Notes: generated by a model from the sequence alone, not told the origin. A stretch of DNA of 64,000 nucleotides from Candidatus Kuenenia stuttgartensis (GCA_945872305.1 CAMCAC010000001.1:2970-66969); one strand, 5' to 3'. Counted from the first letter of the stretch, positions 1 to 64,000 are shown. Numbers and translations: made by a program.

Positions 1-1510
<1,510 letters not shown>

Positions 1511-1622
1511 GGGATTCCTTGGGAGGGGCCGGGCGCCGGGGCCTGTCCTGAGGACCGTCGTGCGCGGACGGCGGTCGTCGGGAGAGGGTGCCCGGTGGCG
1601 GCGATGCGGAGGACGGACAAAG

Positions 1623-1655
1623 CGCGCGGGCCGGTCCAGGGGACCGGCCCGCGCG
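1623..1655 (-). terminator. Perfect 15-bp-stem hairpin (loop AGG) in the rpsO-pnp intergenic region: an rpsO attenuator/terminator and likely RNase III processing site of the pnp leader
   Basis: cgcgcgggccggtcc-agg-ggaccggcccgcgcg sits 13 nt after the rpsO stop. On the minus strand it is followed by CTTTGT. This matches the known architecture of rpsO-pnp intergenic regions. Confidence 0.5.
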
Positions 1656-1667
1656 GGGGAGGGAGGA

Positions 1668-1943
1668 TCAGGCCTTCTGGCGGATGCCGAGCTTCTCGGT
1701 GAGCGCGCGGTATCCGGCGATGTCCTTGTTGGACAGGTACTTCAGGAGCTTCTGACGGCGCGCGACGAGCATCAGCAGGCCGCGACGGCTGTGGAAGTCC
1801 TTCTGGTGGCCCTTCATGTGGCCGGTGAGGTGGTTGATCCGCTCGGTCAGGAGCGCGATCTGGACCTCGGTCGAGCCGGTGTTGGTGGCCTTGCCGCCGA
1901 ACTCATTGATGAGGACGGACTTGCGATCGGAGGGAGTAGGCAT
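1668..1943 (-). CDS. rpsO: 30S ribosomal protein S15
   Basis: 91-aa product [91 protein letters not shown] is unmistakable S15. The listed 228-aa ORF is an upstream in-frame extension. Confidence 0.95.
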
Positions 1944-2182
1944 GGGACGCGGTTCCTTGAGGGGCCTGACGGCCCGATGATGAGGCCCGGGGGGCGTTCG
2001 CGTGATCGCTCCCCCGCGCCGGTAGACCGGCCTTCTACCCGCAAACCCCTGGCGGGCAACCGGGGGGCGGGATGACCGGGTCCGCGGTTGCCACACCGGC
2101 CCCGGTCGGGTGTCCGCGGCCGTGGTACCCGGACCAGCCCGGGACATCCTGGCCCCATGCGTCCAGGCGGCATCGGCTGAAT

Positions 2183-2749
2183 ATGGACGCGTCCGCCCAG
2201 GATGCGGTGGTCGCCCGGATCCGGGCCGGCGAGCGGGAGGCCTACCGGCTCCTGATCGAGGCCCTGGAGCCCCAGGTCCGGGCCTTTGTCGCCGCCCGGG
2301 CGTCGTCCCGGGACCAGGTGGATGAGGTGGTCCAGGCCGCCTTCGTCGCCGCATTCCTGAAACTCGACCACTACCAGCCCGGCGCGTCCTTCGCGGCCTG
2401 GCTGAACGGATTCGCCCGCAATCTGCTGCGGGAATCCCATGCCGCCCGGGCCCGCCAATCGGGTCAGGCCGGCATCGATGAACTCGAAGGGCTGCTTGCC
2501 GCCACTGCCATCGACCACGAGGCCGATGATCTGGAGGTGCTGTCCGCCCACGCCCGGGCCTGTCTGGAGGGGTTGGCTCCCCATGCCCGGGACATTGCCG
2601 AGCGCCGCCTGATCCATGGTGAATCCCTTGAGCGGATCGCGGAACAGCATACGAAGACGGCCGCTGCCATCGCCACCATGCTGACCCGGATCAAGGCCGG
2701 GCTGCGTCGGTGCATCGAGCAGCGGGCGAAGGAGGCCCCCCATGGCTGA
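2183..2749 (+). CDS. ECF-type RNA polymerase sigma factor (sigma-70 regions 2 and 4)
   Basis: The product starts [42 protein letters not shown]... and has region-2 and region-4 style segments (…[15 protein letters not shown]…; C-terminal [32 protein letters not shown]). The start was chosen at an internal ATG; the 225-aa ORF has an improbable N-terminus. Confidence 0.75.
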
Positions 2750-3122
2750 GACCTGCACCCACCCGCTCGAGACATTTCTCGACGGCGGCGCCGTCGCCCG
2801 TCCGGCGGATCCCGCCGCCGTCCTCGCCGATCTGCGCTTTGATCTCGGCCTCCGCGCCGCCCTCGCCCCGGCCCGCACCGACGCCATCTGGGCCGCCTGC
2901 CTGGCCGCTGCCCCGGAGCGCCGCACCGGTGTGATCATCCCCTGGCGTCCCCTCGCGACCCTTGCCGCCGCGGCCACCCTGATGGCCGGCGTCGGCACCT
3001 GGTCGGTGGCCGCGTGGAGTGATGGCGCCGCTGCCGAACCGTCCACCACCGTCGCCCATCGCCCCTCGGCCCCGGAGATCGTGGCGGTCGTCGCGGTGTC
3101 CGACGCGGTGGTCTTGCCGTAG
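2742..3122 (+). CDS. Membrane anti-sigma factor (single TM helix), translationally coupled to the ECF sigma
   Basis: Overlaps the sigma stop by 8 nt (ATGGCTGA). The 126-aa product has a cytoplasmic N-domain and one hydrophobic helix (LATLAAAATLMAGVGTWSVAAW). The sigma/anti-sigma pair is called from context. Confidence 0.55.
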   Translation: MAETCTHPLETFLDGGAVARPADPAAVLADLRFDLGLRAALAPARTDAIWAACLAAAPERRTGVIIPWRPLATLAAAATLMAGVGTWSVAAWSDGAAAEPSTTVAHRPSAPEIVAVVAVSDAVVLP

Positions 3123-3256
3123 TCTCCGCCATCCCTGGTGACAGCCGTCTGGCGGGCTGGTGCAGAGCGCCGACCCGCTCAGCGCATGCATGACGATCTC
3201 GGCCACCTCTCGCCGGCATGGGAAGCCTCGGCACCCCTGCCGCGCGTTCGTGGCGC

Positions 3257-3275
3257 CGCTTCACGCCATCTTCAC
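3257..3275 (+). promoter_or_regulatory. PHO-box-like site: two 8-mers CGCTTCAC / ATCTTCAC with 11-bp period, 36 bp upstream of the GH3 operon start
   Basis: Same phased TTCAC motif as found upstream of pstS, phnC, phnF, btaA, the phytase-like gene and the phnM paralog in this window. Confidence 0.4.
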
Positions 3276-3310
3276 TTTCCCCCGCCCTGCCCGGTTCGCA
3301 TGGTGCGGGC

Positions 3311-4816
3311 ATGGTGCGTGGACTGCTCGGCTATGGCGTCGCCCGGCTCCTGGCCCTGGATGACCGACGCCCGGTGACGCCGGCTGGGATCAGGGCGGCC
3401 CAGGACCGGGAGCTGGCACGGATCCTGGCCCGGCTGGGGCCGACCGCGGTGGGCCGGCGTTTCGGGCTGGGAGACCTCCGGGATGCGGCAGCGTTCCGGG
3501 ACCGGGTCGCGCCGACGGGGTATGGCGATTACGCTGGAGAACTGGCCCGCAGCGCCCAGGGCGAGCCGGATGTGCTGTTCCCTGGCCGGCCCCGGGCCCT
3601 GGCCCAGACCAGCGGCACGACGAGTTCCGGCGCCGCCGGCGAGCGCTTCATCCCCCAGGGAGCCGACCTCCTCGACCACCACGCCCGGGGCGGCCGGGCG
3701 GCTTTGGCGCGGCTCGCGGCGGCGGTGGGGCCGCGGTTGTTCGCCGGGCGGATGCTCATGCTCGGCGGCTCCACCAGCCTGACGGCGAATGCCCACGGGG
3801 TGCCGGTGGGGGATCTGTCGGGCATCGTGGTCGACCGCATCCCGTCCTGGCTCCAGGGCTTCTACGAGCCGGGCCGGGCCATCGCCCTGGAATCGGACTG
3901 GGAGCGCAAACTCGCGCGCATCGTCGAACGGCTCGCGCACCGGGATGTGCGGCTCGTCAGCGGCATCCCGAGCTGGATGCTGGTCCTGTTCGACCGCCTG
4001 TGCCGGGCCCGGGGGGTGGAGCGCCTGCGCGACGCCTGGCCGGACCTGGCGGGGTTGATCCACGGTGGCCACGCGGTGGCGCCGACCCTGCCGATGCTGC
4101 GGCACCACCTGGATCCCGCGACCCGCCTGGTCGAGGTCTATCCGGCGAGCGAGGGCTTCCTCGCGGTGGGCAGCCGGGCCTGGACCCCGGACGAGGACGG
4201 TCCGCCGCCCCTGGCCTGCCTGTGTGCGCATGGGATCTGGCTCGACTTCCTGCCCGAGGACGGCGGCCCCGCGGTGGGCGCCGACGGGCTCGAGGACGGT
4301 CGGCTGTACCGGATCCTGGTCACGACTCCCGGCGGACTGCTGCGCTACCAGATCGGTGATCTCGTGCGCGGCTGCGGGCCGGGGCTGCTCCGGGTCGCGG
4401 GCCGGGTGCGCTGCCGCATCTCGGTCTTCGGCGAGCATGTGGAAGGGGACCACCTGGACGCGGCCATCACCGCCGCCGGCCTCCGGGTCGCCCACTACCA
4501 CGTGGCTCCGGTGCTGCCCACGCCGGCGGAGCCCCGGGGCCGCCACGAGTGGTGGATCGAGAGCCCCGACCCCATCGATCCCGTCGCGGTGGCCGCGGCC
4601 ATCGACCGTCATCTCCGCGCGACGGTCCTCGACTACGACGCCCACCGGGCCGGCGACCAGCAGTTGCTGGCGCCGACGGTGGTGCCGGTGCCGCCGGGGA
4701 CCTTCGCCGCCGCCCTCGCCGCCCAGGGCAAGCTCGGTGGCCAGCACAAGGTGCCCCAGGCCTGGGCCGACCGCACCGTCGCCGACCGTCTCGCCGCCGC
4801 GGCCACCCTCCCATGA
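3311..4816 (+). CDS. GH3-family (auxin-responsive GH3-like) acyl-acid amido synthetase / adenylating enzyme
   Basis: Product MVRGLLGYGVARLLAL...AQTSGTTSSGAAGERFIP... carries the GH3 P-loop-like SGTTSG motif and GH3-like downstream segments (YRYQIGDLVR). Start set at the internal ATG 3311, after the Pho box. Confidence 0.7.
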   Translation: MVRGLLGYGVARLLALDDRRPVTPAGIRAAQDRELARILARLGPTAVGRRFGLGDLRDAAAFRDRVAPTGYGDYAGELARSAQGEPDVLFPGRPRALAQTSGTTSSGAAGERFIPQGADLLDHHARGGRAALARLAAAVGPRLFAGRMLMLGGSTSLTANAHGVPVGDLSGIVVDRIPSWLQGFYEPGRAIALESDWERKLARIVERLAHRDVRLVSGIPSWMLVLFDRLCRARGVERLRDAWPDLAGLIHGGHAVAPTLPMLRHHLDPATRLVEVYPASEGFLAVGSRAWTPDEDGPPPLACLCAHGIWLDFLPEDGGPAVGADGLEDGRLYRILVTTPGGLLRYQIGDLVRGCGPGLLRVAGRVRCRISVFGEHVEGDHLDAAITAAGLRVAHYHVAPVLPTPAEPRGRHEWWIESPDPIDPVAVAAAIDRHLRATVLDYDAHRAGDQQLLAPTVVPVPPGTFAAALAAQGKLGGQHKVPQAWADRTVADRLAAAATLP

Positions 4817-5796
4817 TCGATCTCCTCTTCTCCGCCCCGTCCGTCACCGAGGGCACAGCCGACCCCGTGGCGGCGCCGCCCTCCCCCCGGCCTCTGCTCA
4901 CCATCGACCGCGCCAAGGGGCGCGGCCCGCTCCGATTCCTGTGCGTGCCCGGCCTGGTTCCGGACGGCCCCGAGACGTTCCTCCGCCAGCGCAAACTGCT
5001 CGCCAAGTTCGGACCGGCGGATGTGGTGACCTATCCGCCGGACCGCTTCGATCTGGACCGCGCCCTGGCGGAGATGGAGGCGTATCTGCGCGAGGACCCC
5101 AAGGTCCGCACCGTCCTGGTCGGGGTCAGCGTCGGTGGCGGCCTGTGCCTGGAGCTGCTCCGCCGGGCCCGGGAGGCCAAGCGACCGCTGCCCCTGCACG
5201 GGGTGGTGCTGATCAGCCCGCTCACCTGCACCGCGGACCTGTCGCCGATCCTCAGCAAGCTGCTGGCTCCCATCCTGACCGAGATGGACAAGGCCGAGGC
5301 GGGTCGGCCCGAGGTGGCGCTGGAGCGCGGCCGGTCTTTCTTCAAGGGGCTTGCCAGCCGCTCCGCGGGCACCGCCCGGGCGCAGCAGGGCTGGCGCAAG
5401 GTGGCGAGCCTGTTCACACCCGCGGGCCTGGCGGAGCTGGTCGATGGCCGCATCCGCAAGCGCATCGAGGCGACCCTGGACCGCATCACCCCCGCCGGCG
5501 CGGTGCAGCGGGTCGAGGCGTTGCGCCGGCTGCCCGGACTGGGTGTCTCGCGCACGCCCTACGTGGAGGTTCCGACCCTGCTCCTGTGGGGCGCCAAGGA
5601 GCGTCACACCCTGGACATGGACGGCCCGGGCACCCGTATCCTCTGCCGGCCCGACCTGGCGGTGAAGGTGTTCCCCAAGGCCGAGGTCCACTGGATCTAC
5701 GACAAGGACGGCGAGGAGGTCCCGCACGCCTCGCTGCTCCGCCACGCCAAGGCGTTCAACCGCCCGCTCAAACGCTTCCTCAAGCGGATCGCATGA
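4813..5796 (+). CDS. Alpha/beta-fold hydrolase
   Basis: Start overlaps the GH3 stop (ATGA). The product MIDLLFSAPS...VLVGVSVGGGLCLELL has a GXSXG-type nucleophile elbow and the length and secondary-structure rhythm of alpha/beta hydrolases. Confidence 0.65.
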   Translation: MIDLLFSAPSVTEGTADPVAAPPSPRPLLTIDRAKGRGPLRFLCVPGLVPDGPETFLRQRKLLAKFGPADVVTYPPDRFDLDRALAEMEAYLREDPKVRTVLVGVSVGGGLCLELLRRAREAKRPLPLHGVVLISPLTCTADLSPILSKLLAPILTEMDKAEAGRPEVALERGRSFFKGLASRSAGTARAQQGWRKVASLFTPAGLAELVDGRIRKRIEATLDRITPAGAVQRVEALRRLPGLGVSRTPYVEVPTLLLWGAKERHTLDMDGPGTRILCRPDLAVKVFPKAEVHWIYDKDGEEVPHASLLRHAKAFNRPLKRFLKRIA

Positions 5797-6308
5797 TCCC
5801 GCGGTGCATCGCGGAGCAGGAGCGCTACCGCCACCGCCGCGCCGTGGTGGTCGAGGAACGCTGGGTCACCGTGGATGGCGAGGTGCTGCGCCCGGTGGTG
5901 CGCTTCCCGACCACCGTCGGCATCATCGCCTGTCCCGTTCCCGGCCGCATCCTGATGGTCCGCCAATGGCGCTATCCGGTGCGCCGCTTCACCGTCGAGA
6001 TCCCCGCCGGCACGGTGGAGCCGGGCGAGGATCCCCTGGCGGCGGCGGTGCGCGAGCTGCGCGAGGAAACCGGCTGGGGCGCGACGGCGGTGCACGAAGT
6101 CCTGCGCTACACCCCGGAGCACGGCACCAGCGACGAGACGGTGATCCTGGTCGAGGCCACCGGCTTGCACCTGGCCCCGCTGCCGCCGGATCCCGGCGAG
6201 CAGTGCGAGGTGCTGGACCTGCCGGTGGCGGAGGCCCGGGCCCAGGCCATCGCCGGCGGACCCGACGCCCGCACCCTGCTCGCCCTGGCCCGGCTCGGCG
6301 CCGGCTGA
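5793..6308 (+). CDS. NUDIX hydrolase
   Basis: Start overlaps the hydrolase stop (ATGA). Clear Nudix box GTVEPGEDPLAAAVRELREETGW (GX5EX7REUXEEXGU). Confidence 0.8.
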   Translation: MIPRCIAEQERYRHRRAVVVEERWVTVDGEVLRPVVRFPTTVGIIACPVPGRILMVRQWRYPVRRFTVEIPAGTVEPGEDPLAAAVRELREETGWGATAVHEVLRYTPEHGTSDETVILVEATGLHLAPLPPDPGEQCEVLDLPVAEARAQAIAGGPDARTLLALARLGAG

Positions 6309-6318
6309 TCGACACAGG

Positions 6319-6337
6319 GTCTTCATCGGGCCTTCAC
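6319..6337 (+). promoter_or_regulatory. PHO-box-like site (GTCTTCAT cgg GCCTTCAC) 21 bp upstream of the phnM paralog
   Basis: 11-bp phased TTCAY 8-mers; same motif family as the other Pho-type promoters here. Confidence 0.4.
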
Positions 6338-6357
6338 CGGCACGGGTACACGGGCGC

Positions 6358-7504
6358 CATGCTCCACGCCCCACCCACCACCAAGCCCCTCCGCATCACC
6401 GGCGCCCGCGCCCTGGTCGACGGCGGTTGGAGCGAGGAGCCGGTGGCGATCGAGGACGGCTGCATCACCGCAGATCGCGGTGGCTTCGCCGAGTGGGATG
6501 CCCGGGGCCTGCTCCTGCTGCCGGGCATCGTGGACATCCACGGCGATGCCTTCGAACGGGCGGTGCAGCCCCGGCCCCGGGTGGAGTTCCCGTTCGATCT
6601 TGCCCTTGGGGAATGCGATGGCTGGCTGCTCGCGGCGGGGGTGACCACCTACCTCATGTCGGTCACCGATTCGGTGGAGCCGGGGTTGCGCTCCCGCTCC
6701 ACCCTGCGCCGGCTGATGAGCGCCCTCGATGGCGCGGGCCGCCACCGTCTGCAGGCGGACTGGCACATCCACATCCGCCACGAGATGACCCTGGTCGACG
6801 GCCACGACGAACTCCTCGCGTGGATCCACGAGGGCCGCCCGGCGATGCTCTCGATCGCCGACCATCTCCCCCTGGATGCGGACGATGCCGAGGCGGGGCG
6901 TTACCACCGATCCGCGCTGCATCGCACCGGGATCGCCCCGGCGGAACTCGATGACCTGATCCGCACCGGCGTGGCGGACCGGGAGCATGGACGGGCCCAG
7001 GCGATGGAGCTGGCCGCCGCGGCCCGGGCCGCCGGCATTCCCCTGGCCAGCCACGACGACGACAGTCCCGCCCAGGCCGCCGCCAGCGCCGCCCGGGGCT
7101 GCACGGTGGCGGAGTTCCCCCTGGATGCGGCCACCGCCCGGTCCGCGCGCCGCCACGGCATGGGCGTGCTGGTCGGCGCCCCCAACCTGGTCCGCGGCCG
7201 ATCCCATATCGGCGCCCTGGGAGCCGCCGACGCGGTGCGCATGGGCCTCGCCGACGCCCTGTGTTCCGACTACCATTTCGCCAGCCTCTTCGCGGCACCG
7301 TCGGTCCTTGCCGAGCAGGAGATCCTCCCCCTCGAACAGGCCTGGGAGCTGGTCAGCGCAGGTCCCGCCCGCCTCGCCGGCTTGCGGGACCGCGGTGCCA
7401 TCCGGACGGGATTGCGCGCCGACCTGCTCCTCGTCGAACCCGGCCCCCAGCTCCGGCTGCGCGCCGTGATCGTCGCCGGCCGGGTGGTGGCATCGTTCGC
7501 GTGA
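6358..7504 (+). CDS. phnM: PhnM-family amidohydrolase (alpha-D-ribose-1-methylphosphonate 5-triphosphate diphosphatase paralog), outside the C-P lyase operon
   Basis: Product MLHAPPTTKPLRITGARALVDGGW...LPGIVDIHGDAFER...ASHDDDSPAQ...EFP...GAPNLVRGRSHIG... shares all hallmark PhnM blocks with the second copy at 9077-10222. Confidence 0.8.
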
Positions 7505-7559
7505 GGGTTCCGCTCGGCATGTCGGGCAAGATCAGGTGATGGATGGGAGCAGCGGTGAT

Positions 7560-7705
7560 CAGGGACCGCCGAGCATGGCTCGGCCCTGGTTTCATGAAGC
7601 CCTGCTCGCCTTGGTTTCTGTGGGGTCGGCGGGGTCGATGCCGAGCGATGCTCGGCGGTCCCTGAGAGCGGGGTAGACAGGGACCGCCGAGCATCGCTCG
7701 GCACC
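7560..7705. repeat. REP-like palindromic repeat cluster: three copies of CAGGGACCGCCGAGCATSGCTCGG, two forming a ~24-bp inverted repeat hairpin
   Basis: Copies at 7560-7588 and 7678-7705 are direct; the copy at 7641-7664 is inverted. They lie in the convergent gap between phnM (+) and the hexapeptide transferase (-). Confidence 0.5.
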
Positions 7706-7713
7706 GGTCAGAC

Positions 7714-8367
7714 CTACGGTGCGTAGCGCTCCGCGAACTCGGCCATGGGCAGGGCGAGGTCCGCGGCCCGGGCGACCAGGACGGCGCGATCCCAGTCCCA
7801 CCAGCGGGTGGCGAGCATGCGCTCCGCCAGGGGCGGATCCGCCCGCCACTTGATGAAGCGGGCCGGCACGCCGCCGACGATGGCGTAGGGCGGTACGTCC
7901 TTGGTCACCACCGCGCCGGCGGCGAGCACCGCGCCGGTGCCGACGGTGACGCCGGGCAGGACGATGACCCCGTGGCCGATCCACACATCGTGGCCGATCA
8001 CCACCCGGTCGGCGCCGCGGTCGGCGAAGAACGTCGCGTCATCCTCCCCGGCGAAGCCGTACTGGGCCCGGCGGTAGGTGGCGTGGTGCTGGGTCGCCCG
8101 CTCCATCGGATGGTTGCCGGGACCGATCCGGGTCGCGGCGGCGATGGAGCAGAAGCGGCCGACCACGGTGTTCGCCAGGTCCGCGCCGTGGGCGGCGTAA
8201 CTGTAGTCGCCCAGGTCGCAGTCCGCCATCCGGCAGCCGTCCATCAACTCAGTCCACGTCCCGAGCCGGCTGCGCACCACGCGGACACCGGTGCGCAGGC
8301 AGGGCAGCTCCGACAGGGCATCATCGCGCCAACGCCCGGTGCCGGCGACGGTGTCGATCAACTCCAT
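7714..8367 (-). CDS. Phosphonate-metabolism-associated transferase, hexapeptide-repeat (LbH) family
   Basis: 217-aa product MELIDTVAGTGRW... has left-handed beta-helix hexapeptide repeats (VIGHDVWIGHGVIVLPGVTVGTGAVLAAGAVV). It is the last gene of the phn operon, overlapping the phnP start by 10 nt. A hexapeptide transferase is a recurrent accessory gene of C-P lyase operons. Confidence 0.7.
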   Translation of the reverse strand: MELIDTVAGTGRWRDDALSELPCLRTGVRVVRSRLGTWTELMDGCRMADCDLGDYSYAAHGADLANTVVGRFCSIAAATRIGPGNHPMERATQHHATYRRAQYGFAGEDDATFFADRGADRVVIGHDVWIGHGVIVLPGVTVGTGAVLAAGAVVTKDVPPYAIVGGVPARFIKWRADPPLAERMLATRWWDWDRAVLVARAADLALPMAEFAERYAP

Positions 8368-9086
8368 GCGATCCGCTCCCCGTCGTGGCCCACCGCGCAC
8401 CACGGGGGCAGCACGGTCCCCTCGTCGAGATGGCATTGCAGGTGGTGGCCGATGTGGACCAGCCGCCCGGCGGTGCAGCGGATCGCCGTCAGGGCCGCCA
8501 CCGCCCGGGGCAGGTCGTTGTGGCGTTTCTCCTCGGCCCGGGGGTCGTCGGGCGGGAACGAGCAGTCGATGGCCCCGAGATCCGGGCGCAGGGCGGCGAG
8601 GAACGCGGTGGTCCGCTCCGGCAGGCCGAGGGTGTCGGTGAGCCAGGCGATCCGCCGGGGGCCCTCCACCAGCCAACCGACCGCGGGGATGGTGTGGTGC
8701 AGGGGCACCGGCGTGGCGGTCCAGCCGTTCGCCAGGGCTATGGACACGAAGGGTTCCACCACCCGGATGCGCAGGCCGGGCACCCGGTCCTCGACCGCGA
8801 TCCGGCGGTCCGGATCCTCGGGCCCCCACACCGGCCGGCCGGCGGCGACGGCGGCGATCTCCGCCACATGGTCCGGGTGGTAGTGGGTCAGGAGCAGCGC
8901 GTCGGGCCGGTCGGGGCCCACCAGCCCCGCGTCCACCTGGACACTGAACCGGTGGTCCGCGATCCACGCGCAGGTGTGGCGGCGGGACGGCCCGGTGCCG
9001 GTCCGGGCCCGGTCGCAGGCGCCGCAGATGCAGCCGGCGGCGGGGATGCCGCTGGTGGTGCCGGTGCCGAGCAGGGTCAGACGCAT
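8358..9086 (-). CDS. phnP: PhnP, phosphonate metabolism phosphodiesterase (metallo-beta-lactamase fold)
   Basis: Product MRLTLLGTGTTSGIPAAGCICGACDRAR...LLLTHYHPDHV... has the PhnP N-terminal Cys cluster and the HxHxDH motif. Overlaps the phnM start by 10 nt. Confidence 0.8.
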   Translation of the reverse strand: MRLTLLGTGTTSGIPAAGCICGACDRARTGTGPSRRHTCAWIADHRFSVQVDAGLVGPDRPDALLLTHYHPDHVAEIAAVAAGRPVWGPEDPDRRIAVEDRVPGLRIRVVEPFVSIALANGWTATPVPLHHTIPAVGWLVEGPRRIAWLTDTLGLPERTTAFLAALRPDLGAIDCSFPPDDPRAEEKRHNDLPRAVAALTAIRCTAGRLVHIGHHLQCHLDEGTVLPPWCAVGHDGERIAWS

Positions 9087-10222
9087 GCGGGCCGGTCCAC
9101 GGTGTCGAGGACCTTGCGCCCAGCGACCAGCACCGCCTGGACCGTGGGCCGTTGGGCATCCACGAGCAACAGATCCGCCCGTTGGCCGAGGGCGATCGCG
9201 CCACGGTCGCGCAGCCCCGCCGCCCGGGCCGGCATCAAGCTCACCAGCCGCACCGCATCCGGCAGACTGAGGGGGGACACCTCCGGGAGCATGAGCGCCG
9301 CCGCCAGGAGCGAGGGCGGATGGTAGTCCGCGCACAGCCCGGTGCAGGCGCCGGCGAGGATCACATCCAGGGCCCGGACATTGCCACCGCTGCTCCGGCC
9401 GCGCACCACGTTCGGTGCCCCGAACAGGGTGACCATGCCCGCGTCCACCGCCGCCTGGGCGGCGGCGAGACCGATCGGGAACTCGCTGATCGTCACCCCC
9501 AGCCGCTGCATGGCGGCGACCTTTTCCGGGGTGTCGTCGTCGTGGCTGGCCAGGGCCACGCCGTGCTCCCGGGCCAGGGCGGCGAGGCGGTCCATGCGCG
9601 CGGCGCCCTCGTCCCGGGCGGCGACCTTGGATTCGCCGATGCGGATCGATTCCGCTTCGCTGGTGTGGTAGGTGCGGGTCATGTACGCGACATAGGCGCC
9701 CATGTCCGCGAACTGGCCCTGACCCGGGCTGTGGTCCATGAACGACACGAGTTCGGTCTGGCCGTCGGCGATCAGCTCCGCCACCGGGGCTTCGCCGCCG
9801 GCGTCGGTGATCTCGTAGCGGGCGTGGACCCGGTGCTCGACCAGGCCGGAGAACCCGCGCACCGTGCGCACCACCTCGGCGGCGACCCGGCAGTCCCGCA
9901 CGCCCCATTCGCCGCCGGCGAAGGAGATCGCGTGGTACACGGTGGTGATGCCGGCGTGCAGGTTGCGGCGGTCGGAATTCGCCAGGGCGAAGCCGTGGTC
10001 GAAGGCGACCCGGGGCCGCGGCTCAACCTCTTTTTCAAGGGCGTCGCAATGCAGATCGACCAGCCCGGGCAGGCAGCGGGCGCCGCCACCGTCGAGCTCC
10101 TGGTCGATGTCCGGGGCCACCGGGCAGATGGAGCGGATGATGCCGTCCTCGATCAGCAGGGAGCCATCATGGACAACCGCATCCGGCAGGACGAGGTCCA
10201 CATGGGAGATCAGGCGGCGCAT
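9077..10222 (-). CDS. phnM: PhnM, RPnTP diphosphatase (amidohydrolase superfamily)
   Basis: Product MRRLISHVDLVLPDAVVHDGSLLIEDG...LPGLVDLHCDALEKE...ASHDDDTPEKV...SEFP...GAPNVVRGRSSGGN sits in operon position between phnL and phnP. Confidence 0.85.
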   Translation of the reverse strand: MRRLISHVDLVLPDAVVHDGSLLIEDGIIRSICPVAPDIDQELDGGGARCLPGLVDLHCDALEKEVEPRPRVAFDHGFALANSDRRNLHAGITTVYHAISFAGGEWGVRDCRVAAEVVRTVRGFSGLVEHRVHARYEITDAGGEAPVAELIADGQTELVSFMDHSPGQGQFADMGAYVAYMTRTYHTSEAESIRIGESKVAARDEGAARMDRLAALAREHGVALASHDDDTPEKVAAMQRLGVTISEFPIGLAAAQAAVDAGMVTLFGAPNVVRGRSSGGNVRALDVILAGACTGLCADYHPPSLLAAALMLPEVSPLSLPDAVRLVSLMPARAAGLRDRGAIALGQRADLLLVDAQRPTVQAVLVAGRKVLDTVDRPACV

Positions 10223-10914
10223 GGGGCCTCCGGGCGGCGCAGGGTGACGACCTCGTCCGCCAGGGCGGCGACCAGGTCCGGATCATGGAAGATGGCGAGG
10301 ATGCCCACGCCGTCGGCCTTGGCGGCGCGGATCGCCGCCACCACCAGCTCGGCGCTGCGCCGGTCCAGGCTCGCGGTGGGTTCGTCGAGCATGAGCAGCC
10401 GCGGCCGGTGGACGAGTCCGCGGGCGAGGTTCACCCGCTGCCGCTCGCCGCCGCTGAAGGTCGCCGGTGGGATCCCCCACAGCCGCTCCGGCAGGTCCAG
10501 TTCCCGCAGACGTTCCTCCGCCGCCGCCCGGGCCGCGGCGCGGCCGGCGCCGATAGCGACCAGGGGCTCCGCCACCACATCCACCGCCGGCTGGCGCGGC
10601 AGGCAGTGCAGGAACTGGGTCACATAGGCGATGTCCCGGGCCCGGATCCGCAGGGCGGTGGGCTCGTCGCAGGCCGCCAGATCCATCGCCCCGTCCGCGG
10701 CGGCGAAGCGGATCGTCCCACGCTGCGGCAGATAGGTCCGGTACACGCACTTGAGCACCGAACTCTTGCCGGCCCCGCTCGGTCCGACCAGGGCGGTCAA
10801 CCGCCCCGCCCGCACCGTGAACGACGCCCCAGCCACGCTCGGGATCATGGTCCCGGTGTGGTGGAGGGTGAAGGATTTGTGCAGGTCGGTGACGGTGAGG
10901 ATGGGATCGTTCAT
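10210..10914 (-). CDS. phnL: PhnL, C-P lyase ATP-binding component
   Basis: Product MNDPILTVTDLHKSF...GPSGAGKSSVLK...FSGGERQRVNLARG...LDEPTASLD is an ABC-type ATPase. It overlaps the phnK start by 4 nt and the phnM start. Confidence 0.85.
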   Translation of the reverse strand: MNDPILTVTDLHKSFTLHHTGTMIPSVAGASFTVRAGRLTALVGPSGAGKSSVLKCVYRTYLPQRGTIRFAAADGAMDLAACDEPTALRIRARDIAYVTQFLHCLPRQPAVDVVAEPLVAIGAGRAAARAAAEERLRELDLPERLWGIPPATFSGGERQRVNLARGLVHRPRLLMLDEPTASLDRRSAELVVAAIRAAKADGVGILAIFHDPDLVAALADEVVTLRRPEAPCAA

Positions 10915-11747
10915 AGGGCGCTCATCACCAGCTGCTGGGTGTACGCATGCTGGGGATCCTCGAGGATCTGGTCGGTCAGGCCGCTCTCGACGACCCGGCC
11001 GTGGCGCAGGACCAGGGTGCGGCCGGCGAGCAGGCGGACCACGCCGAGGTCGTGGGTGACCACGATCATCGCCACCCCGAGCTCCCGCTGGATCTCGAGG
11101 ATCAGGTCGAGGATCCGGGCCTGGACCGAGAGGTCGAGGCCGGTGGTGACCTCGTCGAGGAAGAGCAGTTCCGGCTGGGGCGCCAGGGCGCGGGCGATCT
11201 GCAGCCGCTGCTGCATGCCGCCGCTGAAGCGGCCGGGCTGGTCGTCGATGCGACCCGCGGGGATCTCGGTCCGGGTGAGCAGCGCCAGGGCCCGTTCGCG
11301 GATCGCGGCGAAGCGCCGCTCGCCGGAGCACAGCAGCCGCTCGGCGATGTTCCCGCCGGCGCTGACCCGGTAGTTGAGCCCCAGGTGGGGGTTCTGGTGG
11401 ACCATGCCGAAGCGGCCGTCGCGCAGCCGGCGGGCCACCGCTTCGTCCACCGTCGCCAGATCGTGGAGGGCGCCGTCCCGGTCGCGGAACACCGCGCTGC
11501 CGGCGGTGGGCCGGTCGTCCAGGTGGAGCAGCTTCACCACCGAGCTCTTGCCGCTGCCGCTCTCGCCCATCAGACCGAGGATCTCCCCCGGCCACAGGTC
11601 GAACGACACCCCGGACACCGCCACCACCGATCCGCACACCGGGCAGATGTTGGTGCCATGGTGGTCGCCAGTCAGTTCCCGGCAGCGCGGGCAGCCGGGG
11701 CCGTGGATGCGGGTGAGGTCGCGCACGCGCAGGACGGGATCGCTCAT
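10911..11747 (-). CDS. phnK: PhnK, C-P lyase ATP-binding component
   Basis: Product MSDPVLRVRDLTRIHGPGCPRCRELTGDHHGTNICPVCGSVVAVSGVSFDLWPGEILGLMGESGSGKSS... has the PhnK-specific CxxC…CxxC insertion before the Walker A motif, plus an ABC signature. Confidence 0.9.
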   Translation of the reverse strand: MSDPVLRVRDLTRIHGPGCPRCRELTGDHHGTNICPVCGSVVAVSGVSFDLWPGEILGLMGESGSGKSSVVKLLHLDDRPTAGSAVFRDRDGALHDLATVDEAVARRLRDGRFGMVHQNPHLGLNYRVSAGGNIAERLLCSGERRFAAIRERALALLTRTEIPAGRIDDQPGRFSGGMQQRLQIARALAPQPELLFLDEVTTGLDLSVQARILDLILEIQRELGVAMIVVTHDLGVVRLLAGRTLVLRHGRVVESGLTDQILEDPQHAYTQQLVMSAL

Positions 11748-12598
11748 GCCATCGCCTCCATCCGCTCGTCGCAGCGGTCCTGGTCGTTGCACTGCCAGCG
11801 CCGGGTGCCGTCGGGCAGGGGGATCTCGTCGAGAAAGGTGTCGCCGGCGCCGCAGCGGGCGCAGCGGTGGCGGCCGCCGTCCGCGGCGGCGAAGCGCTCG
11901 ACCTCGAACGGCACGTCGTCGAAGGCCAGGGGCACCACGTCGGTGTGGGGCGGCACCGCGTACAGCTTCTTCTCGCGTCCGGCGGCGAACAGGTGGGGCA
12001 CCGGGCTGCGGTGCAGCTTGGGCAGGTCCCAGCGGGGGATCGGCGAGGGATCGATGATGTAGCGGCCGTGGACCCGGGCCGGGTAGCGGTTCGACAGGGC
12101 GACCTCGCGGTAGCGCACGACGTCTTCATAGAGCTTCACCCAGAGTCGGGCGTAGTCCCCGTGGGCGTGCATGCGCCGGCGCTCCGCCTCGCTCGGCTCG
12201 ACGATCTGAAGGGGGTCCGGGTAGGGGACCTGGTAGACCATGACCTGGCCCGGGACCAGGGACCGTTCCGGCGTGCGGTGGCGGGTCTGGATCAGGGTCG
12301 CTTCGGCAGTCCGGGTGGTGGTCGCCATCCCCGGGCAGGCGTTGCCGATGAACCTGCGCAGGGCCACCGCATTCACCGAATCGTCGGCACCCTGGTCGAT
12401 GACCTTCAATTGGTCGCCGGGCACCGCGATGGCGAGGGTCACCTGCATGCCACCGGTACCGAAGCCCCGGGCCACCGGCATTTCCCGGCTCGCGTAGGGC
12501 ACCTGGTAGCCGGGGATCGCCAGGGCCTTGAGCAGCCCGCGGCGGATCTCGCGCACGGCGACCGCATCGAGGAATCCGAAATCGTCGTCGTTGGTCAT
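11744..12598 (-). CDS. phnJ: PhnJ, alpha-D-ribose-1-methylphosphonate-5-phosphate C-P lyase (radical SAM, 4-Cys)
   Basis: Product MTNDDDFGFLDAVAVREIRRGLLKALAIPGYQVPYASREMP... has the C-terminal CARCGAGDTFLDEIPLPDGTRRWQCNDQDRC four-cysteine motif. Overlaps phnK by 4 nt. Confidence 0.9.
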   Translation of the reverse strand: MTNDDDFGFLDAVAVREIRRGLLKALAIPGYQVPYASREMPVARGFGTGGMQVTLAIAVPGDQLKVIDQGADDSVNAVALRRFIGNACPGMATTTRTAEATLIQTRHRTPERSLVPGQVMVYQVPYPDPLQIVEPSEAERRRMHAHGDYARLWVKLYEDVVRYREVALSNRYPARVHGRYIIDPSPIPRWDLPKLHRSPVPHLFAAGREKKLYAVPPHTDVVPLAFDDVPFEVERFAAADGGRHRCARCGAGDTFLDEIPLPDGTRRWQCNDQDRCDERMEAMA

Positions 12599-12600
12599 GG

Positions 12601-12824
12601 CATCCCTTCGAGGCTTACAGGAGGGCGGGAGGACACGGAGGGCCGCGGAGGAGTGGAGGCAGGATCCCTCCGCGGCCCTCCGCGGTCTCCCGCCCTCCTG
12701 TGGCCGGCCGCAGGCCATCGAGGCGAGGGCTGACGTTCATCATGCGTTGCTGTCATGATGCAGAGGAGGCGGGAATGGATTCGAGGCTTACAGGAGGGCG
12801 GGAGGCCGCAGGCCATCGCATGCC
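12601..12824. repeat. Complex of nested GC-rich palindromes (REP/MITE-like) occupying a 226-bp gap between phnI and phnJ
   Basis: CTTACAGGAGGGCGGGAGG (12613-12632) is matched by its inverse TCTCCCGCCCTCCTGT (12685-12700). They enclose the inner palindrome GGAGGGCCGCGGAGG…CCTCCGCGGCCCTCC. A second copy of CGAGGCTTACAGGAGGGCGGGAGG lies at 12782-12805. GGCCGCAGGCCATCG occurs twice, and there is a TCATCATG/CATGATGA hairpin at 12738-12761. Confidence 0.55.
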
Positions 12825-13919
12825 TCATGGCGCGGCCTGCATCTTCGCCCGGCTGGTGCGCAGATTTTCCAGGTCGCTCTGGAAGGTCACATAGTGGGGC
12901 AACTTGTAGTGGCTGCAGAAGCCCATGGCTTCGATGCCGTCGATGTGGCAGACCACGAACTCCGCATCCTCTGCGGGGTGGCGGGCGCCGCGCTGCTCGC
13001 CGCTGACCATGGCGCGGTCGCACATGGCCATGGCGATGGCCTTGGTCTCCTGGTGGCCGAAGCAGGCGCCGTAGCCGAGGGACAGCCGCGGCGGCCCGTC
13101 GCTGCCCTGGTGGGCCTCGTGGGTGGCGATGATCTCGCATTCGGTGATCAGCACCTCGCCGGCCTCGACGGGCTCGCCGGTGAGGGGATGGGGCAGCCGC
13201 ACCGGCAGCCAGCCGACCCGCAGTTCCGCCACCGTCGGGTGCAGGTAGCCGTAGCCGCGCATGGTCGAATAGGCGATGGCGAGCAGCCCGCCGGTCTCGC
13301 CCCGGGCCATGTGGGCCAGCCGGGCCGGGCGCGGGATCGGGAAGGCCAGGGTCGAGCGGGTGATGTCCACCGCCTCGGTCCCGGCGGGCTGGTCGTCGAG
13401 CAGGCCCTCGGCCCGGAGCAGGTCGAGGACCTTCGGGAAGGTCGCGGGCACCGCGTCGTCGGGCAGGTCCTTGAACCAGTCCTTCACCACCGACTTGAAG
13501 GCCTCGGGGGACTCATCGATCAGCTCGCGGCGGAACAACCGTTGGAGGTAGTCGGTGGACGGCCCGAGCACCTGGCCGCCGGGGATCTCCTTGAACGCCG
13601 ACGAGATCCGACGCACCACCCGGAGATCATCGCCCCGGTGGGCCGCGGTCTCGCCGAGCCGCGGCAGGTGGCTGCGGTGGGCGCGGAGGATGAACGAGGC
13701 TTCGAGCGGATCGCCGAAGGCCTGTTTCACCGCCAGGGCCGCGAGCTGGGGATCGTGCAGGCCGCCCTCGGCCATGACCCGGTCCACGAGCAGCCGGAGC
13801 TGGTCGCGGATCTGGTCGACCCCAAGCGGATCCGCGGCGCCGGCGGTGCGCAGCAGCTCCAGGGTGCGGATGGCCTCGGTGATGGCGGCTTCGCCGCCGC
13901 GGACCGCGACATAGCCCAT
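12825..13919 (-). CDS. phnI: PhnI, ribose 1-methylphosphonate 5-triphosphate synthase (C-P lyase core)
   Basis: 364-aa product MGYVAVRGGEAAITEAIRTLELLRTAGA...GYGACFGHQETKAIAMAMCDRAM...; gene order G-H-I-J. Confidence 0.9.
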   Translation of the reverse strand: MGYVAVRGGEAAITEAIRTLELLRTAGAADPLGVDQIRDQLRLLVDRVMAEGGLHDPQLAALAVKQAFGDPLEASFILRAHRSHLPRLGETAAHRGDDLRVVRRISSAFKEIPGGQVLGPSTDYLQRLFRRELIDESPEAFKSVVKDWFKDLPDDAVPATFPKVLDLLRAEGLLDDQPAGTEAVDITRSTLAFPIPRPARLAHMARGETGGLLAIAYSTMRGYGYLHPTVAELRVGWLPVRLPHPLTGEPVEAGEVLITECEIIATHEAHQGSDGPPRLSLGYGACFGHQETKAIAMAMCDRAMVSGEQRGARHPAEDAEFVVCHIDGIEAMGFCSHYKLPHYVTFQSDLENLRTSRAKMQAAP

Positions 13920-13920
13920 G

Positions 13921-14466
13921 TCAGGCCTCCACCGCGGTGGTCCGCGGGATGCAGGTGACGCGCCCGGCGTCCACCAGGATGTAATCGACGCCGAGGGGAT
14001 GGGCGCACCAGCCGGCGCGGGCGGTGATCCAGGCCGGATCCAGGCCCCGGGGCGCCATCGTCGCGCTTCCATCGATGCCGGGCCCGCGCAAGTGCAGCGG
14101 CGCGCCGCCGTCGAGATAGTCCACCGCCAGCACCACCGTCGCCCCGCGCTCCGGCTGGAGCAGGGTGCCGCGGTCCGGCGCCAGGTCCCCGGGGACCCGG
14201 GCGCCCCGTGCGAGGATGAAGCGCGCCACCCCGGCGTCGGCCCGGCCGGCGCCGAGCCGCGAGGCGTCCAGCTCCGACAGCAGGCCGTCGCGGTCGTGCA
14301 GGGTGGTGTGGGCATCCACCAGGCAGGCGAGCACCGCGAGCAGGGCGCTGCCGCCGGCCCAGGGGGACAGATCATGCCGCGAGCCGGGCCGGGCCATGGC
14401 GTCGAGCAGGTGGCGGAAGACCTCGCGCTGGCCGGCGGCCCGCCACGGGTGGTCGAGGGTGATCAT
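13921..14466 (-). CDS. phnH: PhnH, C-P lyase core complex subunit
   Basis: 181-aa product MITLDHPWRAAGQREVFRHLLDAMARPG... (PhnH starts with …FR.L…AM..PG). Overlaps phnG by 4 nt. Confidence 0.8.
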   Translation of the reverse strand: MITLDHPWRAAGQREVFRHLLDAMARPGSRHDLSPWAGGSALLAVLACLVDAHTTLHDRDGLLSELDASRLGAGRADAGVARFILARGARVPGDLAPDRGTLLQPERGATVVLAVDYLDGGAPLHLRGPGIDGSATMAPRGLDPAWITARAGWCAHPLGVDYILVDAGRVTCIPRTTAVEA

Positions 14467-14909
14467 CCGGCGTCCTCCTGGCCCAGTTCGGCGAACGACA
14501 CCCGGGTCCGCTCGCGGATGGCGGCACGCATCCGGGCCAGGTCCCGGCGGGCGGCCCGGCCGCGCTCGCGCAGGGCCTCCACCTCGTGGGCGCCGGGCCA
14601 GCCGGCCCGGGCCACCGCATCGCACACCGCCAGGGCCCCGGCCCACTCGGCGTCGCCGTGGAGCAGCACCGCGCCGCCGCGGCAGGCGCCCAGGACCGGA
14701 TCGCGCAGCTCCACCGCCGCCTGGGCCGCGGGGACCTCGCCGACGAAGAAGCGGTCGTCCCGCACCGGCTCCGCCAGGCGGAGCAGCCACAGTCCCTCCG
14801 CCGGCACGGTGACCGGTTCGACCCGGCGCCCCGCGGCGACGAGTGCCGCCACGGCCAGGGCCTCGGCCCGGGGGGCGGCGGCGAGATCGGGATTCAGCTC
14901 GGGATCCAT
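14463..14909 (-). CDS. phnG: PhnG, C-P lyase core complex subunit
   Basis: 148-aa product MDPELNPDLAAAPRAEALAVAALV... sits between phnF and phnH with coupled overlaps. Confidence 0.75.
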   Translation of the reverse strand: MDPELNPDLAAAPRAEALAVAALVAAGRRVEPVTVPAEGLWLLRLAEPVRDDRFFVGEVPAAQAAVELRDPVLGACRGGAVLLHGDAEWAGALAVCDAVARAGWPGAHEVEALRERGRAARRDLARMRAAIRERTRVSFAELGQEDAG

Positions 14910-15595
14910 CACGACTCCAGGTGCAGGTCGAGGCGGTCGGCGCGGGCCCGGGTCACCGCCCATTCCCACGGGCGGCCCTGGGCATCGCCGCTCAGGGTGC
15001 GGATGCGCAGCACCGGCAGCCGCGGCGCGAGGCGCAGGCTGCGGGCATCGTCGGGCCCGGCGGGCACCGCCGAGATCCAGGTCGACAGCCGGCGCAGGCG
15101 CAGGCCGTAGCCGTGCAGGCAGTCGTGGACCGAGCCGCCCTCGAAACGCTGGTCCAGATCCGGCAGCGGCTCCGCCGGCAGGTGGTGGACGATGGTGCTG
15201 ATCGGCGTCGAGCCGGTCAGGCGCAGGGTGGCGATGCGCCACACCGGCGCCCCCGCCGCCAGCCGCAGCCGCCGGGCGGTGTCCGCATCCGCGGCGGTGC
15301 GCTGCACGCCGAGCAGCCGGCTCGCCGGGGCCAGCCCGAGATCCCGCAGGTTGAGGGTGAAGCGGGTGTGATCGCCGATGCGGTACGGGATCGGCGGCGG
15401 CGCCACCACGGTGCCCACGCCCCGTCGGCGTTCGACCAGTCCTTCGGCGGCGAGGCGGTCCACCGCCTGGCGCAGCCGGTGGCGGGTCACCCCGAGCCGT
15501 TCCGCCCACTCCGCCTCGGCCGGCAGTCGCTCGCCCGGGGCCAGGGGCGTGAGCTCCCGGCGCATGGCCTCCACCAGTTCGACATCCTCGGGCAT
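14909..15595 (-). CDS. phnF: PhnF, GntR/HutC-family transcriptional regulator of phosphonate utilisation
   Basis: 228-aa product MPEDVELVEAMRRELTPLAPGERLPAEAEWAERLGVTRHRLRQAVDRLAAEGLVERRRGVGTVV has the GntR winged HTH plus a UTRA-like C-domain. Start chosen at the internal ATG with the proper N-terminus. Confidence 0.75.
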   Translation of the reverse strand: MPEDVELVEAMRRELTPLAPGERLPAEAEWAERLGVTRHRLRQAVDRLAAEGLVERRRGVGTVVAPPPIPYRIGDHTRFTLNLRDLGLAPASRLLGVQRTAADADTARRLRLAAGAPVWRIATLRLTGSTPISTIVHHLPAEPLPDLDQRFEGGSVHDCLHGYGLRLRRLSTWISAVPAGPDDARSLRLAPRLPVLRIRTLSGDAQGRPWEWAVTRARADRLDLHLES

Positions 15596-15630
15596 GCCGT
15601 CGAGGCTAGCGGGACCGATGCGGATCCGTC

Positions 15631-15670
15631 GTGAATTCCCAGCCAGTGGACGATGAAGATGGCGTGAAGC
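15631..15670 (-). promoter_or_regulatory. PHO-box-like site in the divergent phnF / MFS promoter region
   Basis: Read on the minus strand: GGCTTCAC gcc ATCTTCAT cgt ccactggc tgg GAATTCAC. Three of four 8-mers match the TTCAY motif in 11-bp phase, about 36 bp from the phnF start. Confidence 0.4.
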
Positions 15671-15707
15671 CTTGCATCCGCCCAGGTCGCGCGCACGACC
15701 CGTAGGC

Positions 15708-16877
15708 ATGGCCATGGATCGCAGCACGGTGGCGCTCGCCCTGCGCCTGGGCACCGGCCAGACGATCCTGTGGGGATCCACCTACTACCTGCCGGCGATC
15801 CTGGCGGCGCCCATCGCCGCCTCCTGCGGGGTGGAACCGCTGCATGTGCACCTGGCGTTCTCCGGTGCGCTGGTGGTCTCCGCGGCGGTCGGACCGGCGG
15901 CGGGGGCGTGGATCGACCGCTCCGGCGGCGGGCCGGCCCTGGTCGCGGCGAGCGGGCTCGCGGCCCTGGGGCTCGCCCTCCTTGCCGGCGCCGACGGCCC
16001 GGTGCGGCTGACCGTGGCCTGGGTGGTCCTCGGGCTCGCCATGGGCAGCGGCCTGTACGATGCGGCCTTCGCCGCCGCGGTGAGGCTGCGCGGACCCGGG
16101 GCCCGCGCAGTGATCACCGGCATCACCCTGGTGGCGGGCTTCGCCAGCACCGTGGCTTGGCCGCTGACCGCGTGGTGGGCCGCCATGTGGGACTGGTCTG
16201 GGGCGTGCTGGGCGTGGATCGCCGTCCATCTGCTGGTGGCGGTGCCGTTGCATCTCGGACTGCCGAAGCCCGGTCCCCGGGTCGTCGTGGATCCCGACGC
16301 TCCGACGGATCCGCTGCCGCCGCCGCCCCGGGCCGCCGCGGCCCTGCTCGCCACCGTATTCGCCGCCACCTGGTTCATCACCACCGCCATGGCGGCGCAC
16401 CTGCCGGCGCTGCTCGCCGCCGGCGGCGTGGCCCCGGCCCTGGCGGTGGCCTGCGCCGCCCTGGTCGGTCCGAGCCAGGTGGCGGCGCGGATCGGCGAGG
16501 CCGCCCTGCTCCGCCGCTGCCATCCGCTCACCGCCGCTCGCTGGGCCGCCTGGGGGCATCCCGCGGGCGCGGCGGCCTTCGCCGTCGCCGGCTGGCCGGC
16601 GGCGTTCGCGATCCTGCACGGCGCCGGCAATGGCATCATGACCATCGCCAAGGGCACCCTGCCCCTGGCGGTTTTTGGTCCCGCCGGTTACGGCGCCCGC
16701 CAGGGCTGGCTGATGGTCCCCGCCCGCCTCGCCCAGGCCGCCGCCCCGGTCGCCTTCGCCGCCGCCCTGGCCGCCTGGGGCCTCGGTGCCCTGTGGCTCA
16801 CCGCCGCGTCCGCGGCGGTGTCGGTGGTGGCGCTGGCGGTGGTGGCGCGGGGGATCCGGGAGCGGTCGGTGCCGTGA
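15708..16877 (+). CDS. MFS transporter (12-TM), divergent from phnF
   Basis: Highly hydrophobic 390-aa product with two six-helix halves and a central loop (PKPGPRVVVDPDAPTDPL). Specificity unknown. Confidence 0.65.
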   Translation: MAMDRSTVALALRLGTGQTILWGSTYYLPAILAAPIAASCGVEPLHVHLAFSGALVVSAAVGPAAGAWIDRSGGGPALVAASGLAALGLALLAGADGPVRLTVAWVVLGLAMGSGLYDAAFAAAVRLRGPGARAVITGITLVAGFASTVAWPLTAWWAAMWDWSGACWAWIAVHLLVAVPLHLGLPKPGPRVVVDPDAPTDPLPPPPRAAAALLATVFAATWFITTAMAAHLPALLAAGGVAPALAVACAALVGPSQVAARIGEAALLRRCHPLTAARWAAWGHPAGAAAFAVAGWPAAFAILHGAGNGIMTIAKGTLPLAVFGPAGYGARQGWLMVPARLAQAAAPVAFAAALAAWGLGALWLTAASAAVSVVALAVVARGIRERSVP

Positions 16878-16883
16878 CGGACC

Positions 16884-17056
16884 CGGAGCGCACCGCTCCG
16901 CGGTGCGCTCCGGGTGTGTACCATAGGCGACTTGGTATCGAACCCGGAGCGAACAGTTCAGGGTGATGGCATGGGGCACGGAGCGCACCGCTCCGCGGTG
17001 CAAGTATCCGACGTGAGATGTTTCATCGTGTCCGCGCACCACGGCGTGGTGCGCTC
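16884..17056. repeat. Cluster of GC-rich perfect hairpins (REP-like): two copies of GGAGCGCACCGCTCCGCGGTGC(GCTCC) and one GCGCACCACGGCGTGGTGCGC
   Basis: 16884-16910 is a 12-bp stem with a 3-nt loop; 16981-17002 is the second copy; 17036-17056 is a 10-bp stem. They lie in the convergent gap between the MFS gene and the GNAT gene. Confidence 0.45.
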
Positions 17057-17082
17057 CGTGTGTCGCTTTCCCGCCCGACGGC

Positions 17083-17535
17083 TCAGAGCTCGACGCGGAA
17101 ACTCACCCCGTGGCGTTGGAAGCCGATCGCCTCGTAGAAGGCGTGGGCGCCGGTGCGGGCCTCGTTCGAGGAGAGGGCGAGCTTGTAGCAGCGGGCCTGG
17201 CGGCAGAGGCCCATGGCGTGCTGCATCATCGCCGCGCCGACGCCCTTGCCCTGGCAGGCGGGATCGACGGCGACCGCTTCGACGATGCCTTCGCCGGCAC
17301 CGCCGTGGACCAGGGTGGGGAAGACCATGAGGCTGTAGGTGCCGACCACGGCGTCGCCGTCCACCGCCACCCACACCGAGGCGCCGCGGAAGGCCATGAG
17401 CCGGCGGAACAGCACCGCGAGCTCTTCGGGGTCCGGGGCGGCGCGGCCGTCCGGCTCCAGGATGCCGAGCAGGCGGGCCATCTCGGGGAAATCCCCCTCC
17501 TCGGCGTGGCGGATGCGGATCGTGGTGTCGGTCAT
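17083..17535 (-). CDS. GNAT-family N-acetyltransferase (possible PhnO-like aminoalkylphosphonate N-acetyltransferase)
   Basis: 150-aa product MTDTTIRIRHAEEGDFPEMARLLG...AVDPACQGKGVGAAMMQHAM... has the GNAT acetyl-CoA binding motif Q/RxxGxG/A. It is divergent from phnC and shares a PHO-box promoter region. Confidence 0.65.
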   Translation of the reverse strand: MTDTTIRIRHAEEGDFPEMARLLGILEPDGRAAPDPEELAVLFRRLMAFRGASVWVAVDGDAVVGTYSLMVFPTLVHGGAGEGIVEAVAVDPACQGKGVGAAMMQHAMGLCRQARCYKLALSSNEARTGAHAFYEAIGFQRHGVSFRVEL

Positions 17536-17556
17536 GGGGGGAGCATCAGGGGCTCC

Positions 17557-17575
17557 TGTGAATCGTGGATGAAGA
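17557..17575 (-). promoter_or_regulatory. PHO-box-like site oriented toward the GNAT gene (minus strand: ATCTTCAT cca CGATTCAC)
   Basis: 11-bp phased 8-mers of the shared TTCAY motif. Confidence 0.4.
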
Positions 17576-17630
17576 TCCCATGTGCGGTCGGCGTGGATCC
17601 GGTTGCGAACCTTCCCTGGACATCCACGGA

Positions 17631-17649
17631 ATCTTCATCCAGTCGTCAC
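17631..17649 (+). promoter_or_regulatory. PHO-box-like site oriented toward phnC (ATCTTCAT cca GTCGTCAC)
   Basis: 11-bp phased 8-mers, 23 bp before the annotated ATG of phnC. Confidence 0.4.
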
Positions 17650-17671
17650 ACCCGAGGGTCACTGTCGGGGC

Positions 17672-18655
17672 ATGCAGGCCACCGTCCCCGCCATCCCGGA
17701 ATCCACCAGCACCAACGAGCGCACCCGGGCGGGGCGTCCCGTCCCGCAGGTGCGGGGGCGGGCGGCACGTACGACGGTCCACACCGAGCATCGGTTGCAG
17801 CCGAGCGACATCACCGTGGAGCGAGTCAGCCGGACCTTCCGGGGCATGAATGGCCACCGGCGCGCCCTGAAGGATGTCCACCTGCGCATCGCCCCGGGGG
17901 AGATGGTCGCGTTGATCGGACCGAGCGGATCGGGGAAATCGACCCTGCTCCGGACACTGGCCGGTCTGCTCGTGGCCGATGCCGGCAGCGGACCGATCAT
18001 GGTTGGAGGTCGGACCGTGCAGCGGGACGGCCGCCTTGCCCCGGATGTCCGCGCGACGCGCGCGGGCGTCGGGATGGTCTTCCAGCAGTTCAATCTGACC
18101 GACCGCCTGCCGGTGATCGTCAATGTGATGGTCGGCATGATCAGCCGGATCCCCTCCTGGCGGGTGGCCCTGGGCCTGTTCACGGACGAGGAGCGCATGG
18201 TCGCGCTGCATGCGCTGGCACGGGTCGGGATCCTCGACCAGGCCTGGCAGCGGAGCGGCACGCTCTCCGGAGGCCAGCAGCAGCGCGCTGCCATCGCCCG
18301 GGCCCTGGTCCAGCGTCCAGGGGTGATCCTTGGGGACGAGCCGATCGCGAGCCTTGATCCGGCCAGTTGCCGCCTGGTCATGGAGGCGTTCGCCCGGATC
18401 AACCGCCAGGATGGCGCCACGGTGGTCATCTCCCTGCACCAGATCGACGGGGCCGTGCGGTTCTGTTCGCGGATCGTCGCCCTGCGCGACGGATCGGTGG
18501 TCTACGACGGCCCCGCATCCGGCCTGTGCCCGGACACCCTCCGCTCCATCTACGGCGAGGAGTTCCACGCCGCCGGCGGTGACGATGCGCTTGGCGACCT
18601 GTGCCGGCCATCCGCCGCGGAACAGCCGTCCCGGCGCATGCCGGTGCCCGCCTGA
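17672..18655 (+). CDS. phnC: PhnC, phosphonate ABC transporter ATP-binding protein
   Basis: [10 protein letters not shown]...[18 protein letters not shown]...[15 protein letters not shown]...[12 protein letters not shown] matches PhnC throughout. The exact start is uncertain: the annotated ATG gives ~20 extra N-terminal residues, and a downstream TTG is possible. Confidence 0.8.
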
Positions 18656-18698
18656 TCCATCCTCATCCCGTCTCGCCCCCTCTTCCCTAGGAGCCCCC

Positions 18699-19667
18699 AT
18701 GACCAACCCCTTCCGTGCCACCATCCTGGCCCTCACCCTCGCCGCGGCGCCCGCCGCTGCCGAGGACATGCCCACCAAGCTCGTCTTCGGGATCATCAGC
18801 ACCGAGTCCACCGTCGCTCTCAAGCCGAGCTGGGAGCCCTTCATCGCCGACCTGTCCGCCGCGATCGGCATGCCGGTGGAGGCATTCTTTGCCTCGGAGT
18901 ACGCCGGGGTGATCGAAGGCATGCGCTTCAAGAAGGTCGATATCGCCTGGCACGGCAACAAGAGCGCCATCGGTGCCGTGGACCGCGCCGGCGGCGAGGT
19001 GTTCTGCAAGGTGCTCAACATGGAAGGCCAGGAAGGTTACTACTCCTATGTGGTCACTCACACCGAGAGCCAGCTGACCTCGATCGAGGATGTGCTGGCC
19101 AAGGGCCCTGGGATCACCTTCAGCATGGGCGATCCCAACAGCACCTCGGGGACGCTGGTCCCCGGCTACTATATCTTCGCCCAGCGCGGGATCGACCCCA
19201 AGAAGCACTTCAAGCGCCTGACCAATGCCAAGCACGAGGCCAACGCCCTGGCAGTGGTCAACAAGCAGGTCGATGCCGCGACGCTTGCCAGCGACGTCCA
19301 TGAGCGCATGCAGAGCACCGCTCCGGACAAGGTGGCCCAGCTGCGCATCGTCTGGAAATCGCCGTTGATCCCCAGCGACCCGATGGTCTACCGCACCGAT
19401 CTGCCCGCCGATCTCAAGACGAAGATCCGCGACTTCTTCATCACCTACGGCAAGACGGAGGCCGAGCGGGCCAAGCTCTCCACCCGCAAGTGGTCGGGCT
19501 TCCGGGCGTCGGACAACAGCCAGCTCATCCCGATCCGTGAACTGGAGTTCGCCAAGAAGAAGCTCGAGATCGCCGCGGACGAGAAGCTCTCGGCCGCCGA
19601 GAAGCAGGCCAAGACTGCCGAGATCGACCAGCAGCTCGCGGCCCTGAAGGTCCAGGCCGCCAAGTGA
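18699..19667 (+). CDS. phnD: PhnD, phosphonate ABC transporter periplasmic substrate-binding protein
   Basis: AGGAG RBS 6 nt upstream. Signal peptide MTNPFRATILALTLAAAPAAA, then PhnD-like KLVFGIISTESTVALKPSWEPF...TSGTLVPGYYIF... Confidence 0.9.
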   Translation: MTNPFRATILALTLAAAPAAAEDMPTKLVFGIISTESTVALKPSWEPFIADLSAAIGMPVEAFFASEYAGVIEGMRFKKVDIAWHGNKSAIGAVDRAGGEVFCKVLNMEGQEGYYSYVVTHTESQLTSIEDVLAKGPGITFSMGDPNSTSGTLVPGYYIFAQRGIDPKKHFKRLTNAKHEANALAVVNKQVDAATLASDVHERMQSTAPDKVAQLRIVWKSPLIPSDPMVYRTDLPADLKTKIRDFFITYGKTEAERAKLSTRKWSGFRASDNSQLIPIRELEFAKKKLEIAADEKLSAAEKQAKTAEIDQQLAALKVQAAK

Positions 19668-19722
19668 TGACATGCCATCCCGGGTCGGGCGGTCACGCCC
19701 GCCCCGGGGTGGGGAGCACCCC

Positions 19723-20553
19723 ATGAACGACCTGTCCGTGCCTGCGCCTGGAACTTCTCCGGATCCCTTGCGGGAACGTCTCGATCCCCCTGGGGCACGC
19801 TGGCGCGGATGGGTCCGATGGCTCGGCCTGTTCGCCTTCGCCGGTGTCATGGCCTGGGCGTGGCAGGGGGCTGAGATGCGGCCCTACGACCTGGTCGCCA
19901 ACAGCGGCAACATCGCCACCATGGGATCGGATTTCTTCCCCCCGGATTTCCACGACTGGCGGAACTACGCCGAGGAGATGGTGGTCACCGTGCACATCGC
20001 GCTGTGGGGGACCTTCCTCGCAGTGGTCGCCTCGGTGCCGCTCGGCCTCCTGTCGTCCGCCAATCTGACCCCGTGGTGGGTGCATCATCCGATCCGCCGC
20101 CTCATGGACTCCGCCCGTGCCATCAACGAACTGATCTTCGCGCTTCTGTTCATCGTCGCGGTCGGTCTTGGACCGTTCGCCGGGGTGCTCGCCCTGTTCG
20201 TCCACACCACCGGCATCCTCGCCAAGTTGTTCAGCGAGGTGGTCGAATCCATCGATCCGCGGCCGGTCGAGGGCGTCCGGGCAGCAGGGTCGTCGAAGCT
20301 CGGCGAGGTCGTGTTCGGCGTGATCCCCCAGGTGTTGCCCATGTGGGTGAGCTACGCCCTGTACCGCTTCGAATCCAATGTCAGATCGGCGACCGTCATC
20401 GGCATCGTCGGCGCCGGGGGCATCGGCATGGTGCTGCATGACCTGATGGCCTCGTTCCATTACGGCATGGCCTGCGCCGTCCTTATCATCATCGTGATCA
20501 CGGTGGTGATCATCGACATCATCTCGGCCCAGATCCGCCGTCTCCTGGTCTGA
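19723..20553 (+). CDS. phnE: PhnE, phosphonate ABC transporter permease
   Basis: Membrane protein with the ABC permease EAA-like loop and PhnE-like C-terminus (…ATVIGIVGAGGIGMVLHDLMASFHY…). Start chosen at ATG 19723 after a GGGGAG RBS; ATG 19672 is an alternative. Confidence 0.8.
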   Translation: MNDLSVPAPGTSPDPLRERLDPPGARWRGWVRWLGLFAFAGVMAWAWQGAEMRPYDLVANSGNIATMGSDFFPPDFHDWRNYAEEMVVTVHIALWGTFLAVVASVPLGLLSSANLTPWWVHHPIRRLMDSARAINELIFALLFIVAVGLGPFAGVLALFVHTTGILAKLFSEVVESIDPRPVEGVRAAGSSKLGEVVFGVIPQVLPMWVSYALYRFESNVRSATVIGIVGAGGIGMVLHDLMASFHYGMACAVLIIIVITVVIIDIISAQIRRLLV

Positions 20554-20559
20554 TCATCC

Positions 20560-20578
20560 GCATTCACGGGATCTTCAT
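20560..20578 (+). promoter_or_regulatory. PHO-box-like site (GCATTCAC ggg ATCTTCAT) between phnE and the Ser/Thr kinase gene
   Basis: Two 8-mers in 11-bp phase, ~58 bp upstream of the kinase ATG. Confidence 0.3.
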
Positions 20579-20636
20579 CGATCCCTGCGATGGTCCTCAT
20601 GCCCCGGGCCAGGGTGCGCCGGTCCAGGCAGAAACC

Positions 20637-22853
20637 GTGTCCAGCACCCGTCACGACCCCCACGCCACCATCGACCTCTCCGAGGGCACCCGTACCACGG
20701 GCGGCCATTCCGGGGACTCCTCGGCCATCCGCATCGGACCCGCCGAGGTTCGCACCACCCGGCTGCCCTACGACCTGGTCGAGGAGCTCGGGCGCGGCGG
20801 GATGGGCACCGTCATGAAGGCGCTGGACACCGCCCTGTGCCGCGAGGTGGCGGTGAAGCTGCTCACCCGCATGGGCGACGAGCGCCGCCATGCCCGCTTC
20901 CTGGCCGAGGCCCAGATCACCGGCCAGCTTGAACACCCCGGAATCGTCCCGGTCCACGGGTTCGGCACCGCCGCCGACGGGCGGCCCTGGTTCGCCATGA
21001 AGCTGGTCCGGGGCCGCACCCTGGGCGAGATCATCGCCGCCCGCCCGGTGGACCCCGGTACCCACCGTGCGTGGTCCCTGCGCCGGCTGCTGACGATCCT
21101 GGTCCAGGCGTCCCAGGCGGTGGCCTTCGCCCACAGCCGGGGGGTCGTGCACCGCGACATCAAGCCGGCCAACATCATGCTTGGAGACTTCGGCGAAGTG
21201 CTGGTCATGGACTGGGGTCTGGCGCGCATGCAGGGCGCCGGTCCCGAGGGCGCCGCCGCCGCCGGGCTGGATGCCGCCCCCGAGGTCAGCGTCGACGGCA
21301 CCGTCTGCGGGACGCCGTGCTACATGCCCCCGGAGCAGGCCCGGGGCGAGCGCGACCGGGTCGGGCCCGCGAGCGATGTCTTCGCCCTCGGGGCGACCCT
21401 GTGCGAGATCCTGTCCGGTCGGCCGCCCCTGACCGGGGCGACCGCGTCGTCGGTGGTGCGCCGGGCGGCCCGGGGCGAGGCCGTGGGACCAACCGTGGAC
21501 TGGCAGGATCGGCCGGTGCCGGCGGCCCTGGTCTCGATCTGCCGCCGGGCCCTGGCCGCGGAGCCCGGGGACCGATACCCGGGGGCCCTGGCGTTCGCGG
21601 CGGATCTTCAGGCATTCCTCGACGACCGTGGGGTCGAGGCGCATGACGGTGGCTGGTGGGACGACATCGCGAGGGCGATCCGCCGGCATCGCTCGGCGGC
21701 GGCGGTGGCGGGTGTCGCCGGCCTGCTCCTGGCCATCAGTCTGGCGTTCGGCTATCTGGCGGAGCGTCGAGCCCGGTCGGCGGCGGAATCCGAGCGGGTA
21801 CGGGCCGAGGCGGCGCTGGCCGACGCGGAGCGCCGGCGGGCGGATGCGGAGCAGGGCCGGCGCCGGGAGCGCATGCTGGTCCAGGGCGCCCGCTCCCAGG
21901 CCTGGCAGGTGGAGCGTGGCCGGGCCGCCGCCGCGATGGCCCAGGCCGCCGCCGGGCTGGAGGCGGACCGCTCGGACCGTGCCCGGGCCGCCCTCGACGC
22001 CGTTCCCGGCGAGGCCCGGGACTGGACCTGGCGGCATCTCGACGCCCGGCTCGCCGGGGTCATGCCTCGCCGGATCGCCGCCGGTGCCGGCAGCCTGGTC
22101 CCCGCCACCGAGGGGGTGCTCCTGGTCGAGGACGATGGCGGGGTCCGGCTGGTGGGGCTGCGCGGGGATACCCGGGCGGCAGCCCTGCCCCGGGCGGTGC
22201 GGGCGGTGGCCGGCGAGGGTTCCGGTCGGCAGTTCGCGGTCCTGCTCGATGGGGGCGGGCTGGCCCTCGGTGAGACCGCAGCGGGGCGCATCGCCGGCTT
22301 ACGGCCATCATCGGCGGAGCGGATCGCCCTTGGGGCCGACGGGGTGGCGGCGGTGGCCGGGCCGCTCCTGCGGTGGAGGGAGACCGACCACTCCCTGCCG
22401 GGCCGGGCCACCGCGGTGGCCGCCGGCACCGGCTGGGCGGCGGCGGCGGTCGGGGCCCAGGTGGTGGTGGCACGGCCGGAGCGGCCCCTGGCGTTGCTGG
22501 CCCTCGCCGCCACCGCGTCACGGCTCGCCGCCAGCCCGGATGGCGGGATGCTCGCGGCGGCCCATGGCCGTCGCCTGCGCATCTGGGACCTGCCGGAGGG
22601 GACCATCCATGCGGACCTGGAGGTCGAGCAGCCGGTGACGGCGGTGGCCTTCTCCCGGGACCTGGGCGTGGTTGCGGTGGGCCAGGAGGACGGCGAGGTG
22701 GTGCTCCTCGATATCGATCTCGGACTGCCCGTGCTGCGCCTGCCGGTGGGCGGTGGGGCGGTGGTCGGCATCGCCTGGAGCGCCGACGGGCGGGTGCTCG
22801 CAGCCCGGCCGGTGGTCGGGCCCCTGGTGGTGTGGACCGACCAGGGACCGTGA
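20637..22853 (+). CDS. Hanks-type Ser/Thr protein kinase with a TM helix and a C-terminal WD40-like beta-propeller
   Basis: Glycine loop LGRGGMGTVMKA, catalytic lysine AVKLL, HRDIKPANIML, and a DWG in place of DFG. The predicted TM segment is AVAGVAGLLLAISLAFGYL. C-terminal repeats are of the form LR(I/V)WD…, AVAFS…D. Confidence 0.8.
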   Translation: MSSTRHDPHATIDLSEGTRTTGGHSGDSSAIRIGPAEVRTTRLPYDLVEELGRGGMGTVMKALDTALCREVAVKLLTRMGDERRHARFLAEAQITGQLEHPGIVPVHGFGTAADGRPWFAMKLVRGRTLGEIIAARPVDPGTHRAWSLRRLLTILVQASQAVAFAHSRGVVHRDIKPANIMLGDFGEVLVMDWGLARMQGAGPEGAAAAGLDAAPEVSVDGTVCGTPCYMPPEQARGERDRVGPASDVFALGATLCEILSGRPPLTGATASSVVRRAARGEAVGPTVDWQDRPVPAALVSICRRALAAEPGDRYPGALAFAADLQAFLDDRGVEAHDGGWWDDIARAIRRHRSAAAVAGVAGLLLAISLAFGYLAERRARSAAESERVRAEAALADAERRRADAEQGRRRERMLVQGARSQAWQVERGRAAAAMAQAAAGLEADRSDRARAALDAVPGEARDWTWRHLDARLAGVMPRRIAAGAGSLVPATEGVLLVEDDGGVRLVGLRGDTRAAALPRAVRAVAGEGSGRQFAVLLDGGGLALGETAAGRIAGLRPSSAERIALGADGVAAVAGPLLRWRETDHSLPGRATAVAAGTGWAAAAVGAQVVVARPERPLALLALAATASRLAASPDGGMLAAAHGRRLRIWDLPEGTIHADLEVEQPVTAVAFSRDLGVVAVGQEDGEVVLLDIDLGLPVLRLPVGGGAVVGIAWSADGRVLAARPVVGPLVVWTDQGP

Positions 22854-22859
22854 GCTTGC

Positions 22860-24635
22860 TCAGCGCGCGTCCGCGGCGACGAAGCGGAAACCAAGGTAGG
22901 GCAGGTGGGCCCGGCCCATCAGGCCGAAGCGCCGGGCTGCCCGGGCGTCGGCGCGCTCGGTGCTCCAGGCGCCGCCCCGGGCGACCCGCTGTGCGCCGCT
23001 CGAGATGCGCCGGTCGACCACCGGCCGGGACGGATACGGGGCGAAGGCATCCACCGTCCACTCCATCACATTCCCGTGCAGGTCATGCAGGCCCCAGGCA
23101 TTGGCCGGCAGGATCGCCACCGGTCGGGTGCGCTCGGCGTTCGCCGCATCCCACATCCGCTCGACCGCGAAAGGACCCTCGGTCCCGGCCCGGCAGGCGA
23201 TCTCCCATTCCACTTCGGTGGGGAGCCGTGCACCCAGGCCCGGCACCAGGGCCTCAAGGCGCTGGCAGAAGGCCATCGCATCGTCCCAGGTCACATTCTC
23301 GACCGGCAGGTCGTCACCGGGGAACTGGCTCGGGTTGCTGCCGGTGACGGTGCGGTAGAGGGCCTGGTCGACTTCGCGGTCGAGCATCCACACCGGGGCG
23401 GACAGGGCGGCCTCAAACGGCGTTTCGTTGGCTTGCCGTCCTGGCTCGTCGGCCGGGGATCCGATGCGCATCGGAGCGGCGGCGATGCGGCGAAGGCGCA
23501 CGGTGCGATCCACCATCCGCAGATCCGCCCAGGGTCCGTGGGCGTCCTCACCGGCGGCGGTTGCCCAGGCTGGACCCGCCGGTCGGGCCGAAGGCACGGA
23601 GGCCGCGGCCGCAGGGGGTGGCGCCGGAGTGGATGGAGGCGGCGTCACCGGGTCGGCGCCACCGGAACCCAGGGCGAAGACGGTTGCGACGGTCCCGACG
23701 ACCACCAGGCCGCCGGCGATCAGGGGCCAGCGCGGTCCGCGTCGGACCACCGGCACGACGGTCGAGGCCGCTCCCACCACGGACTGGCGGCGCTGGTGCT
23801 CGATGGTCGTCATGCCCGGGGCCCTGGCTCCGCCGCCGGCGGGCCGGGCGTGCAGGGGGGAGAACCCGTGGGCCAGCCGCTCAAGATCCTCGCGCAGCTG
23901 CGCCGCGCCCGGGTAGCGGTCGTCCGCGTGCCGCGCCAGGGCCCGCCGCAGCACCGCCGCCATGCCGGGCGCGAGACCGGCGACCAGGGATTCCGGGAGC
24001 GGTGACCGGGCCCAGGCGTCGAGGTCCGCCCGCGACCGGACCGTCACCGGCCAGGCCCCGGTCACCAGGCGCAGGAGGATCACCCCGACCCCGTGAAGAT
24101 CACTGCGGGTATCGCCGGTCTCGCCGAGGATCTGCTCCGGGGCGCGCGTGGTGGCGGCCGAGGGATCGCCGCCGTCGGCGAACACGCCCAGGTCCGCGAG
24201 CACCGCCTGCTGCCCATCGCACCACACGGCCGTCGGTCCGATTCCTCGGTGGGCGATGCCGGCCGCATGCAGCACCTCCAGGGCCCGGCACAGGTCCAGG
24301 CACCAGCCGAGCCCGTCCGCCGTCGCCGGCGCCGATGCCGACAGCAGCCGGTCCAGGCGTTCCCCGTCCGGGCGGCCCTGCACCGTCCAGCAGGCATCTT
24401 CGTGTACGCCGGAGCCGAGGAGCGGCACGAGGTTGGGAGATGGGGAAAGGGCCGCCGCCGCCGTCAAGGCGGAGGACATGGCATCCACGGCCGGAATGCG
24501 TGGCCGCAGGGTGACGAGCACCGGGCGGCCGCCCAGGCGGGCGCCGTAGCGGATCGCCTCGCCGTCGCGGCCCAGCTCGCTCCAGTCGGCAAGGCCGGGA
24601 AGATCGATGGCGGCGAGGACGGGACCGGGACGCAT
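22860..24635 (-). CDS. Degenerate (pseudo)kinase domain, a TM helix, and a C-terminal FGE-sulfatase/SUMF1-like domain
   Basis: N-terminal kinase-like fold lacking canonical motifs (HRGIGPTAV instead of HRDxKPxN; ADLG instead of DFG). TM segment PLIAGGLVVVGTVATVFAL. C-terminal NAWGLHDLHGNVMEWTVD…RGGAWS matches the formylglycine-generating-enzyme family. Confidence 0.7.
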   Translation of the reverse strand: MRPGPVLAAIDLPGLADWSELGRDGEAIRYGARLGGRPVLVTLRPRIPAVDAMSSALTAAAALSPSPNLVPLLGSGVHEDACWTVQGRPDGERLDRLLSASAPATADGLGWCLDLCRALEVLHAAGIAHRGIGPTAVWCDGQQAVLADLGVFADGGDPSAATTRAPEQILGETGDTRSDLHGVGVILLRLVTGAWPVTVRSRADLDAWARSPLPESLVAGLAPGMAAVLRRALARHADDRYPGAAQLREDLERLAHGFSPLHARPAGGGARAPGMTTIEHQRRQSVVGAASTVVPVVRRGPRWPLIAGGLVVVGTVATVFALGSGGADPVTPPPSTPAPPPAAAASVPSARPAGPAWATAAGEDAHGPWADLRMVDRTVRLRRIAAAPMRIGSPADEPGRQANETPFEAALSAPVWMLDREVDQALYRTVTGSNPSQFPGDDLPVENVTWDDAMAFCQRLEALVPGLGARLPTEVEWEIACRAGTEGPFAVERMWDAANAERTRPVAILPANAWGLHDLHGNVMEWTVDAFAPYPSRPVVDRRISSGAQRVARGGAWSTERADARAARRFGLMGRAHLPYLGFRFVAADAR

Positions 24636-24679
24636 GGATGCGAGCCTCCCGCTGCCGGTGAGGATCGCGGCAAGGAAAG

Positions 24680-24698
24680 ATGAAGGTGTCGTGAACCG
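24680..24698 (-). promoter_or_regulatory. PHO-box-like site oriented toward the pseudokinase-FGE gene (minus strand: CGGTTCAC gac ACCTTCAT)
   Basis: 11-bp phased 8-mers, 45 bp from the minus-strand start. Confidence 0.35.
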
Positions 24699-24707
24699 GA
24701 GGCAGGG

Positions 24708-24737
24708 GATTTCACCACATCTTCACCGAGCCTTCAT
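24708..24737 (+). promoter_or_regulatory. PHO box upstream of the pstS-like gene: three 8-mers GATTTCAC cac ATCTTCAC cga GCCTTCAT
   Basis: Three consecutive TTCAY 8-mers at exact 11-bp spacing, 33 bp upstream of the pstS ATG. This is the best copy of the motif in the window. Confidence 0.5.
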
Positions 24738-24770
24738 GGACGCGACGACAAGGCCAGACCGGAGCCACCC

Positions 24771-26036
24771 ATGCCACGCCTCGCGCCCCTGCTCATCCTC
24801 ATCGCCACCGGCCTGTCGGCCGCGGACCGTGCCTCGATCAGCATCGACGGATCGAGCACCGTGTACCCGATCAGCCTGGCCGTGGGCGAGGCCTATGCCG
24901 CCCGCACCGGCACCGCCCTCGACATCCAGGTCACCGGATCGAGCGCCGGGCTGCGCGCCTTCATCGGCGGCAAGCTGGCCATCGCCGCCGCATCCCGGCC
25001 GATCCGCCCGGACGAGGTGGATGCCCTGCGTCGGGCCGGCATCGGGTTCCTGGAGGTGCCCATCGCCCTCGATGGCCTGACCGTGGCAGTGGGCCGTCGC
25101 AACACCTTTGTCGACCACTTGACCGTGGCCGAACTGCGCGCCCTGTGGGAGCCGGGCAGCACCGTGGCCACCTGGAACCAGGTGCGCGGCGCATTCCCGG
25201 CGGCACCGGTGGCCCTGGTCGGTCCCGGGCGCAACTCCGGCACCTTCGACTTCTTCACCGAGGTGGTCAACGGCAAGGCCCGGGCTGTGCGCGAGGTGTG
25301 GACCGGCAGCGAGGACGACAACGAGATCGTGGCGGTGCTCACCGGGGATGCCAACGCCCTCGGCTACTTCGGCTGGTCCTACTACCAGCAGAACCAGGCC
25401 CAGCTCCGCGCCATCCCGATCGACGCCGGGCACGGCCCGGTGGCCCCGTCGCGGGCTGCTATCGAGGATGGCAGTTATGTCCCCTTCTCCCGTCCCCTGT
25501 TCTATTACATCGCCGCCACCGCCATGGAGCGGCCCGAGGTGCGCGGCTTCGTCGATCTGGCCCTGGACTCCCGGCAACTCGTCGAGGAGGCGGGGTATGT
25601 CCCGCTGAGCGAGCCGGTCCTCGCGGTGGTCCGGCGCCGGGTGACCGAGCGCACCACCGGCAGCCTCTTCGCGACCATCGAAGGACACCCGCGCATCGCC
25701 GAGGTGTACCTGGGTTCCACCGCGGCCGCGGTTCCCGCCCCAGCCCCGACTCCGGTCGCAGTGGCAGTCCCGGTTACGGCTCCGACCGCTGCCCCGGCCC
25801 CGGCCCCGGTGGTGGCCCCTGTGGTCGCCCCGGTCGCGGTGGCCCCGGCCCCGGTCGCGGTGGTCCCGGCCCCGGTCCCGGTGGCGACCGCCCCTGCGAT
25901 CCCGGCGGCGGAACTGGAGCGGCTGCGTCGCCAAGCCTTCGCCCTCGCCCGGGCAACGCTTGCGGAGCAGCCGGACCCCGCGGAACTGCGCCAGCGCATC
26001 CGCGACCTCGCCGCCGTGGCGGGAGCGGCGCCGTGA
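24771..26036 (+). CDS. pstS: PstS-family periplasmic phosphate-binding protein with a ~110-aa Ala/Pro/Val-rich C-terminal extension
   Basis: Signal peptide MPRLAPLLILIATGLSAA, then PstS hallmark SISIDGSSTVYPISLAVGEAYA...VTGSSAGL...GWSYY. The tail is AVPAPAPTPVAVAVPVTAPTAAPAPAPVVAPVVAPVAVAPAPVAVVPAPVPVATAPAIP followed by a charged helix. Confidence 0.8.
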   Translation: MPRLAPLLILIATGLSAADRASISIDGSSTVYPISLAVGEAYAARTGTALDIQVTGSSAGLRAFIGGKLAIAAASRPIRPDEVDALRRAGIGFLEVPIALDGLTVAVGRRNTFVDHLTVAELRALWEPGSTVATWNQVRGAFPAAPVALVGPGRNSGTFDFFTEVVNGKARAVREVWTGSEDDNEIVAVLTGDANALGYFGWSYYQQNQAQLRAIPIDAGHGPVAPSRAAIEDGSYVPFSRPLFYYIAATAMERPEVRGFVDLALDSRQLVEEAGYVPLSEPVLAVVRRRVTERTTGSLFATIEGHPRIAEVYLGSTAAAVPAPAPTPVAVAVPVTAPTAAPAPAPVVAPVVAPVAVAPAPVAVVPAPVPVATAPAIPAAELERLRRQAFALARATLAEQPDPAELRQRIRDLAAVAGAAP

Positions 26037-26773
26037 ACCGGCAGCGGTCCGTTCTCGTCCTCGCCGCCGTCCTGGCCGCCGGGTGCCAGTCCGCCCGGCC
26101 GCACCCGCCGGCGCCGGTGCCGACGGTGGTCTCCGCCCCGGCCCTGCCGGCGGCCTGGAGCGGAATCTGGCGTTCCGACTCCGGCGCCGGCCTGGCGGTG
26201 GGCGGGGATCTCCTGCTCTGGACCGACGATGTCGGCGCCGTGGCCGAGTGGCGGCCGCGGGCGGTCCGCGCCATCGGTCCGGCCCTCGTCCTGGATCTCG
26301 CCGAGGGCACCACGGCCTTGACCCCGGGCCGGTCGGTGCGCGAGCGCCGCTTCGCCGCCCAGGCGGTGTGGACGGACGCCGACCATCTGGATCTGCATCG
26401 CCCCGGGCGTCCGTCGGTGCGGCTGTGGCGCGAGGGAGGCTCCACCTGGCTTCCGGTCCAAGCACCGGTGACGGTGGCCGGGCCGGTGGCGGCGGACCCG
26501 GATGCACGCCTGCGGGAGCGGGCCAGGGATCTCGCCGACCCGGGCTGGACCGCTGCGGCGGAGTCCCTGGTCGGCGCCGCCCGGGCCGGCGCCCGGAACG
26601 AGGAACTCGCGGCGCGGATCGATGCCATCACCCGCCGGGAGCGCCTTGCCGCCCTCGACCGGCTCGAAGCATCGATCATGGATACCTCCCTGCGACCAGG
26701 AGCCGACCGGCTTGCCGCCGATGCGGAATCCTGGCTCGTCCACGCCACCGCATGGCTGGAGTCACGGCCCTGA
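26033..26773 (+). CDS. Lipoprotein of unknown function (GTG start overlapping the pstS stop)
   Basis: (M)NRQRSVLVLAAVLAAGC lipobox, in the same operon as pstS. No recognisable domain. Confidence 0.45.
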   Translation: MNRQRSVLVLAAVLAAGCQSARPHPPAPVPTVVSAPALPAAWSGIWRSDSGAGLAVGGDLLLWTDDVGAVAEWRPRAVRAIGPALVLDLAEGTTALTPGRSVRERRFAAQAVWTDADHLDLHRPGRPSVRLWREGGSTWLPVQAPVTVAGPVAADPDARLRERARDLADPGWTAAAESLVGAARAGARNEELAARIDAITRRERLAALDRLEASIMDTSLRPGADRLAADAESWLVHATAWLESRP

Positions 26774-26774
26774 C

Positions 26775-27641
26775 ATGGCCCAGCCCAGCGATGGAGACAC
26801 CAGCCGGATCCGTCGGCTGACCCGGACCCAGACCGCGGGTACCGGCGCCCCGCTCCAGGGCGAGTTGGAGGAATATCCCTTGGCGGATGTGCTCCAGTTC
26901 CTGGCCCGGAGCCGCCGGAGCGGTCATCTGGCCCTGGAGCGCGGGGAGCCTGCCCAGACCGCCGCGGTGATCGTCCATGAGGGGGTCGTGGTGTCGGCGC
27001 GGTGTCCGCCCGCCTCCGGTGACCAGGTGGTGATCTCCCTGCTGGGCTGGCGTCATGGCCGGTTTCTCTTCCTGGCCGGTCAGGTGCCTTCGGTCGGTGA
27101 CGTGACCCAGGGACTGCCCGCCTTGCTCCTGGAGGCGGCCCGCTGGGAGGACGAGATCGGCCGAGCCCTCGCCGGGCTGCCCGGACCGGACACGGTGCTG
27201 CACCGGGTCCACGATTCCCGGCTCGTGACCACCCGGGTCAGCCGCCTGGCCTGGAACCTGCTCGGTCACGTGGATGGCGAGCACACGGTGATGGAACTGG
27301 TGCAGGGTTTCCGGACCGCCCAACCGGAGGTCGCCATCGCCCTGCGCGATCTGTGGCAGTCGGGGTTGGTGCGGGACCACGCCGACACGGGATTCCTCCG
27401 TCGCATCGCGGTGCGCCGGATGGTGCCGGCATCCGGCATCGATTCCGCCGAGGATCGTGTCCTGGCTGCGGCGGATGGCCACCGCAGCCTTGCCGATGTG
27501 CTCCTCCTGACCGGCCTGCCGGGCGAGGAGATGATCGCCACCGCGGTCCATCTCATCGAGGCATCGCGTCTGGAGATCGTGGCCGGCCACGACGCCTATC
27601 GCGACCATCTGGATCCGGGGCTTCCGGAACGGCGGTGGTGA
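26775..27641 (+). CDS. DUF4388-domain protein (PATAN-like N-terminal module)
   Basis: The N-terminus …LQGELEEYPLADVLQFLARSRRSGHLALERG… matches the DUF4388 signature (G.L..f.l.dllQ.l…k.tG.L). The ATG is 1 nt after the lipoprotein stop. Confidence 0.5.
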   Translation: MAQPSDGDTSRIRRLTRTQTAGTGAPLQGELEEYPLADVLQFLARSRRSGHLALERGEPAQTAAVIVHEGVVVSARCPPASGDQVVISLLGWRHGRFLFLAGQVPSVGDVTQGLPALLLEAARWEDEIGRALAGLPGPDTVLHRVHDSRLVTTRVSRLAWNLLGHVDGEHTVMELVQGFRTAQPEVAIALRDLWQSGLVRDHADTGFLRRIAVRRMVPASGIDSAEDRVLAAADGHRSLADVLLLTGLPGEEMIATAVHLIEASRLEIVAGHDAYRDHLDPGLPERRW

Positions 27642-27661
27642 AGGCGTCCTCGGTGCCCGCC

Positions 27662-27691
27662 GTCTTCATGATGACTTCACACGGCGTTCAC
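27662..27691 (+). promoter_or_regulatory. PHO box: GTCTTCAT gat GACTTCAC acg GCGTTCAC, immediately upstream of the phytase-like lipoprotein gene
   Basis: Three 8-mers in perfect 11-bp phase. It ends only 11-23 bp before the candidate start codons, implying a leaderless mRNA or a downstream start. Confidence 0.45.
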
Positions 27692-27701
27692 AGGCCGGGG
27701 C

Positions 27702-29417
27702 ATGAACCGTCCCATGCCCCATATCCCCACCACCCGCACCCTGCTCTCCACCACCCTGCTTGCCGCGGCCCTGCTCGCCGGCGGCTGCGCATCCGACGGC
27801 GATGATGGCGCCGCGGGTCCCACCGGACCCACTGGCCCAGGTGGTCAGGACGGCGACGGCTCCATCCACCTCCGTTCCGTCGGCACCTATGCCGGCGGCG
27901 GTTCATCCAACGAAATCGTCGCCTACGATCCCATCAGCAAGCGGATGTTCGTGGTCAACGCCACGGACGGGTTGCTGGAGATCGTCAGCCTGGCCAGCGC
28001 CACCGCCCCGGTGAAGGTCGGCCAGGTCGACATCACCGCCGCGCCGATCAACGGCGGCGGCATCAATTCCGTGGCGGTCCACGGCGGGCTGGTGGCGATC
28101 GCCATCGAGGCCCCGGACAAGACCGCCTCGGGCACGGTCGCCTTCCTCTCCGCCAGCGGCACCGGTGCGATCCTCGCCCAGGCGGTGGTCGGCGCCCTGC
28201 CGGACATGCTGACCTTCACCCCGGATGGCACCAAGGTCCTGGTCGCCAACGAGGGTGAGCCCGAGGATTATGCGGTCATCGATCCCGAGGGTTCCGTGTC
28301 GATCATCGCCATGCCCGCCACGGTCACCGCCGGCACCAGCTTCGCCAGCCGGGTGACCCAGGTCGGCTTCGCCGGGTTCAACGCCAGCGCCGCCGCCCTG
28401 CGCACCGCCGGGGTGCGCATCTACGGTGGCCTGGATGCCAATGATGACGGTGACACCACCGATCCGGGCGACACCCCGAGCACCGTGGCCCAGGACCTGG
28501 AGCCCGAGTACATCGCCGTCAGCGCCGATTCAGGGACCGCGTTCGTGACCCTGCAGGAGAACAACGCCATCGCCGAGATCGACATCGCCACCGGGACGGT
28601 GGTCGCGATCCGGCCGCTCGGGTACAAGAGCCATGACCTGATCGGCAACGAGATCGATCCCAGCGACCGGGATGTGAACGGCACCTCCGGCGGCGGCGGC
28701 GTGGCCCGGCTGCGCACGGTGCCGGTGTGGGGCATGTATCAGCCGGATGCCATCGCCGCATTCACGGTCGCCGGCAGCACCTACCTGGTGACCGGCAACG
28801 AGGGTGACGCCCGGGCGGACTGGGCCGGCTTCTCCGAGGAGTCCCGTCTCGGCGGCGCCACCTTGGATGCGGCCAATCCCGTCTCGCTGCGGGGCCTGAC
28901 CGGCAATGCCGATCTCGGCCGTCTGAACATCACCACCGCCAGCGGCGACACCGACGGCGACGGCGACCTCGACCGCTGCTACGCCTATGGTGCGCGCTCG
29001 TTCTCGATCTGGTCTGAGAGCGGATCCCTGGTCTTCGATTCGGGCAACGACTTTGAGCGCATCACGGCCAACCGCCTGGGCACCGGCTACAACAATGACG
29101 GCGGCGGCTTCGATTCCCGCAGCGACAACAAGGGCCCCGAGCCCGAGGGTGTCACCACCGGCACCATCGAGGGCCGCACCTACGCCTTCATCGGCCTGGA
29201 GCGCACCGGCGGCGTGATGGTGTACGATGTCACCGTCCCCGATGCGGCGGAGTTCGTGCAGTATGTCCGCACCTCGGGCGACGTGTCGCCCGAGGGCCTC
29301 GCCTTCATCCCGGCGGCCAGCAGCCCGAACGGCAAGGCCCTGCTCCTGGTCGCGCACGAGATCAGCGGCACCACCGTGATCTACGAGATCGATCCGACCC
29401 CGACCGGCAGCAACTGA
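27702..29417 (+). CDS. Secreted lipoprotein, beta-propeller of the 'choice-of-anchor I' / phytase-like esterase family (probable phosphoesterase)
   Basis: Lipobox LLAGGC, then a collagen-like GPTGPTGPGG linker. Repeated blades contain NEGEPEDYA…, GPEPEGVTTGT…GLERTGGVMVYDV, and SPEGLAFIP, as seen in phytase-like / choice-of-anchor-I proteins. Family call from memory; moderate confidence. Confidence 0.55.
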   Translation: MNRPMPHIPTTRTLLSTTLLAAALLAGGCASDGDDGAAGPTGPTGPGGQDGDGSIHLRSVGTYAGGGSSNEIVAYDPISKRMFVVNATDGLLEIVSLASATAPVKVGQVDITAAPINGGGINSVAVHGGLVAIAIEAPDKTASGTVAFLSASGTGAILAQAVVGALPDMLTFTPDGTKVLVANEGEPEDYAVIDPEGSVSIIAMPATVTAGTSFASRVTQVGFAGFNASAAALRTAGVRIYGGLDANDDGDTTDPGDTPSTVAQDLEPEYIAVSADSGTAFVTLQENNAIAEIDIATGTVVAIRPLGYKSHDLIGNEIDPSDRDVNGTSGGGGVARLRTVPVWGMYQPDAIAAFTVAGSTYLVTGNEGDARADWAGFSEESRLGGATLDAANPVSLRGLTGNADLGRLNITTASGDTDGDGDLDRCYAYGARSFSIWSESGSLVFDSGNDFERITANRLGTGYNNDGGGFDSRSDNKGPEPEGVTTGTIEGRTYAFIGLERTGGVMVYDVTVPDAAEFVQYVRTSGDVSPEGLAFIPAASSPNGKALLLVAHEISGTTVIYEIDPTPTGSN

Positions 29418-29461
29418 CGAACCGCCACCGTGACCCGCTGCCACCAGGGCGGCGGGTCCGG

Positions 29462-30676
29462 TCAGGCCGTGAGCAGCCCAGGTGGCGGGATCTCCGCCGC
29501 CTGGGCTGCGTCGTTGTCGCGGCCGGCCCTGGTCCGTGGACCGGCCGCCAGCGGGAGCACCACGCGGAAACAGGAGCCTTGCCCGGGGACGCTGTCCACC
29601 TCCATCCGCCCGCCCATGGCATCGACCAGGCGGCGGGAGATCGCCAAGCCCAGGCCACTGCCCTCATGGCGGCGTGAGGATGTTGCATCGACCTGGACGA
29701 ACGGTGTGAACAGCCGGGCGAGGTCTTGCGCGGCGATGCCGCAGCCGGTGTCCGTGACCTCCAGAGTGAGCAATCGGTCGGGCATCAGTGCGGCATGCAA
29801 CCGGATCCCGCCCTGGTCGGTGAACTTGCAGGCGTTGCCCAGGATGTTCACCAGCACCTGGGTCAGCCGGCGGGGATCGCCCATGATCACGGGGGGCAGA
29901 TCCGGTTCGATCGTCAGGTCGAGGGCAAGCCGCTTGTCCCGGGCCAGCGGCGAGATCATTCCTACCGCATCGGTGAGCAGGGGGCGCAGGTCGATGGGGT
30001 GCCGCTCCATCCGCATGGATCCCGATTCGAGGGTCGAGATGTCGAGCACCGCATTGACCAGGGACAGCAGGTGCGAACCGGCCCGGTGGATCTGGGCGGC
30101 GCTGTCGTGAACCTCGTGCAGATCATCGGTGCCGGCGAGCAGTTCCGAGAAGCCGAGGATGGCGGTGAGCGGCGTACGCAGCTCATGGTGCATGGTGGCG
30201 ATGAACTGGCTGCGTGCACGCACGCCGGCCAGGGCGAGGTCCCGGGCAGCGATGAGATCCCGTTCCCGGCGGGCGGCCTGGGCGAGGAATGCTTCGACCA
30301 GCAGGGGGTAGGTCAGGACGAGCGGTTCGCCGGGATCGTCGTTCACCAGCCCCCCTGCCTGCGCCGCATCACGGTCCCGCCACATCGGCAGCACCTCCGC
30401 GAGGGGCGTTGCTGCCGGGATCCGTACCGCCGGGGCGAGCCGCATCGCATCGATCCACTGGCCCAGGGGCCGGTCCTGGAGCAGGGCGAAGCCGTAGCGT
30501 CCGGCGAAGGCCGACAGCAACTGGTGGCGGAAGAGCAGGTGGGTGCAGTGTCCGTTGCGGGCGACGGGGACCGCCTCGGGTCCGCCACCGCCCAGGAACC
30601 GTTCACGGAGGACGCCGCAGGGGAGGCGGTCATCCACCGCTCGGCATCGACGGGCGGCGTCACCGGCGCTGTCCAT
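29462..30676 (-). CDS. Sensor histidine kinase (HisKA + HATPase_c) with an N-terminal sensory region; no cognate response regulator adjacent
   Basis: H-box ATMHHELRTPLTAILGFSELL, N-box LVNILGNACKFT, G-boxes DTGCGIA / GSGLGLAI. Start set at internal ATG 30676, because the GTG at 30757 lies inside the btaA PHO box. Confidence 0.7.
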   Translation of the reverse strand: MDSAGDAARRCRAVDDRLPCGVLRERFLGGGGPEAVPVARNGHCTHLLFRHQLLSAFAGRYGFALLQDRPLGQWIDAMRLAPAVRIPAATPLAEVLPMWRDRDAAQAGGLVNDDPGEPLVLTYPLLVEAFLAQAARRERDLIAARDLALAGVRARSQFIATMHHELRTPLTAILGFSELLAGTDDLHEVHDSAAQIHRAGSHLLSLVNAVLDISTLESGSMRMERHPIDLRPLLTDAVGMISPLARDKRLALDLTIEPDLPPVIMGDPRRLTQVLVNILGNACKFTDQGGIRLHAALMPDRLLTLEVTDTGCGIAAQDLARLFTPFVQVDATSSRRHEGSGLGLAISRRLVDAMGGRMEVDSVPGQGSCFRVVLPLAAGPRTRAGRDNDAAQAAEIPPPGLLTA

Positions 30677-30749
30677 GCCGAGGAGGATGCACGGGACTGT
30701 GAAGACATGATGAATTTGGCAGGGGCCCTGGACAACCCGGGCCAATCGG

Positions 30750-30779
30750 GCGTTCACGCCGTCTTCCCGATGTCTTCAC
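30750..30779 (+). promoter_or_regulatory. PHO box upstream of btaA: GCGTTCAC gcc GTCTTCCC gat GTCTTCAC
   Basis: Three 8-mers at 11-bp spacing, 25 bp upstream of the first ATG of btaA. Confidence 0.45.
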
Positions 30780-30803
30780 GGAGATGCCCTACCTGATGCC
30801 TCC

Positions 30804-32045
30804 ATGATCACATCCGCAGCCGAGGCCATCGCCATCAGCCCCATGCCGGCCCGGCCGCGTTCCGGCCCACCGGTGCGCGAACGTCTGCATCAGCGGTTGT
30901 TCACCGCCCTGCACAGCCGCAGCCTGCTCTACAATGCCTGTTGGGAGGATCCCGCCCTGGATCGGGTGGCCCTCGATCTGCAGCCCGGGCAGTCGGTGGC
31001 GGTGATCACCAGCGCCGGCTGCAACGCCCTCGATTACGCCCTGTGCGGGGCCACGGTCCATGCGGTGGACATGAACCCGCGGCAGAACGCCCTGCTCGAC
31101 CTCAAGCTGGCGGCGATCCGCCGGCTGCCCCACGACGACGGATTCCGCCTGTTCGGCGAGGGCTGGCACCCGGCGTTCCGGGACGTCTATCACGACGCCC
31201 TGCGCCCGGACCTCTCACCCTGGGCCCAGGGCTGGTGGGATCGCCACATCGGCATGTTCAGCGGCCGGGGCCTGCGCCAGTCGTTCTACGATCACGGCCT
31301 GAGCGGGCTGGTGGCCCGGGGCATGCGCGCCTGGATCGGAGCCGATCGCGGGCGGCGGCGGGCCATCGAGGCCCTGCTCGATGCCCCCGACCTGCATGAG
31401 CAGCGGGCGGTGTGGGAGACCCGGGTCGAGCCGGCGCTGTGGTCCGGATTCCTGCCCTGGCTGGTCCGCCGCCAGGCGACCATGAGCCTGCTCGGGGTGC
31501 CCACCGCCCAGACCGCCGAGGTCGAGCGCGCCCACCCCGATGGCGTGGCCGGCTTCATCCTGAGCAGCCTGCGGCGGGTGTTCACCACCCTGCCCATCGC
31601 CAGCAACTACTTCTGGACCGTGTACCTGCGCGGCCGCTACACCCGCGCGAACTGCCCGGAATATCTGCGCCGGGAGGGATGGAACACGCTCAAGCGGACC
31701 CTGGGCAACCGGGTGCGCACCCACACCGGGACCATGACCGGGTTCCTTGCCGGTCATCCGGAGGCGATCGACCGCTTCGTGCTCCTGGATCACCAGGACT
31801 GGCTCGGGGCGCATCATCCCGAGGCCCTGGATGAGGAGTGGACCCACATCCTGCGTCGGGCCGCGCCGGGGGCGCGGATGATCTGGCGCAGCGCCCATCC
31901 CCAGCCGTCCTGGCAGTCGGCGATCCGGGTCGATGGCCGGCCCCTGGCCGAGCACCTGCACTTCCACACCGACTTGGCGGAGACCCTTCATCCCAAGGAC
32001 CGGGTCGGGACCTACGGCGGCTTCCACATCGCCGCGGTGCGCTGA
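30804..32045 (+). CDS. btaA: BtaA-like S-adenosylmethionine:diacylglycerol 3-amino-3-carboxypropyltransferase (DUF3419 family), betaine-lipid DGTS synthesis
   Basis: …RLHQRLFTALHSRSLLYNACWEDPALDRVALDLQPGQSVAVITSAGCNALDYAL… is the conserved BtaA/DUF3419 N-terminal block. It is followed by a methyltransferase gene, as in btaAB operons. Start may be 30804 or the ATG at 30843. Confidence 0.7.
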   Translation: MITSAAEAIAISPMPARPRSGPPVRERLHQRLFTALHSRSLLYNACWEDPALDRVALDLQPGQSVAVITSAGCNALDYALCGATVHAVDMNPRQNALLDLKLAAIRRLPHDDGFRLFGEGWHPAFRDVYHDALRPDLSPWAQGWWDRHIGMFSGRGLRQSFYDHGLSGLVARGMRAWIGADRGRRRAIEALLDAPDLHEQRAVWETRVEPALWSGFLPWLVRRQATMSLLGVPTAQTAEVERAHPDGVAGFILSSLRRVFTTLPIASNYFWTVYLRGRYTRANCPEYLRREGWNTLKRTLGNRVRTHTGTMTGFLAGHPEAIDRFVLLDHQDWLGAHHPEALDEEWTHILRRAAPGARMIWRSAHPQPSWQSAIRVDGRPLAEHLHFHTDLAETLHPKDRVGTYGGFHIAAVR

Positions 32046-32046
32046 C

Positions 32047-32775
32047 ATGGATGCGGCCACCGCCTGGCGCATGGTCCGCGGCATGCCGCGGCAGGGCACC
32101 CACCAGGAGAAACTGTCCGGATTCTACGCGGCCCAGGCGGACCGCTACGACACGGTGCGGGAAGGGCTTCTGCATGGCCGGGACGGGATGGTCGCTGCAC
32201 TCGCCGCCCGTCTCGCGGACGGGGCGGCGGTGGCGGAGATCGGCTGCGGTACCGGCCGCAACCTCGAATGCCTGGGGCCGCACCTGGACCGGCTTGGCCC
32301 GGTGTGGGCGGTGGACCTCTGCCCGCCCCTGCTCGCCAAATGCCGGGAGCGCATCGCCGCGCGCGGCTGGGAGCGGGTCGAGGCGGTGGAGGCGGACGCC
32401 ACGGTGTGGGTGCCGCCACGCCCCCTCGATGCGGTGTTCTTCAGCTATTCGCTGACCATGATCCCGCCCTGGCGGGCGGCCCTGGATCGGGCGCTGGCGA
32501 ACCTGCGCCCCGGCGGCGTCATCGGCGTGGTGGATTTCTGGGTGTCCGGCAGCGACGGCGGGGATCCGGAACGGCATGGCGCCTGGACCCGCTGGTTCTG
32601 GCCGCGCTGGTTCCGCCATGATGGCGTGCACCTCGGCCCGGACCGTCTGCGCGCCCTGCGCGCCGCCGGCGCCGTCGAGGACCTGCGGACCGACCGCGGC
32701 CGCATCCCGGGCATCGGGTTGTCGGTGCCATGGTTCAGCCTGGTCGCCCGGGTGGGATCGCCCAGCGCTGGATGA
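32047..32775 (+). CDS. btaB: BtaB-like SAM-dependent methyltransferase (DGTS pathway)
   Basis: Class I MTase motif VAEIGCGTGRNL plus later conserved blocks. The ATG is 1 nt after the btaA stop. Confidence 0.65.
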   Translation: MDAATAWRMVRGMPRQGTHQEKLSGFYAAQADRYDTVREGLLHGRDGMVAALAARLADGAAVAEIGCGTGRNLECLGPHLDRLGPVWAVDLCPPLLAKCRERIAARGWERVEAVEADATVWVPPRPLDAVFFSYSLTMIPPWRAALDRALANLRPGGVIGVVDFWVSGSDGGDPERHGAWTRWFWPRWFRHDGVHLGPDRLRALRAAGAVEDLRTDRGRIPGIGLSVPWFSLVARVGSPSAG

Positions 32776-33051
32776 TCCGTGACGATGGGTGGAGTCCCAT
32801 CAATCCGTGCCCAGTGACGACGCGTGAGCGAGTGCGGTGGCGGACCGGTGGCATGTCCTGGTACCGTCCGAGTCCTGGTTGGCGGGAAGTGGAATCCGGC
32901 GCCGCAGGCCGGTCCCGCCGCGACGGCAGGACCGGCAGTCCTGTCATTGCCGTGATGTCCGACGGCGGCCCGTCGCCCGTGTGGTGAGGCGGGTCCCGCC
33001 CCGGGGTGGGATACCCCTGGATGGCTCCGGGTCCGGGTGCATGCTCGGTCC

Positions 33052-35307
33052 ATGCGCGTCCATGCCCTGCTCCTGCTCGCTCCGGTCCTGACGGGGGCGG
33101 ATCTGCCGATCCGGGTGCTGGACATCGGTCCGGATGGCGCGGTCGCGGAGCGTGCCGGCGCACTGCCCGCCGACGACGCCACGGTGTCGGTGCCCGAGGC
33201 GGGGATCCGCTCGGTGACCCTGGCGGAGCAGGCGGCGGCGGACTGGCGCTGGCGTCCGGCGGGTCGGGTCCCGGCGGACCCGGCGGCCCTGGCCCGCCAT
33301 GATGCGGCCCTGCGCGCGCGTCAGGAGGCGCTGACGGCCCTGGAGCACGCCGCCCTGCACGATGGCTGGTTGCGCGGGCTCCTGGCCCAGCCCGCAACCG
33401 CGGCGGCGGAGCCGGAGCGCGATGCCGCCCGGCTGGCCCTGGTCCGCGACCGGCTCGCGCTCGTCGAGTCCGGGCGGCGGGCCGCCCAGGCGGCGGTGGC
33501 CGCCGCGGACCGGGTGCTCGCCGAGGGTCCGGTCGAGCGGGTCGTCCCTGCGGCGCTGGAGATCCCCGGCGGCGCCGGCCGGGCGGTGCGGGTGGTCAGC
33601 GATCTGCCCGGGCTGGCCTGGACCCCGTCCTACCGGATCGAGGTGGACGGGCATGGGGCCGCGCAGCTGGTGCGGTTGGCCCAGGTGCGGTGGGATGGTG
33701 CGGCGCCCCTGGCCGTCGGCCGGCTCGTCTGCCGCAGCCGGGCCCCGGATCGCCGCCTGGTCCTGGCGCCGCCGTCCATCCCGACCATCGGGGTGGGCGA
33801 GTCCGTGGCCGGCTTCGCCACTCCGGCGCTGCTCCAGGGCTCGGAAAGCGCGGTGGACATGAGCATCCGCCGGCTGGTGCGCAGCCAGCGGCCCGAAGGT
33901 TCCTGGGGGGATCGCAGCGCCGACCGTCCGCAGTCCACGGCATTGGTGCTCCAGGCGTTCCTTGGCGCCGGCTACGACCACCGGGTGGCGAACCCGTACC
34001 GCACGACGATCACCAAGGGATTGGCCTGGCTCGGCCGCATCCGGCCGGGCAGCCAGGACCTCGGCACCGCCGCCCTGGTCGCCGGGACCCTGGCCGATGC
34101 CCTCGCGATGACCGATGATGCGGATCTCCGCCCCCTGGTCCGGTCCTGGGCCGCGGATCTTGCCCGGCGGGTCGACCGGGGCGCCGTGGATGCGGCCCTG
34201 GCGGCGGGGGATGTGGTGGCGGTGGCGGATCTCGTGCTGGCGGCAAAGACCATCGCCGCCGCGGATCCGGAGGCGGGCCTGGATCCGGCGCGATTCGCCG
34301 GCCTGCCGCGGCGCCTCGCGGCGGCGGGCGGCGAGGCCGGTCCGGTGGCGGCGGCCAGCGTGGCGGCGGTCCTCGGGGAGGACGGTCCGCTGCCACCCTG
34401 GTGGGAACGGGCCCCCGCCTGGATCGAGGCGGGCCGGATGGATCTCGTCCACCATGCGGGCCTGGCGTTCTTCGCCCGGGGCGGATCCGGCTGGTCGGCC
34501 TGGAACGGGAAGGTCCGCGATCTGCTCGTGGGCTGGCCCGGGGACACCTTCCCCACCGGCGGCCGCGACCACGAGGCGGTGCTCGCCCGCTCCCGCCTGG
34601 TCCTCGAAACCTACTACCGCTACGATCAGGTGCGCGGGAAGAAGGATGGGCGGGCGGACGAAGGGACCGCCCGCGTCGCCGTGACCGAGCTCCCGATCGA
34701 CCGGCTGGCCCAGGGCTGGCCGGTCCGTTGGGAGACGGGCGCGGTGACCCTGGTCCCGGGCATGCAGGCCGTGGAGATCGATCGCACGCCGCTGGCGGCG
34801 ACGCTGGCGTGGCGGGCGGTGCCGCTGGCGGATCCCATCGCCTGGCGGCGCCTGTCGCTCGCCAATCCTTTCCCCGAGGCATTGCCTGAAGGTCCCCTCG
34901 TGCGGATCGTCGATGGCCGTTCCCTGGCTCCGGGCCGGCTGCCGTGGATCGGTCCAGGTGACGGGGCCATCCTTGATCTGGGCCGGGACGAGACGGTGCG
35001 GGTGGAGCGGACCGCGGTGGAGACGAGCGATGATGGCTGGACCCGCCGCACCCTGACCGTGGCCCTGGCGTTCTCGGTGCACGCCCCCGCCGGGCGCCAG
35101 GTCGAGGTGGTGGAGCCGATGCCGGTCCCCACCGACGACCGCATCCGCTACGAGATCACCGATCCGCCCCTGGGCAGGGCCCAGCCCGAGCGGTTGCGGA
35201 CGGATCCCTTCTGGCGCTGGACCCTGGCCGACGGCGGGTCGGCGACCGCCGGCTATCGTCTGGTCTACCCGCCCGATCTCCGTCCCCAGCTGGAGGAACG
35301 GCCATGA
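33052..35307 (+). CDS. Secreted DUF4139-like protein (paralog A) with an inserted alpha-alpha-toroid (terpene-cyclase/A2M-like) repeat segment
   Basis: Signal peptide MRVHALLLLAPVLTGA. …LAWTPSYRIEVDG… and the C-terminal …WRWTLADGGSATAGYRLVYPPD are reminiscent of DUF4139. The central RLVRSQRPEGSWGDRSADRPQSTALVLQAFLGAGYDH resembles QxxxGxW prenyltransferase/squalene-cyclase repeats. Family assignment is tentative. Confidence 0.45.
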   Translation: MRVHALLLLAPVLTGADLPIRVLDIGPDGAVAERAGALPADDATVSVPEAGIRSVTLAEQAAADWRWRPAGRVPADPAALARHDAALRARQEALTALEHAALHDGWLRGLLAQPATAAAEPERDAARLALVRDRLALVESGRRAAQAAVAAADRVLAEGPVERVVPAALEIPGGAGRAVRVVSDLPGLAWTPSYRIEVDGHGAAQLVRLAQVRWDGAAPLAVGRLVCRSRAPDRRLVLAPPSIPTIGVGESVAGFATPALLQGSESAVDMSIRRLVRSQRPEGSWGDRSADRPQSTALVLQAFLGAGYDHRVANPYRTTITKGLAWLGRIRPGSQDLGTAALVAGTLADALAMTDDADLRPLVRSWAADLARRVDRGAVDAALAAGDVVAVADLVLAAKTIAAADPEAGLDPARFAGLPRRLAAAGGEAGPVAAASVAAVLGEDGPLPPWWERAPAWIEAGRMDLVHHAGLAFFARGGSGWSAWNGKVRDLLVGWPGDTFPTGGRDHEAVLARSRLVLETYYRYDQVRGKKDGRADEGTARVAVTELPIDRLAQGWPVRWETGAVTLVPGMQAVEIDRTPLAATLAWRAVPLADPIAWRRLSLANPFPEALPEGPLVRIVDGRSLAPGRLPWIGPGDGAILDLGRDETVRVERTAVETSDDGWTRRTLTVALAFSVHAPAGRQVEVVEPMPVPTDDRIRYEITDPPLGRAQPERLRTDPFWRWTLADGGSATAGYRLVYPPDLRPQLEERP

Positions 35308-36929
35308 GCCGCCCCACCGTCCGTCGTCTGCTCGTCGCGCTCGCGGCCGGTACCGCCGCCGCAGCGCTGGATGCGCTCCCGGCTCCGGCCGGGCTCACCG
35401 TCCATCCGGATGGCGCCACCGGGACCTGGCACCTGTCCGCGCCCGGGACCTGGCGCGTCGAGCCCGGCTGGGAGGGGGTCCTGGTCACCGGCGCCCGGCG
35501 GTGGCACCAGGAGTCCCGCCCCCGCCGGGCGGAACCGCCGGCGGAGCTGGCGGAGCTGGTGGCGGAACGGGACGCGGTCTCCGCCGCCCTGCGCCGCCTG
35601 GCGGTGGACGAGGCCGCATGGGCCGCCCGGGACCGGCGCTTGCGCCGGTGGCTGGAGGCGGACCCCATCCCCGCCGGGGTTCCGGCGGTGCTCGATGCGG
35701 CCATGGCGGCCCGGGCGGCGGTCGACGCGGACCGGACGGCCATCGATCGGCGGATCGCGGCCCTGCGCGACCGGATCGATGCCCATGCGGTGACCGGGGA
35801 TCCCTTCGCCCTCGCCGCCCTGGCGGAGCCCGTGTCCCTGTCGGCCGAGGTCCTGGCCGCGGACTGGTCCCGGTTGGTCCGGCCCGGCGCGGACACCCTG
35901 CTGGTGGTCGATGGCGACGGGCCCGTGGTCGTCCATGCCCGCCATGGCGATGTGCGCTGGGAGGCGCGCTCGCGCATCGTGCTGGCGCCCGCCGGGGCCC
36001 GGTGCGAGCGGTGGTGGAGCCTGATCAAGCCGGCGGATCTCGGCCTGCCGGCGATCCCGGTGCGGGTGAGCACCGATCCGGCCCTGGCCCCAGGCGACGG
36101 AGGCGAGCCGCCGCACCTGCGCCTGTCCGGGCGGCAGGTGGCGGATCCGCGGGGCGTGAGCAGCGGATCGAGCGTGGGGTCCTGGGGCTTTTCGGCCCGC
36201 TCGGCGGAGCCCGCCGCTCCGTCGGCCGCCGTGGATGCCCTGACCGCCGGCAGCGTCATGGACATGGCGGCCGTGGAGGTCGCGGTTCCCGCCGCGGACC
36301 GGGAGCCCTCCCCCGTGGCGGGCCCGGAACTCGGCTGGGCGTGGCCGGTCGGTGTGATCGCGCTGCCCGCCGGCCAGGACCGGGTCGAGCTGCCGCCGGC
36401 CCAGGATCCGGTGGCGATCGTCACCGACGAACGGGCGCTCATCCCGGCCCATGGGCCGAGCCCGGTGCGCCGGATCCGGCTCCGCCTGGCCGCGCCGCTG
36501 CTGGCCGGCGATCTCGCCGTGGTCGAGGATGGCGCGGTCCTGGCCCAGGCCCGCCACCCGTTCGCCGCCCCCGGCCGGGAGCTCGATCTCGCAGTGGGGG
36601 CCGACGACCGCCTCCACCTCGGGCGCTCGCCGGCCTGGGCTGTCGATCCCGCGGAGCAGGGGCCCGGGCGGCAGCGTCAGGGGACCGACCATTGGATCTG
36701 GAACCGCAGCGGCGCCCCCATCCCGGTGGCAGTCTACCTGACCATGCCGGTGAGCCGGTCCCAGGAGGTGACGGTGAGCGTGGACGAGGCCACCACGCCG
36801 GGCTGGACCGTGGTCCAACCGGGTCTGCTCCGCTGGCAGCTGTCGATCCCGCCGGGCGCCCCCACCCGGGTGGGGCTGGGCTGGCGGCTGCGTGCCCGGG
36901 AAGGGCTGCAGTTGCCGCCGGTGCCCTGA
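35304..36929 (+). CDS. Secreted DUF4139-like protein (paralog B)
   Basis: ATGA overlap with paralog A. Signal-like MSRPTVRRLLVALAAGTAAAA. Shares architecture and blocks with A (…RWEARSRIVLAP…; C-terminal GWTVVQPGLLRWQLSIPPGAPTRVGLGWRL). Confidence 0.45.
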   Translation: MSRPTVRRLLVALAAGTAAAALDALPAPAGLTVHPDGATGTWHLSAPGTWRVEPGWEGVLVTGARRWHQESRPRRAEPPAELAELVAERDAVSAALRRLAVDEAAWAARDRRLRRWLEADPIPAGVPAVLDAAMAARAAVDADRTAIDRRIAALRDRIDAHAVTGDPFALAALAEPVSLSAEVLAADWSRLVRPGADTLLVVDGDGPVVVHARHGDVRWEARSRIVLAPAGARCERWWSLIKPADLGLPAIPVRVSTDPALAPGDGGEPPHLRLSGRQVADPRGVSSGSSVGSWGFSARSAEPAAPSAAVDALTAGSVMDMAAVEVAVPAADREPSPVAGPELGWAWPVGVIALPAGQDRVELPPAQDPVAIVTDERALIPAHGPSPVRRIRLRLAAPLLAGDLAVVEDGAVLAQARHPFAAPGRELDLAVGADDRLHLGRSPAWAVDPAEQGPGRQRQGTDHWIWNRSGAPIPVAVYLTMPVSRSQEVTVSVDEATTPGWTVVQPGLLRWQLSIPPGAPTRVGLGWRLRAREGLQLPPVP

Positions 36930-36976
36930 TGCCCGGTGATCCGTGGCCCCGGCGCTGACCGGGACAGGATGCGGAG

Positions 36977-37273
36977 ATGCCGCCCAGCCAGTCCATGGAA
37001 CCGCTGCCGGATGGTGGCCAGGCGATCCGTGTCGGCCTGGATGACGGCTCGCTGCGGCGCTTCCGCAACCGCTGCCCACACCTGGGCATCCCCCTCGACT
37101 GGGGTGACGGGCGCTGCCTGACCGACGACGGGTTGCTGATCTGCTCCATGCACGCGGCGTTGTTCGATCCGGAGAGCGGCGACTGCCTGGCCGGGCCGTG
37201 CGTCGGCAAGCGGCTGGAACGCCTGCCGGACCCGGTTGCCCCCGCGGGGGATGGGGCACAACACGGGGCATGA
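36977..37273 (+). CDS. Rieske [2Fe-2S] domain protein (small ferredoxin-like)
   Basis: CPHLG…(16 residues)…CSMHAALFD gives the two CxH boxes of a Rieske cluster. The stop overlaps the cmk start (ATGA). Confidence 0.6.
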   Translation: MPPSQSMEPLPDGGQAIRVGLDDGSLRRFRNRCPHLGIPLDWGDGRCLTDDGLLICSMHAALFDPESGDCLAGPCVGKRLERLPDPVAPAGDGAQHGA

Positions 37274-38397
37274 CCGCTCCCGGTGGCCCGGCCCTTCGTC
37301 CGCTTGTGATCGCCCTCGACGGCCCCGCCGGGGCCGGAAAGAGCACCGTGACCCGGACCCTGGCGGGTCGCCTGGGGATCCTGTTCCTCGACACCGGCGC
37401 CATGTACCGGGCGAGCACCGTGGGTCTGTTCGCATCCGGCGTGGACCGCGACGATCCGGCGGCGGTGGCGGCGTTCGTGACCGGGCGCACGGTGGATTTC
37501 GATGCCGCCGGCCAGGTCCGTCTGGACGGCCAGGTGATGCCCCGGGAACGCATCCGCTCACCGGAGACCACCCGCGAGATCTGGCGGGTCGCCGACAATC
37601 CCGCCTGCCGGGCCCACCTCGTGGCCCAACAACAGGCCCTGGTCCGCGGCCGGGACTGCGTGATCGAGGGCCGCGATGCGACCACGGTCATCTGCCCCGA
37701 CGCCCAGCTGAAGGTCTACCTGGACGCGACCCCGGTCGAGCGGGCCCGGCGGCGCTTGGCGGAGTGGACGGCCCAGGGCCGCGGTGACCTGCCCAGCCTG
37801 GACGCGATCGCTGCCGAGATCGAGGAGCGGGATGCCCGTGACCGTGGTCGGGCGGTCGGCGCCCTGATGATGGCCGACGACGCGGTGCATCTGGTCACCG
37901 ACGGCATGCCGCCCGAGGCGGTGGTGGCCCGGCTCATCGCCCTCGCGGTGCAGCGCCATCCGTTCATCCTCGAACGGGCGGTGACCGACCAGGTGGTGGT
38001 CGGGCGCAGCCGCCAGCCGGGCTACGTGAGCGTGGCCGAGGGCGGCGACGGCCGCTGGAAGCTCGGCCTGACCAATCCCAGCGACGGCCGCATCCCCGGC
38101 ACCGTCCGCGACCTGACCCGCAACCATGGCGGCCGCCAGGCGGGTACCGTGGTCCAGGGCGCGGCGCTGCTCCTGCTCGCCGGCCGCGGCGAAGAGCACG
38201 GCTCCGTGGTGGCCCTGCCGATGCTGCCCCAGACCTGGTACGTCATCGAGCCCGGGGCCTGGCATGCGGTGGTCCAGGCCCACGGGACGATCTGCGCCTG
38301 GGCCGAGGCGGATGGCCTGCGCGAGGAACGCCGGGCCATGGACCCGGTGCGTCAGGCCGAGCTGGAGGCGCACCTGGCGGTGCTGCTGCCCAAGTGA
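37270..38397 (+). CDS. cmk: Cytidylate kinase fused to a ~165-aa C-terminal domain of unknown function
   Basis: N-terminus LVIALDGPAGAGKSTVTRTLAGRLGILFLDTGAMYRA is canonical Cmk with a P-loop. After ~225 aa the protein continues with …WKLGLTNPSDGRIPGTVRDL…WYVIEPGAWHAVVQAHGTICAWAE…, which is not part of any Cmk I know. Confidence 0.75.
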   Translation: MTAPGGPALRPLVIALDGPAGAGKSTVTRTLAGRLGILFLDTGAMYRASTVGLFASGVDRDDPAAVAAFVTGRTVDFDAAGQVRLDGQVMPRERIRSPETTREIWRVADNPACRAHLVAQQQALVRGRDCVIEGRDATTVICPDAQLKVYLDATPVERARRRLAEWTAQGRGDLPSLDAIAAEIEERDARDRGRAVGALMMADDAVHLVTDGMPPEAVVARLIALAVQRHPFILERAVTDQVVVGRSRQPGYVSVAEGGDGRWKLGLTNPSDGRIPGTVRDLTRNHGGRQAGTVVQGAALLLLAGRGEEHGSVVALPMLPQTWYVIEPGAWHAVVQAHGTICAWAEADGLREERRAMDPVRQAELEAHLAVLLPK

Positions 38398-40229
38398 GCG
38401 CTGCGGCCGAGGGGCCGGCCCTGCGTTGGCACGAACTGCGCCGGCTGGTCGCCCTGGCCTGGGTCCACCGGGTCCGCTTCGTGGTGATGACCGCGTCCAC
38501 GGCGCTCCATGCCGGTGTCGGCGGTCTGCTGCTCTATCTCGCCAAGGTGCTGTGGGAGCGCTGGTCCGCGGTCCAGGCGGCCATGGATGGCCACGTCGCC
38601 CCCGAGCAGGCGGGCCCGGTGATCGCCGCCGCCATGGCGGGCATGCAGACCGCCGCCTGGCAGGCGGCGGCCATCGCCCCGATCGCCGCCGGCACCGCGT
38701 ATATCGCCTGGTACTCGGGCCAGGCCCTGGCCAACGAGGTGATGCGCGACCTGCGTGCCCGCTTCGTCGGCCACCTGGTCGCCCAGGAGATCGCTTTCCA
38801 CGACCAGCTCGCCCGGGGCGAACTGCTGGCGCGGATGACCTCGGACCTCGACCGCATGCGCGGGATGATGCGGGTGATGGCCGGCCGGCTGCTCATCCGC
38901 CCGTTCGAGATCCTCGGCCTGCTCGGCGCCCTGGTGATCATCAACTGGAAGCTCGGCCTGATCCTCATGGCGGTGATCCTGCCCCTGGGCGCGGTGGCGG
39001 CCCGGCTCGCCGCGCGCACCCGCCGGCGCAGCCAGGTCGCCCGGGTCAGCCAGGAAAAGGTCTTCACCGACTTCGAACAGATCACCGCCGGCATCCGGGT
39101 GGTGAAGTCGATGGGCTCCGCCGAGCAGGAGATGGTCCGCTATGGCGTCGCCAACGACCGTTTCGCCAAGGACAACCTCAAGCTCGCCCGCACCCGGGCC
39201 CAGAGCGAGGCGGTCACCGAGGGCGGCGTTTTCCTGGTCTTCGCGGTCGGCATGGCGGTGGGCGCCTGGCTGTTCAGCAGCGGCGGCATCGAACCGGTGG
39301 CGCTGGTGCTGGTGCTCGCGGCGGTCGGCCGCATGGCCACCGCGGTGCGGGAACTGCAGCGCTCCCTGAGCGACATCATCGAAGGCCAGCCGGTGCTGGT
39401 CCGGGTGTTCGAGATCCTCGACCGCCAGCCGGCCATCGCCACCCGGCCCGGCGCGCAGCCCGCTTCGGCGCCCCGCCGGGCGATCACGCTGGAGGGAGTC
39501 CGTTTCCGCTACCATCCCGACGCCGGCGATGTCCTGCGCGGGGTCGACCTCGACATCCCCGCGGGCAGGACCACCGCCCTGGTCGGCCAGAGCGGCGGCG
39601 GCAAGACCACGATCCTCGACCTCATCCCGCGCCTGCGCGACGCCACCGCCGGGGCCGTGCGTTGGGATGGGGTCGATGTGCGCGACCTCGACCAGGCGGG
39701 CCTGATGCGCCAGGTCGCCATCGTCAACCAGGAGGCCTTCCTGTTCGACGACACCATCCGCAACAACATCCGCTACGGCCGGCCGTCAGCGACGGATGCG
39801 GAGATCGAACAGGCCGCCCGCCGGGCCCACGTCCACGAGGCGATCCTGTCCCTGGAGGGCGGCCTCGGCTACGACACCCGGGTCGGCGACCGCGGCGGCC
39901 GTCTGTCCGGCGGCCAGCGCCAGCGGGTCGCCATCGCCCGGGCCCTGTTGCGTGATGCGCCGGTGCTCCTGCTCGACGAGCCGACCAGCGCCCTGGATGC
40001 CGAGAGCGAGCACCAGGTGCAGCTCGCCCTGGCCGAACTGATGAAGGACCGCACCGTCGTGGTGATCGCCCACCGGCTGGCCACGGTCCAGCATGCGGAC
40101 CGGATCCATGTCATCGCCGGCAAGGATGACCCGGAGCCGGGCACGGTGCTCGAATCCGGCACCCATGCCGAACTGGTGGCCCGGGGCGGCGCCTACGCGC
40201 GCCTGGCGGCCCGGCAGAGGCTGGACTGA
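38394..40229 (+). CDS. ABC transporter, fused permease/ATPase of the MsbA/lipid-exporter type
   Basis: GTG start overlapping the cmk stop. N-terminal 6-TM domain, then the C-terminal ABC cassette GQSGGGKTT…LSGGQRQRVAIARALL…LLLDEPTSALD…VIAHRLATV. Confidence 0.85.
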   Translation: MSAAAEGPALRWHELRRLVALAWVHRVRFVVMTASTALHAGVGGLLLYLAKVLWERWSAVQAAMDGHVAPEQAGPVIAAAMAGMQTAAWQAAAIAPIAAGTAYIAWYSGQALANEVMRDLRARFVGHLVAQEIAFHDQLARGELLARMTSDLDRMRGMMRVMAGRLLIRPFEILGLLGALVIINWKLGLILMAVILPLGAVAARLAARTRRRSQVARVSQEKVFTDFEQITAGIRVVKSMGSAEQEMVRYGVANDRFAKDNLKLARTRAQSEAVTEGGVFLVFAVGMAVGAWLFSSGGIEPVALVLVLAAVGRMATAVRELQRSLSDIIEGQPVLVRVFEILDRQPAIATRPGAQPASAPRRAITLEGVRFRYHPDAGDVLRGVDLDIPAGRTTALVGQSGGGKTTILDLIPRLRDATAGAVRWDGVDVRDLDQAGLMRQVAIVNQEAFLFDDTIRNNIRYGRPSATDAEIEQAARRAHVHEAILSLEGGLGYDTRVGDRGGRLSGGQRQRVAIARALLRDAPVLLLDEPTSALDAESEHQVQLALAELMKDRTVVVIAHRLATVQHADRIHVIAGKDDPEPGTVLESGTHAELVARGGAYARLAARQRLD

Positions 40230-40236
40230 CCGGGTC

Positions 40237-41619
40237 TCAGCCGCCGCGCAGCAGGCGGCGCAGATCCTCGGCGGCCTGCTGGACATCGGCGATGCCGTCG
40301 CCCAGATCCTGGACCTGGATGCGGGTCGCATCCGCGACCGCCGCTGTGCTCTGGGTCTCCTGGTCGATGGCGGCGACGCTGTCGGCGAGCTGGCGCGCAT
40401 CCGCCGCCTGGCCATCCGCCGCGCCGCTCACGCCGTCGAGGGCGACCCGGAGGCGCTCGGCGGTCTCGGCACCGGTGACGAAGCGGGGGGCGAGCTCCCG
40501 TTCCAGCGCGGCCAGGCAACGGGTGGCGAAGGCCTCGGCGGCGATGCGGATGCGGCCCACGGCCTCTTCGCTGGCGTGGATGTGCTCGGCGGCCCGGCGG
40601 GCCTCTTCGGCGCTGCGGTTGGCGAGGTTGCGCACTTCATCAGCGACCACGGCGAATCCCGCCCCGGCCTCACCGGCCCGGGCGGCTTCGACAGCGGCAT
40701 TGAGGGCGAGGAGATTGGTCTGGAAGGCGATATCGTCGATGGTCTGCGCGATGGCCCGGGTCTCGTGGGTGGTGGCGACCGCCCCGTCGAAGCCGGTGCG
40801 CATCTCCGTCACCAGGGCGGACAGTCCGGCGATCGCCTGCTCGGCGGCCCGGCGCCCCTCGCCGGCCCCATCCCGGGCGGCGGCGGCGGCCTCGGCGGCG
40901 CTCCGGCCTTCCCGGGCGGTGGCGGTGGCCCGGCCCACGCTCTCGCGGATCGTGGCATTGATCGTCTCCAGGTCCGCTGCCTGACGGCTGGCGGAGTCCG
41001 CCAGGGTGGTGGACGATGCATCCAGGGATCCGGCCACCTGGCGTGCGCCCGCCACCGTCGCATCAAGACCGTCGGCGAGACGCAGGAGCGGTGCCACCAC
41101 GGTCCGGCGCAGGGCCAGGACCAGTGCCAAGGCGAGGACCACGGTGGCCAGGATGACGCCGGCCGCGGTCCAGGCGATCAGCCGCCGCAGCTCGGCGGCG
41201 ACGGCGGAGCGGTCGACGGCCATGTGGATGGTGGCCAGGACCGTGCCTTCGCGCCGGACCTCGGCGGTCAGGCCGCCGGCGGCGGGTTTCGGGTCGGCAT
41301 CCGCTGGACCCTCCGGTCCCTTGGTCCGGGCGACCAGGGGGGCTTTGGCGGTGGGTTCGATGACATGGAGTGCGGCGATGGGACCGGTGGCGATTTCCGC
41401 ATCGACCACCGACCGGGCGAGTCCGGCATCGCCGTTCCACACCGGCTCGACCAGGGACTGGGTCAGACGTTGGAGGATGCCGTGCGCCTCACGCTCCAGG
41501 GCCCGCTCGCGATCCTGGGCCACCGACCAGGCGAGGACGGCCCCGGCGACGGCCAGGACGATGGCCCCCTGGGCCAGGCTGGTGAAGAGCAGGCGGACCG
41601 TGATCCCGGAACGGCGCAT
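40237..41619 (-). CDS. Methyl-accepting chemotaxis protein
   Basis: Two TM helices flank a periplasmic region, then HAMP and the highly conserved MCP signalling domain (…[44 protein letters not shown]…). Confidence 0.85.
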
Positions 41620-41625
41620 GGGATG

Positions 41626-42387
41626 TCAGCGCTTCCAGTCAGTGACGCCGTAGCGGGCCAGGATCGGTGCCAGGGAACCGTCGGCACGCATCGCCGCGAT
41701 GCCATCGCCCAGGGTCTTGGCCAGGGTCCGGCCGCGATCCGTGGGGCTGAAGCCGATGAACAGCGGGTAGCCTTCGCCGGAGGTGCCTGCATTGCGGATC
41801 GCCGCCGGATCGACCTTGGCCGCGGCGGCGCTCGCCTGGATCACCGACCAGTCTTCGATGAACAGGTCGATGCGCTTGCGTGCGAGCAGGCCGGTGGCGA
41901 GCTCGATCGGCTTGTCGCCCTTGAGACTCTGCACCTTCTGGGGATTGGCGGCGAACCACTCGCTGTAGGAATGTCCCTGGGGATCCTTGCCGTAGTCGTA
42001 GTCCTGGACGACGCCGACGGCCAGCCCCTTCAGGCTGTCCGGGCCGCTGTAGGTCCAGGTGCTGTCCGCCGGGGTCGCGAAGATGGGCTGCCAATAGGCC
42101 GAGGCCTCGGCGGGGAAGGCGAGATCGGGGGTGCCCTCCGGCTCCGCGCCGACCGCACCGTCGATGCGCCCTGCCGTGACCTCGTCGATGGTCCGGGTCC
42201 ACGGCATGACCTGATAGTCGACGGTGATGCCCGACTTGGTGAACACCGCCGTCGCGACCTCGATGATCAGGCCGGGCCGATCCGACTTGGGATCCCCGTT
42301 GAAGGGCGGGTAGTGGTCGGCGCGCAGGGTCACCGTGTCGGCGGCGGCCAGGCCGGTGGCGATGACGAAGCAGGCGAGGAGGCGCAT
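41626..42387 (-). CDS. Periplasmic solute-binding protein (family 3 / amino-acid-type), co-operonic with the MCP
   Basis: Signal peptide MRLLACFVIATGLAAA; ~250 aa with the two-lobe SBP_bac_3 layout (…DVVIGAISITPER-like…KRIDLFIEDWSVIQ…). Ends 7 nt before the MCP start. Confidence 0.7.
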   Translation of the reverse strand: MRLLACFVIATGLAAADTVTLRADHYPPFNGDPKSDRPGLIIEVATAVFTKSGITVDYQVMPWTRTIDEVTAGRIDGAVGAEPEGTPDLAFPAEASAYWQPIFATPADSTWTYSGPDSLKGLAVGVVQDYDYGKDPQGHSYSEWFAANPQKVQSLKGDKPIELATGLLARKRIDLFIEDWSVIQASAAAAKVDPAAIRNAGTSGEGYPLFIGFSPTDRGRTLAKTLGDGIAAMRADGSLAPILARYGVTDWKR

Positions 42388-42560
42388 GCGGATCCCATGG
42401 GCGACCGGGAGGCGGGGTCGGTAGTGCGCCCGCGGTGCAGGCGGAATACCGAAGAAGAGCCCGGGTCCTGCTCCTGGTCGGCGGAGCCGTGGTGGACCGT
42501 GTCAGGTTACCCCAGGGATCCGCGATGTGCAAAGTGCTTCATGCCAATGCATCACCCCGT

Positions 42561-42914
42561 TCAGGCCGGACGAACCTCGGCCTCAGGGGTCAGGATGATG
42601 AACGGTTCCGCCCATTGGGACGGGTCCGCCACGTCCCAGGCGGGGGGTGCCCCGTCGGGCCCGGCGGTCTCCGCCAGGCGCAGGCCATGCTCGCCGCCGG
42701 TGAGCAGGCGGGCGGGTCCGTCGCCGCTCTCCTCGATCGGGTGGAACAGGGCCGGGACCGGACCGTTTTCGGACCATCCGGTGATCGCGCACCATGCCCA
42801 GCGGTCGTCACGCCAGAGCCGGACCGTCCGGACGGCGATGGCCGGGCCGGTGATGGTGAAGGTCGCCATCGCCGGTTCCGGCAGGTTGTCGTTGGGAAGG
42901 ATGTCGATGTACAT
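42561..42914 (-). CDS. Hypothetical protein, 117 aa
   Basis: Start ATG overlaps the LpxL-family gene stop (coupled). GC3-rich codon usage; no recognisable motif. Confidence 0.35.
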   Translation of the reverse strand: MYIDILPNDNLPEPAMATFTITGPAIAVRTVRLWRDDRWAWCAITGWSENGPVPALFHPIEESGDGPARLLTGGEHGLRLAETAGPDGAPPAWDVADPSQWAEPFIILTPEAEVRPA

Positions 42915-43907
42915 TCAGCGGAACCAGGCGAGGCCTTTGCACCAGTCCGTGGCGCGGTCGGTGCGCGGCTCGCCGCGCAGACGACGATGCTGCCAGAAGT
43001 ACTGGCCGGGGAAGGCTGCGATGCAGGCGGACATCCCGTCGCAGGACTTCTGGCGCAGATCGTTCTCATCCGCCCCGGTCAGCGGCCGGCCGATCCACAC
43101 CACCGAGCGGCCGGCGCGCCGGCGCAGCCCGAAACCGGGGACCAGGGATGCGCCGGAGCGCAGGGCGAAGAACGCCGGTCCGGCCTGGACGAGCAGGCGG
43201 TGGCCGAGGAAATCCGCTTCGGCGCCCTCGCCCCGGGCCGGTCGCTGGTCGGCGAGCAGGCCGAGCCCGCCACCGTCCCGGAGCAGGCGCAGAGCCTTCA
43301 CCGCCGCCGTGCGGTCGCCGCGGTGGGCGAGCAGGACGCGCATCCCCAGGTCCGCCCGCCGGCGGTTGGTGGCCGCATCGACGGCCGGATCGTGCTGCTC
43401 CTTGGCATAGGCGGTCACCGAACCGTAGCGCGCGGCCCAGGCGTGGGCCGCCATGTCCCAGGATCCGAGGTGGAGGGTCGCGAAGACCACGCCCCCGGCC
43501 CCGGCGAGCCGGTCGCACCAGCCTGGGTCGAGGAGTTCCACATGGCGCTCCGGACCGTCAGGGCCTCCGACGGTCCACAATTCCAGGAACGAGGCACCCA
43601 TGGTCGCATAGCTGCGGCGGAGGGTCCGCGCCCGGGCCCGGCCGCGCAGCCCGAGGGTCGCGGTCAGCTGGTCCTGGGCGACCCGGCGGCGGATGCCGAG
43701 GCGCCAGGCGAGCACGCCCAGGCCGCCGCCGATCCGGCAGGCGGTGTCCGCCGCCAAGCGGTTGAGGACGCGGAGGAGGAGCCAGGAGACGAGTCGGTCG
43801 CGCACGGGCCGGGATGCTGCCGGGTGGCGGCGGATCCGCCACGGTCGGGGCCGGTGCGGGGTTTCCCTACGCGCCGGAGCCCGGATCGCATGGTACGCTG
43901 GGTGCAT
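42915..43907 (-). CDS. Lipid A biosynthesis lauroyl/myristoyl acyltransferase family (LpxL/HtrB-like)
   Basis: ATLHLGSWDMAAH (HX4D acyltransferase motif), and the family-typical C-terminus FPGQYFWQHRRL. Start set at the internal ATG; the upstream part of the 574-aa ORF is antisense to the EF-hand gene. Confidence 0.7.
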   Translation of the reverse strand: MHPAYHAIRAPARRETPHRPRPWRIRRHPAASRPVRDRLVSWLLLRVLNRLAADTACRIGGGLGVLAWRLGIRRRVAQDQLTATLGLRGRARARTLRRSYATMGASFLELWTVGGPDGPERHVELLDPGWCDRLAGAGGVVFATLHLGSWDMAAHAWAARYGSVTAYAKEQHDPAVDAATNRRRADLGMRVLLAHRGDRTAAVKALRLLRDGGGLGLLADQRPARGEGAEADFLGHRLLVQAGPAFFALRSGASLVPGFGLRRRAGRSVVWIGRPLTGADENDLRQKSCDGMSACIAAFPGQYFWQHRRLRGEPRTDRATDWCKGLAWFR

Positions 43908-43955
43908 GACGGATCGGCGTCGGGCATGCCGCCCGCCCCAGATCCGGAGGACGCC

Positions 43956-44471
43956 ATGCGTACCACCCTGCTCATCACCCTCATCGCCACCCTCCCCGCC
44001 TTCGCCGCCGAGGATGTCGGCGAGAAGCCCGGCAAGGCCGGCGAGCGCCGTCTCAGCCCCGAGCAGCGGCAGAAGCTCATCGAGCGTTTCGATGCCAACA
44101 AGGATGGACAGCTCGACGACACCGAGAAGGCCGCCGCGAAGGAAGCCATGCAGGCCCGCAAGGGCGAAATCCTGGCGAAGTACGACACCGACAAGGACGG
44201 CCAGCTGAACGAGGCCGAGCGGGGCGCGGCCCGCGAAGCGATGCGTGCCGAGCACGGGGATGTGTTCGGCCGTCTCGATGTGAACAAGGACGGCTCGCTG
44301 TCCCGTGAGGAATGGGATGCCGGGAAGGAGCGCCGTGAGGAGCGCCGTGAGGAACATCAGGGCAAGCGCGAAGAGCGCCGCGAGGACCAGCAAGGCAAGC
44401 GCGAGGAACGCCGCGAGGAGCACCAGGGCAAGCGCGAGGAGCGTCAGGGCAAGCGCGACGACCGTCCCTGA
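43956..44471 (+). CDS. Secreted EF-hand calcium-binding protein with a C-terminal EERREEHQGKR tandem repeat
   Basis: GGAGG RBS, signal peptide MRTTLLITLIATLPAFAA, three EF-hand loops (DANKDGQLDDTE, DTDKDGQLNEAE, DVNKDGSLSREE), then 4 imperfect 11-aa repeats (…EERREEHQGKR…). Confidence 0.7.
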   Translation: MRTTLLITLIATLPAFAAEDVGEKPGKAGERRLSPEQRQKLIERFDANKDGQLDDTEKAAAKEAMQARKGEILAKYDTDKDGQLNEAERGAAREAMRAEHGDVFGRLDVNKDGSLSREEWDAGKERREERREEHQGKREERREDQQGKREERREEHQGKREERQGKRDDRP

Positions 44472-44654
44472 TTCCACATCCGGCCGCTGGACCCGGTTCC
44501 GGTCACCGGCCCTCCTCGGATCCGGGACAGGGTCCCAGGCCATAGGCGGCGCGCATGTCCGGCTCGACGGGCCGGCATGCGCGACAAGGCTGGACCCCGG
44601 CACACTTGCCGGGGTCCGGCGTGTCCGTACATGCCCCATCCAACGGAGTCACTC

Positions 44655-44909
44655 ATGGCTGTCACCAAAGTCTGGATCGAAGAAGGCTGCATCGTCTGCA
44701 ACGCATGCGAGACCGCCTGTCCCGAAGTCTTCCATGTCACCGAGGACTCCTGCGTGATCCGCGCCGAGGTCCGTCCGGACGGCGCTTCGGATCCCAACCT
44801 GGCATCCAAGCTGCCGTTGACCGCCAGCGTCGGCGCGGATCTGGAATCCCAGATCATCGAGGCGGCCGAGGGCTGCCCGGTCGAAGTGATCAAGTTCGAG
44901 AAAGTCTGA
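44655..44909 (+). CDS. Small ferredoxin, 84 aa
   Basis: MAVTKVWIEEGCIVCNACETACPEVF… has the CxxCxxCxxxCP cluster motif plus additional Cys. Start taken at the internal ATG. Confidence 0.65.
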   Translation: MAVTKVWIEEGCIVCNACETACPEVFHVTEDSCVIRAEVRPDGASDPNLASKLPLTASVGADLESQIIEAAEGCPVEVIKFEKV

Positions 44910-44915
44910 AAAACA

Positions 44916-44946
44916 GGTCTGCATGGACCTGGGTCCATGCAGACCC
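44916..44946 (-). terminator. Perfect 14-bp hairpin GGTCTGCATGGACC-tgg-GGTCCATGCAGACC flanked by A5 on the plus strand (a T5 tract on the minus strand)
   Basis: It is 7 nt after the ferredoxin stop. On the minus strand it reads as a textbook intrinsic terminator (hairpin + TGTTTTTC), although no annotated minus-strand gene ends here. Confidence 0.5.
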
Positions 44947-45019
44947 TCCACGATGATCCCGGAAGCCGGGCTCAAGTGGGGGCCATCCCCGCCGATAGTA
45001 CCATCGGGAACCCCACGCC

Positions 45020-45313
45020 ATGGAGATCAACGATCTCGGTTCTGCTGATCGTCTCCACCGCAAGCGTCAACACGACGCGGCGCGGGCGGCGGCGACGCGT
45101 CCCCCGGGCACTGCCGCCGGAGCGGCGGATGAAGCCCAGGTCAGCGGCCTGGATCAGGCTGCCGTCACCCGCCTTGTGGACCGCCTCAAGGGCATGGACC
45201 CGGTCCAGGCCCACCGGGTCGAGGCCCTGCGCAAGCAGATCTCCGAAGGAAACTACTCCGCCGATCCCGACGCCCTGGCCGAGGCCTTCATCACCCGCGA
45301 TGACGGGCGTTGA
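45020..45313 (+). CDS. flgM: FlgM-like anti-sigma-28 factor
   Basis: C-terminus …VDRLKGMDPVQAHRVEALRKQISEGNYSADPDALAEAF matches the conserved FlgM sigma-28 binding helix pattern (I..G.Y.vD…lA…). Confidence 0.65.
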   Translation: MEINDLGSADRLHRKRQHDAARAAATRPPGTAAGAADEAQVSGLDQAAVTRLVDRLKGMDPVQAHRVEALRKQISEGNYSADPDALAEAFITRDDGR

Positions 45314-45322
45314 GGTGCTGCC

Positions 45323-46657
45323 GTGCGCTGGCTCGCCCCCGTCCTGCTTGCCGGCGCCCTGGCCGGGGCCGATCTCGTCCAACTCGAAGAGGGATCGAGC
45401 GGCCATCTGACCCTGCTCGGCAACGAGGCCCTGGTCCAGGGCCGGCTCGACACCGCCGCGGAAATGTTCCAGCGTGCGATCAGCATCGATCGCACGAACC
45501 TGCAGGCCATCTTCAATCTCGCCCTCACCCACCAGCAGCAGGGCCGCTACGACGATGCCCGCCGCTGGTACGACGAGGCCCAGCGGCTGAGCCCGGGCAA
45601 CGCCGATGTGCTCAACAACCTGGGGATCATCGCCTATCGCCAGGAGGATTTCCCGGCTGCGGTGGCCCGCTTCAGCGAGGCCGCCCGCGCCGCCTCGGGG
45701 ACGCCGGCCTTTGCCGCCGATTCCTGGTTCAATCTCGGCACCGCCCACGAACGGCTGAGCGCCCCGGACGACGCCCGACGGGCCTATGAAGAGGCCTTGG
45801 CGGTGGATGGCGGTCACGCCGCGGCCCACTTCAATCTGGGCACCCTGTACCTCGGCCCCTTGGGAGACCGGCCCGGGGCGCTCGAGCGGGCCCGCACCCA
45901 CCTGGGGCGGGCCGTCGCCCTCGACGGCCAGCGGCCGGACGCCTGGATCAACCTCGGCCTGTGCGACGAGCGCCGCCTGCGTGCCGGGGTGCGCAGCCAG
46001 CCCCAGCCGGATCCCGACCAGGCATTCGCCACCGCGGTCGAGGTGGCCAACGGGCGTAGCCGGCTGGCGGCCCTGTGGGCCCGGGCCCAGTACTTCAACC
46101 GCGGCCAGCCGCCACGCCGGGTGGCGATGCGCGACGACCTGCGCCGGATCCTGGCCGAGGACGCCGCCTATCCCGATGCCAACGGCCTGCTCGGCGCCTA
46201 TCATTTCGCCATCGGCGAGTTTGATCGGGCGATCACCCACCTCGAGCGCGAGGTGACCGGCGAGGCGGACGATGCGACCAGCCGGGTCGACCTCGAAACC
46301 CACTTCCTGCTCGCCCTGATCTACGCCGATCATCGGATCGATCCGACCCGGGCCCTGGCCCACGCCACCGCCTATTACCGCCGCGATCCGGACAGCCCGC
46401 GCATCCACGACCTCCGCCGCCGGGCCCTCCGGCTGGGTGGGGGCGCGGCGGAGCCCGTGGACGGCCACGGTGCGGCCCCGGCGGGCGGCGGACACGGTGG
46501 CGCGGATACCCATTCCGGCGCTGTCGCCGACCCGGCCCCGACGGACGCTGCCGGCGGCCACGCCGCCGCCGCCCATGCCGCCCCTGCCCGGGAGCCGGCT
46601 GGGAGCCATGCGCCCAGCGGCCATGCGCCCGCGGCGGGCCATGGCGGGGGGCACTGA
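45323..46657 (+). CDS. TPR-repeat protein with signal peptide and a His/Gly/Ala-rich C-terminal tail
   Basis: GTG start. Multiple TPR units (…AIFNLALTHQQQGRYDDARRWYDEAQRLSPGNADVLNNLGIIAYRQEDFPAAV…). Tail: GHGAAPAGGGHGGADTHSG…HAPSGHAPAAGHGGGH. Confidence 0.6.
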   Translation: MRWLAPVLLAGALAGADLVQLEEGSSGHLTLLGNEALVQGRLDTAAEMFQRAISIDRTNLQAIFNLALTHQQQGRYDDARRWYDEAQRLSPGNADVLNNLGIIAYRQEDFPAAVARFSEAARAASGTPAFAADSWFNLGTAHERLSAPDDARRAYEEALAVDGGHAAAHFNLGTLYLGPLGDRPGALERARTHLGRAVALDGQRPDAWINLGLCDERRLRAGVRSQPQPDPDQAFATAVEVANGRSRLAALWARAQYFNRGQPPRRVAMRDDLRRILAEDAAYPDANGLLGAYHFAIGEFDRAITHLEREVTGEADDATSRVDLETHFLLALIYADHRIDPTRALAHATAYYRRDPDSPRIHDLRRRALRLGGGAAEPVDGHGAAPAGGGHGGADTHSGAVADPAPTDAAGGHAAAAHAAPAREPAGSHAPSGHAPAAGHGGGH

Positions 46658-48444
46658 TGTCCGCCTGCACCCACACCTTTCGCGATCCGGCCCGGCGCTG
46701 CCCCCACCCGGCCACCGCCAGCGGTCACTGCCTGTGGCACAGCCCCCGGGTGCGCAAGGGCGATGGCTATGTCCGCGCCCTGGTCGAACAGGCTCTAATC
46801 ATCGGATCCCTGGCCGAGGCGCATCTCGCCCACGCCCGGCTCGCCGGCATGGACCTGAGCGACCGGGATCTGGCGGGGGCGGATCTGCGCGATGCGGATC
46901 TGCGCGGCGCCCGGCTTGCGGGGGCGGACCTTTCTGGCGCCTGTCTGCGCCGGTGCGACCTGACCGGCGCGGACCTCACGGGCGCCCACCTGCGCGGCGC
47001 CGACCTGTCCGATGCCCGGTTGGGCCGTGCGCTGCTGGCGAATGCGGACGCCGCCGGCGCCCTGGTCGAGGGCACCGACCTGCGGGCGGCGGATTGCACC
47101 GGCCTGAATCTGGAGGGGGCCCGGATCGGCCGCTTCCACTGGAACCGTCTGACCCGCTTCGACGGCGTCCGTGGCCTTGAGCCGCGGACCGGCGATCCCG
47201 ATGAGACCCAGGCATTCCCCGCGCCCCTCGCCCTTGCCGGGGCGGTGGCCGGCGGCCTGGCGGATCCGGATCCGGATGCGGAGCGCACCCGCACCTATGC
47301 CCCGGTGACCGACGAGCCGGCGCCGCCGGTGAGCGTGGACCGTTCCCACGCCACCACCACATCCGCCGCCCGGATTCCGGATGCCGCCCCCGTGCCGCGT
47401 CGCCGTCCGTGGCGACCGGTGCTCGGCCTGGTGGCGGTCGCCGCCCTGGCAGCCGGCGCCGGCTGGTGGGGGGCCCCGCGTGGCGGCGAGACCGACGGCT
47501 CCCTGGCTGGCCAGGTCCGCCAGCTCGCGGATCAGCACGATGCCACCCTGGCGGAGCTCGCGGCCACCCGTCAGCGGCTTGCCGATGCGGTCGCCGATGC
47601 GGATGCCTCCCGGGAGGAGGTACGCCTTGTCCGCACCACCGGCGCCCAGGCCGCCGCGGAGCGCGATCAGGCCCTGGCCCGGGCCCGGGCCGCGGATCTC
47701 GAAGCGTTGCGCCTGCACGCCGCCGACGACCGCGCCCTGACCTCGGCGGTGACCATCGATGAGCTGCGCACCCGCCTGCGCGAACTGGCCCAGGGTTCGA
47801 GCCGCCAGGAGAGCGTGGCGCGGATCCTCGCCGCCGGGGTCGAGCGGCTCCAGGCGGAGAACGAGCGCCTGGGCCGGGTCCGCGATGACACCGTGGCCCT
47901 GCGCCATCGCCTGGACCGGATCGGCGAGGAGCGTGATCGCCTGGCCGGGGAACTGGCCATGGTGCGCAGCGACCGGGACCGCGTGCAGACCTCCCTGACC
48001 AAGGCCAAGGGCGACCTGGAAGCCGCGGACCAGGCCATCGGCCGCTACCTGGCCCGGCTGTCGGCGAGCAACCTGCAGGAGGCCCTGGGTGATGACCTGG
48101 AGGCCCTGCCCATGCACGAGGTCGCCCCGGGTTCCGCCATCGCCCTCGCCGGCCGCTACGCCATGACCCTGCGGGTCGATCCGGTCGAGGCGGCCCAGCC
48201 CACCGTGGGTGTGCGCCTGGTCCTCCAGCGCCCCGCCGCCGAGGCGAGCCCGGATGTCGCCATCGTCCTCTACGACCAGGATCGCAAGCCCCTGCGCCGG
48301 GTCGCCCTCGGCTTCCCGCACACCGATGGCGGGCCGCCGGTCATCGCCGGCAGCGCCAGCGTCGGCTGCGACCGCTTTCCGCGCTTCGCCCGGGTGATCG
48401 TCACCCCGGCGGGTGGCGCCGCCAAGGAAGCCTCCCTCCGCTGA
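46657..48444 (+). CDS. Pentapeptide-repeat protein with Cys-rich N-terminus, a TM segment and a long coiled-coil
   Basis: N-terminal CTHTF…RCPHP…HCLWH. Pentapeptide repeats (A[DN]LxG…: LAGMDLSDRDLAGADLRDADLRGARLAGADLSGACLRRCDLTGADLTGAHLRGADLSDA). TM segment RPVLGLVAVAALAAGAGWW, then heptad-rich segment. Confidence 0.65.
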   Translation: MSACTHTFRDPARRCPHPATASGHCLWHSPRVRKGDGYVRALVEQALIIGSLAEAHLAHARLAGMDLSDRDLAGADLRDADLRGARLAGADLSGACLRRCDLTGADLTGAHLRGADLSDARLGRALLANADAAGALVEGTDLRAADCTGLNLEGARIGRFHWNRLTRFDGVRGLEPRTGDPDETQAFPAPLALAGAVAGGLADPDPDAERTRTYAPVTDEPAPPVSVDRSHATTTSAARIPDAAPVPRRRPWRPVLGLVAVAALAAGAGWWGAPRGGETDGSLAGQVRQLADQHDATLAELAATRQRLADAVADADASREEVRLVRTTGAQAAAERDQALARARAADLEALRLHAADDRALTSAVTIDELRTRLRELAQGSSRQESVARILAAGVERLQAENERLGRVRDDTVALRHRLDRIGEERDRLAGELAMVRSDRDRVQTSLTKAKGDLEAADQAIGRYLARLSASNLQEALGDDLEALPMHEVAPGSAIALAGRYAMTLRVDPVEAAQPTVGVRLVLQRPAAEASPDVAIVLYDQDRKPLRRVALGFPHTDGGPPVIAGSASVGCDRFPRFARVIVTPAGGAAKEASLR

Positions 48445-48476
48445 GCGGCTGGACCCGGTGCGGCGGCGGTGAGCCT

Positions 48477-49649
48477 GTGCACATGCATCCCCGGCTCGCT
48501 CCGCTCACCGTCACGGTCCGCGATCCCCAGGGCCGCCCGCGGCCCGGCGTGCCGGTCACGGCGACCCCGCGGACCCTGCCCCTGGCGGTCGGCACCTGCC
48601 TGGCCCACCATGCCTGGGCGGATCCGGTCCTGGGCCCCGGCTACCGGGCCTTCGCCGAAGCGGTCTGCCAGGTGGCGGTGGGTGAGAACGAGTGGAAATG
48701 GTACCACACCGACCCCGAGGGCTGGGCCGGCCGCTGGGCCGACGCCGAGGCCCTGTGGCACTGGTGCCACGAGCGCGGCATCGCCGTGCGCGGCCACTGC
48801 CTGACCTGGGACAAGGCCCGCTGGGTCCCGGCCTGGGTGAGAGCCCTGCCGGCTCCGCAGATCATGGCCGCGGTCTATCACCGCATCGGAGATGCCACCC
48901 TGCGTTGGCGCGGCCGGGTCACCTGCTGGGATGCGTGCAACGAGCTGCTCGACGGTGGCTGGCTGGAGGGGACGCTCGGCGTGGGATCCACCGCACGGCT
49001 GCTCCAGGCCGCCCAACGTTACGACTCGGCACCGCTCTTCGTCAACGAATACGGGATCCTGGACAGCGACGAGAAGCTCGGCCGCTACCTCCAGCTCATC
49101 GCCGGCCTGCGGGCCCAGGGCGCCCCGGTGGGTGGCATCGGCATCCAGGAGCACGCCGCGGAGCGCTGCGTGGTGGATGCGGCGGCGGCCGCCGCCGAGG
49201 CGGACCGTCCGGAGCGCCAGGGCCGGGGTCCGCTCATCGTCCCCGAGATGCACCGCCGGTTCGACCGCCTGGCGGTCACCGGCCTGCCCATCCACCTGAC
49301 CGAGGTCAGCGTGAAGACCCCGGACCTGGGCAAGCGGGCCGAGGCCCTGGGCATCCTCCTCGACACCGCCTGGGACCACCCGGCGGTGGAGGTCTTCATG
49401 CTCTGGGGCTTCCACCCGCAGGTCCACTGGTTGAAGGATGATGCCGCCCTCACCGACGCCGGCGGCCAGCCCAACCGTGCCGGCCAGGTCCTCCTCGACC
49501 GCCTGGCCCGGTGGAAGGCCCTGGTCCATGGCACCACCGGTGCCGACGGCACCTGCACCCTCGCCGTTCCCCGGGGCCGCCTGGCCATCGCCACGCCCCT
49601 GGCGACGGTGGAGGCTGACCATGCGGCCATGGTCAGCGTGACCGGCTAG
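48477..49649 (+). CDS. Glycoside hydrolase family 10-like protein (xylanase fold)
   Basis: GHCLTW, acid/base WDACNE, nucleophile region HLTEVSV. Divergent member. Confidence 0.7.
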   Translation: MHMHPRLAPLTVTVRDPQGRPRPGVPVTATPRTLPLAVGTCLAHHAWADPVLGPGYRAFAEAVCQVAVGENEWKWYHTDPEGWAGRWADAEALWHWCHERGIAVRGHCLTWDKARWVPAWVRALPAPQIMAAVYHRIGDATLRWRGRVTCWDACNELLDGGWLEGTLGVGSTARLLQAAQRYDSAPLFVNEYGILDSDEKLGRYLQLIAGLRAQGAPVGGIGIQEHAAERCVVDAAAAAAEADRPERQGRGPLIVPEMHRRFDRLAVTGLPIHLTEVSVKTPDLGKRAEALGILLDTAWDHPAVEVFMLWGFHPQVHWLKDDAALTDAGGQPNRAGQVLLDRLARWKALVHGTTGADGTCTLAVPRGRLAIATPLATVEADHAAMVSVTG

Positions 49650-49723
49650 GCCCCGGTGGGGGCCGGGAATGGCCCGGGAACCGTCTTCCCTCCCGCCGGC
49701 CAGGGCCACCATCCCGCCCCGCC

Positions 49724-52378
49724 ATGAGCACCGCCGCCCCCGTCTACGACCCCGCCGCCATCGAGCCTGTCTGGCAGGCCCGCTGGGATGCCGCCGGCCT
49801 GCACGAGGTCCGCGACGATGTGCCCCGGGACAAGTGCTACTACGTCCTGGAGATGTTCCCGTACCCGTCGGGCAAGCTGCACATGGGCCATGTGCGCAAC
49901 TACTCGATCGGCGACGCGGTGGCCCGCTACAAGCGCATGCGCGGCTTCCAGGTCCTGCACCCGATGGGCTGGGACTCCTTCGGCCTGCCGGCGGAACAGG
50001 CGGCCATCGAGCGCGGCGCCCACCCCAAGGCGTGGACCTACGAGAACATCGCCCACATGCGCGGTCAGCTCCAGCGCATGGGCTTCAGCTATGCCTGGAG
50101 CCGCGAGTTCGCCTGCTCCGACCCCGGCTACGCTGCCCGGGAGCAGGACATCGTCCTCGACCTGGTCGAGCGCGGGCTGGTCTACCGCAAGTCGTCCCTG
50201 GTGAACTGGTCCACGGGGCTGAACTGCGTGCTCGCCAACGAGCAGGTGGTCGATGGCAAGTGCTGGCGCACCGGCACGCCGGTCATCCAGAAGGAGTTGC
50301 CCCAGTGGTGCCTGCGCATCACCAGCTACGCCGAGGAACTGCTCAAGGGCCTGGACCAGCTCCAGGGCGGCTGGCCCGACGCGGTGCTCGCCCAGCAGCG
50401 CAACTGGCTCGGCCGCAGCGAGGGCGCCGAGATCGACTTCGCCGTGGACGGCCATCCCGAGGTCACCCTCACGGTGTTCACCACCCGGCCCGACACCCTG
50501 TTCGGTGTCACCTTCGTCTCCATCGCCCCGGAGCACGCGGCCCTGGATCGCATCGTCCCCGCCAGCCACCGGGCCCAGGTCGAGGCCTTCAAGGCCGAGG
50601 TCCGCGCCACCAGCGCCCAGGAGCGCATGGGCGACACCGCCGAGAAGAAGGGCTGCCCCACCGGCGCCTTCGTCATCAACCCCGCCACCGGCGCCAAGGT
50701 GCCCCTGTACGCCGCCAACTTCGTGGTCGCCGACTATGGCACCGGCGTGGTCATGGCGGTGCCGGCCCACGACGACCGTGATCATGCGTTCGCCGTGAAG
50801 TACGGCCTGCCGGTCATCGAGGTCATCCGTCCCGCCGCCGGCGAGGCGAAGCCCGTGGCCGAGGCGGCGTACACCGACCCCGGCGTGATGACCGGCTCCG
50901 CGCAGTTCGATGGCGTGGCCTCCGAGGAGGCCAAGGGCGCCATCACCGCCTGGCTCGAATCGATGAAGAAGGGCCGCAAGGTCGTGACCTGGCGCCTGCG
51001 CGACTGGGGCATCTCGCGCCAGCGCTACTGGGGCAACCCGATCCCGTTCACCTACTCAGACACCCTCGGCATCGCCCCGGTCCGCAAGCAGGACCTGCCG
51101 GTGGCGCTGCCGATGGATGTGGCCATCGATGGCAAGGGCAATCCCCTGGAGCGGCACCCGACCTGGGCGGTGACCGCCAACGACGGCTCGCCGCTGACGG
51201 TGAAGGGGCCCACCGGCCCCGAGCCGGCCCGGCGCGAGACCGACACGATGGACACCTTCATGGAGTCGTCCTGGTACTTCGCCCGCTTCACCTGCCACGA
51301 CAACCGCCGCGATGATCTCGGCTGCGCTGCGCCCCTGGACCGGGCCCGGGTCGACCACTGGCTGCCGGTGGATCTGTACGTGGGCGGCATCGAGCACGCG
51401 GTGCTCCACCTGCTCTACGCCCGCTTCTTCACCAAGGCCCTGTCGGACCTCGGCTACACCGGCGTGCGTGAGCCGTTCAAGCGCCTGCTCTGCCAGGGCA
51501 TGGTGTGCATGGAGACCCTGTACCGCGAGGGCTCCGACGGGAAGAAGCAGTACTTCTACCCCGACGAGGTCGAGGTCGAGCGCGACGCCAAGGGCCGCGT
51601 GGTCAGCGCAGTGGCCAAGTCCGACGGCCAGCCGGTGCTGGTCGGCCGGGTCGAGAAGATGTCCAAGTCCAAGCGGAACACCGTCGATCCCCAGGCCCTG
51701 GTCGACCTGTACGGCGCCGACACCTGCCGCCTGTTCGTGCTCTCGAACGTGCCTCCGGAGCTGGATGTGGTGTGGAGCGAGGACGGCGTGAAGGGCTCGC
51801 ACCGCTTCCTCAAGCGGGTGTGGGTCCTGGCCCAGGAGCAGCGCGACCGCCTGCTCGCCGTGCCCGCCTTCGCCGGCCATGTGCGCGAGCTGTCCGGCGC
51901 CGACCAGGCGGTGGGCCGCAAGATCCACGCCACGGTCAAGCGCTGCACCGATGCCCTGGAGAAGGACTTCGCCTTCAACACCGCCATCGCCGCGTGCATG
52001 GAGCTGTCGAACGAGCTCGACCCCGCGGCCCTGAGCCCGGCGGTGCTGCGCGCCGGCATCGAGACTCTGATCCGCCTGCTCGGCCCCATGGTCCCGCACC
52101 TGGCCGAGGAGCTGTGGGCCGCCTACGGCCACGCCGAGGGCCTGAACGCCGCCGGCTGGCCATCCTACGACGCGGAGCAGATCGCCGCGGACGAGGCCGA
52201 TTACCCGGTGCAGATCCAGGGCAAGGTCCGCGCCAAGATCAGCCTGCCCCGCACCCTCACCGGCCCCGCCCTGGAAGCCGCCGTCCTCGGCCACCCGGAT
52301 GTGGTCGCCGCCCTCGCCGGCAAGCCGGTGAAAAAGGCGATCATCGTGCCGGGGAAGATCGTCAACCTGGTGGTCTGA
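49724..52378 (+). CDS. leuS: Leucyl-tRNA synthetase
   Basis: YYVLEMFPYPSGKLHMGHVRNYSIGDAVARYKRMRGFQVLHPMGWDSFGLPAE (HIGH-type motif), the CP1 editing domain, and KMSKSKRNTVDP (KMSKS). 884 aa. Confidence 0.95.
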   Translation: MSTAAPVYDPAAIEPVWQARWDAAGLHEVRDDVPRDKCYYVLEMFPYPSGKLHMGHVRNYSIGDAVARYKRMRGFQVLHPMGWDSFGLPAEQAAIERGAHPKAWTYENIAHMRGQLQRMGFSYAWSREFACSDPGYAAREQDIVLDLVERGLVYRKSSLVNWSTGLNCVLANEQVVDGKCWRTGTPVIQKELPQWCLRITSYAEELLKGLDQLQGGWPDAVLAQQRNWLGRSEGAEIDFAVDGHPEVTLTVFTTRPDTLFGVTFVSIAPEHAALDRIVPASHRAQVEAFKAEVRATSAQERMGDTAEKKGCPTGAFVINPATGAKVPLYAANFVVADYGTGVVMAVPAHDDRDHAFAVKYGLPVIEVIRPAAGEAKPVAEAAYTDPGVMTGSAQFDGVASEEAKGAITAWLESMKKGRKVVTWRLRDWGISRQRYWGNPIPFTYSDTLGIAPVRKQDLPVALPMDVAIDGKGNPLERHPTWAVTANDGSPLTVKGPTGPEPARRETDTMDTFMESSWYFARFTCHDNRRDDLGCAAPLDRARVDHWLPVDLYVGGIEHAVLHLLYARFFTKALSDLGYTGVREPFKRLLCQGMVCMETLYREGSDGKKQYFYPDEVEVERDAKGRVVSAVAKSDGQPVLVGRVEKMSKSKRNTVDPQALVDLYGADTCRLFVLSNVPPELDVVWSEDGVKGSHRFLKRVWVLAQEQRDRLLAVPAFAGHVRELSGADQAVGRKIHATVKRCTDALEKDFAFNTAIAACMELSNELDPAALSPAVLRAGIETLIRLLGPMVPHLAEELWAAYGHAEGLNAAGWPSYDAEQIAADEADYPVQIQGKVRAKISLPRTLTGPALEAAVLGHPDVVAALAGKPVKKAIIVPGKIVNLVV

Positions 52379-52389
52379 GCCTCAGGCTT

Positions 52390-52512
52390 CCTCTGCGTCT
52401 CTGCGTCCTTCGATCCGGGCGCAGAGACGCGGAGGAGCGCAGAGGCCGCAGAGGACTGCCAACCGAGGGAGACGCCTCGATCCGGGCACAGAGACGCGAA
52501 GGAGCGCAGAGG
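52390..52512. repeat. Repeat/hairpin-rich convergent intergenic region: inverted repeat CCTCTGCGTCTCTGCG / CGCAGAGACGCGGAGG and two direct copies of TCGATCCGGGCRCAGAGACGCGRAGGAGCGCAGAGG
   Basis: Direct copies at 52410-52445 and 52477-52512; hairpin 52390-52436. They lie between convergent leuS and aas and probably form bidirectional terminators. Confidence 0.4.
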
Positions 52513-52617
52513 ACAGCCAGCAGAGGCAGGCCAGCGGGCAGGTCGTGCCGGTCATTCCTGCTTGTCTCTGCACCCCTCTGCGCCTCTGCGCCAGCCCGCC
52601 GCAGGCGTCTGCTCAAT

Positions 52618-54768
52618 CTATCGGGCCAACGCGGCGATCCCCGCCAGGTCCATCTTGCCGGTGCCCAGGCGCGGGATCGCGTCGACGCGCTTGGCGTCCT
52701 TGGCCCGGGGCTTCCACAGGGGGGCGAGCGACAGTCCGGCGAGCAAGGATTCCCAATCACCGTCCCAGCCGGTGTGCAGGACCACCAGTTTCTCGCCCTT
52801 GGTCGGATCGGGGACCGCGGTGACGGCGCTCTCACAGGTGGCGCCGGCGGTGATCAGGGCGCCTTGGACCGCCTCCTGGACCAGATCCAGGGGCACCATC
52901 TCGCCGCCGATCTTGGCGAAGCGCGACAGCCGGCCGGTGATGGTCACGAAGCCGTCCGCATCGACGCGGCCGCGGTCGCCGGTCCGGTAGCCGCCGTCGC
53001 ACAGGGCCGCGGCGGTCAGGTCGTCACGGTCCCGATAGCCGCGCATGCGGGAGGGCGACCAGACCACGAGCAGGCCTTCCTCGCCGGGGGGCAGCACGCG
53101 GCCGCTTTCGGGATCCACGGCGGCGATGTGTACGCCCGGGAGCGGGCGGCCCACCGAGCCGTCGCGGCTGCGCTCCTCGGTGACCCGGCCCTTGGTGAAC
53201 GCGGGCAGGTTCACCGTCGCCACCGGGGCCAGTTCCGTGCAGCCATAGCCCTCCAGGAGCGGTGAGCCGTAGCGCTCGCGCCAGGCCGTGCGCAGTTCGC
53301 CCGGACAGCGTTCGGCGCCGAGGATGGTCATGCGCAGGGCCGCGGCCTGGGCCGGTTCGATGCGCCGCATCCAGCCGCGGGCGAAGGTCGGTGTGCCCAT
53401 GAGGAGGGTCGGGCGCAGCGTCTCCATCAGTTTCGCAAGCCCGGCGCCGTCGTTGGGATCCGGCTGGGCCGCCAGAGGCAGGCCGCTGGCGAGGGGGAAC
53501 CACAGCCCTGGGACCAGGCCGAAGGAATGGAACAACGGCAGCGGGCTGCATGCCCGGTCGTCACTGCGGGCACGGAACGCGCTGGCGATGCCATCGCACT
53601 GGGCGAGCACCTGGCGGTGGGTCAGCTCCACGCCCTTGGGCTCGCCGGTGCTGCCGCTGGTGAACACCAGGCAGGCCACCGCATCCGGATCCGCCGCCGG
53701 CGCCGGGGTGAGCAGCCGGGCCAGGCCCCGGGCCAGGATCTCGATCCGCGGGATGCCGGGCAGGATCTCCTCCAGGTCGATCAGCCGCACCGGCAGTTCC
53801 GGCAGCTTGATCTTCTGGCGGTAGATCCGGCTGGTGACCACGGTGCGCAGGCCGGCCTTGCGGCACATCGCCGCGAGCTGGGCCGCACCGGCGGTATGGT
53901 TCAGGTTCACCGCCGTCCGCCCGGCCCAGGCGCAGGCCACATTCGCCAGCATGCCGCCACGGCCCGGCGGAAGCACGATGCCGAGGGCGTCCTCGTCCGC
54001 CGCCAGTCGCAGCCGCACCCGCAGAGCATCCGCCAAACCCGCCGCCAGGAGCCCGGTGAGCCGTCCGCCCGCGTCCATCACCGCCAAGCGGAAGGCGTTC
54101 GCCCGCAGTCCCGCCACGGCGGCACTGCCCAGGGTTCGCCGGTCCGCGGCCACTGCCGCCATGCCCAGATCGTGGACGATCCGGTCCACCGCCTGGCGCA
54201 GTGCCGGCGCGGTGGTGGAGGCTGGCAACGGGTCGCCGAAGCGCATCCGCACCACCGGCCTCCAACGCCATCCCCACCAGGGCCGCGGAGAGTGGCTCAC
54301 GATCGGGATGTCCCACAGCCCATGCAGACCCACCGGCACCACCGGGACCCCGGCCCGACTGGTGATGCGCTCGCATCCGGCCTGGAAGCGGTCGAGCTGG
54401 CCGCTGCGGCTCAGCTTCCCTTCGGGAAAGATGCCCACCGCCTGGCCGGCCCGGGCGCAGTCGGTGGCCGCGGTCATGGCCCCGGCCAAGGCCCGGTGGC
54501 CGGCGGTCTCGTCGATGGCGATGGCCCCGCCACGGCGGAGCAGCCATCCGATCACCGGCGCCTGGACCCAGCGGGCCCAGACCAGGAAACGGGACGGCCG
54601 CGGGGCGAAGGCCCACAGGATGATCCCGTCGAGAAGGGACAGGTGGTTCGCCGCCAGCAGCACCCCGCCCCGGACAGGAACGCGGTGGGTCCCCTCGACG
54701 CGGAGGCGGAAGCACAGGCGGAGGGCACAGCGGACCAGGGCGCGGAGGAGCCAGGGATCGGAGCTCAT
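52618..54768 (-). CDS. aas: Bifunctional lysophospholipid acyltransferase (PlsC-type) / acyl-[ACP] synthetase (Aas-like)
   Basis: N-terminal AANHLSLLDGIILW…FPEGKLSRSG (H(X)4D + PEG acyltransferase motifs). C-terminal AMP-binding domain LVFTSGSTGEPKGVELTHRQ…GYGCTE…GDRG…. Confidence 0.8.
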   Translation of the reverse strand: MSSDPWLLRALVRCALRLCFRLRVEGTHRVPVRGGVLLAANHLSLLDGIILWAFAPRPSRFLVWARWVQAPVIGWLLRRGGAIAIDETAGHRALAGAMTAATDCARAGQAVGIFPEGKLSRSGQLDRFQAGCERITSRAGVPVVPVGLHGLWDIPIVSHSPRPWWGWRWRPVVRMRFGDPLPASTTAPALRQAVDRIVHDLGMAAVAADRRTLGSAAVAGLRANAFRLAVMDAGGRLTGLLAAGLADALRVRLRLAADEDALGIVLPPGRGGMLANVACAWAGRTAVNLNHTAGAAQLAAMCRKAGLRTVVTSRIYRQKIKLPELPVRLIDLEEILPGIPRIEILARGLARLLTPAPAADPDAVACLVFTSGSTGEPKGVELTHRQVLAQCDGIASAFRARSDDRACSPLPLFHSFGLVPGLWFPLASGLPLAAQPDPNDGAGLAKLMETLRPTLLMGTPTFARGWMRRIEPAQAAALRMTILGAERCPGELRTAWRERYGSPLLEGYGCTELAPVATVNLPAFTKGRVTEERSRDGSVGRPLPGVHIAAVDPESGRVLPPGEEGLLVVWSPSRMRGYRDRDDLTAAALCDGGYRTGDRGRVDADGFVTITGRLSRFAKIGGEMVPLDLVQEAVQGALITAGATCESAVTAVPDPTKGEKLVVLHTGWDGDWESLLAGLSLAPLWKPRAKDAKRVDAIPRLGTGKMDLAGIAALAR

Positions 54769-54769
54769 G

Positions 54770-54790
54770 TTAACGATCGTTATCTATTTC
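54770..54790. promoter_or_regulatory. AT-rich island with a perfect 12-bp palindrome TAACGATCGTTA between divergent aas and STAS genes
   Basis: catGTTAACGATCGTTAtctatttc is the only markedly AT-rich ~25-bp tract in the window. The palindrome starts 3 nt from the aas start codon. Confidence 0.3.
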
Positions 54791-54835
54791 CGCCGGTGTC
54801 AAGCCAGCCCCCTTGGAGTGGCGCTCGGGGATCCC

Positions 54836-55167
54836 ATGATGCCTCCGTGGACCTGACCGACCGAGCCGGTGTGACCGTGATCCGCTGCGACCCGCAGCGG
54901 ACCCAGGAATTGCCGGGATTGGCGGACCGGCTGGCGGCAGTCGGCAAACTCCGCGCGGTGGTCGATCTGGATGGCGTCGGCTACCTGTCCTCGCTCCAGA
55001 TCGCCGCGATCATCAGCCTGCGTCAGGGTATGCATACCCGGGGCGGACGGCTCCTGATCGCCAACCTCTCCACATCGTTGCGCGCCGTGTTCCAGGTCCT
55101 CAAACTCGACCGGCTCTTCCGCCTCGACCTCGGTCTCGACGCCGCCGTCGAGGACGCCGCCCGCTGA
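54836..55167 (+). CDS. STAS-domain protein (anti-sigma-factor antagonist, SpoIIAA-like)
   Basis: 110 aa; …AVVDLDGVGYLSSLQIAAIISLRQGMHTRGGRLLIANLSTSLRAVFQVLKLDRLF has the SpoIIAA-type fold pattern with a conserved Ser in the DxxxVxYLSS region. Confidence 0.65.
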
Positions 55168-55301
55168 GCGGGCTGGTTCCGGGTTCGCTGCGCTCTCGTT
55201 GCGAGGGCTTCCCGTTCCGGGCCCGCTTCGCTCTCGTTCCGGTGACGGCGACGTGAACCCCAAACCTGCGACGCGCATGCAGCGGGCCCGAAACCCGGGT
55301 T

Positions 55302-55862
55302 TCAGACGGTCATGATGTCCTTGGTCTTCTCGGCCAGCAGCTTCTCGGCCTTGTCCTCGGCGGCCTTGAGCATGTCGGTGACCTTTTCGTTGGTCTTCTT
55401 CACCACATCCTCGGGAAGCTTGTCGGCCTTGGCGCGGTTCTCGATGCCCTTGAGGATGTCGCGGCGCACGTTGCGCATGACGACCTTGTGCTTCTCGCAG
55501 GCCTCCTTGGCCTGGCCCGCGAGCTGCTTGCGACGCTCCGTGGAGAGCGGGGGCAGGATCATGCGGATGACCTGGCCGTCATTCTGCGGGTTCATGCCGA
55601 GGGCAGCCTCCGTGAGCGCGCGGTCGATGGCCTTGAGCAGGCCCTTGTCCCAGGGCTTGATCATGATCGTCGTCGCATCGGGTACGCTGACGCTCGCGCA
55701 CTGGGACAGCGGCATCAGGGAGCCGTAGGCATCGACCCGCACGCCGTCGACGATGGCGGTGGTGGCGCGGCCGGTGCGGATGGCGCGGAAGTCATGCTCG
55801 AGGGCGGCGATGCCCTTGTCGAAGCGGGTCTTGGCGTCGGTGATCTCGGCGTCGAGGGCCAT
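55302..55862 (-). CDS. frr: Ribosome recycling factor
   Basis: 186 aa; …RFDKGIAALEHDFRAIRTGRATTAIVDGVRVDAYGSLMPLSQ…IKPWDK… is canonical RRF. Confidence 0.95.
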   Translation of the reverse strand: MALDAEITDAKTRFDKGIAALEHDFRAIRTGRATTAIVDGVRVDAYGSLMPLSQCASVSVPDATTIMIKPWDKGLLKAIDRALTEAALGMNPQNDGQVIRMILPPLSTERRKQLAGQAKEACEKHKVVMRNVRRDILKGIENRAKADKLPEDVVKKTNEKVTDMLKAAEDKAEKLLAEKTKDIMTV

Positions 55863-55886
55863 GGCGGTATCCTTAGCGGGGAATGG

Positions 55887-56735
55887 TCAGAGGGGATTGG
55901 CGCCGACCAGGGTTCCCGGCGGCTTGGACCCGAGGGCGGCGGTGATGCCGCCGGGCCGGGTCATGTCGAACACGCGGATGCTGATCGTCCGCTCGCGGCA
56001 CAGGGCGAAGGCCGCCATGTCCATGACCCCGTAGCGGCCGGCGATGGCCTGGTCGTAGGTCAGGAAGGTGAAGCGGGTCGCGGTCTCGTCCTTGCGCGGG
56101 TCGGCGTTGTAGATGCCGTCCACCTTGCTCGCCTTGAGCAGTTCCCCGGCCCCGACCTCGGCGGCGCGCAGGGCCGCGGTGGTGTCGGTGGTGAAGAACG
56201 GATGGCCGGTGCCGCCACCGAAGATGACCACCTGGCCGTCCGCCAGGGCGGCGACCGCGGCGGTGCGGTCATAGGCCTTGCATACATTCGGGATCGCGTG
56301 CGGCCCGAAGACCACCGCCCGCCCTCCCAGGGATTCGATGCCGTCCTGCAAGGCCAGCGCGTTGATGTGGGTCGCGAGCATGCCCTGGTAGTCGCCCCGG
56401 GTCGGATCCGCGGAGCGGTGACGCACCGCGCCGCCGCGCAGGATGTTGCCGCCACCGACCACGATGGCGACCCGGCAGGACTCGGCTCCGGCCAGGATCT
56501 CGCGGCACACCCGCTCGACCACCGCCGGATCGAGCACGCTGTCCGCCCCGCCAAGCACCTCGCCGGAGAGCTTGAGCAGCTTCGTCGGTCGAACCGCGGC
56601 CGGTGCCGCGGGCGGCGGCTTCACCGCACGCTTCGCAGCCGCAGCGGCCCGGGGACGGGGTTTCACGGCTTTGGCGGGAGGGACACGCTTGGCTGGCATG
56701 GTCGGCAGCATCCGCTGCCCAGCCCACGGGGTCAA
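55887..56735 (-). CDS. pyrH: UMP kinase with a ~45-aa Lys/Ala/Pro-rich N-terminal extension
   Basis: KLLKLSGEVLGG…VVGGGNILRG…FGGGTGHPFFTTDTTAALRAAE…KVDGIYNADP is canonical PyrH. Alternative starts at 56711 or 56699 would shorten the extension. Confidence 0.9.
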   Translation of the reverse strand: MTPWAGQRMLPTMPAKRVPPAKAVKPRPRAAAAAKRAVKPPPAAPAAVRPTKLLKLSGEVLGGADSVLDPAVVERVCREILAGAESCRVAIVVGGGNILRGGAVRHRSADPTRGDYQGMLATHINALALQDGIESLGGRAVVFGPHAIPNVCKAYDRTAAVAALADGQVVIFGGGTGHPFFTTDTTAALRAAEVGAGELLKASKVDGIYNADPRKDETATRFTFLTYDQAIAGRYGVMDMAAFALCRERTISIRVFDMTRPGGITAALGSKPPGTLVGANPL

Positions 56736-56795
56736 GGCGGCCGCGAGGCCCTGGGACGGGCGTCCGTCATGGGCCGGCGTGGCCCGCCTGCCGGA

Positions 56796-57887
56796 TCACG
56801 GCAGATCCACCGCCACGACCATGCTCGCGCCCACGGAATCGGCATCGTCCGCGGCCTCGTCGATGGCGTTGGCCTCGACGTGGAACCGGGCCCGGGGATG
56901 GGGGCGCATGAGCAGCGCCAGGGCCACCTCGAGCTGCTCGTTGTCGTCCGCCTCGAACCCGCGCTCGACCCAGTCCACCATCAGCGTCGCCGACAGGGTC
57001 GGGGTGAAGGCGTAGTTGGCCATGGCGAGGAGGACGAGATCGCTGCCGAAGGTCTCGCCGCCCACCGTGAGGTCCGGGTGGTGGTGGTACTGGGCCTCGG
57101 CGGCCAGGAACCAGCCGTGCTCCTGGAATGCACGGATGTCCGCATTCAGATCCGCCGCCAGGGAATGGACCCCGCCGCCGTCCGGGCCGGCGGTGGAGCG
57201 GGGATCGTGGGCGATGCCCAGCTCGATGCGCCCCAGGGCGGGGTCCATGGCCCACAGGGACAGACCGGTGGCCAGGTCGGTGCCGGAGCGGTCGTCGGTC
57301 GACCCGAGCAGGTCATCCGCCACGTAGCCCTCGATGCCCCACCGGCGGTCGTCGCCGGCGACGAGCAGGCCCACGCCGTCGGTGACGAATGGCTCGTTGG
57401 GTCCCAGGCTGTGGTTTTGAACGTTCCAGTCCCAGGCGGCACTGTGCCGGGCGCGCCACAGGGAGGTGACGTGGAAACCCTCCCAGCCCAGCCAGGTGGT
57501 GCGGAAGCGCCCGGCGCGCACGGTCAGGTGCTCGGTCGCGCTCCAGTCCGCGAAGACCTGCTCAACCCGCACCGGGGGCGCCCGGTGCAGGTCGCCGGCG
57601 GAGTCCTCCTCCTGGTAGGGCGACTCGTCGTGCAGCACCACATCGGCGCGCAGGGCGAAGCCGTCATAGCGGGCGTTGAGGAAGACCAGGGCCTCGGCGG
57701 AAAAATCGACCTCCAGGTCGTTCTCGCCGGCGTGGCGGCCGCCGGGGTGGCCGGGGGCGGCGGGCTGCTGGAGATCCGCATCCACCCCGGCGGCCACATG
57801 CCCGCCCAGTCCCAGCCGGGGAGCGAGTTCCACCGCAGGGAGGGCTGCGCCGACGGCAAGGAGGATGAGGTTGGGAATCAGGCGCAT
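56796..57887 (-). CDS. Outer-membrane beta-barrel (porin-like) protein, unknown family
   Basis: Signal peptide MRLIPNLILLAVGAALPA. Alternating amphipathic beta-strand pattern rich in aromatic and Gly/Asp turns. No specific family recognised. Confidence 0.45.
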   Translation of the reverse strand: MRLIPNLILLAVGAALPAVELAPRLGLGGHVAAGVDADLQQPAAPGHPGGRHAGENDLEVDFSAEALVFLNARYDGFALRADVVLHDESPYQEEDSAGDLHRAPPVRVEQVFADWSATEHLTVRAGRFRTTWLGWEGFHVTSLWRARHSAAWDWNVQNHSLGPNEPFVTDGVGLLVAGDDRRWGIEGYVADDLLGSTDDRSGTDLATGLSLWAMDPALGRIELGIAHDPRSTAGPDGGGVHSLAADLNADIRAFQEHGWFLAAEAQYHHHPDLTVGGETFGSDLVLLAMANYAFTPTLSATLMVDWVERGFEADDNEQLEVALALLMRPHPRARFHVEANAIDEAADDADSVGASMVVAVDLP

Positions 57888-57970
57888 GGGCGAGCATGCA
57901 TCGGGTTCGCCGCGCTGTCGAGACGGCCCGGCACGAGGTCTGCACTTGGCCCAGGGCGTGGACGGTGAGC

Positions 57971-59395
57971 ATGGGGCGCATGAACGACCCGATCATCGGC
58001 GAGGAATGGAAGCTGCTCGACGAGGCCAGCCGCGGCTACGACCCCGCTGCCATCGCCCCGGACCTGGACGCCGCCCGGGCGCGCATCCGGCGGATCCGCA
58101 TGGCGGATGTGGAACTGCGGGCGGTGGGCGACGATGGTCGGCCCCTCGCCGGCCTGCGGCTCGACATCGAGCAGCAGCGCTCCGCCTTCCCCTGGGGCGA
58201 CCAGCAGTGGGAACTGTCCACCCTGCACCGCTACGGCCAGGGTGGGAGCGACCGGGTCCGTCACTACACCCAGCGTTTCACCGACTGCCTGAACGCCTCC
58301 AACTGCCTGAGCTACTGGAGCGAGCGGCCGCAGAACGACGGGCCGAAGCATCAGGAGTTCCAGGGCGAGGACCGCCTCGACGACTTCGCCTGGCAGGTCG
58401 ACTGGGCCCGGGCCAACGGCCTGGTCGCCAAGGGCCATCCGATCTTCTGGCCGGTGCCCAAAGGCATCCCCGACTGGGTGAAGCGCTACCCCTACGAGAC
58501 GCAGCTCGTCTTCCTCGAAGCGCGGGTGCGCAACCTGGTGGCGCGCTTCCGCGGCAAGGTCGCGATCTGGGATGTGGTCAACGAGCCGATGTGGGAGCCC
58601 GCGCTGCGCAACCTCGGAAAGCGCCACTGGCCGCATATGGAGGATCTCGACGCGATCCTCGGCTATGTCGAGCCGGTGATGCGCTGGGCCCGGGACGAGG
58701 ACCCCGACGCCTGCTACGTCATCAACGACTACGGCATGGAGGTCGACGCCCCCGGCCGGGAGCTGCGCGCCGCGGACGGCAGCCTGGTCACCGCGAAGCG
58801 CCAGCGCGACCGCTTCAAGGCCCTGTTCCGCGCCCTGCGCGAGCGCGGCTGCCCCGCGGACGGCCTGGGCATGCAGTCGCACACCGGTGGATGGATCACC
58901 CCGGCGGAGCAGAACGCCATCCTCGACGACTTCGCCGAGGCGGGCGTGCCGCTGCACTACACCGAGTTCTGGGCGAGCACCGGCCACCTCGACAAGGCGG
59001 GCCTCGATCCCAAGACGGTGGCGCGGATGAAGGCCGAGTACGTGGCCAACCTGATCACCGTGGCCTATGCCCATCCCGCGGTGGCGGCGTTCTTCTTCTG
59101 GGGCGGGATCACCGGCGAGATGGGTTTCCGCTCCGACCACAACAGCGGCGGCCTGCCCACCTCGTCGCATCAGCCGACACCGACCTACGAGCGGGTGCGG
59201 AAACTGCTGCGCGAGGAGTGGTGGACCCGCGAGACGGTGGTCACGGATGCGGACGGCGTTGCCCGGCTGCGGGCGTTCCACGGCGATCACAGCGCCCGCT
59301 ATGCCCTCGCCGGTGGCGGCCGGGCCGGGGTCGGCTTCACCGTCACCCCGCAGCGCGGGGGTGCCATCGAGCTGCGCTGCCACCGCCCGGGCTGA
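57971..59395 (+). CDS. Glycoside hydrolase family 10-like protein, second copy
   Basis: WDVVNEPMW (acid/base Glu), HYTEFWAS (nucleophile Glu); ~475 aa. Confidence 0.7.
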   Translation: MGRMNDPIIGEEWKLLDEASRGYDPAAIAPDLDAARARIRRIRMADVELRAVGDDGRPLAGLRLDIEQQRSAFPWGDQQWELSTLHRYGQGGSDRVRHYTQRFTDCLNASNCLSYWSERPQNDGPKHQEFQGEDRLDDFAWQVDWARANGLVAKGHPIFWPVPKGIPDWVKRYPYETQLVFLEARVRNLVARFRGKVAIWDVVNEPMWEPALRNLGKRHWPHMEDLDAILGYVEPVMRWARDEDPDACYVINDYGMEVDAPGRELRAADGSLVTAKRQRDRFKALFRALRERGCPADGLGMQSHTGGWITPAEQNAILDDFAEAGVPLHYTEFWASTGHLDKAGLDPKTVARMKAEYVANLITVAYAHPAVAAFFFWGGITGEMGFRSDHNSGGLPTSSHQPTPTYERVRKLLREEWWTRETVVTDADGVARLRAFHGDHSARYALAGGGRAGVGFTVTPQRGGAIELRCHRPG

Positions 59396-59410
59396 GGAGC
59401 GGGCCGGGGT

Positions 59411-60091
59411 TCAGAAGCGCCAGCCGACTCCGGCGCCGGCGACCAGGCCGGAGAAGGTGAACGAACTGTCGTCGGTGTTGTCCCAGGCCACGTCCTGGAG
59501 ACGGAGCCACTCGTAACCGACTTCGACGCCCACCTTCCAGCGGTGCCAGCCGGTCCACCAGGCGCCCCAGGTGGCCCCGGCGCCAAAGGCGACCCCGGCT
59601 CCGGAACCCGCCTCATCGATGCTCGCCGTGCCGGCGCCGGCCTTCAGGTGGATCAGCAGGTTCGTCTCGAGCGCGTCCCCCGGGTGGTCCAGACCTTCCA
59701 GGCTGACCCGCCAACCGATCCCCGCCACCGGCCCGGCGGCGGCCACTGCGATGTCGAGGTCCTGGCGGCTGCCGCCGGCCTCCGGTTCCAGTTCCCCGGA
59801 GGCGGCGACGACGCTGCCTTCGATCCCGGCCAGCCAGCCCCAGCCGTCGCCATCCCACCAACCCCGGGTCCAGCGCAGGGTCGCTCCGGGTCCGATGTCG
59901 CTCTCGCCGTCGAGCCGCAGATCGTAGGCCGGGCTCACGCCATCATCGATCCCGTCGATGGAGCCGCTGCGCAGGGCCGGCGCCAGGCTCACCACCAGGG
60001 TCAGGTCGTCGGTCACCGGCAGCGGCTGGCGCAGGGTGCCCTCGGCGGCGGCCAGGGGGCAGCACAGGAGCAGGACGGCGATGGGTTTCAC
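59411..60091 (-). CDS. Small outer-membrane beta-barrel protein (OmpA/OmpW-like 8-strand barrel) with C-terminal Phe
   Basis: GTG start with signal (M)KPIAVLLLCCPLAAA. Trp/Gly-rich strands (WRVSLEG…, GWHRWKVGVEVGYEW…), ending …GVGWRF. Overlaps the FGE lipoprotein stop by 4 nt. Confidence 0.45.
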   Translation of the reverse strand: MKPIAVLLLCCPLAAAEGTLRQPLPVTDDLTLVVSLAPALRSGSIDGIDDGVSPAYDLRLDGESDIGPGATLRWTRGWWDGDGWGWLAGIEGSVVAASGELEPEAGGSRQDLDIAVAAAGPVAGIGWRVSLEGLDHPGDALETNLLIHLKAGAGTASIDEAGSGAGVAFGAGATWGAWWTGWHRWKVGVEVGYEWLRLQDVAWDNTDDSSFTFSGLVAGAGVGWRF

Positions 60092-60945
60092 GGGGTCTCC
60101 AGGAGCAGGCGCACGCCGGCGGCGGGGTGGCGGACCCCGGGCGGGCAGTCCAGGCGGTTGCCGGCCTGGGCGGACAAGAGGGGGTCGGACCAGGAGCCGC
60201 CACGCAGCACCGGGCCATCCGCAGGGCCGCCATCGCGGACCCATTCCCAGGCGTTGCCGGCGCAGTCGCGCAGACCGTTGGCCGCCGCGGGCCGGGCGCC
60301 CACCGCCCCGGGCCCGGTCGCGGTCGCCGGTCCGACCACGGCGAAGGTGGTGGCGAGGGCCGGATCCGCACCCCAGGGCCACGGTCCCGCGCCACCGGCC
60401 AGGGCGGCGGCCTCCCAGCGGGCGCCATCAGGCACCGCCAGCCGATAGGGCTGGCTGGCATTCCAGGCGGCGAGCACTGCGGTGATGTCGGACCAGGCCA
60501 GGTTGGTGGCCGGCGCCGCATCGCCGGCGCTGCCCAGGTATTCCGCCGGCAGCACCGACCACGGCTCGCGGGGAACCGAGGCGGCGGTGCGGTCGACCAA
60601 GGCCCGCCATTGGCCCCGGGTCAGCTCGGTGGTGGCGAGCCAGCCGGCGGCGACCACCGCCGACCGGGTCGTGGAGGGCGATCCGTCCGCGACCACCGCA
60701 TCCAGGGCCGACACGGTGATGGTGCCCGCGGCCACGGCGCGGAACGACAGGCTCGTCGCATCGCCGGGGATCTCCGCGGCGCCGTCGAGCAGCCGGCCGG
60801 TACTCAGGTCCAGCCGCACCGACGCGGCGGTCGGCGGCGGCGGATCCGGGCGCAGATCCGGCGGCGGCACGTAGTCATCGCCACCGCCGCCGCAGCCGGC
60901 CGTGACCAGGGCCGCCGCCATCAGCGCAAGAGTCGGGACGCGCAT
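60088..60945 (-). CDS. Lipoprotein with FGE-sulfatase/SUMF1-like domain
   Basis: Lipobox LVTAGC. C-terminal LRDCAGNAWEWVRDGGP…RGGSWSD matches the formylglycine-generating-enzyme fold family. Confidence 0.65.
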   Translation of the reverse strand: MRVPTLALMAAALVTAGCGGGGDDYVPPPDLRPDPPPPTAASVRLDLSTGRLLDGAAEIPGDATSLSFRAVAAGTITVSALDAVVADGSPSTTRSAVVAAGWLATTELTRGQWRALVDRTAASVPREPWSVLPAEYLGSAGDAAPATNLAWSDITAVLAAWNASQPYRLAVPDGARWEAAALAGGAGPWPWGADPALATTFAVVGPATATGPGAVGARPAAANGLRDCAGNAWEWVRDGGPADGPVLRGGSWSDPLLSAQAGNRLDCPPGVRHPAAGVRLLLETP

Positions 60946-60947
60946 GA

Positions 60948-63900
60948 TCAGCCTCCGCCCGTGGTCGCGGGGACCACCACCAGGATCAGGTCCACGGCCA
61001 GGATGCCGTCAGCGTCGCCGTCCCCATCTGGATCATGGGTGAGGAGCACCCGCACCCGGACCGGGCCGGCGCCGGCGGCAGTGCCCGACAGATCCACCGC
61101 CACGGTCCCGCCACCATCACGCACCGGGGCAGCGATGCCCAGCCAGGCCGGCGGCGGGCTGCCTCCCGGCGGAGCCGTCAAGGTGGCAATCAGTGCGCCG
61201 GTAGCGGTATGGCCGCTGCCCACCACCAGGATGCGGTGGCTCCAGGGGCTGCCCGCGGCGACCACCACCGCATCCGGTTCGTTGGCCAGGGCGAAGGTCC
61301 GTGGATCGTCATCCAGGATCGCCGCGGCGGCGGTGCCGGCGGCGCGGGCGGAGCCATCCACCGTGCGGATCTCGACCACGACCCGGGCGCCGGTGGCCAC
61401 GGTGGTGTTGTCCACGGGGATCACGAGCAGGTCGATGCCAGTGGACCCGGCGGGGATCACCTGGGTGCCCGCCACCGTCTGGATCGCCACCGCGGATCCG
61501 GTGGCGATCACCCCGACCGTCGCCGGACGGGGGAGGGCGCCACCGGCATAGGCGATGCGGAAACGCGCCGGCAGAGACGGTTCGGCCCCGTCCGCCAGCC
61601 GGCGCACGGTCACGACCGGGGTCGCGTCGGAGATCCGCGCGGCGGCGCTGGCGCTCCCGCCGATGCGGATGCCGGTGGTGGCGGCGATGGTCAGGACGAG
61701 CTGTTCCTCGGCTTCGATGCGCACATCGTCGGCGATGGTGAAGGCGACCTTGGCTTCGGTGGCCCCGGCGGCGATGGTGATGCTGCCGGAGGTGGCGGCG
61801 GCAACCAGGTCCGCGAGCGGATCGGCGCTGCCGGACAGGCTCCAGGGCAGCACCACCGGGATGGTGCGCGCCTCGTTGAGCGCGACCGTGAAGGCTGCGG
61901 TGGCGCCCTCGCGGCCGGGCTCGACGAGGATGATTCCGGCTTCCGCCGGACGCTCGACGATGGTGATGGCGGCGGTGGCGGCGAGGGTGATGGCAGCGGT
62001 TGCCGGGGCGGTGATTCCGATCGTCAGCCGCTCGTCCACCTCGGGCAGGCGGTCGTCGAGGGCGGTGACCGGGATGGCCGCGGCGGTGGCGCCGGCGGCG
62101 ATCGCCACCGTAGCCGATAGGGGAGCGATGTCCGCGCTGTCCGCGGCGGTGGCGCCGCTGACGGTGATCGCCACGGATACCACGAGGGCTCCGACGGTGG
62201 TGGAGCGCACCACCCGGAAGCCGGTGCCCGCGGCGCCTTCCTGGATGCCGAGCACCGCCGCTTCGATCCATAGACCGGGGATCCGGTCGCGGATGCGGAT
62301 GGTCGCCGCGGCGGTGGCGCCGGTGGTGTACGTGGGATCTGTGAGATCCGTGAGCACGGTGAGGATGACCGTCTCCCCGTCGTCCGGCAGGGCGTCGGTG
62401 AGCGGCACCACGGGGATCAGCGCTTCGGTGGCGCCGGCGGCCACGGCCCGGGTCGCCGCCAGGGCGACGTAATCCGTCCCCGCCCCGGCGCTACCGGACA
62501 CCGCGAAGCGAAGGACCACGCCTCCGAGACCCGCCGGCGGCGCGAGGGCGATCCTGAACCCGCCCGGAGTTCCGTCCTCGTCCGCATCCGCGACCGGGGC
62601 GACGGTGACCACCGGGGCGTCGTCGACCACCGCCACCGCGACGGTGCCGGAGCCGGTGGATCCGGGGCCGGGGGTCAGCACCGCACGCAGGGACCAGCCT
62701 GGATGGGCGAGCCCATCCGCCATGGCGGTGACCGCGATGGTGGCGGAGGTGCTGCCGGCGGCGATGGCCCCGGACGCCGCGGCGGCCCAGGTCCCGCTCC
62801 CATTGCTGACAGGAGACGGCAGCGCCGTGTAGGCGATGGTGAAGGGATGGGCGAACGGCGAGGCCGGTCCCGCATAGGCCACGGTCAGGATCGCCGGCGT
62901 GCCGGTGGTCTCGCCCGCCGTACCCGACACCGCCAGGGTCAGGGCCGGGCTGCCGTCGGTGACGGTGATGGTCGCCCGGGTCGCGCTGCCGATCACCGCA
63001 TCGGCGGAGGAGACGGAGGTGATGGTGAACAGCACCGGCGTCGCCGGCTCCACCACCTGATCCGGGCTCCCGCTGACCGGGATGGCGACGGTGGTGGCGC
63101 TGGCGGGGAACGACGTGGTACCGCTGGCGGGAGCCGGTGCGCCGGCGATCAGCACCTGGGTGGCGTCCGCCAGCGTCCAACCCACGACCAGATCGCCGGC
63201 GGCGGTGGCGGAGCGGCGCAGGACGATGTCTGCGGCGGTCGATCCCACACGCTCGTTGATGGCCGTGCTCCCGGTGACGGAGACGACGTCCTGGATCGGC
63301 CCATCGTCGTTGAGCACGGTGATCGCGGCGCTCGCCGGCGAACCAAAGCGGTAGGCCCGGCCGGGGACCTGGATCGGGTCGCTGCCGGCGAGGGCGGCGA
63401 CCAGGGTCTCGTCCGATTCCCGGAGCACATCATCGAGCACCGAGATCGACACGGTGGCGGCGGTGAGGCCACCGGGGACCAGGACCACGGAGCCCGGGTC
63501 CACCACATCGCTGCCCCTGGTAGCGCTACCGGAGAATGCGAGATGCACCTCCAGGTCCTCGGGGATCGCCGCATCCAGGGAAACCACCAGGGAGGCGGTG
63601 GCGGCGGGCGCGGCCTCGGACAAACCACCGATCGCCGCCAGGGTCACGGTCGGGGTGCCGTCGAGGATGGTCAGGGTGGTCCCTGCCGGGCTGCCAACGG
63701 TGTAGGCCGGGTCGGAGCCGATGGTGAACGACGCGGACTCGGTGCCTTCGATCTGCCAGTCCCACAGCGGCAGGACCTGGACCGCCGCGGTGGCGGCGCC
63801 GGATGGGATGGTCACCGGGATGGTGGCGATCTCTGCGGCGAATGTGACGGTACCGATGGTCGCACTGGTGCTGACCAGACGCCAGTCGGGCACGGCGGGG

Positions 63901-63989
63901 CCGGTGGCGCCGGTGGCGCTCGCGGATCCGGTGGCGCGAAGACGGACGGTGAGCGCTGTCGCGGTGGTCCCGCTGCGGGCGATGGTCAA
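60948..63989 (-). CDS. Giant repeat protein with multiple Calx-beta-like domains (at least 1013 aa; may extend beyond the window)
   Basis: Repeats of ~100 aa rich in T/A/V/G with recurring DDxxxExDE(T/R)L(V/T) motifs (DDVLRESDETLV; DDRLPEVDERLTIGI; DDVRIEAEEQLVLTI), typical of Calx-beta domains. Ends …DGDGDADGILAVDLILVVVPATTGGG. Stop is 2 nt from the FGE lipoprotein start. Confidence 0.55.
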   Translation of the reverse strand: MTIARSGTTATALTVRLRATGSASATGATGPAVPDWRLVSTSATIGTVTFAAEIATIPVTIPSGAATAAVQVLPLWDWQIEGTESASFTIGSDPAYTVGSPAGTTLTILDGTPTVTLAAIGGLSEAAPAATASLVVSLDAAIPEDLEVHLAFSGSATRGSDVVDPGSVVLVPGGLTAATVSISVLDDVLRESDETLVAALAGSDPIQVPGRAYRFGSPASAAITVLNDDGPIQDVVSVTGSTAINERVGSTAADIVLRRSATAAGDLVVGWTLADATQVLIAGAPAPASGTTSFPASATTVAIPVSGSPDQVVEPATPVLFTITSVSSADAVIGSATRATITVTDGSPALTLAVSGTAGETTGTPAILTVAYAGPASPFAHPFTIAYTALPSPVSNGSGTWAAAASGAIAAGSTSATIAVTAMADGLAHPGWSLRAVLTPGPGSTGSGTVAVAVVDDAPVVTVAPVADADEDGTPGGFRIALAPPAGLGGVVLRFAVSGSAGAGTDYVALAATRAVAAGATEALIPVVPLTDALPDDGETVILTVLTDLTDPTYTTGATAAATIRIRDRIPGLWIEAAVLGIQEGAAGTGFRVVRSTTVGALVVSVAITVSGATAADSADIAPLSATVAIAAGATAAAIPVTALDDRLPEVDERLTIGITAPATAAITLAATAAITIVERPAEAGIILVEPGREGATAAFTVALNEARTIPVVLPWSLSGSADPLADLVAAATSGSITIAAGATEAKVAFTIADDVRIEAEEQLVLTIAATTGIRIGGSASAAARISDATPVVTVRRLADGAEPSLPARFRIAYAGGALPRPATVGVIATGSAVAIQTVAGTQVIPAGSTGIDLLVIPVDNTTVATGARVVVEIRTVDGSARAAGTAAAAILDDDPRTFALANEPDAVVVAAGSPWSHRILVVGSGHTATGALIATLTAPPGGSPPPAWLGIAAPVRDGGGTVAVDLSGTAAGAGPVRVRVLLTHDPDGDGDADGILAVDLILVVVPATTGGG

Positions 63990-64000
63990 GACCGCCGGCA

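Follow-up and report, generated by a model that had tools for sequence, protein, structure and literature searches.

The region at positions 2183 to 7504 of a 64,000-nucleotide stretch of DNA from Candidatus Kuenenia stuttgartensis (GCA_945872305.1; "the window" here means this whole stretch) is best read, with moderate confidence, as a cluster of three independent parts under Pho control: an aminolipid module resembling the OlsH/OlsI pair, a stray NUDIX hydrolase gene, and an accessory paralog of PhnM, which we call PhnM2. The first part, a two-gene unit consisting of a GH3-family amido synthetase gene and an alpha/beta hydrolase gene, probably makes a phosphorus-free membrane lipid, and the synthesis of such a lipid would spare phosphate, a purpose that would be shared with the betaine-lipid genes btaA/btaB, which lie 25 kb away behind the same PHO box. 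The NUDIX gene would have been inserted at the locus in this lineage only, and PhnM2, under a PHO box of its own, would belong functionally with the phn (C-P lyase) operon on which it converges. The features of the region are listed in Table 1. An earlier reading made from the sequence alone had identified the GH3, hydrolase, NUDIX and PhnM genes, and these identities were borne out by matches to Pfam and NCBIfam families; a GC3 frame plot and reading of the sequence supported the gene models on the + strand, from the sigma gene to PhnM2, and the tight packing that it described was also confirmed, including both ATGA overlaps, with the correction that the gap between the NUDIX and PhnM2 genes is 50 bp and not 49.

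Table 1. Coordinates of genes and sequence elements in the region, counted from the first nucleotide of the window
Feature	Position	Strand	Basis or remarks
ECF-type sigma factor gene	2183-2749	+	GC3 frame plot and sequence reading; Sigma70_r2 domain; alternative start upstream at 2072
Putative membrane anti-sigma ORF, 126 aa	2742-3122	+	Coding supported by GC3 frame
PHO-box-like site	3259-3280	+	Two 11-bp direct repeats, CTTCACGCCAT CTTCACTTTCC, 30 nt before GH3 ATG
GH3-family acyl-acid amido synthetase gene	3311-4816	+	Pfam GH3 N, M and C domains
Alpha/beta hydrolase gene	4813-5796	+	Abhydrolase_6; ATGA overlap with GH3
NUDIX hydrolase gene	5793-6308	+	Pfam NUDIX; ATGA overlap with hydrolase
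PHO-box-like site	6321-6342	+	CTTCATCGGGC CTTCACCGGCA, 16 nt before PhnM2 ATG, inside NUDIX-PhnM2 gap
PhnM2 (PhnM paralog) gene	6359-7504	+	NF011987; 50-bp gap after NUDIX
23-nt palindromic element, three copies in alternating orientation	7562-7702		Separates PhnM2 from the phn operon that converges on it
Canonical C-P lyase operon, phnF-G-H-I-J-K-L-M-P and TIGR03308 hexapeptide transferase	7714-15604	-	
Canonical phnM	9077-10222	-	Inside the phnF-GHIJKLM-P-hexapeptide-transferase operon
PHO box of canonical C-P lyase operon	15653-15669		

The Pho context of the locus is evident from a scan of the window for the motif CTTCAY-N5-CTTCAY with at most one mismatch, which returned 14 matches where 0.16 would be expected and where no shuffled sequence reached 2. 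This enrichment bears out the PHO boxes, and the control by phosphate starvation that they imply, as proposed earlier from the sequence. Thirteen of the 14 matches are intergenic, and sites stand upstream of GH3, PhnM2, phnF, phnCDE, a GNAT gene and a PstS-like gene as well as ahead of the genes for a choice-of-anchor-I protein and a histidine kinase and of the btaA/btaB-like genes. The PHO boxes of PhoB/PhoP regulons are 11-bp direct repeats, e.g., the GTTCACC units of Streptomyces. The sites in the window are likewise built of direct repeats, two or three to a site, which have a TTCAY core and are phased at 11 bp, and they likewise precede pstS-like, phn, phosphatase-like and lipid-remodelling genes, although they differ from known boxes in lying unusually near the start codons (5-45 nt). 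It is by this likeness that we infer the binding of PhoB; the consensus (C/A/G)TTCA(C/T) was derived here, from an uncultured planctomycete, and its regulator is a predicted one. A similar PHO-type box precedes the GH3 gene of the relative at 59% identity (locus L009), and such repeats also occur upstream of the PhnM2 relatives in L003 and L005; none was found upstream of the GH3 genes of L001, L008 and L002.

According to the sequence-only reading, no described pathway combines enzymes of these kinds, a statement that does not hold for the first two genes, since the OlsH/OlsI pathway (Sinac_1599 and Sinac_1601; PMC12493201), which was described in 2025 and makes ornithine lipids in Singulisphaera acidiphila, likewise pairs a GH3 enzyme with an alpha/beta hydrolase. 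In both planctomycetes the gene for a GH3 ATP-dependent amido synthetase adjoins that for an alpha/beta-fold serine enzyme, and the synthesis of a phosphorus-free lipid is consistent with the Pho context of the window. The GH3 protein of the window is a full-length homolog of S. acidiphila OlsH (35% identity over 484 aa, E 3e-65), within the review's thresholds for a homolog (at least 30% identity and at least 70% coverage), and it aligns with positions 30-504 of the 524 in the OlsH model NF052613. Its score of 261.7 bits on that model is below the equivalog cut-off of 620, as are the scores of its clade mates (about 270-295 bits), while true OlsH scores 991. The nucleotide-binding motifs are kept (TSGTT, YPASE and RYQIGD are all present); in full, the three read TSGTTSSGAAGER, VYPASE and GLLRYQIGD, against TSGTTQGATK, TYPCSE and GMWSHLIGD in OlsH, the first being longer in the window protein than in OlsH and its terminal Lys not obvious. 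We regard the enzyme as homologous to OlsH but of a distinct subfamily and, from its sequence, as a predicted ATP-dependent synthetase of N-acyl amino acids (lyso-aminolipids), whose product may have a head group other than ornithine and may be something other than a membrane lipid. The two loci also differ in other respects. The order in S. acidiphila is olsI-olsG-olsH, whereas in the window GH3 comes first and overlaps the hydrolase gene; the window lacks the OlsG methyltransferase; and PHO boxes are a feature of the window locus. Among 63 OlsH loci OlsI is found in 53 and OlsG in 60, and both are absent from the window.

That these two genes form a unit is suggested by their relatives. The pair, with an overlap of 4-8 bp, is kept in four other contexts that lack NUDIX and PhnM genes; it is conserved in L001, L008 and L009, and the two genes remain coupled in relatives at 59-71% identity. 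In LBMAG53 the GH3 gene stands alone and a hydrolase homolog is elsewhere in the genome. By analogy with OlsH/OlsI, the GH3 enzyme would use ATP to adenylate a free fatty acid, probably a 3-hydroxy one, and would couple it to an amino acid through the amino group of the latter to give an N-acyl amino acid, onto which the hydrolase would esterify a second fatty acid, giving an acyloxyacyl lipid, unless its part is to supply the free fatty acid. The lipid product, its head group and the part played by the hydrolase are all predicted from this likeness.

The hydrolase is the less certain member of the pair, and it is predicted, again by analogy, to be either an O-acyltransferase or an acyl esterase partner of GH3. 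It has the alpha/beta-hydrolase fold with a serine nucleophile, as does OlsI; Ser106 (in GxSxG), Glu263 and His305 are conserved, and its AF2 model (pLDDT 87.9) shows the canonical fold with a helical cap. Identification as OlsI itself was rejected, as there was no match to NF052614, on which S. acidiphila OlsI scores 469.9, and a BLASTP E value of 0.036 that is not significant; the hhalign probability of 90.8% at 20% identity reflects the general level of the alpha/beta fold only. Unlike OlsI, the protein belongs to a small, separate and uncharacterised family, a search of 1.84 billion representatives having yielded only 55 relatives, and its orthologs in L001, L008 and L009 have no NCBIfam match. 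Because it stands outside the OlsI family, an acyltransferase role can be suggested for it by analogy only, and it might instead be an esterase, thioesterase or lipase that frees (3-hydroxy) fatty acids from acyl-ACP or phospholipids for use by GH3, in which case the pathway would end with an N-acyl amino acid, serving as a lyso-lipid, surfactant or signal, rather than with an acyloxyacyl lipid. The substrates of OlsH are free fatty acids, and the enzyme showed no activity in living E. coli, where these were apparently lacking (PMC12493201), which favors such an arrangement, as do the distance from OlsI at the family level and the structural neighbours of the hydrolase, mostly esterases, monoacylglycerol lipases, BioH (an acyl-ACP ester esterase) and a type II thioesterase. 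However, neighbours within the alpha/beta fold cannot show whether a protein is a hydrolase or an acyltransferase, since the matches also include RhlA, PhaC and homoserine O-acetyltransferase, and in the OlsH/OlsI precedent the GH3 enzyme is paired with an O-acyltransferase; we consider a fatty-acid-releasing role unlikely, if still one to be taken seriously.

The second PhnM was confirmed to be a true member of the PhnM family and not a generic amidohydrolase, and the complete canonical phnM reported earlier does lie within the phn operon. PhnM2 scores 409.5 bits on the PhnM subfamily model NF011987 (cut-off 253) and 309.2 on TIGR02318, below the equivalog cut-off of 390.55. In an alignment of 13 proteins that included E. 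coli PhnM, the RPnTP diphosphatase, it keeps every residue that is invariant in canonical PhnM, i.e., H61, D63, H138, E142, D168-H169, S231-H232-D233-D234, E252-F253-P254, P275-N276, R279, S282 and D304-Y305, and it shares with the E. coli enzyme membership of the amidohydrolase superfamily and the conserved PhnM columns HxD, H/R/E, DH, SHDD, EFP, PN..RG.S and DY. No PhnM structure was found in the PDB, and for this reason we assign these residues as metal ligands only provisionally. Enzymes of the PhnM family cleave pyrophosphate from a 5-triphosphoribosyl compound, and 5-triphosphoribosyl-1-phosphonates are most likely the substrates of PhnM2 also, although we know of no report of the activity RPnTP -> PRPn + PPi for the M2 clade to which it belongs. 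In a neighbor-joining tree the M1 (canonical) and M2 clades are reciprocally monophyletic, and the loop DH[ST]PG[QE] that is present in 16 of 16 M1-type proteins is found in 0 of 86 M2-type ones, PhnM2 having DHLPLDADD in place of DHSPGQ. The protein is most likely a metal-dependent diphosphatase, whose substrate range would be altered by its different loop after the conserved Asp-His.

The earlier proposal that this paralog had been recruited to a different context is not sustained, since PhnM2 comes from an old accessory clade that is usual in C-P lyase clusters. Phn genes are present in 59 of 80 loci of the PhnM2 clade, the hexapeptide transferase in 39 and PhnM1 in 13, and GH3, hydrolase or NUDIX genes in none of the 80. 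An accessory PhnM beside the canonical one is a common add-on of C-P lyase clusters: phnM and phnM2 stand in tandem in Pseudanabaena, a PhnM2 relative at 54% identity has the same convergent layout with the end of a phn operon, and marine C-P lyase clusters have been noted to contain a "second phnM-like metal-dependent hydrolase" (PMC3840354). PhnM2, like that gene, terminates a C-P lyase cluster, here at 210 bp from the last gene of the phn operon, but it differs in being on the opposite strand and in following lipid genes and not the hexapeptide transferase. The best reading is therefore that PhnM2 is an accessory paralog functionally tied to the adjacent cluster. That it is instead a redundant isozyme, acting on the same substrate as canonical PhnM and kept by drift, we think distinctly unlikely. 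All residues that canonical PhnM and the M2 clade invariably share are retained, which would allow it, and NCBI gives the clade the same enzyme name; yet the loop separates the two types completely, and at least 14 loci of diverse origin contain one copy from each of the two old, reciprocally monophyletic clades, a co-residence that argues for non-redundant roles.

The NUDIX protein (Pfam NUDIX 63.1 bits, cut-off 21.1) has an intact GX5EX7REUXEEXGU box, GTVEPGEDPLAAAVRELREETGW, and from its sequence appears to be of the ADP-ribose/ADP-sugar pyrophosphatase type. Among proteins of solved structure in the PDB it matches best the ADP-ribose/ADP-sugar pyrophosphatases (E about 1.8e-17), a group of the NudF type with Thermus thermophilus Ndx4, Mycobacterium tuberculosis Rv1700 and human NUDT5; downstream of the box, a P-x-x-G-T-S-D-E segment appears to resemble the SPGGTSE of NudF. 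No equivalog cut-off of NCBIfam is reached, the best score being that for NudE (48.1 against 169). Its orthologs, at 43-52% identity, are the first genes of NUDIX-MlaE-MlaF-MlaD operons, a context that to our knowledge has not been described for NudF. The ATGA overlap couples the gene translationally to that of the hydrolase, and this coupling is not explained by the division into three parts. It could be imagined that NUDIX and PhnM2 constitute a lineage-specific salvage pair, independent of the lipid genes, that acts on those intermediates of phosphonate breakdown that are nucleotides or ribosyl phosphates, such as ADP-ribose-like or triphosphoribosyl compounds. Their adjacency, with a PHO box between them, the ADP-ribose pyrophosphatase type of NUDIX and the cleavage of pyrophosphate by PhnM-family enzymes are in keeping with such a pair, but the translational coupling of NUDIX is with the hydrolase upstream and not with PhnM2, NUDIX is near none of the 80 PhnM2-type genes, and its orthologs accompany the MlaEFD lipid-transport genes, so that the idea seems very improbable.

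No terminator-like site was found between NUDIX and PhnM2, and so all four genes may be co-transcribed and a lineage-specific functional link among them may exist. The sequence-only reading went further and saw in the four enzymes one new module, which under Pi starvation would process an organophosphorus or acyl compound linked to a ribosyl group or a nucleotide, possibly with an extra input from the ECF sigma factor; the two overlaps, the short gap and an identical order in a relative at 91% identity agree with this, and NUDIX and PhnM enzymes both have substrates of the ribose-diphosphate type, but in other genomes each part keeps company with different conserved partners, PhnM2 has a PHO box to itself, and the order is missing from every more distant relative examined, whether at 59-71% (GH3), 51-54% (PhnM2) or 43-52% identity (NUDIX), and from all 80 PhnM2-type loci, which leaves a single pathway the least credible of the alternatives. 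A neighbourhood that is not conserved in relatives, which that reading had itself named as counting against the module, is essentially what was observed beyond the 91% relative.

The sigma factor half of the proposed ECF sigma/anti-sigma pair stands, as the protein passes TIGR02937 (sigma70-ECF) in an NCBIfam search with 58.7 bits (cut-off 42.9); on TIGR02989 it scores 104.9, below the cut-off of 124.55. Its partner, the 126-aa ORF sharing 8 bp with the sigma gene, is a putative anti-sigma factor by virtue of one hydrophobic segment (residues 71-89), and had no family match in Pfam or NCBIfam. An input of this sigma factor to the cluster is not borne out, since the pair adjoins GH3 only in the window and in its 91%-identical relative, being unlinked to GH3 in other relatives, and no ECF-type promoter motif was found; the sigma gene is adjacent to the cluster, and we see no evidence of its membership. 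At the other end of the region, the 23-nt palindromic element has 3 matches where 0.02 would be expected, and RNA of 7500-7715 folds with a predicted energy of -123.9 kcal/mol (z = -5.66); its copies are likely to form a bidirectional terminator or REP-like hairpins.

The four genes for a GH3 protein, an alpha/beta hydrolase, a NUDIX protein and a second PhnM (PhnM2) had been taken, in the sequence-only reading, as one novel four-enzyme module, but their neighborhood is conserved over a very short range only, and the module is not supported. The layout is repeated, with pnp-rpsO and the sigma pair included, in a relative whose proteins are 91% identical, and beyond this relative the parts separate, such that the GH3/hydrolase pair, NUDIX and PhnM2 each occur elsewhere with other partners. 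The remaining interest of the cluster lies in an aminolipid system that varies on OlsH/OlsI, with a different partner enzyme and apparent Pho control, in a clear PHO-box consensus for a planctomycete, and in a sharply delimited PhnM2 clade.

The window has a G+C content of ~72%, which makes raw ORF lists unreliable. Reading frames were set by means of a codon-position GC plot and the gene junctions were then read in the sequence; together with Pfam and NCBIfam searches, this bore out the gene model proposed earlier. The GH3 start was placed at 3311 rather than 3218 because a homolog of 501 aa matches at 91% identity with full coverage, and because a PHO box (two or three 11-bp direct repeats, CTTCAY-N5-CTTCAY) lies between the two candidate starts. 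The relatives of the window's proteins carry Planctomycetota names.

Coordinates of genes and PHO-box-like sites in the window, and of NUDIX-Mla operons in three retrieved loci (L010, L011, L012)
Feature	Position	Strand	Basis or context
Sigma factor	2183-2749	+	GC plot, junction reading
126-aa ORF	2742-3122	+	GC plot, junction reading
GH3	3311-4816	+	Family by Pfam, NCBIfam
Alpha/beta hydrolase	4813-5796	+	ATGA overlap with GH3; family by Pfam, NCBIfam
NUDIX	5793-6308	+	ATGA overlap with hydrolase; family by Pfam, NCBIfam
PhnM paralog (PhnM2)	6359-7504	+	50-bp gap before; family by Pfam, NCBIfam
phnF-G-H-I-J-K-L-M-P-hexapeptide-transferase operon	15604 to 7714	-	Converges on PhnM2
Canonical phnM	9077-10222	-	Within phn operon
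PHO-box-like site	3259		Upstream of GH3
PHO-box-like site	6321		Upstream of PhnM2
PHO-box-like site	15653		Upstream of phnF and divergent MFS gene
PHO-box-like site	17558		Upstream of GNAT gene
PHO-box-like site	17633		Upstream of phnCDE
PHO-box-like site	20562		Upstream of Ser/Thr kinase-WD40 gene
PHO-box-like site	24680		Upstream of FGE-sulfatase/kinase gene
PHO-box-like sites	24710 and 24721		Upstream of PstS-like binding protein
PHO-box-like sites	27664 and 27675		Upstream of choice-of-anchor-I protein
PHO-box-like site	30699		Upstream of histidine kinase
PHO-box-like site	30763		Upstream of DUF3419/methyltransferase pair, BtaA/BtaB betaine-lipid type
NUDIX-Mla operons	L010:5776-9593, L011:7001-10914, L012:7001-10954		NUDIX orthologs

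A third ornithine-lipid pathway, reported for Singulisphaera acidiphila in 2025 (PMC12493201), consists of the alpha/beta hydrolase OlsI and of OlsH, a GH3-like synthetase that makes N-acyl-ornithine at the expense of ATP; we recovered the S. acidiphila locus by a genome scan for the OlsH motif-1 peptide. OlsH is the sole NCBIfam match for the window GH3, to which it is 35% identical over 484 residues (E 3e-65). The three nucleotide-binding motifs are kept and the homolog thresholds of a 2026 review (at least 30% identity, 70% coverage) are passed, but the window GH3 and its clade mates score 262-295 bits against the OlsH model (NF052613), for which the cut-off is 620, and on this account they form a separate subfamily. 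The hydrolase was considered as an OlsI and rejected: neither it nor its three orthologs are matched by the NCBIfam OlsI model (NF052614), although the S. acidiphila protein reaches 470 bits with it, the BLASTP comparison with OlsI is not significant, and a profile-profile comparison (probability 90.8% at 20% identity) indicates similarity at the level of the fold only. Among 63 true OlsH loci, OlsI occurs in 53, OlsG in 60 and a hydrolase of the window type in none. Since the GH3 is an OlsH homolog and its partner is not OlsI, the pair is, as judged from sequence comparison, OlsH/OlsI-like in architecture with a non-orthologous second component.

The two genes are adjacent and overlapping in three unrelated contexts that lack NUDIX and PhnM, at 71% (L001), 70% (L008) and 59% (L009) GH3 identity, and in LBMAG53 (L002; 57%) the GH3 gene stands alone, with a hydrolase homolog, LBMAG53_36990, elsewhere in the genome. 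The hydrolase family is small (55 relatives at E <=0.001 among 1.84 billion representatives) and has three conserved features, a serine within GxSxG, an acidic residue and a His-Ala-Ser motif. The structural model, a confident one, shows the alpha/beta-hydrolase fold topped by a helical cap, and the structural neighbors are generic, i.e., esterases, monoacylglycerol lipases, BioH and haloperoxidases, along with the acyltransferases RhlA, PhaC and homoserine O-acetyltransferase; the family profile finds only weak matches in the PDB, around the nucleophile elbow. An acyltransferase and a fatty-acid-releasing esterase are both candidate roles. The GH3 genes of relatives without a PHO box have in common an upstream stretch containing GCTTGCCGG (L001:2800-2894, L008:1125-1216 and L002:7896-8000), which may be a different regulatory site, and in L001 the GH3 gene comes after ABC-transporter genes.

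PhnM2 had been viewed as a paralog recruited to a different context, a view that gives way to that of a known accessory of C-P lyase clusters, given its clade, the contexts of its relatives and the extra phnM described in Nodularia (PMC3610870). A neighbor-joining tree of 33 sequences resolves two reciprocally monophyletic PhnM clades, with the window PhnM2 grouping with the second copy of Pseudanabaena (M2) and the canonical PhnM of the window with that of E. coli (M1), and 14 loci hold one copy of each. All 16 M1-type proteins, but none of the 86 of M2 type, have the canonical loop DH[ST]PG[QE], and the M2 clade matches NCBIfam subfamily NF011987. In one phn operon of Pseudanabaena sp. PCC 6802 (L014:8771-11209), a gene of the PhnM2 clade (402 aa) comes directly after the canonical phnM (378 aa) and is followed by a 180-aa ORF without a family match. 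Relatives of PhnM2 at 51-54% identity either converge on the end of a phnF...M-P-hexapeptide operon, as in the window, or have GNAT and phnCDE as neighbors, with a phn operon close by. A metagenome scan with the PhnM2-clade alignment, from which 80 loci were kept, found another phn gene in 59 of them (34/43 among loci of at least 6 kb), a canonical PhnM in 13 and a GH3, hydrolase or NUDIX homolog in none; in 39 there is a TIGR03308 hexapeptide transferase, whose gene usually comes immediately before that of the PhnM2-type protein, which suggests that the two proteins work together. Two other readings of PhnM2 were rejected: it is not a generic amidohydrolase, as it scores above the cut-off of a PhnM subfamily model and no residue that is invariant in the family is lost in an alignment with canonical PhnMs including that of E. 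coli, nor does it replace a missing PhnN, since PhnN homologs stand alongside PhnM2 in 6 loci. No solved structure matches PhnM2 at E <=0.001, and no PhnM structure has been solved. The second PhnM of many C-P lyase clusters forms a clade of its own, of old origin, in which the active-site loop is altered, and is a clearly delimited, putative component of a pathway that has itself been studied in depth. The window's phn operon has neither phnN nor phnO and ends with a TIGR03308 hexapeptide-repeat transferase (7714-8319, -); a PhnO-like GNAT (17083-17535, -) is separate, with its own PHO box. In L005 (3153-3234 and 3279-4959), the locus of a PhnM2 relative at 51% identity, a divergent GT4 glycosyltransferase is separated by four overlapping PHO-box-like repeats from an ORF of 113 aa, after which come PhnM2, genes of arsenic-resistance type and an MFS gene with 59% identity to that of the window (15708-16877).

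The NUDIX protein has an intact NUDIX box, passes no equivalog cut-off in NCBIfam, and has ADP-ribose and ADP-sugar pyrophosphatases as its best solved relatives. Its few close orthologs (43-52% identity) each open, with an overlap, a NUDIX-MlaE-MlaF-MlaD operon on three independent contigs, on two of them directly after pheT, and from this Mla linkage one might speculate that the enzyme is tied to envelope lipids.

The motif CTTCAYN5CTTCAY, with up to one mismatch, has 14 matches in the window as compared to 0.16 expected (shuffles never gave more than one), 13 of which are intergenic and 5-45 nt upstream of genes; the 11 sites at 15653-30779 consist of 2-3 units of 11 bp. The genes behind these sites are almost always of Pho type and identify the window as a Pho-regulon island. 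The direct-repeat form and these genes point to a PhoB operator. To our knowledge no PHO-box consensus has been defined for the phylum Planctomycetota, and the window offers a clean, testable candidate. The remaining match (10868-10884, -; one mismatch), which falls within the first part of the phnL coding region, may be a chance occurrence or an internal site. Unusual members of the island, each with a site upstream, are a Ser/Thr protein kinase with WD40 repeats (20637-22853, +) and a kinase-like/FGE-sulfatase-domain protein (22860-24635, -). A choice-of-anchor-I domain protein (27702-29417, +; 398 bits) is preceded by a triple PHO box and may be a secreted phosphate-scavenging protein, because a fusion of this domain with a PhoX phosphatase domain occurs on a related contig. 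The DUF3419 protein (BtaA-like, 366 bits) and SAM methyltransferase (BtaB-like) at 30804-32775 (+) probably direct betaine-lipid (DGTS) synthesis, a second phosphorus-free lipid route in the island.

In the scheme that we propose from these homologies, motif statistics and neighborhood patterns, a PhoB-type regulator would bind and switch on the CTTCAY-repeat promoters under phosphate limitation. Phosphonates would then be imported and cleaved through phnCDE, the C-P lyase, accessory PhnM2, GNAT and the hexapeptide transferase, phosphate would be scavenged by the PstS-like and choice-of-anchor-I proteins, and phospholipids would be exchanged for a betaine lipid (BtaAB-like genes) and an aminolipid (GH3 and hydrolase); the lipid product, its head group, the role of the hydrolase and the compounds on which PhnM2 and NUDIX act are predictions. 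It is a tentative and rather doubtful proposal that the GH3 clade, widespread in uncultured Planctomycetota, and its private hydrolase family (~55 representatives) make a phosphate-starvation-induced aminolipid unlike ornithine lipid in head group or second-step chemistry, a fourth phosphorus-free aminolipid route with a non-OlsI partner, and that the PhnM2 clade has a step or substrate range distinct from that of canonical PhnM. Were the pair to make a phosphorus-free aminolipid, the recently found GH3 route to such lipids would be present in a second clade of planctomycetes, one that uses another partner enzyme and shows direct Pho-type control, and this would help to explain the phosphorus economy of abundant freshwater planctomycetes. 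Elsewhere in the window, an acyltransferase/AMP-binding fusion (Aas-like; 52618-54783, -) and a lipid A biosynthesis acyltransferase domain protein (42915-44648, -) are also candidates for lipid remodelling; no PHO box was noted for either.

Control of the operon by the ECF sigma pair, also suggested in the sequence-only reading, is unsupported though not disproved: no ECF-like promoter motif was found for the operon and the sigma linkage is not conserved. A terminator/promoter scan was at chance level inside the operon, with no convincing terminator-like site within 3311-7504, so transcription that starts at the PHO box of GH3 may run on into PhnM2, and the four genes would be co-transcribed. 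Between the convergent PhnM2 and phn operons, at 7562-7702, lie three copies (+, -, +) of a 23-nt palindrome, GGGACCGCCGAGCATNGCTCGGC, that has no copies elsewhere in the window; the repeats form very stable hairpins (RNA fold z = -5.66) and are a REP-like element or a bidirectional terminator.

Follow-up and report, generated by a model that had tools for sequence, protein, structure and literature searches.

Genes of the island

The window, a 64-kb stretch of DNA that was analysed in full, comes from the MAG of an uncultured Planctomycetota bacterium. Over a span of about 28 kb it carries a gene island with the following members.

3311-4816, plus strand: GH3 gene (OlsH-like; Pfam)
4813-5796, plus strand: alpha/beta-hydrolase gene (OlsI-like; Pfam), its start overlapping the GH3 stop by 4 nt
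5793-6308, plus strand: NUDIX gene (Pfam), third gene of the GH3 operon
6359..7504, plus strand: second PhnM paralogue, assigned to the ribose 1-methylphosphonate 5-triphosphate diphosphatase subfamily (NCBIfam NF011987: 409 bits, cut-off 253)
7714..15595, minus strand: C-P lyase operon phnF-G-H-I-J-K-L-M, with a phnP-like MBL gene and a phn-associated hexapeptide transferase gene (Pfam, NCBIfam)
17083-17535, minus strand: GNAT gene
17672-20553, plus strand: phnCDE
20637-22853, plus strand: receptor Ser/Thr kinase with a WD40 propeller, GTG start
22860-24635, minus strand: kinase-FGE-sulfatase gene
24771-26036, plus strand: PstS-family gene (TIGR02136 passed)
up to 27641, plus strand: 246-aa lipoprotein gene, then a PatA_N/DUF4388 protein gene, 3' of the PstS-family gene
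27702-29417, plus strand: choice-of-anchor-I lipoprotein gene (Pfam PF22494, NCBIfam NF038117)
29462..30676, minus strand: cytoplasmic orphan histidine kinase gene (HisKA and HATPase_c), start revised to ATG 30676
30804-32775, plus strand: btaA/btaB (BtaA/BtaB-like)

The phnGHIJKLM core, the phnF regulator and the phnCDE transporter of a C-P lyase cluster are all present by Pfam and NCBIfam matches; PhnF (equivalog), PhnM (subfamily) and the hexapeptide transferase score above the NCBIfam cut-offs. Together, the GH3 and alpha/beta-hydrolase genes resemble the OlsH/OlsI pathway for phosphorus-free aminolipids. The histidine kinase was rejected as a PhoR equivalog (TIGR02966: 168 bits, cut-off 334). 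The start codons of phnC, btaA and the histidine kinase gene are provisional.

A first-pass annotation of this DNA had described the genes as classic Pho-regulon functions, and the matches to PhnF, PhnGHIJKLM, PhnCDE, the PstS family (TIGR02136) and BtaA/BtaB-like proteins bear this out. The gene that it called a phytase-like lipoprotein gave no phytase match and belongs to the choice-of-anchor-I family.

A phased direct repeat at the island promoters

Upstream of these genes are eleven boxes, each made of two to four 8-mers that fit (G/A)N(C)TTCA(C/T) and stand exactly 3 nt apart, hence an 11-bp period.

Site A, 3257..3275, plus strand: two units, CGCTTCAC gcc ATCTTCAC, 5' of the OlsH-like GH3 / OlsI-like hydrolase / NUDIX operon
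Site B, 6319..6337, plus strand: two units, GTCTTCAT cgg GCCTTCAC, 5' of the second phnM
Site C, 15631..15671, minus strand: four phased units, GGCTTCAC, ATCTTCAT, degenerate CCACTGGC and GAATTCAC, 5' of phnF
Site D, 17558..17576, minus strand: two units, ATCTTCAT cca CGATTCAC, 5' of the GNAT gene
Site E, 17631..17649, plus strand: two units, ATCTTCAT cca GTCGTCAC, 5' of phnCDE; picked up with the TCAY pattern
Site F, 20560..20578, plus strand: two units, GCATTCAC ggg ATCTTCAT, 5' of the receptor Ser/Thr kinase gene with the WD40 propeller
Site G, 24680..24698, minus strand: two units, CGGTTCAC gac ACCTTCAT, 5' of the kinase-FGE-sulfatase gene
Site H, 24708..24737, plus strand: three units, GATTTCAC, ATCTTCAC and GCCTTCAT, 5' of the PstS-family gene
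Site I, 27662..27691, plus strand: three units, GTCTTCAT, GACTTCAC and GCGTTCAC, 5' of the choice-of-anchor-I lipoprotein gene
Site J, 30699..30717, minus strand: two units, AAATTCAT cat GTCTTCAC, 5' of the histidine kinase gene
Site K, 30750..30779, plus strand: three units, GCGTTCAC, GTCTTCCC and GTCTTCAC, 5' of btaA/btaB

When the window was scanned on both strands for the dimer TTCAY-N6-TTCAY, 11 copies were observed, for 0.02 expected from 100 dinucleotide shuffles (shuffle maximum 1), which excludes a chance origin. All 11 copies are intergenic, in a window of which intergenic DNA makes up 6%, and they span 3.2 to 30.8 kb. Same-strand TTCAY spacings of up to 40 nt in intergenic DNA were 11 nt (eleven times), 22 nt (four times) and 33 nt (once), with no others. 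The profile of the 26 units reads G/A-T-C-T-T-C-A-C/T and carries about 11 bits per unit. The strict dimer precedes 10 of the 15 transcription-unit heads in the interval from 3.2 to 32.8 kb and none of the 15 that lie outside it (Fisher p = 2e-4); the count rises to 11 of 15 once btaA, whose middle unit is TTCCC, is included. Every box reads toward its downstream gene, as two or more head-to-tail direct repeats. Within the 64-kb window, such boxes keep to the promoters of this island, with its genes for acquiring and sparing phosphate; the DNA examined for the distribution of the motif comprised this window and about 110 kb of relatives.

The ten sites of the first-pass annotation, which placed the motif at eight or more promoters, were all recovered with two to four 8-mers and exact 3-nt gaps, and site J is an eleventh that it had missed. 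Three of its sites (15631, 17557 and 24680) lie on the minus strand and face phnF, the GNAT gene and the kinase-FGE gene. Its GH3/NUDIX/phnM operon does have boxes, but falls into two units: one box precedes GH3-abhydrolase-NUDIX and another the second phnM.

Promoter geometry and probable leaderless starts

Judged by sequence, the boxes face the gene and take the place of a -35 element, with a -10-like hexamer about 10 bp 3' of them. A NANNNT hexamer is found 8-11 nt past the box at 12 of 20 sites (background 8.4%, p = 8e-9), usually after a gap of 9-10 nt, so that the distal unit ends 20-21 nt from it. Examples are GATGCT 10 nt past site D, CACTGT 10 nt past site E and CATCCT 9 nt past site J. 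This placement and the head-to-tail orientation toward the gene support the OmpR/PhoB-type binding geometry proposed earlier from the 11-bp phasing. The spacing from box to -10 also matches PhoB-type activation as described for E. coli, where 8-bp repeats joined by 3-bp linkers form a Pho box 10 bp 5' of the -10 (PMC1906773).

An ATG lies 20-24 nt past the box at 14 of 20 sites (background 6.3%, p = 4e-13). The distance is 21 nt at site B (ATG 6359), 22 nt at sites D, E and J (in-frame ATG 30676 for the latter) and 24 nt at site K (ATG 30804); at site I the ATG follows unit 2 by 21 nt, and unit 3 overlaps the -10 position. Four sites depart from this spacing: sites A and C (35 nt, counted from unit 4 to the phnF ATG at site C), site H (33 nt) and site G (44 nt, with GGGAGG in the leader). 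At site A, an out-of-frame ATG (3300) stands 24 nt past the box, and the real start (3311) comes after an 11-bp tandem duplication.

Leaderless promoters have a TANNNT-like -10 about 12 nt 5' of the ATG, without a Shine-Dalgarno sequence (PMC3160421), an arrangement also seen here: NANNNT stands at -13 to -11 in front of 10 operon heads out of 29, but of only one internal gene out of 25. The recurrent 20-24-nt distance argues strongly that most of these promoters produce leaderless transcripts, and gives statistical weight to what had been a suggestion.

Conservation in relatives and in other phyla

At least five related metagenomic contigs, whose sequences are independent of those used to build the unit profile, have boxes at the same positions before orthologous genes. 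Contigs with boxes at orthologous promoters are L083, L085, L107, L110, L111 and L112, and the orthologous proteins are only 57-85% identical. In L083, L085 and L107 (PhnD 66-72% identical), the box precedes a GNAT-phn operon of which GNAT is the head gene. The equivalent of site F, before the Ser/Thr kinase gene, is present in L085 and in L110/L111. L107 has boxes before an OlsI-like gene, before btaA (ATG 21 nt past the box) and before a PAP2-metallophosphoesterase-OlsH-like operon. L110 and L111 have them before the kinase, FGE and pstS-like genes, and L112 has a weaker box before the kinase-FGE gene and phased units before the pstS-like gene. The Ser/Thr kinases and the PstS-like gene form a conserved module.

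The GH3 operon, the GNAT gene and the Ser/Thr kinase gene had been regarded as less expected carriers of the motif. They do carry it, but none is unexpected: the GH3 operon resembles an aminolipid pathway, GNAT is the first gene of the phn operon in related contigs (compare PhnO inside the E. coli phn operon), and the kinase belongs to the module with the PstS-like gene.

Among choice-of-anchor-I homologues elsewhere in bacteria, chiefly in gammaproteobacteria, 28 of 78 have an upstream TGTCAY-N5-TGTCAY (at most one mismatch), against 0.7% of control segments, so that this family often belongs to the Pho regulon. The gene studied here has a CTTCAY box in place of the TGTCAY type, and E. coli-type boxes were seen only at the proteobacterial homologue loci.

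A predicted Pho box and its alternatives

We consider it probable, at roughly 80%, that an OmpR/PhoB-family response regulator encoded outside the window has the CTTCAY units as its operator (Pho box). The island's predicted gene functions are typical of Pho regulons, and this content, the geometry, the conservation and the E. coli-type boxes at proteobacterial choice-of-anchor-I homologues all support the phosphate-starvation reading of the first-pass annotation.

A winged-helix regulator of the same family, or a SARP-like one, could instead respond to general nutrient starvation, to phosphonate availability or to the island's own kinases, and control a sub-regulon rather than a global Pho regulon. 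In its favour, neither a PhoB/OmpR-type regulator gene nor a cognate phoB/phoR pair was found in the 64-kb window or the fetched clade contigs (tblastn, Pfam), the window holds no pstSCAB-phoU operon or phoBR target, and the island has its own sensors in two receptor Ser/Thr kinases and a box-bearing orphan histidine kinase. Still, the targets range from phosphonate use and PstS to phosphorus-free lipids and the L107 phosphoesterases, a breadth that matches global Pho regulons, and canonical PhoB boxes occur at orthologues elsewhere, which makes a signal other than phosphate unlikely.

Much less probable is a role of the CTTCAY unit as a -35 element read by an alternative (ECF) sigma factor. 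A candidate for such a factor is encoded at 2183-2749, where a Rhodopirellula/Verrucomicrobium-type ECF sigma gene, accompanied by a probable anti-sigma gene, adjoins the island. A -35 element does not need two to four tandem units at exact 11-bp spacing, and neither the proximal (9-10 nt) nor the distal gap (20-21 nt) fits the 16-18-nt spacer of the sigma-70 family. Moreover, the hexamers have the NANNNT form of housekeeping promoters, which recurs at the boxless housekeeping genes at 33052 and 57887, and the ECF sigma gene itself has no box. We give slightly less credit again to the repeats being operators of the GntR-family repressor PhnF, or non-regulatory chance or mobile repeats. Although phnF lies directly 3' of site C, sites also precede non-phosphonate genes (btaA, olsH-like, pstS-like, kinases), and GntR/HutC regulators bind short inverted repeats rather than phased direct ones; both points disfavour a PhnF operator. 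Chance is countered by the dimer count, and a mobile repeat by confinement to promoters, the fixed distance to the start codon and conservation in relatives with such diverged orthologues.

With a PhoB-type operator, phosphate limitation would lead the phosphorylated regulator to bind head-to-tail, one molecule per 11-bp unit. The proximal unit ends 9-10 bp 5' of a weak NANNNT -10 hexamer, and the bound regulator would substitute for a -35 element by recruiting the housekeeping sigma factor, like E. coli PhoB. On this reading, it would activate the promoters rather than repress them. At most promoters, transcription would start from the A of the ATG or a few nt away and yield leaderless mRNAs; the pstS-like and kinase-FGE promoters would give mRNAs whose short leaders contain a Shine-Dalgarno sequence. 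The regulon would scavenge phosphorus (phosphonate ABC uptake, C-P lyase with the second PhnM, the PstS-family protein and the choice-of-anchor-I lipoprotein), exchange phospholipids for phosphorus-free lipids (BtaAB betaine lipid and OlsH/OlsI-like aminolipid) and induce a signalling set of two receptor Ser/Thr kinases, the PatA_N protein and the orphan histidine kinase.

Comparison with known systems

Like the boxes described here, the E. coli PhoB box has at least two head-to-tail units with an 11-bp period, in the -35 place and 9-10 nt from the -10 (PMC1906773, PMC4415409). It also precedes pstS, phn and phosphorus-scavenging genes, and both cores end in TCAY. However, the E. coli core is CTGTCAY and that of the island (T)CTTCAY: the base before TCAY is T, not G, in 25 of 26 units, so the TGTCAY core is absent here. 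The linker is A/T-rich in E. coli and G+C-rich here, and most promoters of the island appear leaderless; their regulator is a predicted one.

The published cores are GTTCACC in Streptomyces and CTGTCAT in E. coli (PMC4415409). The likeness to the Streptomyces PhoP unit, already pointed out in the first-pass annotation, holds for the TTCAC core and the 11-nt units (PMC4415409). The DRu of Streptomyces coelicolor PhoP shares with the island high G+C, variable unit number (two to four here) and degenerate internal units (PMC2275107, PMC4415409). In contrast, the base before TTCAC is here C in 18 of 26 units and G in 3, and the predicted sites belong to Planctomycetota, not Actinomycetota. The SphR box of Synechocystis, in which three 8-bp CTTAACCT repeats follow one another across 3-bp linkers (PMC1906773), has the same 8+3 architecture, often with three units as here, and CTTAAC is one position apart from CTTCAC. 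The fourth core base and the bases after it differ, and the Synechocystis boxes listed in PMC1906773 lie 73-303 nt 5' of the first codon, against 20-24 nt here.

For the putative aminolipid genes, the closest likeness is the ornithine lipid operon of the planctomycete Singulisphaera acidiphila, with a GH3-family acyl-acid amido synthetase gene (OlsH) and then an alpha/beta-hydrolase gene (OlsI) (PMC12493201, PMC12971839). The GH3 protein of the island scores 261 bits (E = 1.7e-77) against the NCBIfam OlsH model NF052613, far under the equivalog cut-off of 620, and there is no OlsG methyltransferase between the two genes, a NUDIX gene following instead. Neither a Pho box nor phosphate regulation of olsHI is reported in PMC12493201 or PMC12971839. 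The Pho box at the olsHI-like operon is a prediction of the present analysis.

In Mycobacterium tuberculosis, pknD-pstS2 places a receptor Ser/Thr kinase with a beta-propeller sensor beside phosphate-binding protein genes. The island, too, encodes a Ser/Thr kinase with one membrane pass and a beta-propeller outside the cytoplasm, next to a PstS-family gene. It differs in having two kinases (WD40 and FGE-sulfatase ectodomains), a lipoprotein and a PatA_N protein, with a box at each promoter and no adjoining pstCAB.

No published Pho box for Planctomycetota was found in the literature. Most likely, the switch is of an ordinary kind, and what is new is its description for a phylum lacking a defined one. 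To this the island would add a leaderless promoter architecture, OlsHI as a predicted target of Pho control, and a module of Ser/Thr kinases and PstS that is conserved in relatives.

Gene content and lineage

The G+C content of the window is 72.5%. Its gene map was derived from a codon-usage model and annotated with Pfam and NCBIfam. The part from 3.2 to 32.8 kb is an island of phosphorus-related genes. The features are as follows:

3311-6308: OlsH-like GH3 enzyme, alpha/beta-hydrolase and NUDIX protein
6359-7504: second PhnM
15595 down to 7714, minus strand: phnF-G-H-I-J-K-L-M, PhnP-like protein and hexapeptide transferase
15708-16877: MFS transporter
17083-17535, minus strand: GNAT
17672-20553: phnCDE
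20637-22853: Ser/Thr kinase with WD40 propeller
22860-24635, minus strand: kinase fused to an FGE-sulfatase domain
24771-27641: PstS-family protein, 246-aa lipoprotein and PatA_N/DUF4388 protein
27702-29417: choice-of-anchor-I lipoprotein
29462-30676, minus strand: orphan histidine kinase
30804-32775: btaA/btaB-like genes
33-64 kb: housekeeping genes (cmk, leuS, frr, pyrH and others)

The closest relatives of LeuRS (59-81% identity) are all from Planctomycetota MAGs, with other phyla falling to about 52%, and the gene at 2183-2749 encodes an ECF sigma factor of Rhodopirellula/Verrucomicrobium type. Therefore, the host belongs to an uncultured Planctomycetota lineage. No RNA family was found by an Rfam search of the window.

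The phnI-phnJ gap (12599-12824) measures 226 nt, as compared to 30-75 nt in the related contigs L083, L085 and L107, and carries a duplicated 26-nt segment (cctcccgccctcctgtaagcctcgaa) on both sides of a long G+C-rich inverted repeat; it resembles a small hairpin element inserted within the operon. Where leuS and the acyltransferase/AMP-binding gene converge (52379-52617), the intergenic DNA is dense in CTCTGCG / CGCAGAG(G), repeated in either orientation. These repeats are the top intergenic-enriched 6-mers of the window and probably make up a large bidirectional terminator or repeat element.

A phased box marks most promoters of the island

The first-pass annotation had listed ten sites made of tandem 8-mer units separated by 3 nt, and all of its coordinates indeed hold such units. 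An additional site, facing the histidine kinase, was found at 30699-30717 on the minus strand. The unit profile (n = 26 units) reads (G/A)-T-C-T-T-C-A-(C/T) and contains about 11 bits. The dimer TTCAY-N6-TTCAY is observed 11 times on both strands, for 0.02 expected from dinucleotide shuffles, and all 11 copies are intergenic and located within 3260-30714. Wherever two intergenic TTCAY on the same strand lie within 40 nt of each other, their spacing is 11 nt (11 pairs), 22 nt (four) or 33 nt (one), without exception. In addition, TCTTCA and CTTCAT rank among the top intergenic-enriched 6-mers in a count blind to the motif. A strict dimer is present at 10 of the 15 transcription-unit heads of the island (11 of 15 with btaA), versus none of 15 outside it. 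Every box points toward its downstream gene, and three intergenic regions of about 130 nt each contain back-to-back pairs serving divergent genes (GNAT/phnC, kinase-FGE/pstS-like and histidine kinase/btaA).

The MFS transporter is ArsK-like (190 bits, under the cut-off) and divergent from phnF, with a 112-nt intergenic region in common; the four-unit box in this region faces away from the MFS gene, and the phn cluster of L083 is likewise flanked by an MFS homologue. Outside the island, the minus strand at 55239-55260 holds a box-like dimer that scores weakly (GGGTTCAC gtc GCCGTCAC, score 13), in the frr/54847 intergenic region and about 470 nt upstream of an acyltransferase/acyl-activating (Aas-like) lipid gene (52618-54768). 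It is probably not functional.

The box is conserved in syntenic relatives

A metagenome scan with PhnD identified three syntenic relatives, L083, L085 and L107 (PhnD 66-72% identical; 66-69% G+C), in which boxes were located with the unit profile from the window. A box precedes the GNAT-phnF operon in all three, the L107 operon having a metallophosphoesterase at its head. GNAT heads the phn operon in relatives and is comparable to PhnO, which belongs to that of E. coli; GNAT matches the aminoalkylphosphonate acetyltransferase model weakly. In L085, a box is also found before the Ser/Thr kinase downstream of phnE. In L107, boxes precede the OlsI-like hydrolase (three units, ATG 21 nt past the box), btaA (21 nt) and an operon of PAP2, metallophosphoesterase and OlsH-like genes (22 nt), and a GT4 glycosyltransferase adjoins btaA.

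The additional L107 genes (7935-8762, 11785-15394 and 17341-20304) encode a PAP2 phosphatase, two calcineurin-like metallophosphoesterases, the GT4 glycosyltransferase and a class-III aminotransferase. They surround btaAB and the OlsH/OlsI-like genes, several behind boxes, and form with them a fuller membrane-lipid remodelling set.

Promoter geometry and putative leaderless starts

Promoter geometry was analyzed on 20 sites, 11 from the window and nine from relatives. A NANNNT hexamer (GATGCT, CATCCT, CACTGT, GATCCT, CATGCT or GAGAAT, for example) begins 8-11 nt past the proximal unit at 12 of the 20 sites, versus a background of 8.4% (p = 8e-9). This spacing is the same as in E. coli, where the box sits 10 bp upstream of the -10 element (PMC1906773). 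An ATG follows the proximal unit by 20-24 nt at 14 of the 20 sites, versus a background of 6.3% (p = 4e-13); in-frame ATGs fitting this pattern are those at 6359, 17535, 17672, 27702 (from unit 2), 30676 and 30804. Longer spacings are observed for pstS-like (33 nt) and kinase-FGE (44 nt), both with Shine-Dalgarno sequences, and at the boxes before the OlsH-like gene and phnF (35 nt each).

A -10 hexamer about 12 nt ahead of the start codon is the accepted signature of leaderless genes (PMC3160421). Of 29 operon heads, 10 have NANNNT at positions -13 to -11 relative to the start codon, versus one of 25 internal genes, and it also precedes the box-less housekeeping genes 33052 and 57887. Leaderless initiation therefore looks like an organism-wide habit rather than a property of the box. 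Since a core Shine-Dalgarno sequence is present in just 19 of 54 genes, its absence is a poor criterion here. The extended -10-like sequence TGCATGCT is found outside the island at 33038-33045 and 57893-57900, 6-7 nt ahead of the ATGs of a DUF4139 gene (33052) and a 363-aa gene ending at 57887, both box-less.

An 11-bp tandem duplication (GCATGGTGCGG / GCATGGTGCGT) is located where the OlsH-like gene begins (3298-3319) and yields two ATGs, both with GTGCG directly after them. The upstream ATG (3300) is at the canonical 24 nt past the box but out of frame, its ORF having 25 codons. The gene truly starts at the other ATG (3311), and the CATGGT hexamer at -12 from it comes from the first copy. 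The duplication is not an assembly artefact, because it was found in two independent assemblies (L081 and L082). In both the window (20599) and L085 (10498), the box before the WD40 Ser/Thr kinase has an ATG exactly 20 nt past it. These ATGs open short ORFs of 72 and 41 codons, respectively, out of frame with the kinase, which starts 38 nt and about 72 nt beyond them. This may reflect a leaderless upstream ORF or mere chance.

A conserved kinase/PstS module

PstS-like homologues 57-59% identical to that of the window exposed a conserved module in relatives, found at 20637-27641 in the window, at 6260-11764 in contig L110, in contigs L111 and L112, and in the gene lists of further contigs; contigs carrying P0135 were compared by gene order alone. 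The WD40 kinase and (kinase-)FGE-sulfatase genes are divergent from those of the PstS-like protein, a protein of about 250 aa and, where the contig extends, PatA_N. Both Ser/Thr kinases have one transmembrane segment each and belong to the module. Boxes are present at all three module promoters in L110 and L111; in L112, the units at the pstS-like promoter are phased, the middle one being degenerate. The linker of the PstS-like protein is long and Ala/Pro-rich, its gene has no pstCAB in the vicinity, and the lipoprotein of about 250 aa matches no family. The module may be a phosphate-sensing signalling unit.

Membrane-lipid and lipoprotein genes

Phosphorus-free aminolipids are a classic phosphate-sparing response. 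The GH3 protein is homologous to OlsH, the lyso-ornithine-lipid synthetase (E = 1.7e-77, under the equivalog cut-off), and its gene is followed by that of an alpha/beta-hydrolase in one operon, as for OlsH/OlsI of Singulisphaera acidiphila, described in 2025 (PMC12493201, PMC12971839). Serratia olsF is preceded by a Pho box, and remodelling in Sinorhizobium is under PhoB control (PMC12971839). For olsHI, neither study mentions a Pho box or regulation by phosphate; Pho control of OlsHI is therefore a prediction made here.

Homologues of the choice-of-anchor-I protein retrieved by a genome contig scan are distant (at most 51% identity) and mostly gammaproteobacterial. The E. coli-type sequence TGTCAY-N5-TGTCAY (at most one mismatch) lies upstream of 28 of 78 of them, versus 0.7% of control segments, and a Thermoanaerobaculia homologue has TTCAC-N6-TTCAC followed by GATCCT. 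Thus, the family is a recurrent Pho-regulon member carrying the box type of its host. Its earlier label of "phytase-like" was not confirmed, a PDB sequence search giving no informative match.

Nature and significance of the box

We considered the box as the -35 element of an ECF sigma factor, as the operator of PhnF, as a mobile repeat or as a chance repeat, and rejected all four, the last given 11 dimers for 0.02 expected. The element is well supported as a predicted Pho box of the PhoB/PhoP-like type, with which all testable sequence-level features agree. Its CTTCAY core differs from those of E. coli (CTGTCAT; PMC4415409), Streptomyces (GTTCACC; PMC4415409) and Synechocystis (CTTAACCT; PMC1906773), as expected among lineages. 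As for its regulator, Pfam revealed no OmpR/PhoB-type protein encoded in the window or in the clade contigs examined, and tblastn with an approximate E. coli PhoB query gave no match in the window or clade loci. The histidine kinase adjoining btaA has a box and is not a PhoR equivalog, and a pstSCAB-phoU operon is absent from the window.

Tentatively, with a probability of about 25%, the phosphate response of the clade would run through the conserved, box-controlled module, comprising two single-pass Ser/Thr kinases (one with a WD40-propeller ectodomain, the other with an FGE-sulfatase ectodomain), the secreted PstS-like protein and its long Ala/Pro linker, the lipoprotein and PatA_N. The PstS-like protein would be the phosphate sensor of the kinases, not a transporter subunit, and leaderless promoters with the box-ATG distance fixed at 20-24 nt would drive the entire regulon.

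These results leave current understanding standing and are unsurprising to a specialist; the points of note are the conserved kinase/PstS module, the putative leaderless activator-dependent promoters and the predicted Pho control of OlsHI. No definition of a Pho box for Planctomycetes was found in the literature. In (G/A)TCTTCAY with 11-bp phasing, a Planctomycetota lineage represented by metagenomes only has a first testable operator consensus for its phosphate-starvation regulon. Activator-dependent promoters would be fused to start codons in a phylum missing from the leaderless-gene groups of a 2011 survey (PMC3160421). Through the box, two lipid pathways in planctomycetes, OlsH/OlsI for aminolipids and BtaAB for betaine lipids, are also tied to predicted control by phosphate. 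Finally, the consensus lets Pho regulons be predicted in these MAGs, which aids the annotation of an uncultured phylum-level lineage.

Follow-up and report, generated by a model that had tools for sequence, protein, structure and literature searches.

In the textbook scheme, bacterial phosphate sensing relies on the two-component system PhoR/PhoB, read through PstSCAB and PhoU. Periplasmic binding proteins that present their ligand state to a membrane receptor are exemplified by LuxP-LuxQ and TorT-TorS, and ligand-loaded PstS binds CtpL in P. aeruginosa. The receptors in these systems are chemoreceptors or histidine kinases, and we know of no binding-protein-dependent receptor of the Hanks kinase or pseudokinase type. 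The extracytoplasmic propeller of M. tuberculosis PknD has an NHL-repeat fold. In MviN (MurJ), the pseudokinase domain is phosphorylated by PknB and FhaA is then recruited; the fusion partners of this domain are a lipid II flippase and a carbohydrate-binding domain, and its role is in the cell wall. Low-phosphate chemotaxis in P. aeruginosa involves two receptors, CtpH and CtpL, with different mechanisms, and PstS and CtpL are treated together in that study (PMC4926252). The M. tuberculosis pstS2-pknD pair (Rv0932c-Rv0931c) links a PstS gene, in a phosphate-uptake locus, to a bitopic Hanks kinase with an extracytoplasmic, six-bladed beta-propeller sensor, and the two genes are predicted to share one transcript (PMC3322341, PMC7034087). 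A recent atlas of bacterial Ser/Thr kinases (STKs), in the text searched, lists seven pseudokinase families (e.g. GLW), assigns the structurally characterised pseudokinase domain of M. tuberculosis MviN to ActPs3, and gives the FGE-sulfatase domain for an active family only, the Proteo1 kinases (10.1101/2025.01.12.632604).

The locus described here was found in a stretch of 64 000 nucleotides from Candidatus Kuenenia stuttgartensis (GCA_945872305.1 CAMCAC010000001.1:2970-66969), referred to as the window. It comprises an STK gene (20637..22853, +) and a gene encoding a pseudokinase-TM-FGE-like protein (22860..24635, -; hereafter TM-FGE). Both ORFs are present at these coordinates. The two genes are not co-directional: they converge, and the 6 bp that separate their stop codons leave no room for a terminator. 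The predicted topology agreed with expectation for both proteins: a cytoplasmic kinase or pseudokinase, one transmembrane (TM) helix, then an ectodomain. There is about an even chance that both genes form part of a Pho-regulated module for transmembrane signalling, conserved within a narrow clade of uncultured Planctomycetota, in which the PstS-like protein and the FGE-like ectodomain would sense and the kinase would signal. As in M. tuberculosis pstS2-pknD, a bitopic Hanks kinase, here with a putative beta-propeller ectodomain, is encoded near a PstS gene. A test for linkage of the PknD-PstS2 type nevertheless failed: the STK gene is a transcription unit separate from the pstS-like operon and has its own PHO-like box, its neighbour is convergent, and its matches are WD40-like rather than NHL. 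Moreover, the mycobacterial system belongs to another phylum and is without a pseudokinase, FGE-like protein, lipoprotein or PATAN partner.

The STK gene directly follows phnE, as had been predicted: phnE stops at 20553, and a PHO-like box, TTCACgggatcTTCAT (20563..20578, +), lies just past this stop and 59 bp upstream of the STK start. The 738-aa product gave Pfam and NCBIfam kinase-domain matches, with 124 bits for PF00069 (Pkinase; cutoff 31.7). Its kinase domain (aa 45-336; 20769..21644, +) carries the complete set of Hanks motifs, namely GRGGMG, VAVK, AEAQ (alphaC Glu), HRDIKPAN, DWG and GTPCYMPPE (APE being PPE), and these are invariant across six orthologs. A single TM helix follows (aa 352-376; 21690..21764, +; Kyte-Doolittle peak 2.18). 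The protein is thus an apparently active membrane kinase, as originally proposed. The predicted extracytoplasmic part (21765..22850, +) has a helical stretch rich in charges, a conserved motif, RDWxWRHL, and a putative, degenerate beta-propeller of the WD40-like kind. A C-terminal beta-propeller had been announced. WD40-like matches were indeed obtained (aa 626-733), but in the window protein every score is under the Pfam cutoff (WD40, 25 bits versus 27; Beta-prop_EML_2, 37.8 versus 90), so that the propeller is a weak assignment resting on sub-threshold scores. STK orthologs match several Beta-prop/WD40 families, and WD40-kinase paralogs of 1100-1200 aa, aligning over 93% of the STK query, match many of them.

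The 591-aa TM-FGE protein was analysed by Pfam, alignment and AF2/Foldseek. Its model has a mean pLDDT of 84.8 (about 90 in the pseudokinase domain), and Foldseek gave TM-scores of 0.74-0.79 to PknB/PknA and 0.73 to TvpA. The pseudokinase domain (aa 10-265; 23841..24608, -) scores 33.3 bits with PF00069, just over the cutoff of 31.7. Alignment to PknB (E = 5e-16), which had been proposed as a check, matched HRDVKPAN column by column to HRGIGPTA (H129-R-G-I-G-P-T-A136), and no complete catalytic triad was found. HRD is changed to HRG (G131, invariant), the catalytic-loop Lys and Asn to G133 and A136, and the beta3 Lys to V41. None of the 14 family members read (P0002-P0011, P0096, P0100, L018 and the window protein itself) retains any of these four catalytic residues. 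The announced loss of catalytic motifs was therefore confirmed except for 'ADLG', which still holds the DFG Asp (D148-L-G); the APE motif is also kept. Only some orthologs, reading GLG, have lost this Asp; it is gone in P0005, P0006, P0010, P0096, P0100 and L018. A displaced Lys, as in WNK kinases, was considered and rejected: R29 in beta2 is common without being invariant, and Gly takes the place of the catalytic base throughout the family. Judged by its lost catalytic residues, the second gene encodes a true, conserved pseudokinase.

Active STK-TM-FGE-sulfatase kinases (Proteo1, P0014, P0019 and P0043) share the arrangement in which a single TM helix joins a kinase domain to an extracytoplasmic FGE-sulfatase fold, and they are the evident ancestors of the TM-FGE protein. 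They keep the VAIK Lys, HRDLKPxN and DFG, whereas every member of the clade described here has lost all four residues (Lys, Asp, Lys, Asn), and one lineage the entire kinase domain. HRDLKPxN is likewise retained by the more distant STK-FGE protein P0034.

The TM-FGE gene is under constraint. When it was compared with an ortholog of 84% identity, dN/dS was 0.25 for the pseudokinase, 0.12 for the FGE domain and 0.075, the lowest value of the gene, for aa 245-300 (juxtamembrane). More than 50 columns are invariant across lineages at 40% identity. From these figures, the degenerate state is conserved under purifying selection, with no signs of recent pseudogene decay. Conservation of the cytoplasmic part is poor in the N-lobe; it is found in the C-lobe, in the alphaG-region motif DLDAWAR and in the juxtamembrane segment, where T277 is invariant. 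This highly conserved segment (aa 247-283; 23787..23895, -) was defined by its invariant columns and reads LREDLERLxHGFSPLHARP...RAPGxxT(V/I)(D/E)HxRR. Family specificity of the whole LREDLERLxHGFSPLHARP motif was rejected, as its first half is a general G-x-P-x-x-A-R-P juxtamembrane motif of related active kinases (e.g. P0043); only APGxxT(V/I)(D/E)H is specific to the family. The TM helix (aa 303-327; 23655..23729, -) was placed by hydrophobicity, and RRGPR on its N side fits an N-in topology. The family is rare, with about six clusters among 1.84 billion representatives, from Planctomycetota in every case. In MviN too, a membrane protein carries a degenerate Hanks domain as substrate or scaffold of an active receptor kinase, but there the fusion is to a flippase rather than an FGE fold, the context is the cell wall rather than phosphate, and MviN genes are not pstS neighbours.

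The ectodomain (aa 350-591; 22863..23588, -) has the FGE-sulfatase fold (PF03781, 115.6 bits; pLDDT about 95), with FGE-family entries among its PDB matches, and is extracytoplasmic in the predicted topology. In the alignment, T and A occupy the columns of human FGE C336 and C341, and the last 109 residues of the protein contain zero Cys. Because this catalytic Cys pair is missing, a formylglycine enzyme is not plausible; the FGE/SUMF1-like domain of the original prediction holds as a fold and not as that enzyme. Sequence relatives of the domain include the enzymes PvdO, EgtB and ToxD. Its best PDB match by both sequence and structure is TvpA of Treponema denticola (2y3c), a non-enzymatic surface protein that also has the FGE fold; it is a stand-alone spirochaete protein and differs by having no kinase, TM or Pho context. 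No sulfatase family match was obtained among roughly 55 window ORFs scanned. The suggestion that a sulfatase-maturation state is sensed was abandoned in view of the missing Cys pair, the closeness to TvpA and this lack of a sulfatase.

Upstream of the TM-FGE gene and divergent from it, as predicted, is a gene for a PstS-family phosphate-binding protein (24771..26036, +; TIGR02136, 225.9 bits, cutoff 206.6). The protein has a signal peptide and a C-terminal Pro/Ala-rich linker and helix; it matches PDB 4jwo with 219 bits, and SGTFDFFTE, with the SGT Pi-binding motif, is kept in the alignment. No pstCAB genes were found beside it in the window or in any lineage examined. The next gene (26033..26773, +) overlaps the pstS-like stop by 4 nt and encodes a clade-specific lipoprotein of 246 aa with a conserved lipobox, LAAGC. 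No Pfam or NCBIfam match was obtained for it, and five homologs were found in 5.8 billion proteins; its AF2 model (mean pLDDT 63.7) is confident in a C-terminal helical bundle only. It is followed by a gene for a cytoplasmic PATAN (DUF4388) protein (26775..27641, +; 59.8 bits) with a weak, sub-threshold C-terminal winged-helix signal (HTH_47, 16.7 bits). The order pstS-like, lipoprotein, PATAN is found in the window and in the six lineages that have complete downstream DNA and keep the PATAN gene.

Conservation of the two kinase genes as neighbours had been set beforehand as the refutation test. The TM-FGE gene adjoins an STK ortholog in 10 of 11 diverged lineages (40-50% identity) with differing outer flanks; the pair is convergent in eight and tandem, with gaps of 5-30 bp, in L008 and L017. 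With its 5-bp gap, the L017 pair is probably co-transcribed. In all 10 lineages with upstream DNA, the TM-FGE gene is divergent from the PstS-like gene, itself followed by the lipoprotein gene, and the two are never parted. The STK gene is parted from the module in one lineage (L013 versus L016 and L019). In L015, a 309-aa TM+FGE protein occupies the same slot and the pseudokinase domain is absent; on this ground the ectodomain is taken to be the core of the TM-FGE protein. Since the STK can be parted from the module in one lineage and the pseudokinase domain dropped in another, an obligate interaction of the kinase with the pseudokinase domain is unlikely. The proposed kinase/pseudokinase pair was thus supported as to adjacency, but the most constant partners are the divergent PstS-family gene and the lipoprotein gene, with PATAN in most lineages, and L015 moves the weight from that pair to the kinase plus a TM-FGE co-receptor. 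A single small clade of uncultured freshwater Planctomycetota accounts for every locus, so that some of the synteny may reflect inheritance and not selection. The module is embedded in a mosaic of Pho genes (phn, btaA/B-like, OlsH-like, PhoX/phytase-like, PAP2, Metallophos), and the lipoprotein and pseudokinase families occur in this module only.

The direct repeat cTTCAY-N5-cTTCAY (pattern TTCAYN6TTCAY) has 11 occurrences in the window, for 0.06 expected. In addition to the STK box, one copy faces the pseudokinase gene (24680..24695, -), 44 bp upstream of its ATG, in agreement with the box predicted there. The pattern scan also found three tandem half-sites, TTCACC-N5-TTCACC-N5-TTCAT, facing the pstS-like gene (24711..24737, +). 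The promoters of both kinase genes and of the pstS-like gene therefore carry 11-bp-period direct repeats, the form of a PHO box. Other window boxes precede the phnF/C-P lyase operon, a GNAT gene beside phnCDE, and choice-of-anchor I, OlsH-like and histidine kinase genes, and one lies within a kinase/BtaA-like intergenic region; genes for P-free lipids are thus among those preceded by the repeat. STK orthologs are preceded by it in each lineage with readable upstream DNA (L002, L004, L010, L015, L016, L018 and L019; 0-1 mismatch, 22-120 bp upstream). In L016 and L019, where the STK is away from the module, its box is the sole exact match in 20 and 14 kb, respectively, about 0.02 exact matches per locus being expected by chance. 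The intergenic region before the pstS-like gene also holds boxes in L002, L004, L010, L011, L014, L015, L017 and L018. No phoB gene was seen in the window, and a scan of 20300-27800 for sigma-70 promoters and terminators gave no promoter and one terminator at chance level. The repeat form and the target genes suggest that these are PHO boxes read by PhoB. The original prediction had the kinases feeding a signal into the phosphate response; the sequence points the opposite way, the Pho regulator appearing to control both genes through the boxes.

From these data we infer that PhoB binds the boxes, that Pi is sensed by way of the PstS-like protein, that the proteins are in physical contact and that the module has an output. 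Under phosphate starvation, the Pho response regulator would bind the boxes and switch on two units, the bitopic active Hanks kinase on the one hand and, on the other, the TM-FGE gene divergent with the pstS-like/lipoprotein/PATAN operon. In the periplasm, the PstS-family protein would report phosphate occupancy to the FGE-fold ectodomain, acting as a non-enzymatic binding module, and/or to the kinase beta-propeller; gene order is what suggests this contact, by which a binding protein would present its ligand state to the periplasmic domain of a receptor as in the PstS/CtpL, LuxP-LuxQ and TorT-TorS systems. The TM-FGE protein would be a non-catalytic co-receptor or scaffold of the active kinase, its dead kinase domain and conserved juxtamembrane segment forming a docking or substrate surface. 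The active kinase would phosphorylate cytoplasmic targets, the PATAN/winged-helix protein being the nearest candidate. By analogy with HER2-HER3 and with plant receptor-like kinases (RLKs) that have pseudokinase co-receptors, the system could be a receptor-kinase/co-receptor counterpart: the phosphate-loaded PstS-like protein would be read by the FGE-fold ectodomain on the pseudokinase, which would gate the beta-propeller Hanks kinase in a first Pho-induced Ser/Thr phospho-signalling branch for extracellular phosphate. This specific form is possible but doubtful. Equally tentative is the series of evolutionary intermediates that belongs to it, in which related genomes would lead from an active STK-FGE through a pseudokinase-FGE to TM-FGE only.

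It is unlikely that the genes are merely co-regulated, functionally independent members of the Pho regulon, kept together by shared PhoB control and ancestral order and forming no signalling complex. The single small clade would suit this explanation, as would the tendency of co-regulated Pho genes to cluster anyway, here within a mosaic of such genes, and an STK that has its own box and can live elsewhere (L016, L019). However, the order of the flanking genes has been rearranged in nearly all lineages while the TM-FGE/STK adjacency survives, even through inversion to tandem with the 5-bp gap of L017; the TM-FGE and PstS-like genes are never parted (10/10), and the lipoprotein and pseudokinase families are confined to the module. 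The absence of the FGE Cys pair and the best match to TvpA also bear on a further explanation, namely that the domain with the FGE fold is an enzyme of the periplasm, not a canonical FGE but a member of the wider SUMF1/EgtB/PvdO family, serving phosphorus scavenging or envelope remodelling, and the dead kinase a vestigial membrane anchor from an STK-FGE ancestor. A vestigial domain would not combine a dN/dS of 0.25 with over 50 invariant columns and a yet tighter juxtamembrane motif, and this view does not account for an active kinase that persistently lies next to it. This explanation is considered quite improbable, even with an FGE domain more constrained than the pseudokinase (0.12 versus 0.25), enzymes as sequence relatives, and L015 keeping TM+FGE after wholly losing the pseudokinase domain.

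The signalling-module reading also has an MviN-like variant, a substrate/scaffold model in which the TM-fused pseudokinase is chiefly a phospho-substrate: the STK would phosphorylate the juxtamembrane Thr (APGxxT) and so recruit a downstream reader, with no allosteric activation of the STK. The M. tuberculosis MviN pseudokinase provides a structurally characterised bacterial precedent, and the distribution of conservation, poor in the N-lobe and high in the C-lobe, DLDAWAR and the segment with T277, is in its favour, as is the FHA-domain gene near the relocated STK in L016. Yet the module has no conserved reader gene, FHA or other, the choice of phosphosite is a guess, and L015 works without the entire cytoplasmic domain. 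Its probability is put as low as that of the enzyme explanation.

Literature searches returned no earlier description of a pseudokinase with an FGE domain, nor of PHO-box-controlled Hanks kinases in Planctomycetes. If the signalling-module reading is correct, some Planctomycetota would have, in addition, a Hanks-kinase branch that is Pho-induced and served by a separate phosphate-binding protein in the periplasm, and the conserved module would point to an undescribed second layer of phosphate signalling. It would give a first physiological context to the very common, functionally orphan kinase-linked FGE-like ectodomains, and a clean natural series from bacterial receptor kinase to pseudokinase to domain loss. 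A further gain would be the prediction of a PHO-box consensus and of a Pho regulon in a freshwater lineage that is uncultured and lives under phosphorus limitation; this regulon spans the use of phosphonates, genes for betaine and ornithine lipids, and proteins resembling phosphatases.

Most loci were collected by exact-protein look-ups. A scan with the pseudokinase profile gave no match in metagenome contigs and three true loci in genome contigs. An STK apparently devoid of its kinase domain in L011 was rejected as a loss, as a scaffold N-gap accounts for it.

Profile scans (Pfam and NCBIfam) placed the two kinase-like genes in a dense phosphorus-acquisition region of the window, which has a G+C content of about 72% and whose closest protein matches bear the names of Planctomycetota MAGs. 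phnJ, phnI and a GntR/UTRA phnF-like gene lie on the minus strand and are followed by an MFS gene and a GNAT gene; phnC, phnD and phnE lie on the plus strand and end at 20553. Then come the kinase gene (STK, 20637-22853(+)), the second kinase-like gene (22860-24635(-)), a PstS-family gene (24771-26036(+)), a small lipoprotein gene (26033-26773(+)) and a PATAN/DUF4388 gene (26775-27641(+)). These are followed by genes for a choice-of-anchor I protein, a HisKA histidine kinase, a DUF3419 (BtaA-like) protein and a SAM methyltransferase. Further upstream, a GH3 protein (3194-4816) had the lyso-ornithine-lipid synthetase OlsH as its best NCBIfam match.

STK scored 124 bits against the Pfam Pkinase profile. 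It contains GRGGMG, VAVK, the alphaC Glu, HRDIKPAN, DWG and GTPCYMPPE, all invariant across six orthologs (42-92% identity), and one hydrophobic segment (aa 352-376). The full motif set and the single TM segment agree with the original prediction of an apparently active membrane Hanks kinase. The C-terminal beta-propeller that was also proposed is less secure: WD40/beta-propeller matches of the last 360 residues were sub-threshold in Pfam, whereas many such families were matched by STK orthologs and larger Planctomycetota paralogs.

The second protein barely passed the Pkinase cutoff (33.3 bits; cutoff 31.7) and scored 115.6 bits against FGE-sulfatase (Pfam). When it was aligned to PknB and to its relatives, HRGIGPTA fell on the PknB catalytic loop HRDVKPAN and V41 occupied the beta3 Lys column; the beta3 Lys, the HRD Asp and the loop Lys and Asn are lost. 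The catalytic motifs had been described as lost at both HRGIGP and ADLG. This was correct for the HRD Asp and loop Lys; the DFG triplet is DLG, so ADLG still holds the Asp. As expected, one TM helix (aa 303-327, with Arg-rich residues on its N side) separates the kinase-like and FGE-fold domains. In the AlphaFold model (mean pLDDT 84.8), aa 10-265 adopt a kinase fold with confidence, the juxtamembrane/TM stretch is unstructured, and aa 350-590 form an FGE fold with very high confidence. Foldseek gave TM-scores of 0.73-0.79 for its matches to T. denticola TvpA (2y3c) and to the kinase domains of PknB/PknA. Thr and Ala replace the FGE catalytic cysteines, and no Cys was found in the last 109 residues. 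Lacking this defining Cys pair, the protein is not regarded as an FGE.

The same degeneration was found in the family. All full-length relatives (P0002-P0011, 42-84% identity) are without the beta3 Lys, the HRD Asp and both loop residues (Lys and Asn), and several have also lost the DFG Asp and read GLG. HRDLKPxN is intact in the more distant kinase-FGE proteins P0014, P0019, P0034 and P0043. Searching 1.84 billion cluster representatives with a profile built on the first 300 residues recovered only six pseudokinase-family clusters before generic kinases began; two newly found clusters (P0096 and P0100) are likewise degenerate. The family occurs in only three of 185,579 species-representative genomes, all Planctomycetota MAGs (isolate names Erken-D3, RH-18aug17 and ME2016), and its host range is narrow and uncultured. 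dN/dS was calculated between the window gene and its 84%-identical ortholog, and was 0.25 for the pseudokinase domain, 0.075 for the juxtamembrane segment, 0.50 for the TM/linker and 0.12 for the FGE domain. These low ratios indicate that the dead kinase domain is maintained by selection. Conservation is poor in the N-lobe and is found in the C-lobe (APE, alphaF Asp, alphaH-I Arg), in DLDAWAR of the alphaG region and in a juxtamembrane motif ending APGxxT(V/I)(D/E)HxRR.

Gene neighbourhoods were compared on contigs with orthologs of either protein, using tblastn and called genes. These contigs represent eleven lineages with a mutual identity of only about 40-50%. In the window the two genes converge, and only 6 bp separate their stop codons. 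STK and the TM-FGE gene are convergent in the window/P0002 group and in lineages L002, L004, L010, L011, L014 (where STK is seen only as a C-terminal end at the contig edge) and L018. They are in tandem, pseudokinase then STK, on one strand in L008 (34-3982) and L017 (7154-11097); with about 30 and 5 bp between them, they are probably co-transcribed there. In one lineage the two genes are separated, TM-FGE on one contig (L013) and STK on others (L016 and L019). The original prediction would have been refuted had the pair been adjacent nowhere else; it is adjacent in other lineages too. L015 is also convergent; its partner in the slot between STK and the pstS-like gene is a 309-aa protein (8593-9522(-)) made of a short Arg-rich tail, one TM helix and an FGE-like domain, and the next gene is only 144 bp away. 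The pseudokinase domain is completely lost in L015. In L011 the STK kinase domain seemed to be missing, but this is a scaffold gap. The TM-FGE gene is divergent from the PstS-family gene in every lineage with upstream DNA. The clade-specific lipoprotein gene directly follows the latter, and the PATAN gene is next in six lineages. The outer flanks vary by lineage (phnCDE; btaA/B-like with PhoX/phytase-like genes; DUF2157/GDYXXLXY; GH3/PAP2/Metallophos; a sigma-54 activator; a fatty-acid desaturase), so inherited synteny alone does not account for the STK/TM-FGE adjacency.

The PHO-like box consists of two direct copies repeated every 11 bp (cTTCAY-N5-cTTCAY); it has its TCAY core and its spacing of 11 bp in common with the E. 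coli PHO box. In the window, 11 matches to TTCAYN6TTCAY were counted where 0.06 would be expected, and a box lies before each of the two kinase-like genes, as had been noticed at the outset, and before the pstS-like gene (three half-sites). The other 16-mers were found at 3260 (OlsH-like GH3 gene, 3194-4816), 6322 (amidohydrolase ORF, ~6338-7501), 15653 (phnF/C-P lyase operon), 17558 (GNAT gene beside phnCDE), 27665/27676 (choice-of-anchor I gene, 27702-29417) and 30699 (HisKA kinase, 29462-30757, in the intergenic region shared with the BtaA-like gene). All read as promoter-proximal. Three fall inside the longest open frame of the gene that they precede (OlsH-like, phnF-like and histidine kinase), and later starts are therefore implied for these genes; the real HisKA start is probably downstream of GTG 30757. 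The genes preceded by boxes form a predicted Pho regulon of classical composition; no phoB gene was seen in the 64-kb window. In other loci about 0.02 exact matches were expected per locus. Exact or one-mismatch boxes were found between the pstS-like and TM-FGE genes in L002, L004, L010, L011, L014, L015, L017 and L018, and ahead of STK, 22-120 bp from its start, in L002, L004, L010, L015, L016, L018 and L019. In L016 and L019, where STK is outside the module, its box is the sole exact match in 20 and 14 kb. In the tandem L017 locus, boxes precede the pseudokinase gene; the L008 contig has no upstream DNA. From these boxes, STK and the module are predicted to belong to the Pho regulon throughout the clade. 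The box lies 59 nt from the STK start in the window and ends only 22-25 nt before the annotated start in L004 (14209), L016 (8964), L018 (3167) and L019 (4416). With a PhoB-type promoter, this spacing would make transcription begin on or right beside the start codon, and the STK mRNA of these four lineages is possibly leaderless.

The PstS-like protein has a signal peptide and scored 225.9 bits against TIGR02136 (cutoff 206.6) and 219 bits against PDB 4jwo, annotated as a phosphate-binding protein; the SGTFDFFTE motif is kept. A Pro/Ala-rich tail (aa ~325-385) followed by a short helix is unusual for PstS. No pstCAB follows the gene in any lineage examined. The lipoprotein gene begins (GTG 26033) before the pstS-like gene has ended, and the 4-nt overlap with its stop codon (26033-26036) suggests translational coupling. 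A search of 5.8 billion proteins yielded only five homologs of the lipoprotein. Its lipobox is conserved, it has no family match in Pfam or NCBIfam, and its structure model is poor except for a helical C-terminus. The PATAN protein matched DUF4388 (59.8 bits), with weak winged-helix signals. In Synechocystis, PATAN domains are adaptors that bind the type IV pilus motor (10.1101/2021.06.11.447907).

These are known kinds of parts in a new combination. The nearest precedent is M. tuberculosis pstS2-pknD, a single predicted operon in which a propeller kinase also lies beside pstS (PMC3322341, PMC7034087), but which lacks the pseudokinase and FGE-like partner. In the available text of the STK atlas, kinase-TM-FGE-sulfatase is a common active architecture, for instance in the Proteo1 family, and the seven pseudokinase families have no link to an FGE domain (10.1101/2025.01.12.632604). 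We hold with fairly high confidence that the module is one Pho-controlled, functionally linked unit. Upon phosphate starvation, an active Pho regulator would switch on the bitopic active kinase and, from the bidirectional region, the TM-FGE protein and the PstS-like/lipoprotein/PATAN operon. The PstS-like protein would report periplasmic phosphate to the FGE-fold ectodomain and/or the kinase propeller, the TM-FGE protein would act as a non-catalytic co-receptor or scaffold, and the active kinase would phosphorylate cytoplasmic targets. This sensing scheme is proposed tentatively, as somewhat less than an even bet. In P. aeruginosa, Pi-loaded PstS binds CtpL. Low-phosphate chemotaxis in this species passes through CtpH and CtpL (PMC4926252) and is a precedent for phosphate detection through a membrane receptor.

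The FGE-like ectodomain is the core of the partnership, since it is the most constrained large domain and the sole survivor in L015; the pseudokinase with its juxtamembrane segment has the look of an accessory surface, for docking or as a substrate. Between an allosteric and a substrate or scaffold role for the pseudokinase, we lean to the latter, because the N-lobe is poorly conserved while alphaG and the juxtamembrane Thr are conserved. It would resemble MviN-PknB, where a pseudokinase protein is the substrate or scaffold of a kinase. Of the sensory pair first envisaged, the conserved pair remains; sensing of sulfatase maturation is disfavoured by the missing Cys pair. The pair was also thought to feed signals into the phosphate response, whereas the flow visible in the DNA runs from Pho to the kinase genes, via the boxes.

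Several other genes were recorded. The BtaA-like and BtaB-like (SAM methyltransferase) genes at 30804-32775 and the OlsH-like GH3 gene at 3194-4816 correspond to P-free betaine and ornithine lipids, beside phosphonate/phosphate-scavenging genes; a btaA/B-like pair also borders the module in L002 and L010. In L004, the PATAN end of the module adjoins a receiver-SpoIIE gene (PP2C-type phosphatase; 5152-6545), which has an exact PHO-like box at 5152 and may, in this lineage alone, encode the cognate phosphatase. STK is immediately preceded, in the same direction, by chemoreceptor (HAMP-MCPsignal) or histidine kinase genes in L010 (5839-7461), L011 (11382-12281), L018 (1854-3011) and L019 (1982-4378). 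A small ORF of 77-86 aa with its own exact box was found upstream of STK in L002 (10360-10593(-)) and L010 (7462-7722(-)); the L002 copy is Cys-rich (CKNC...CPQC, zinc-ribbon-like) and had no Pfam match. In the window, two consecutive large proteins (~780 and ~630 aa; 32956-36929(+)) gave only weak DUF4139 matches. A second, stand-alone FGE-sulfatase-domain protein (48 bits) is encoded at 60088-61008(-); its neighbour, a Calx-beta-domain protein of >1000 aa (60948-63998(-)), runs off the window end.
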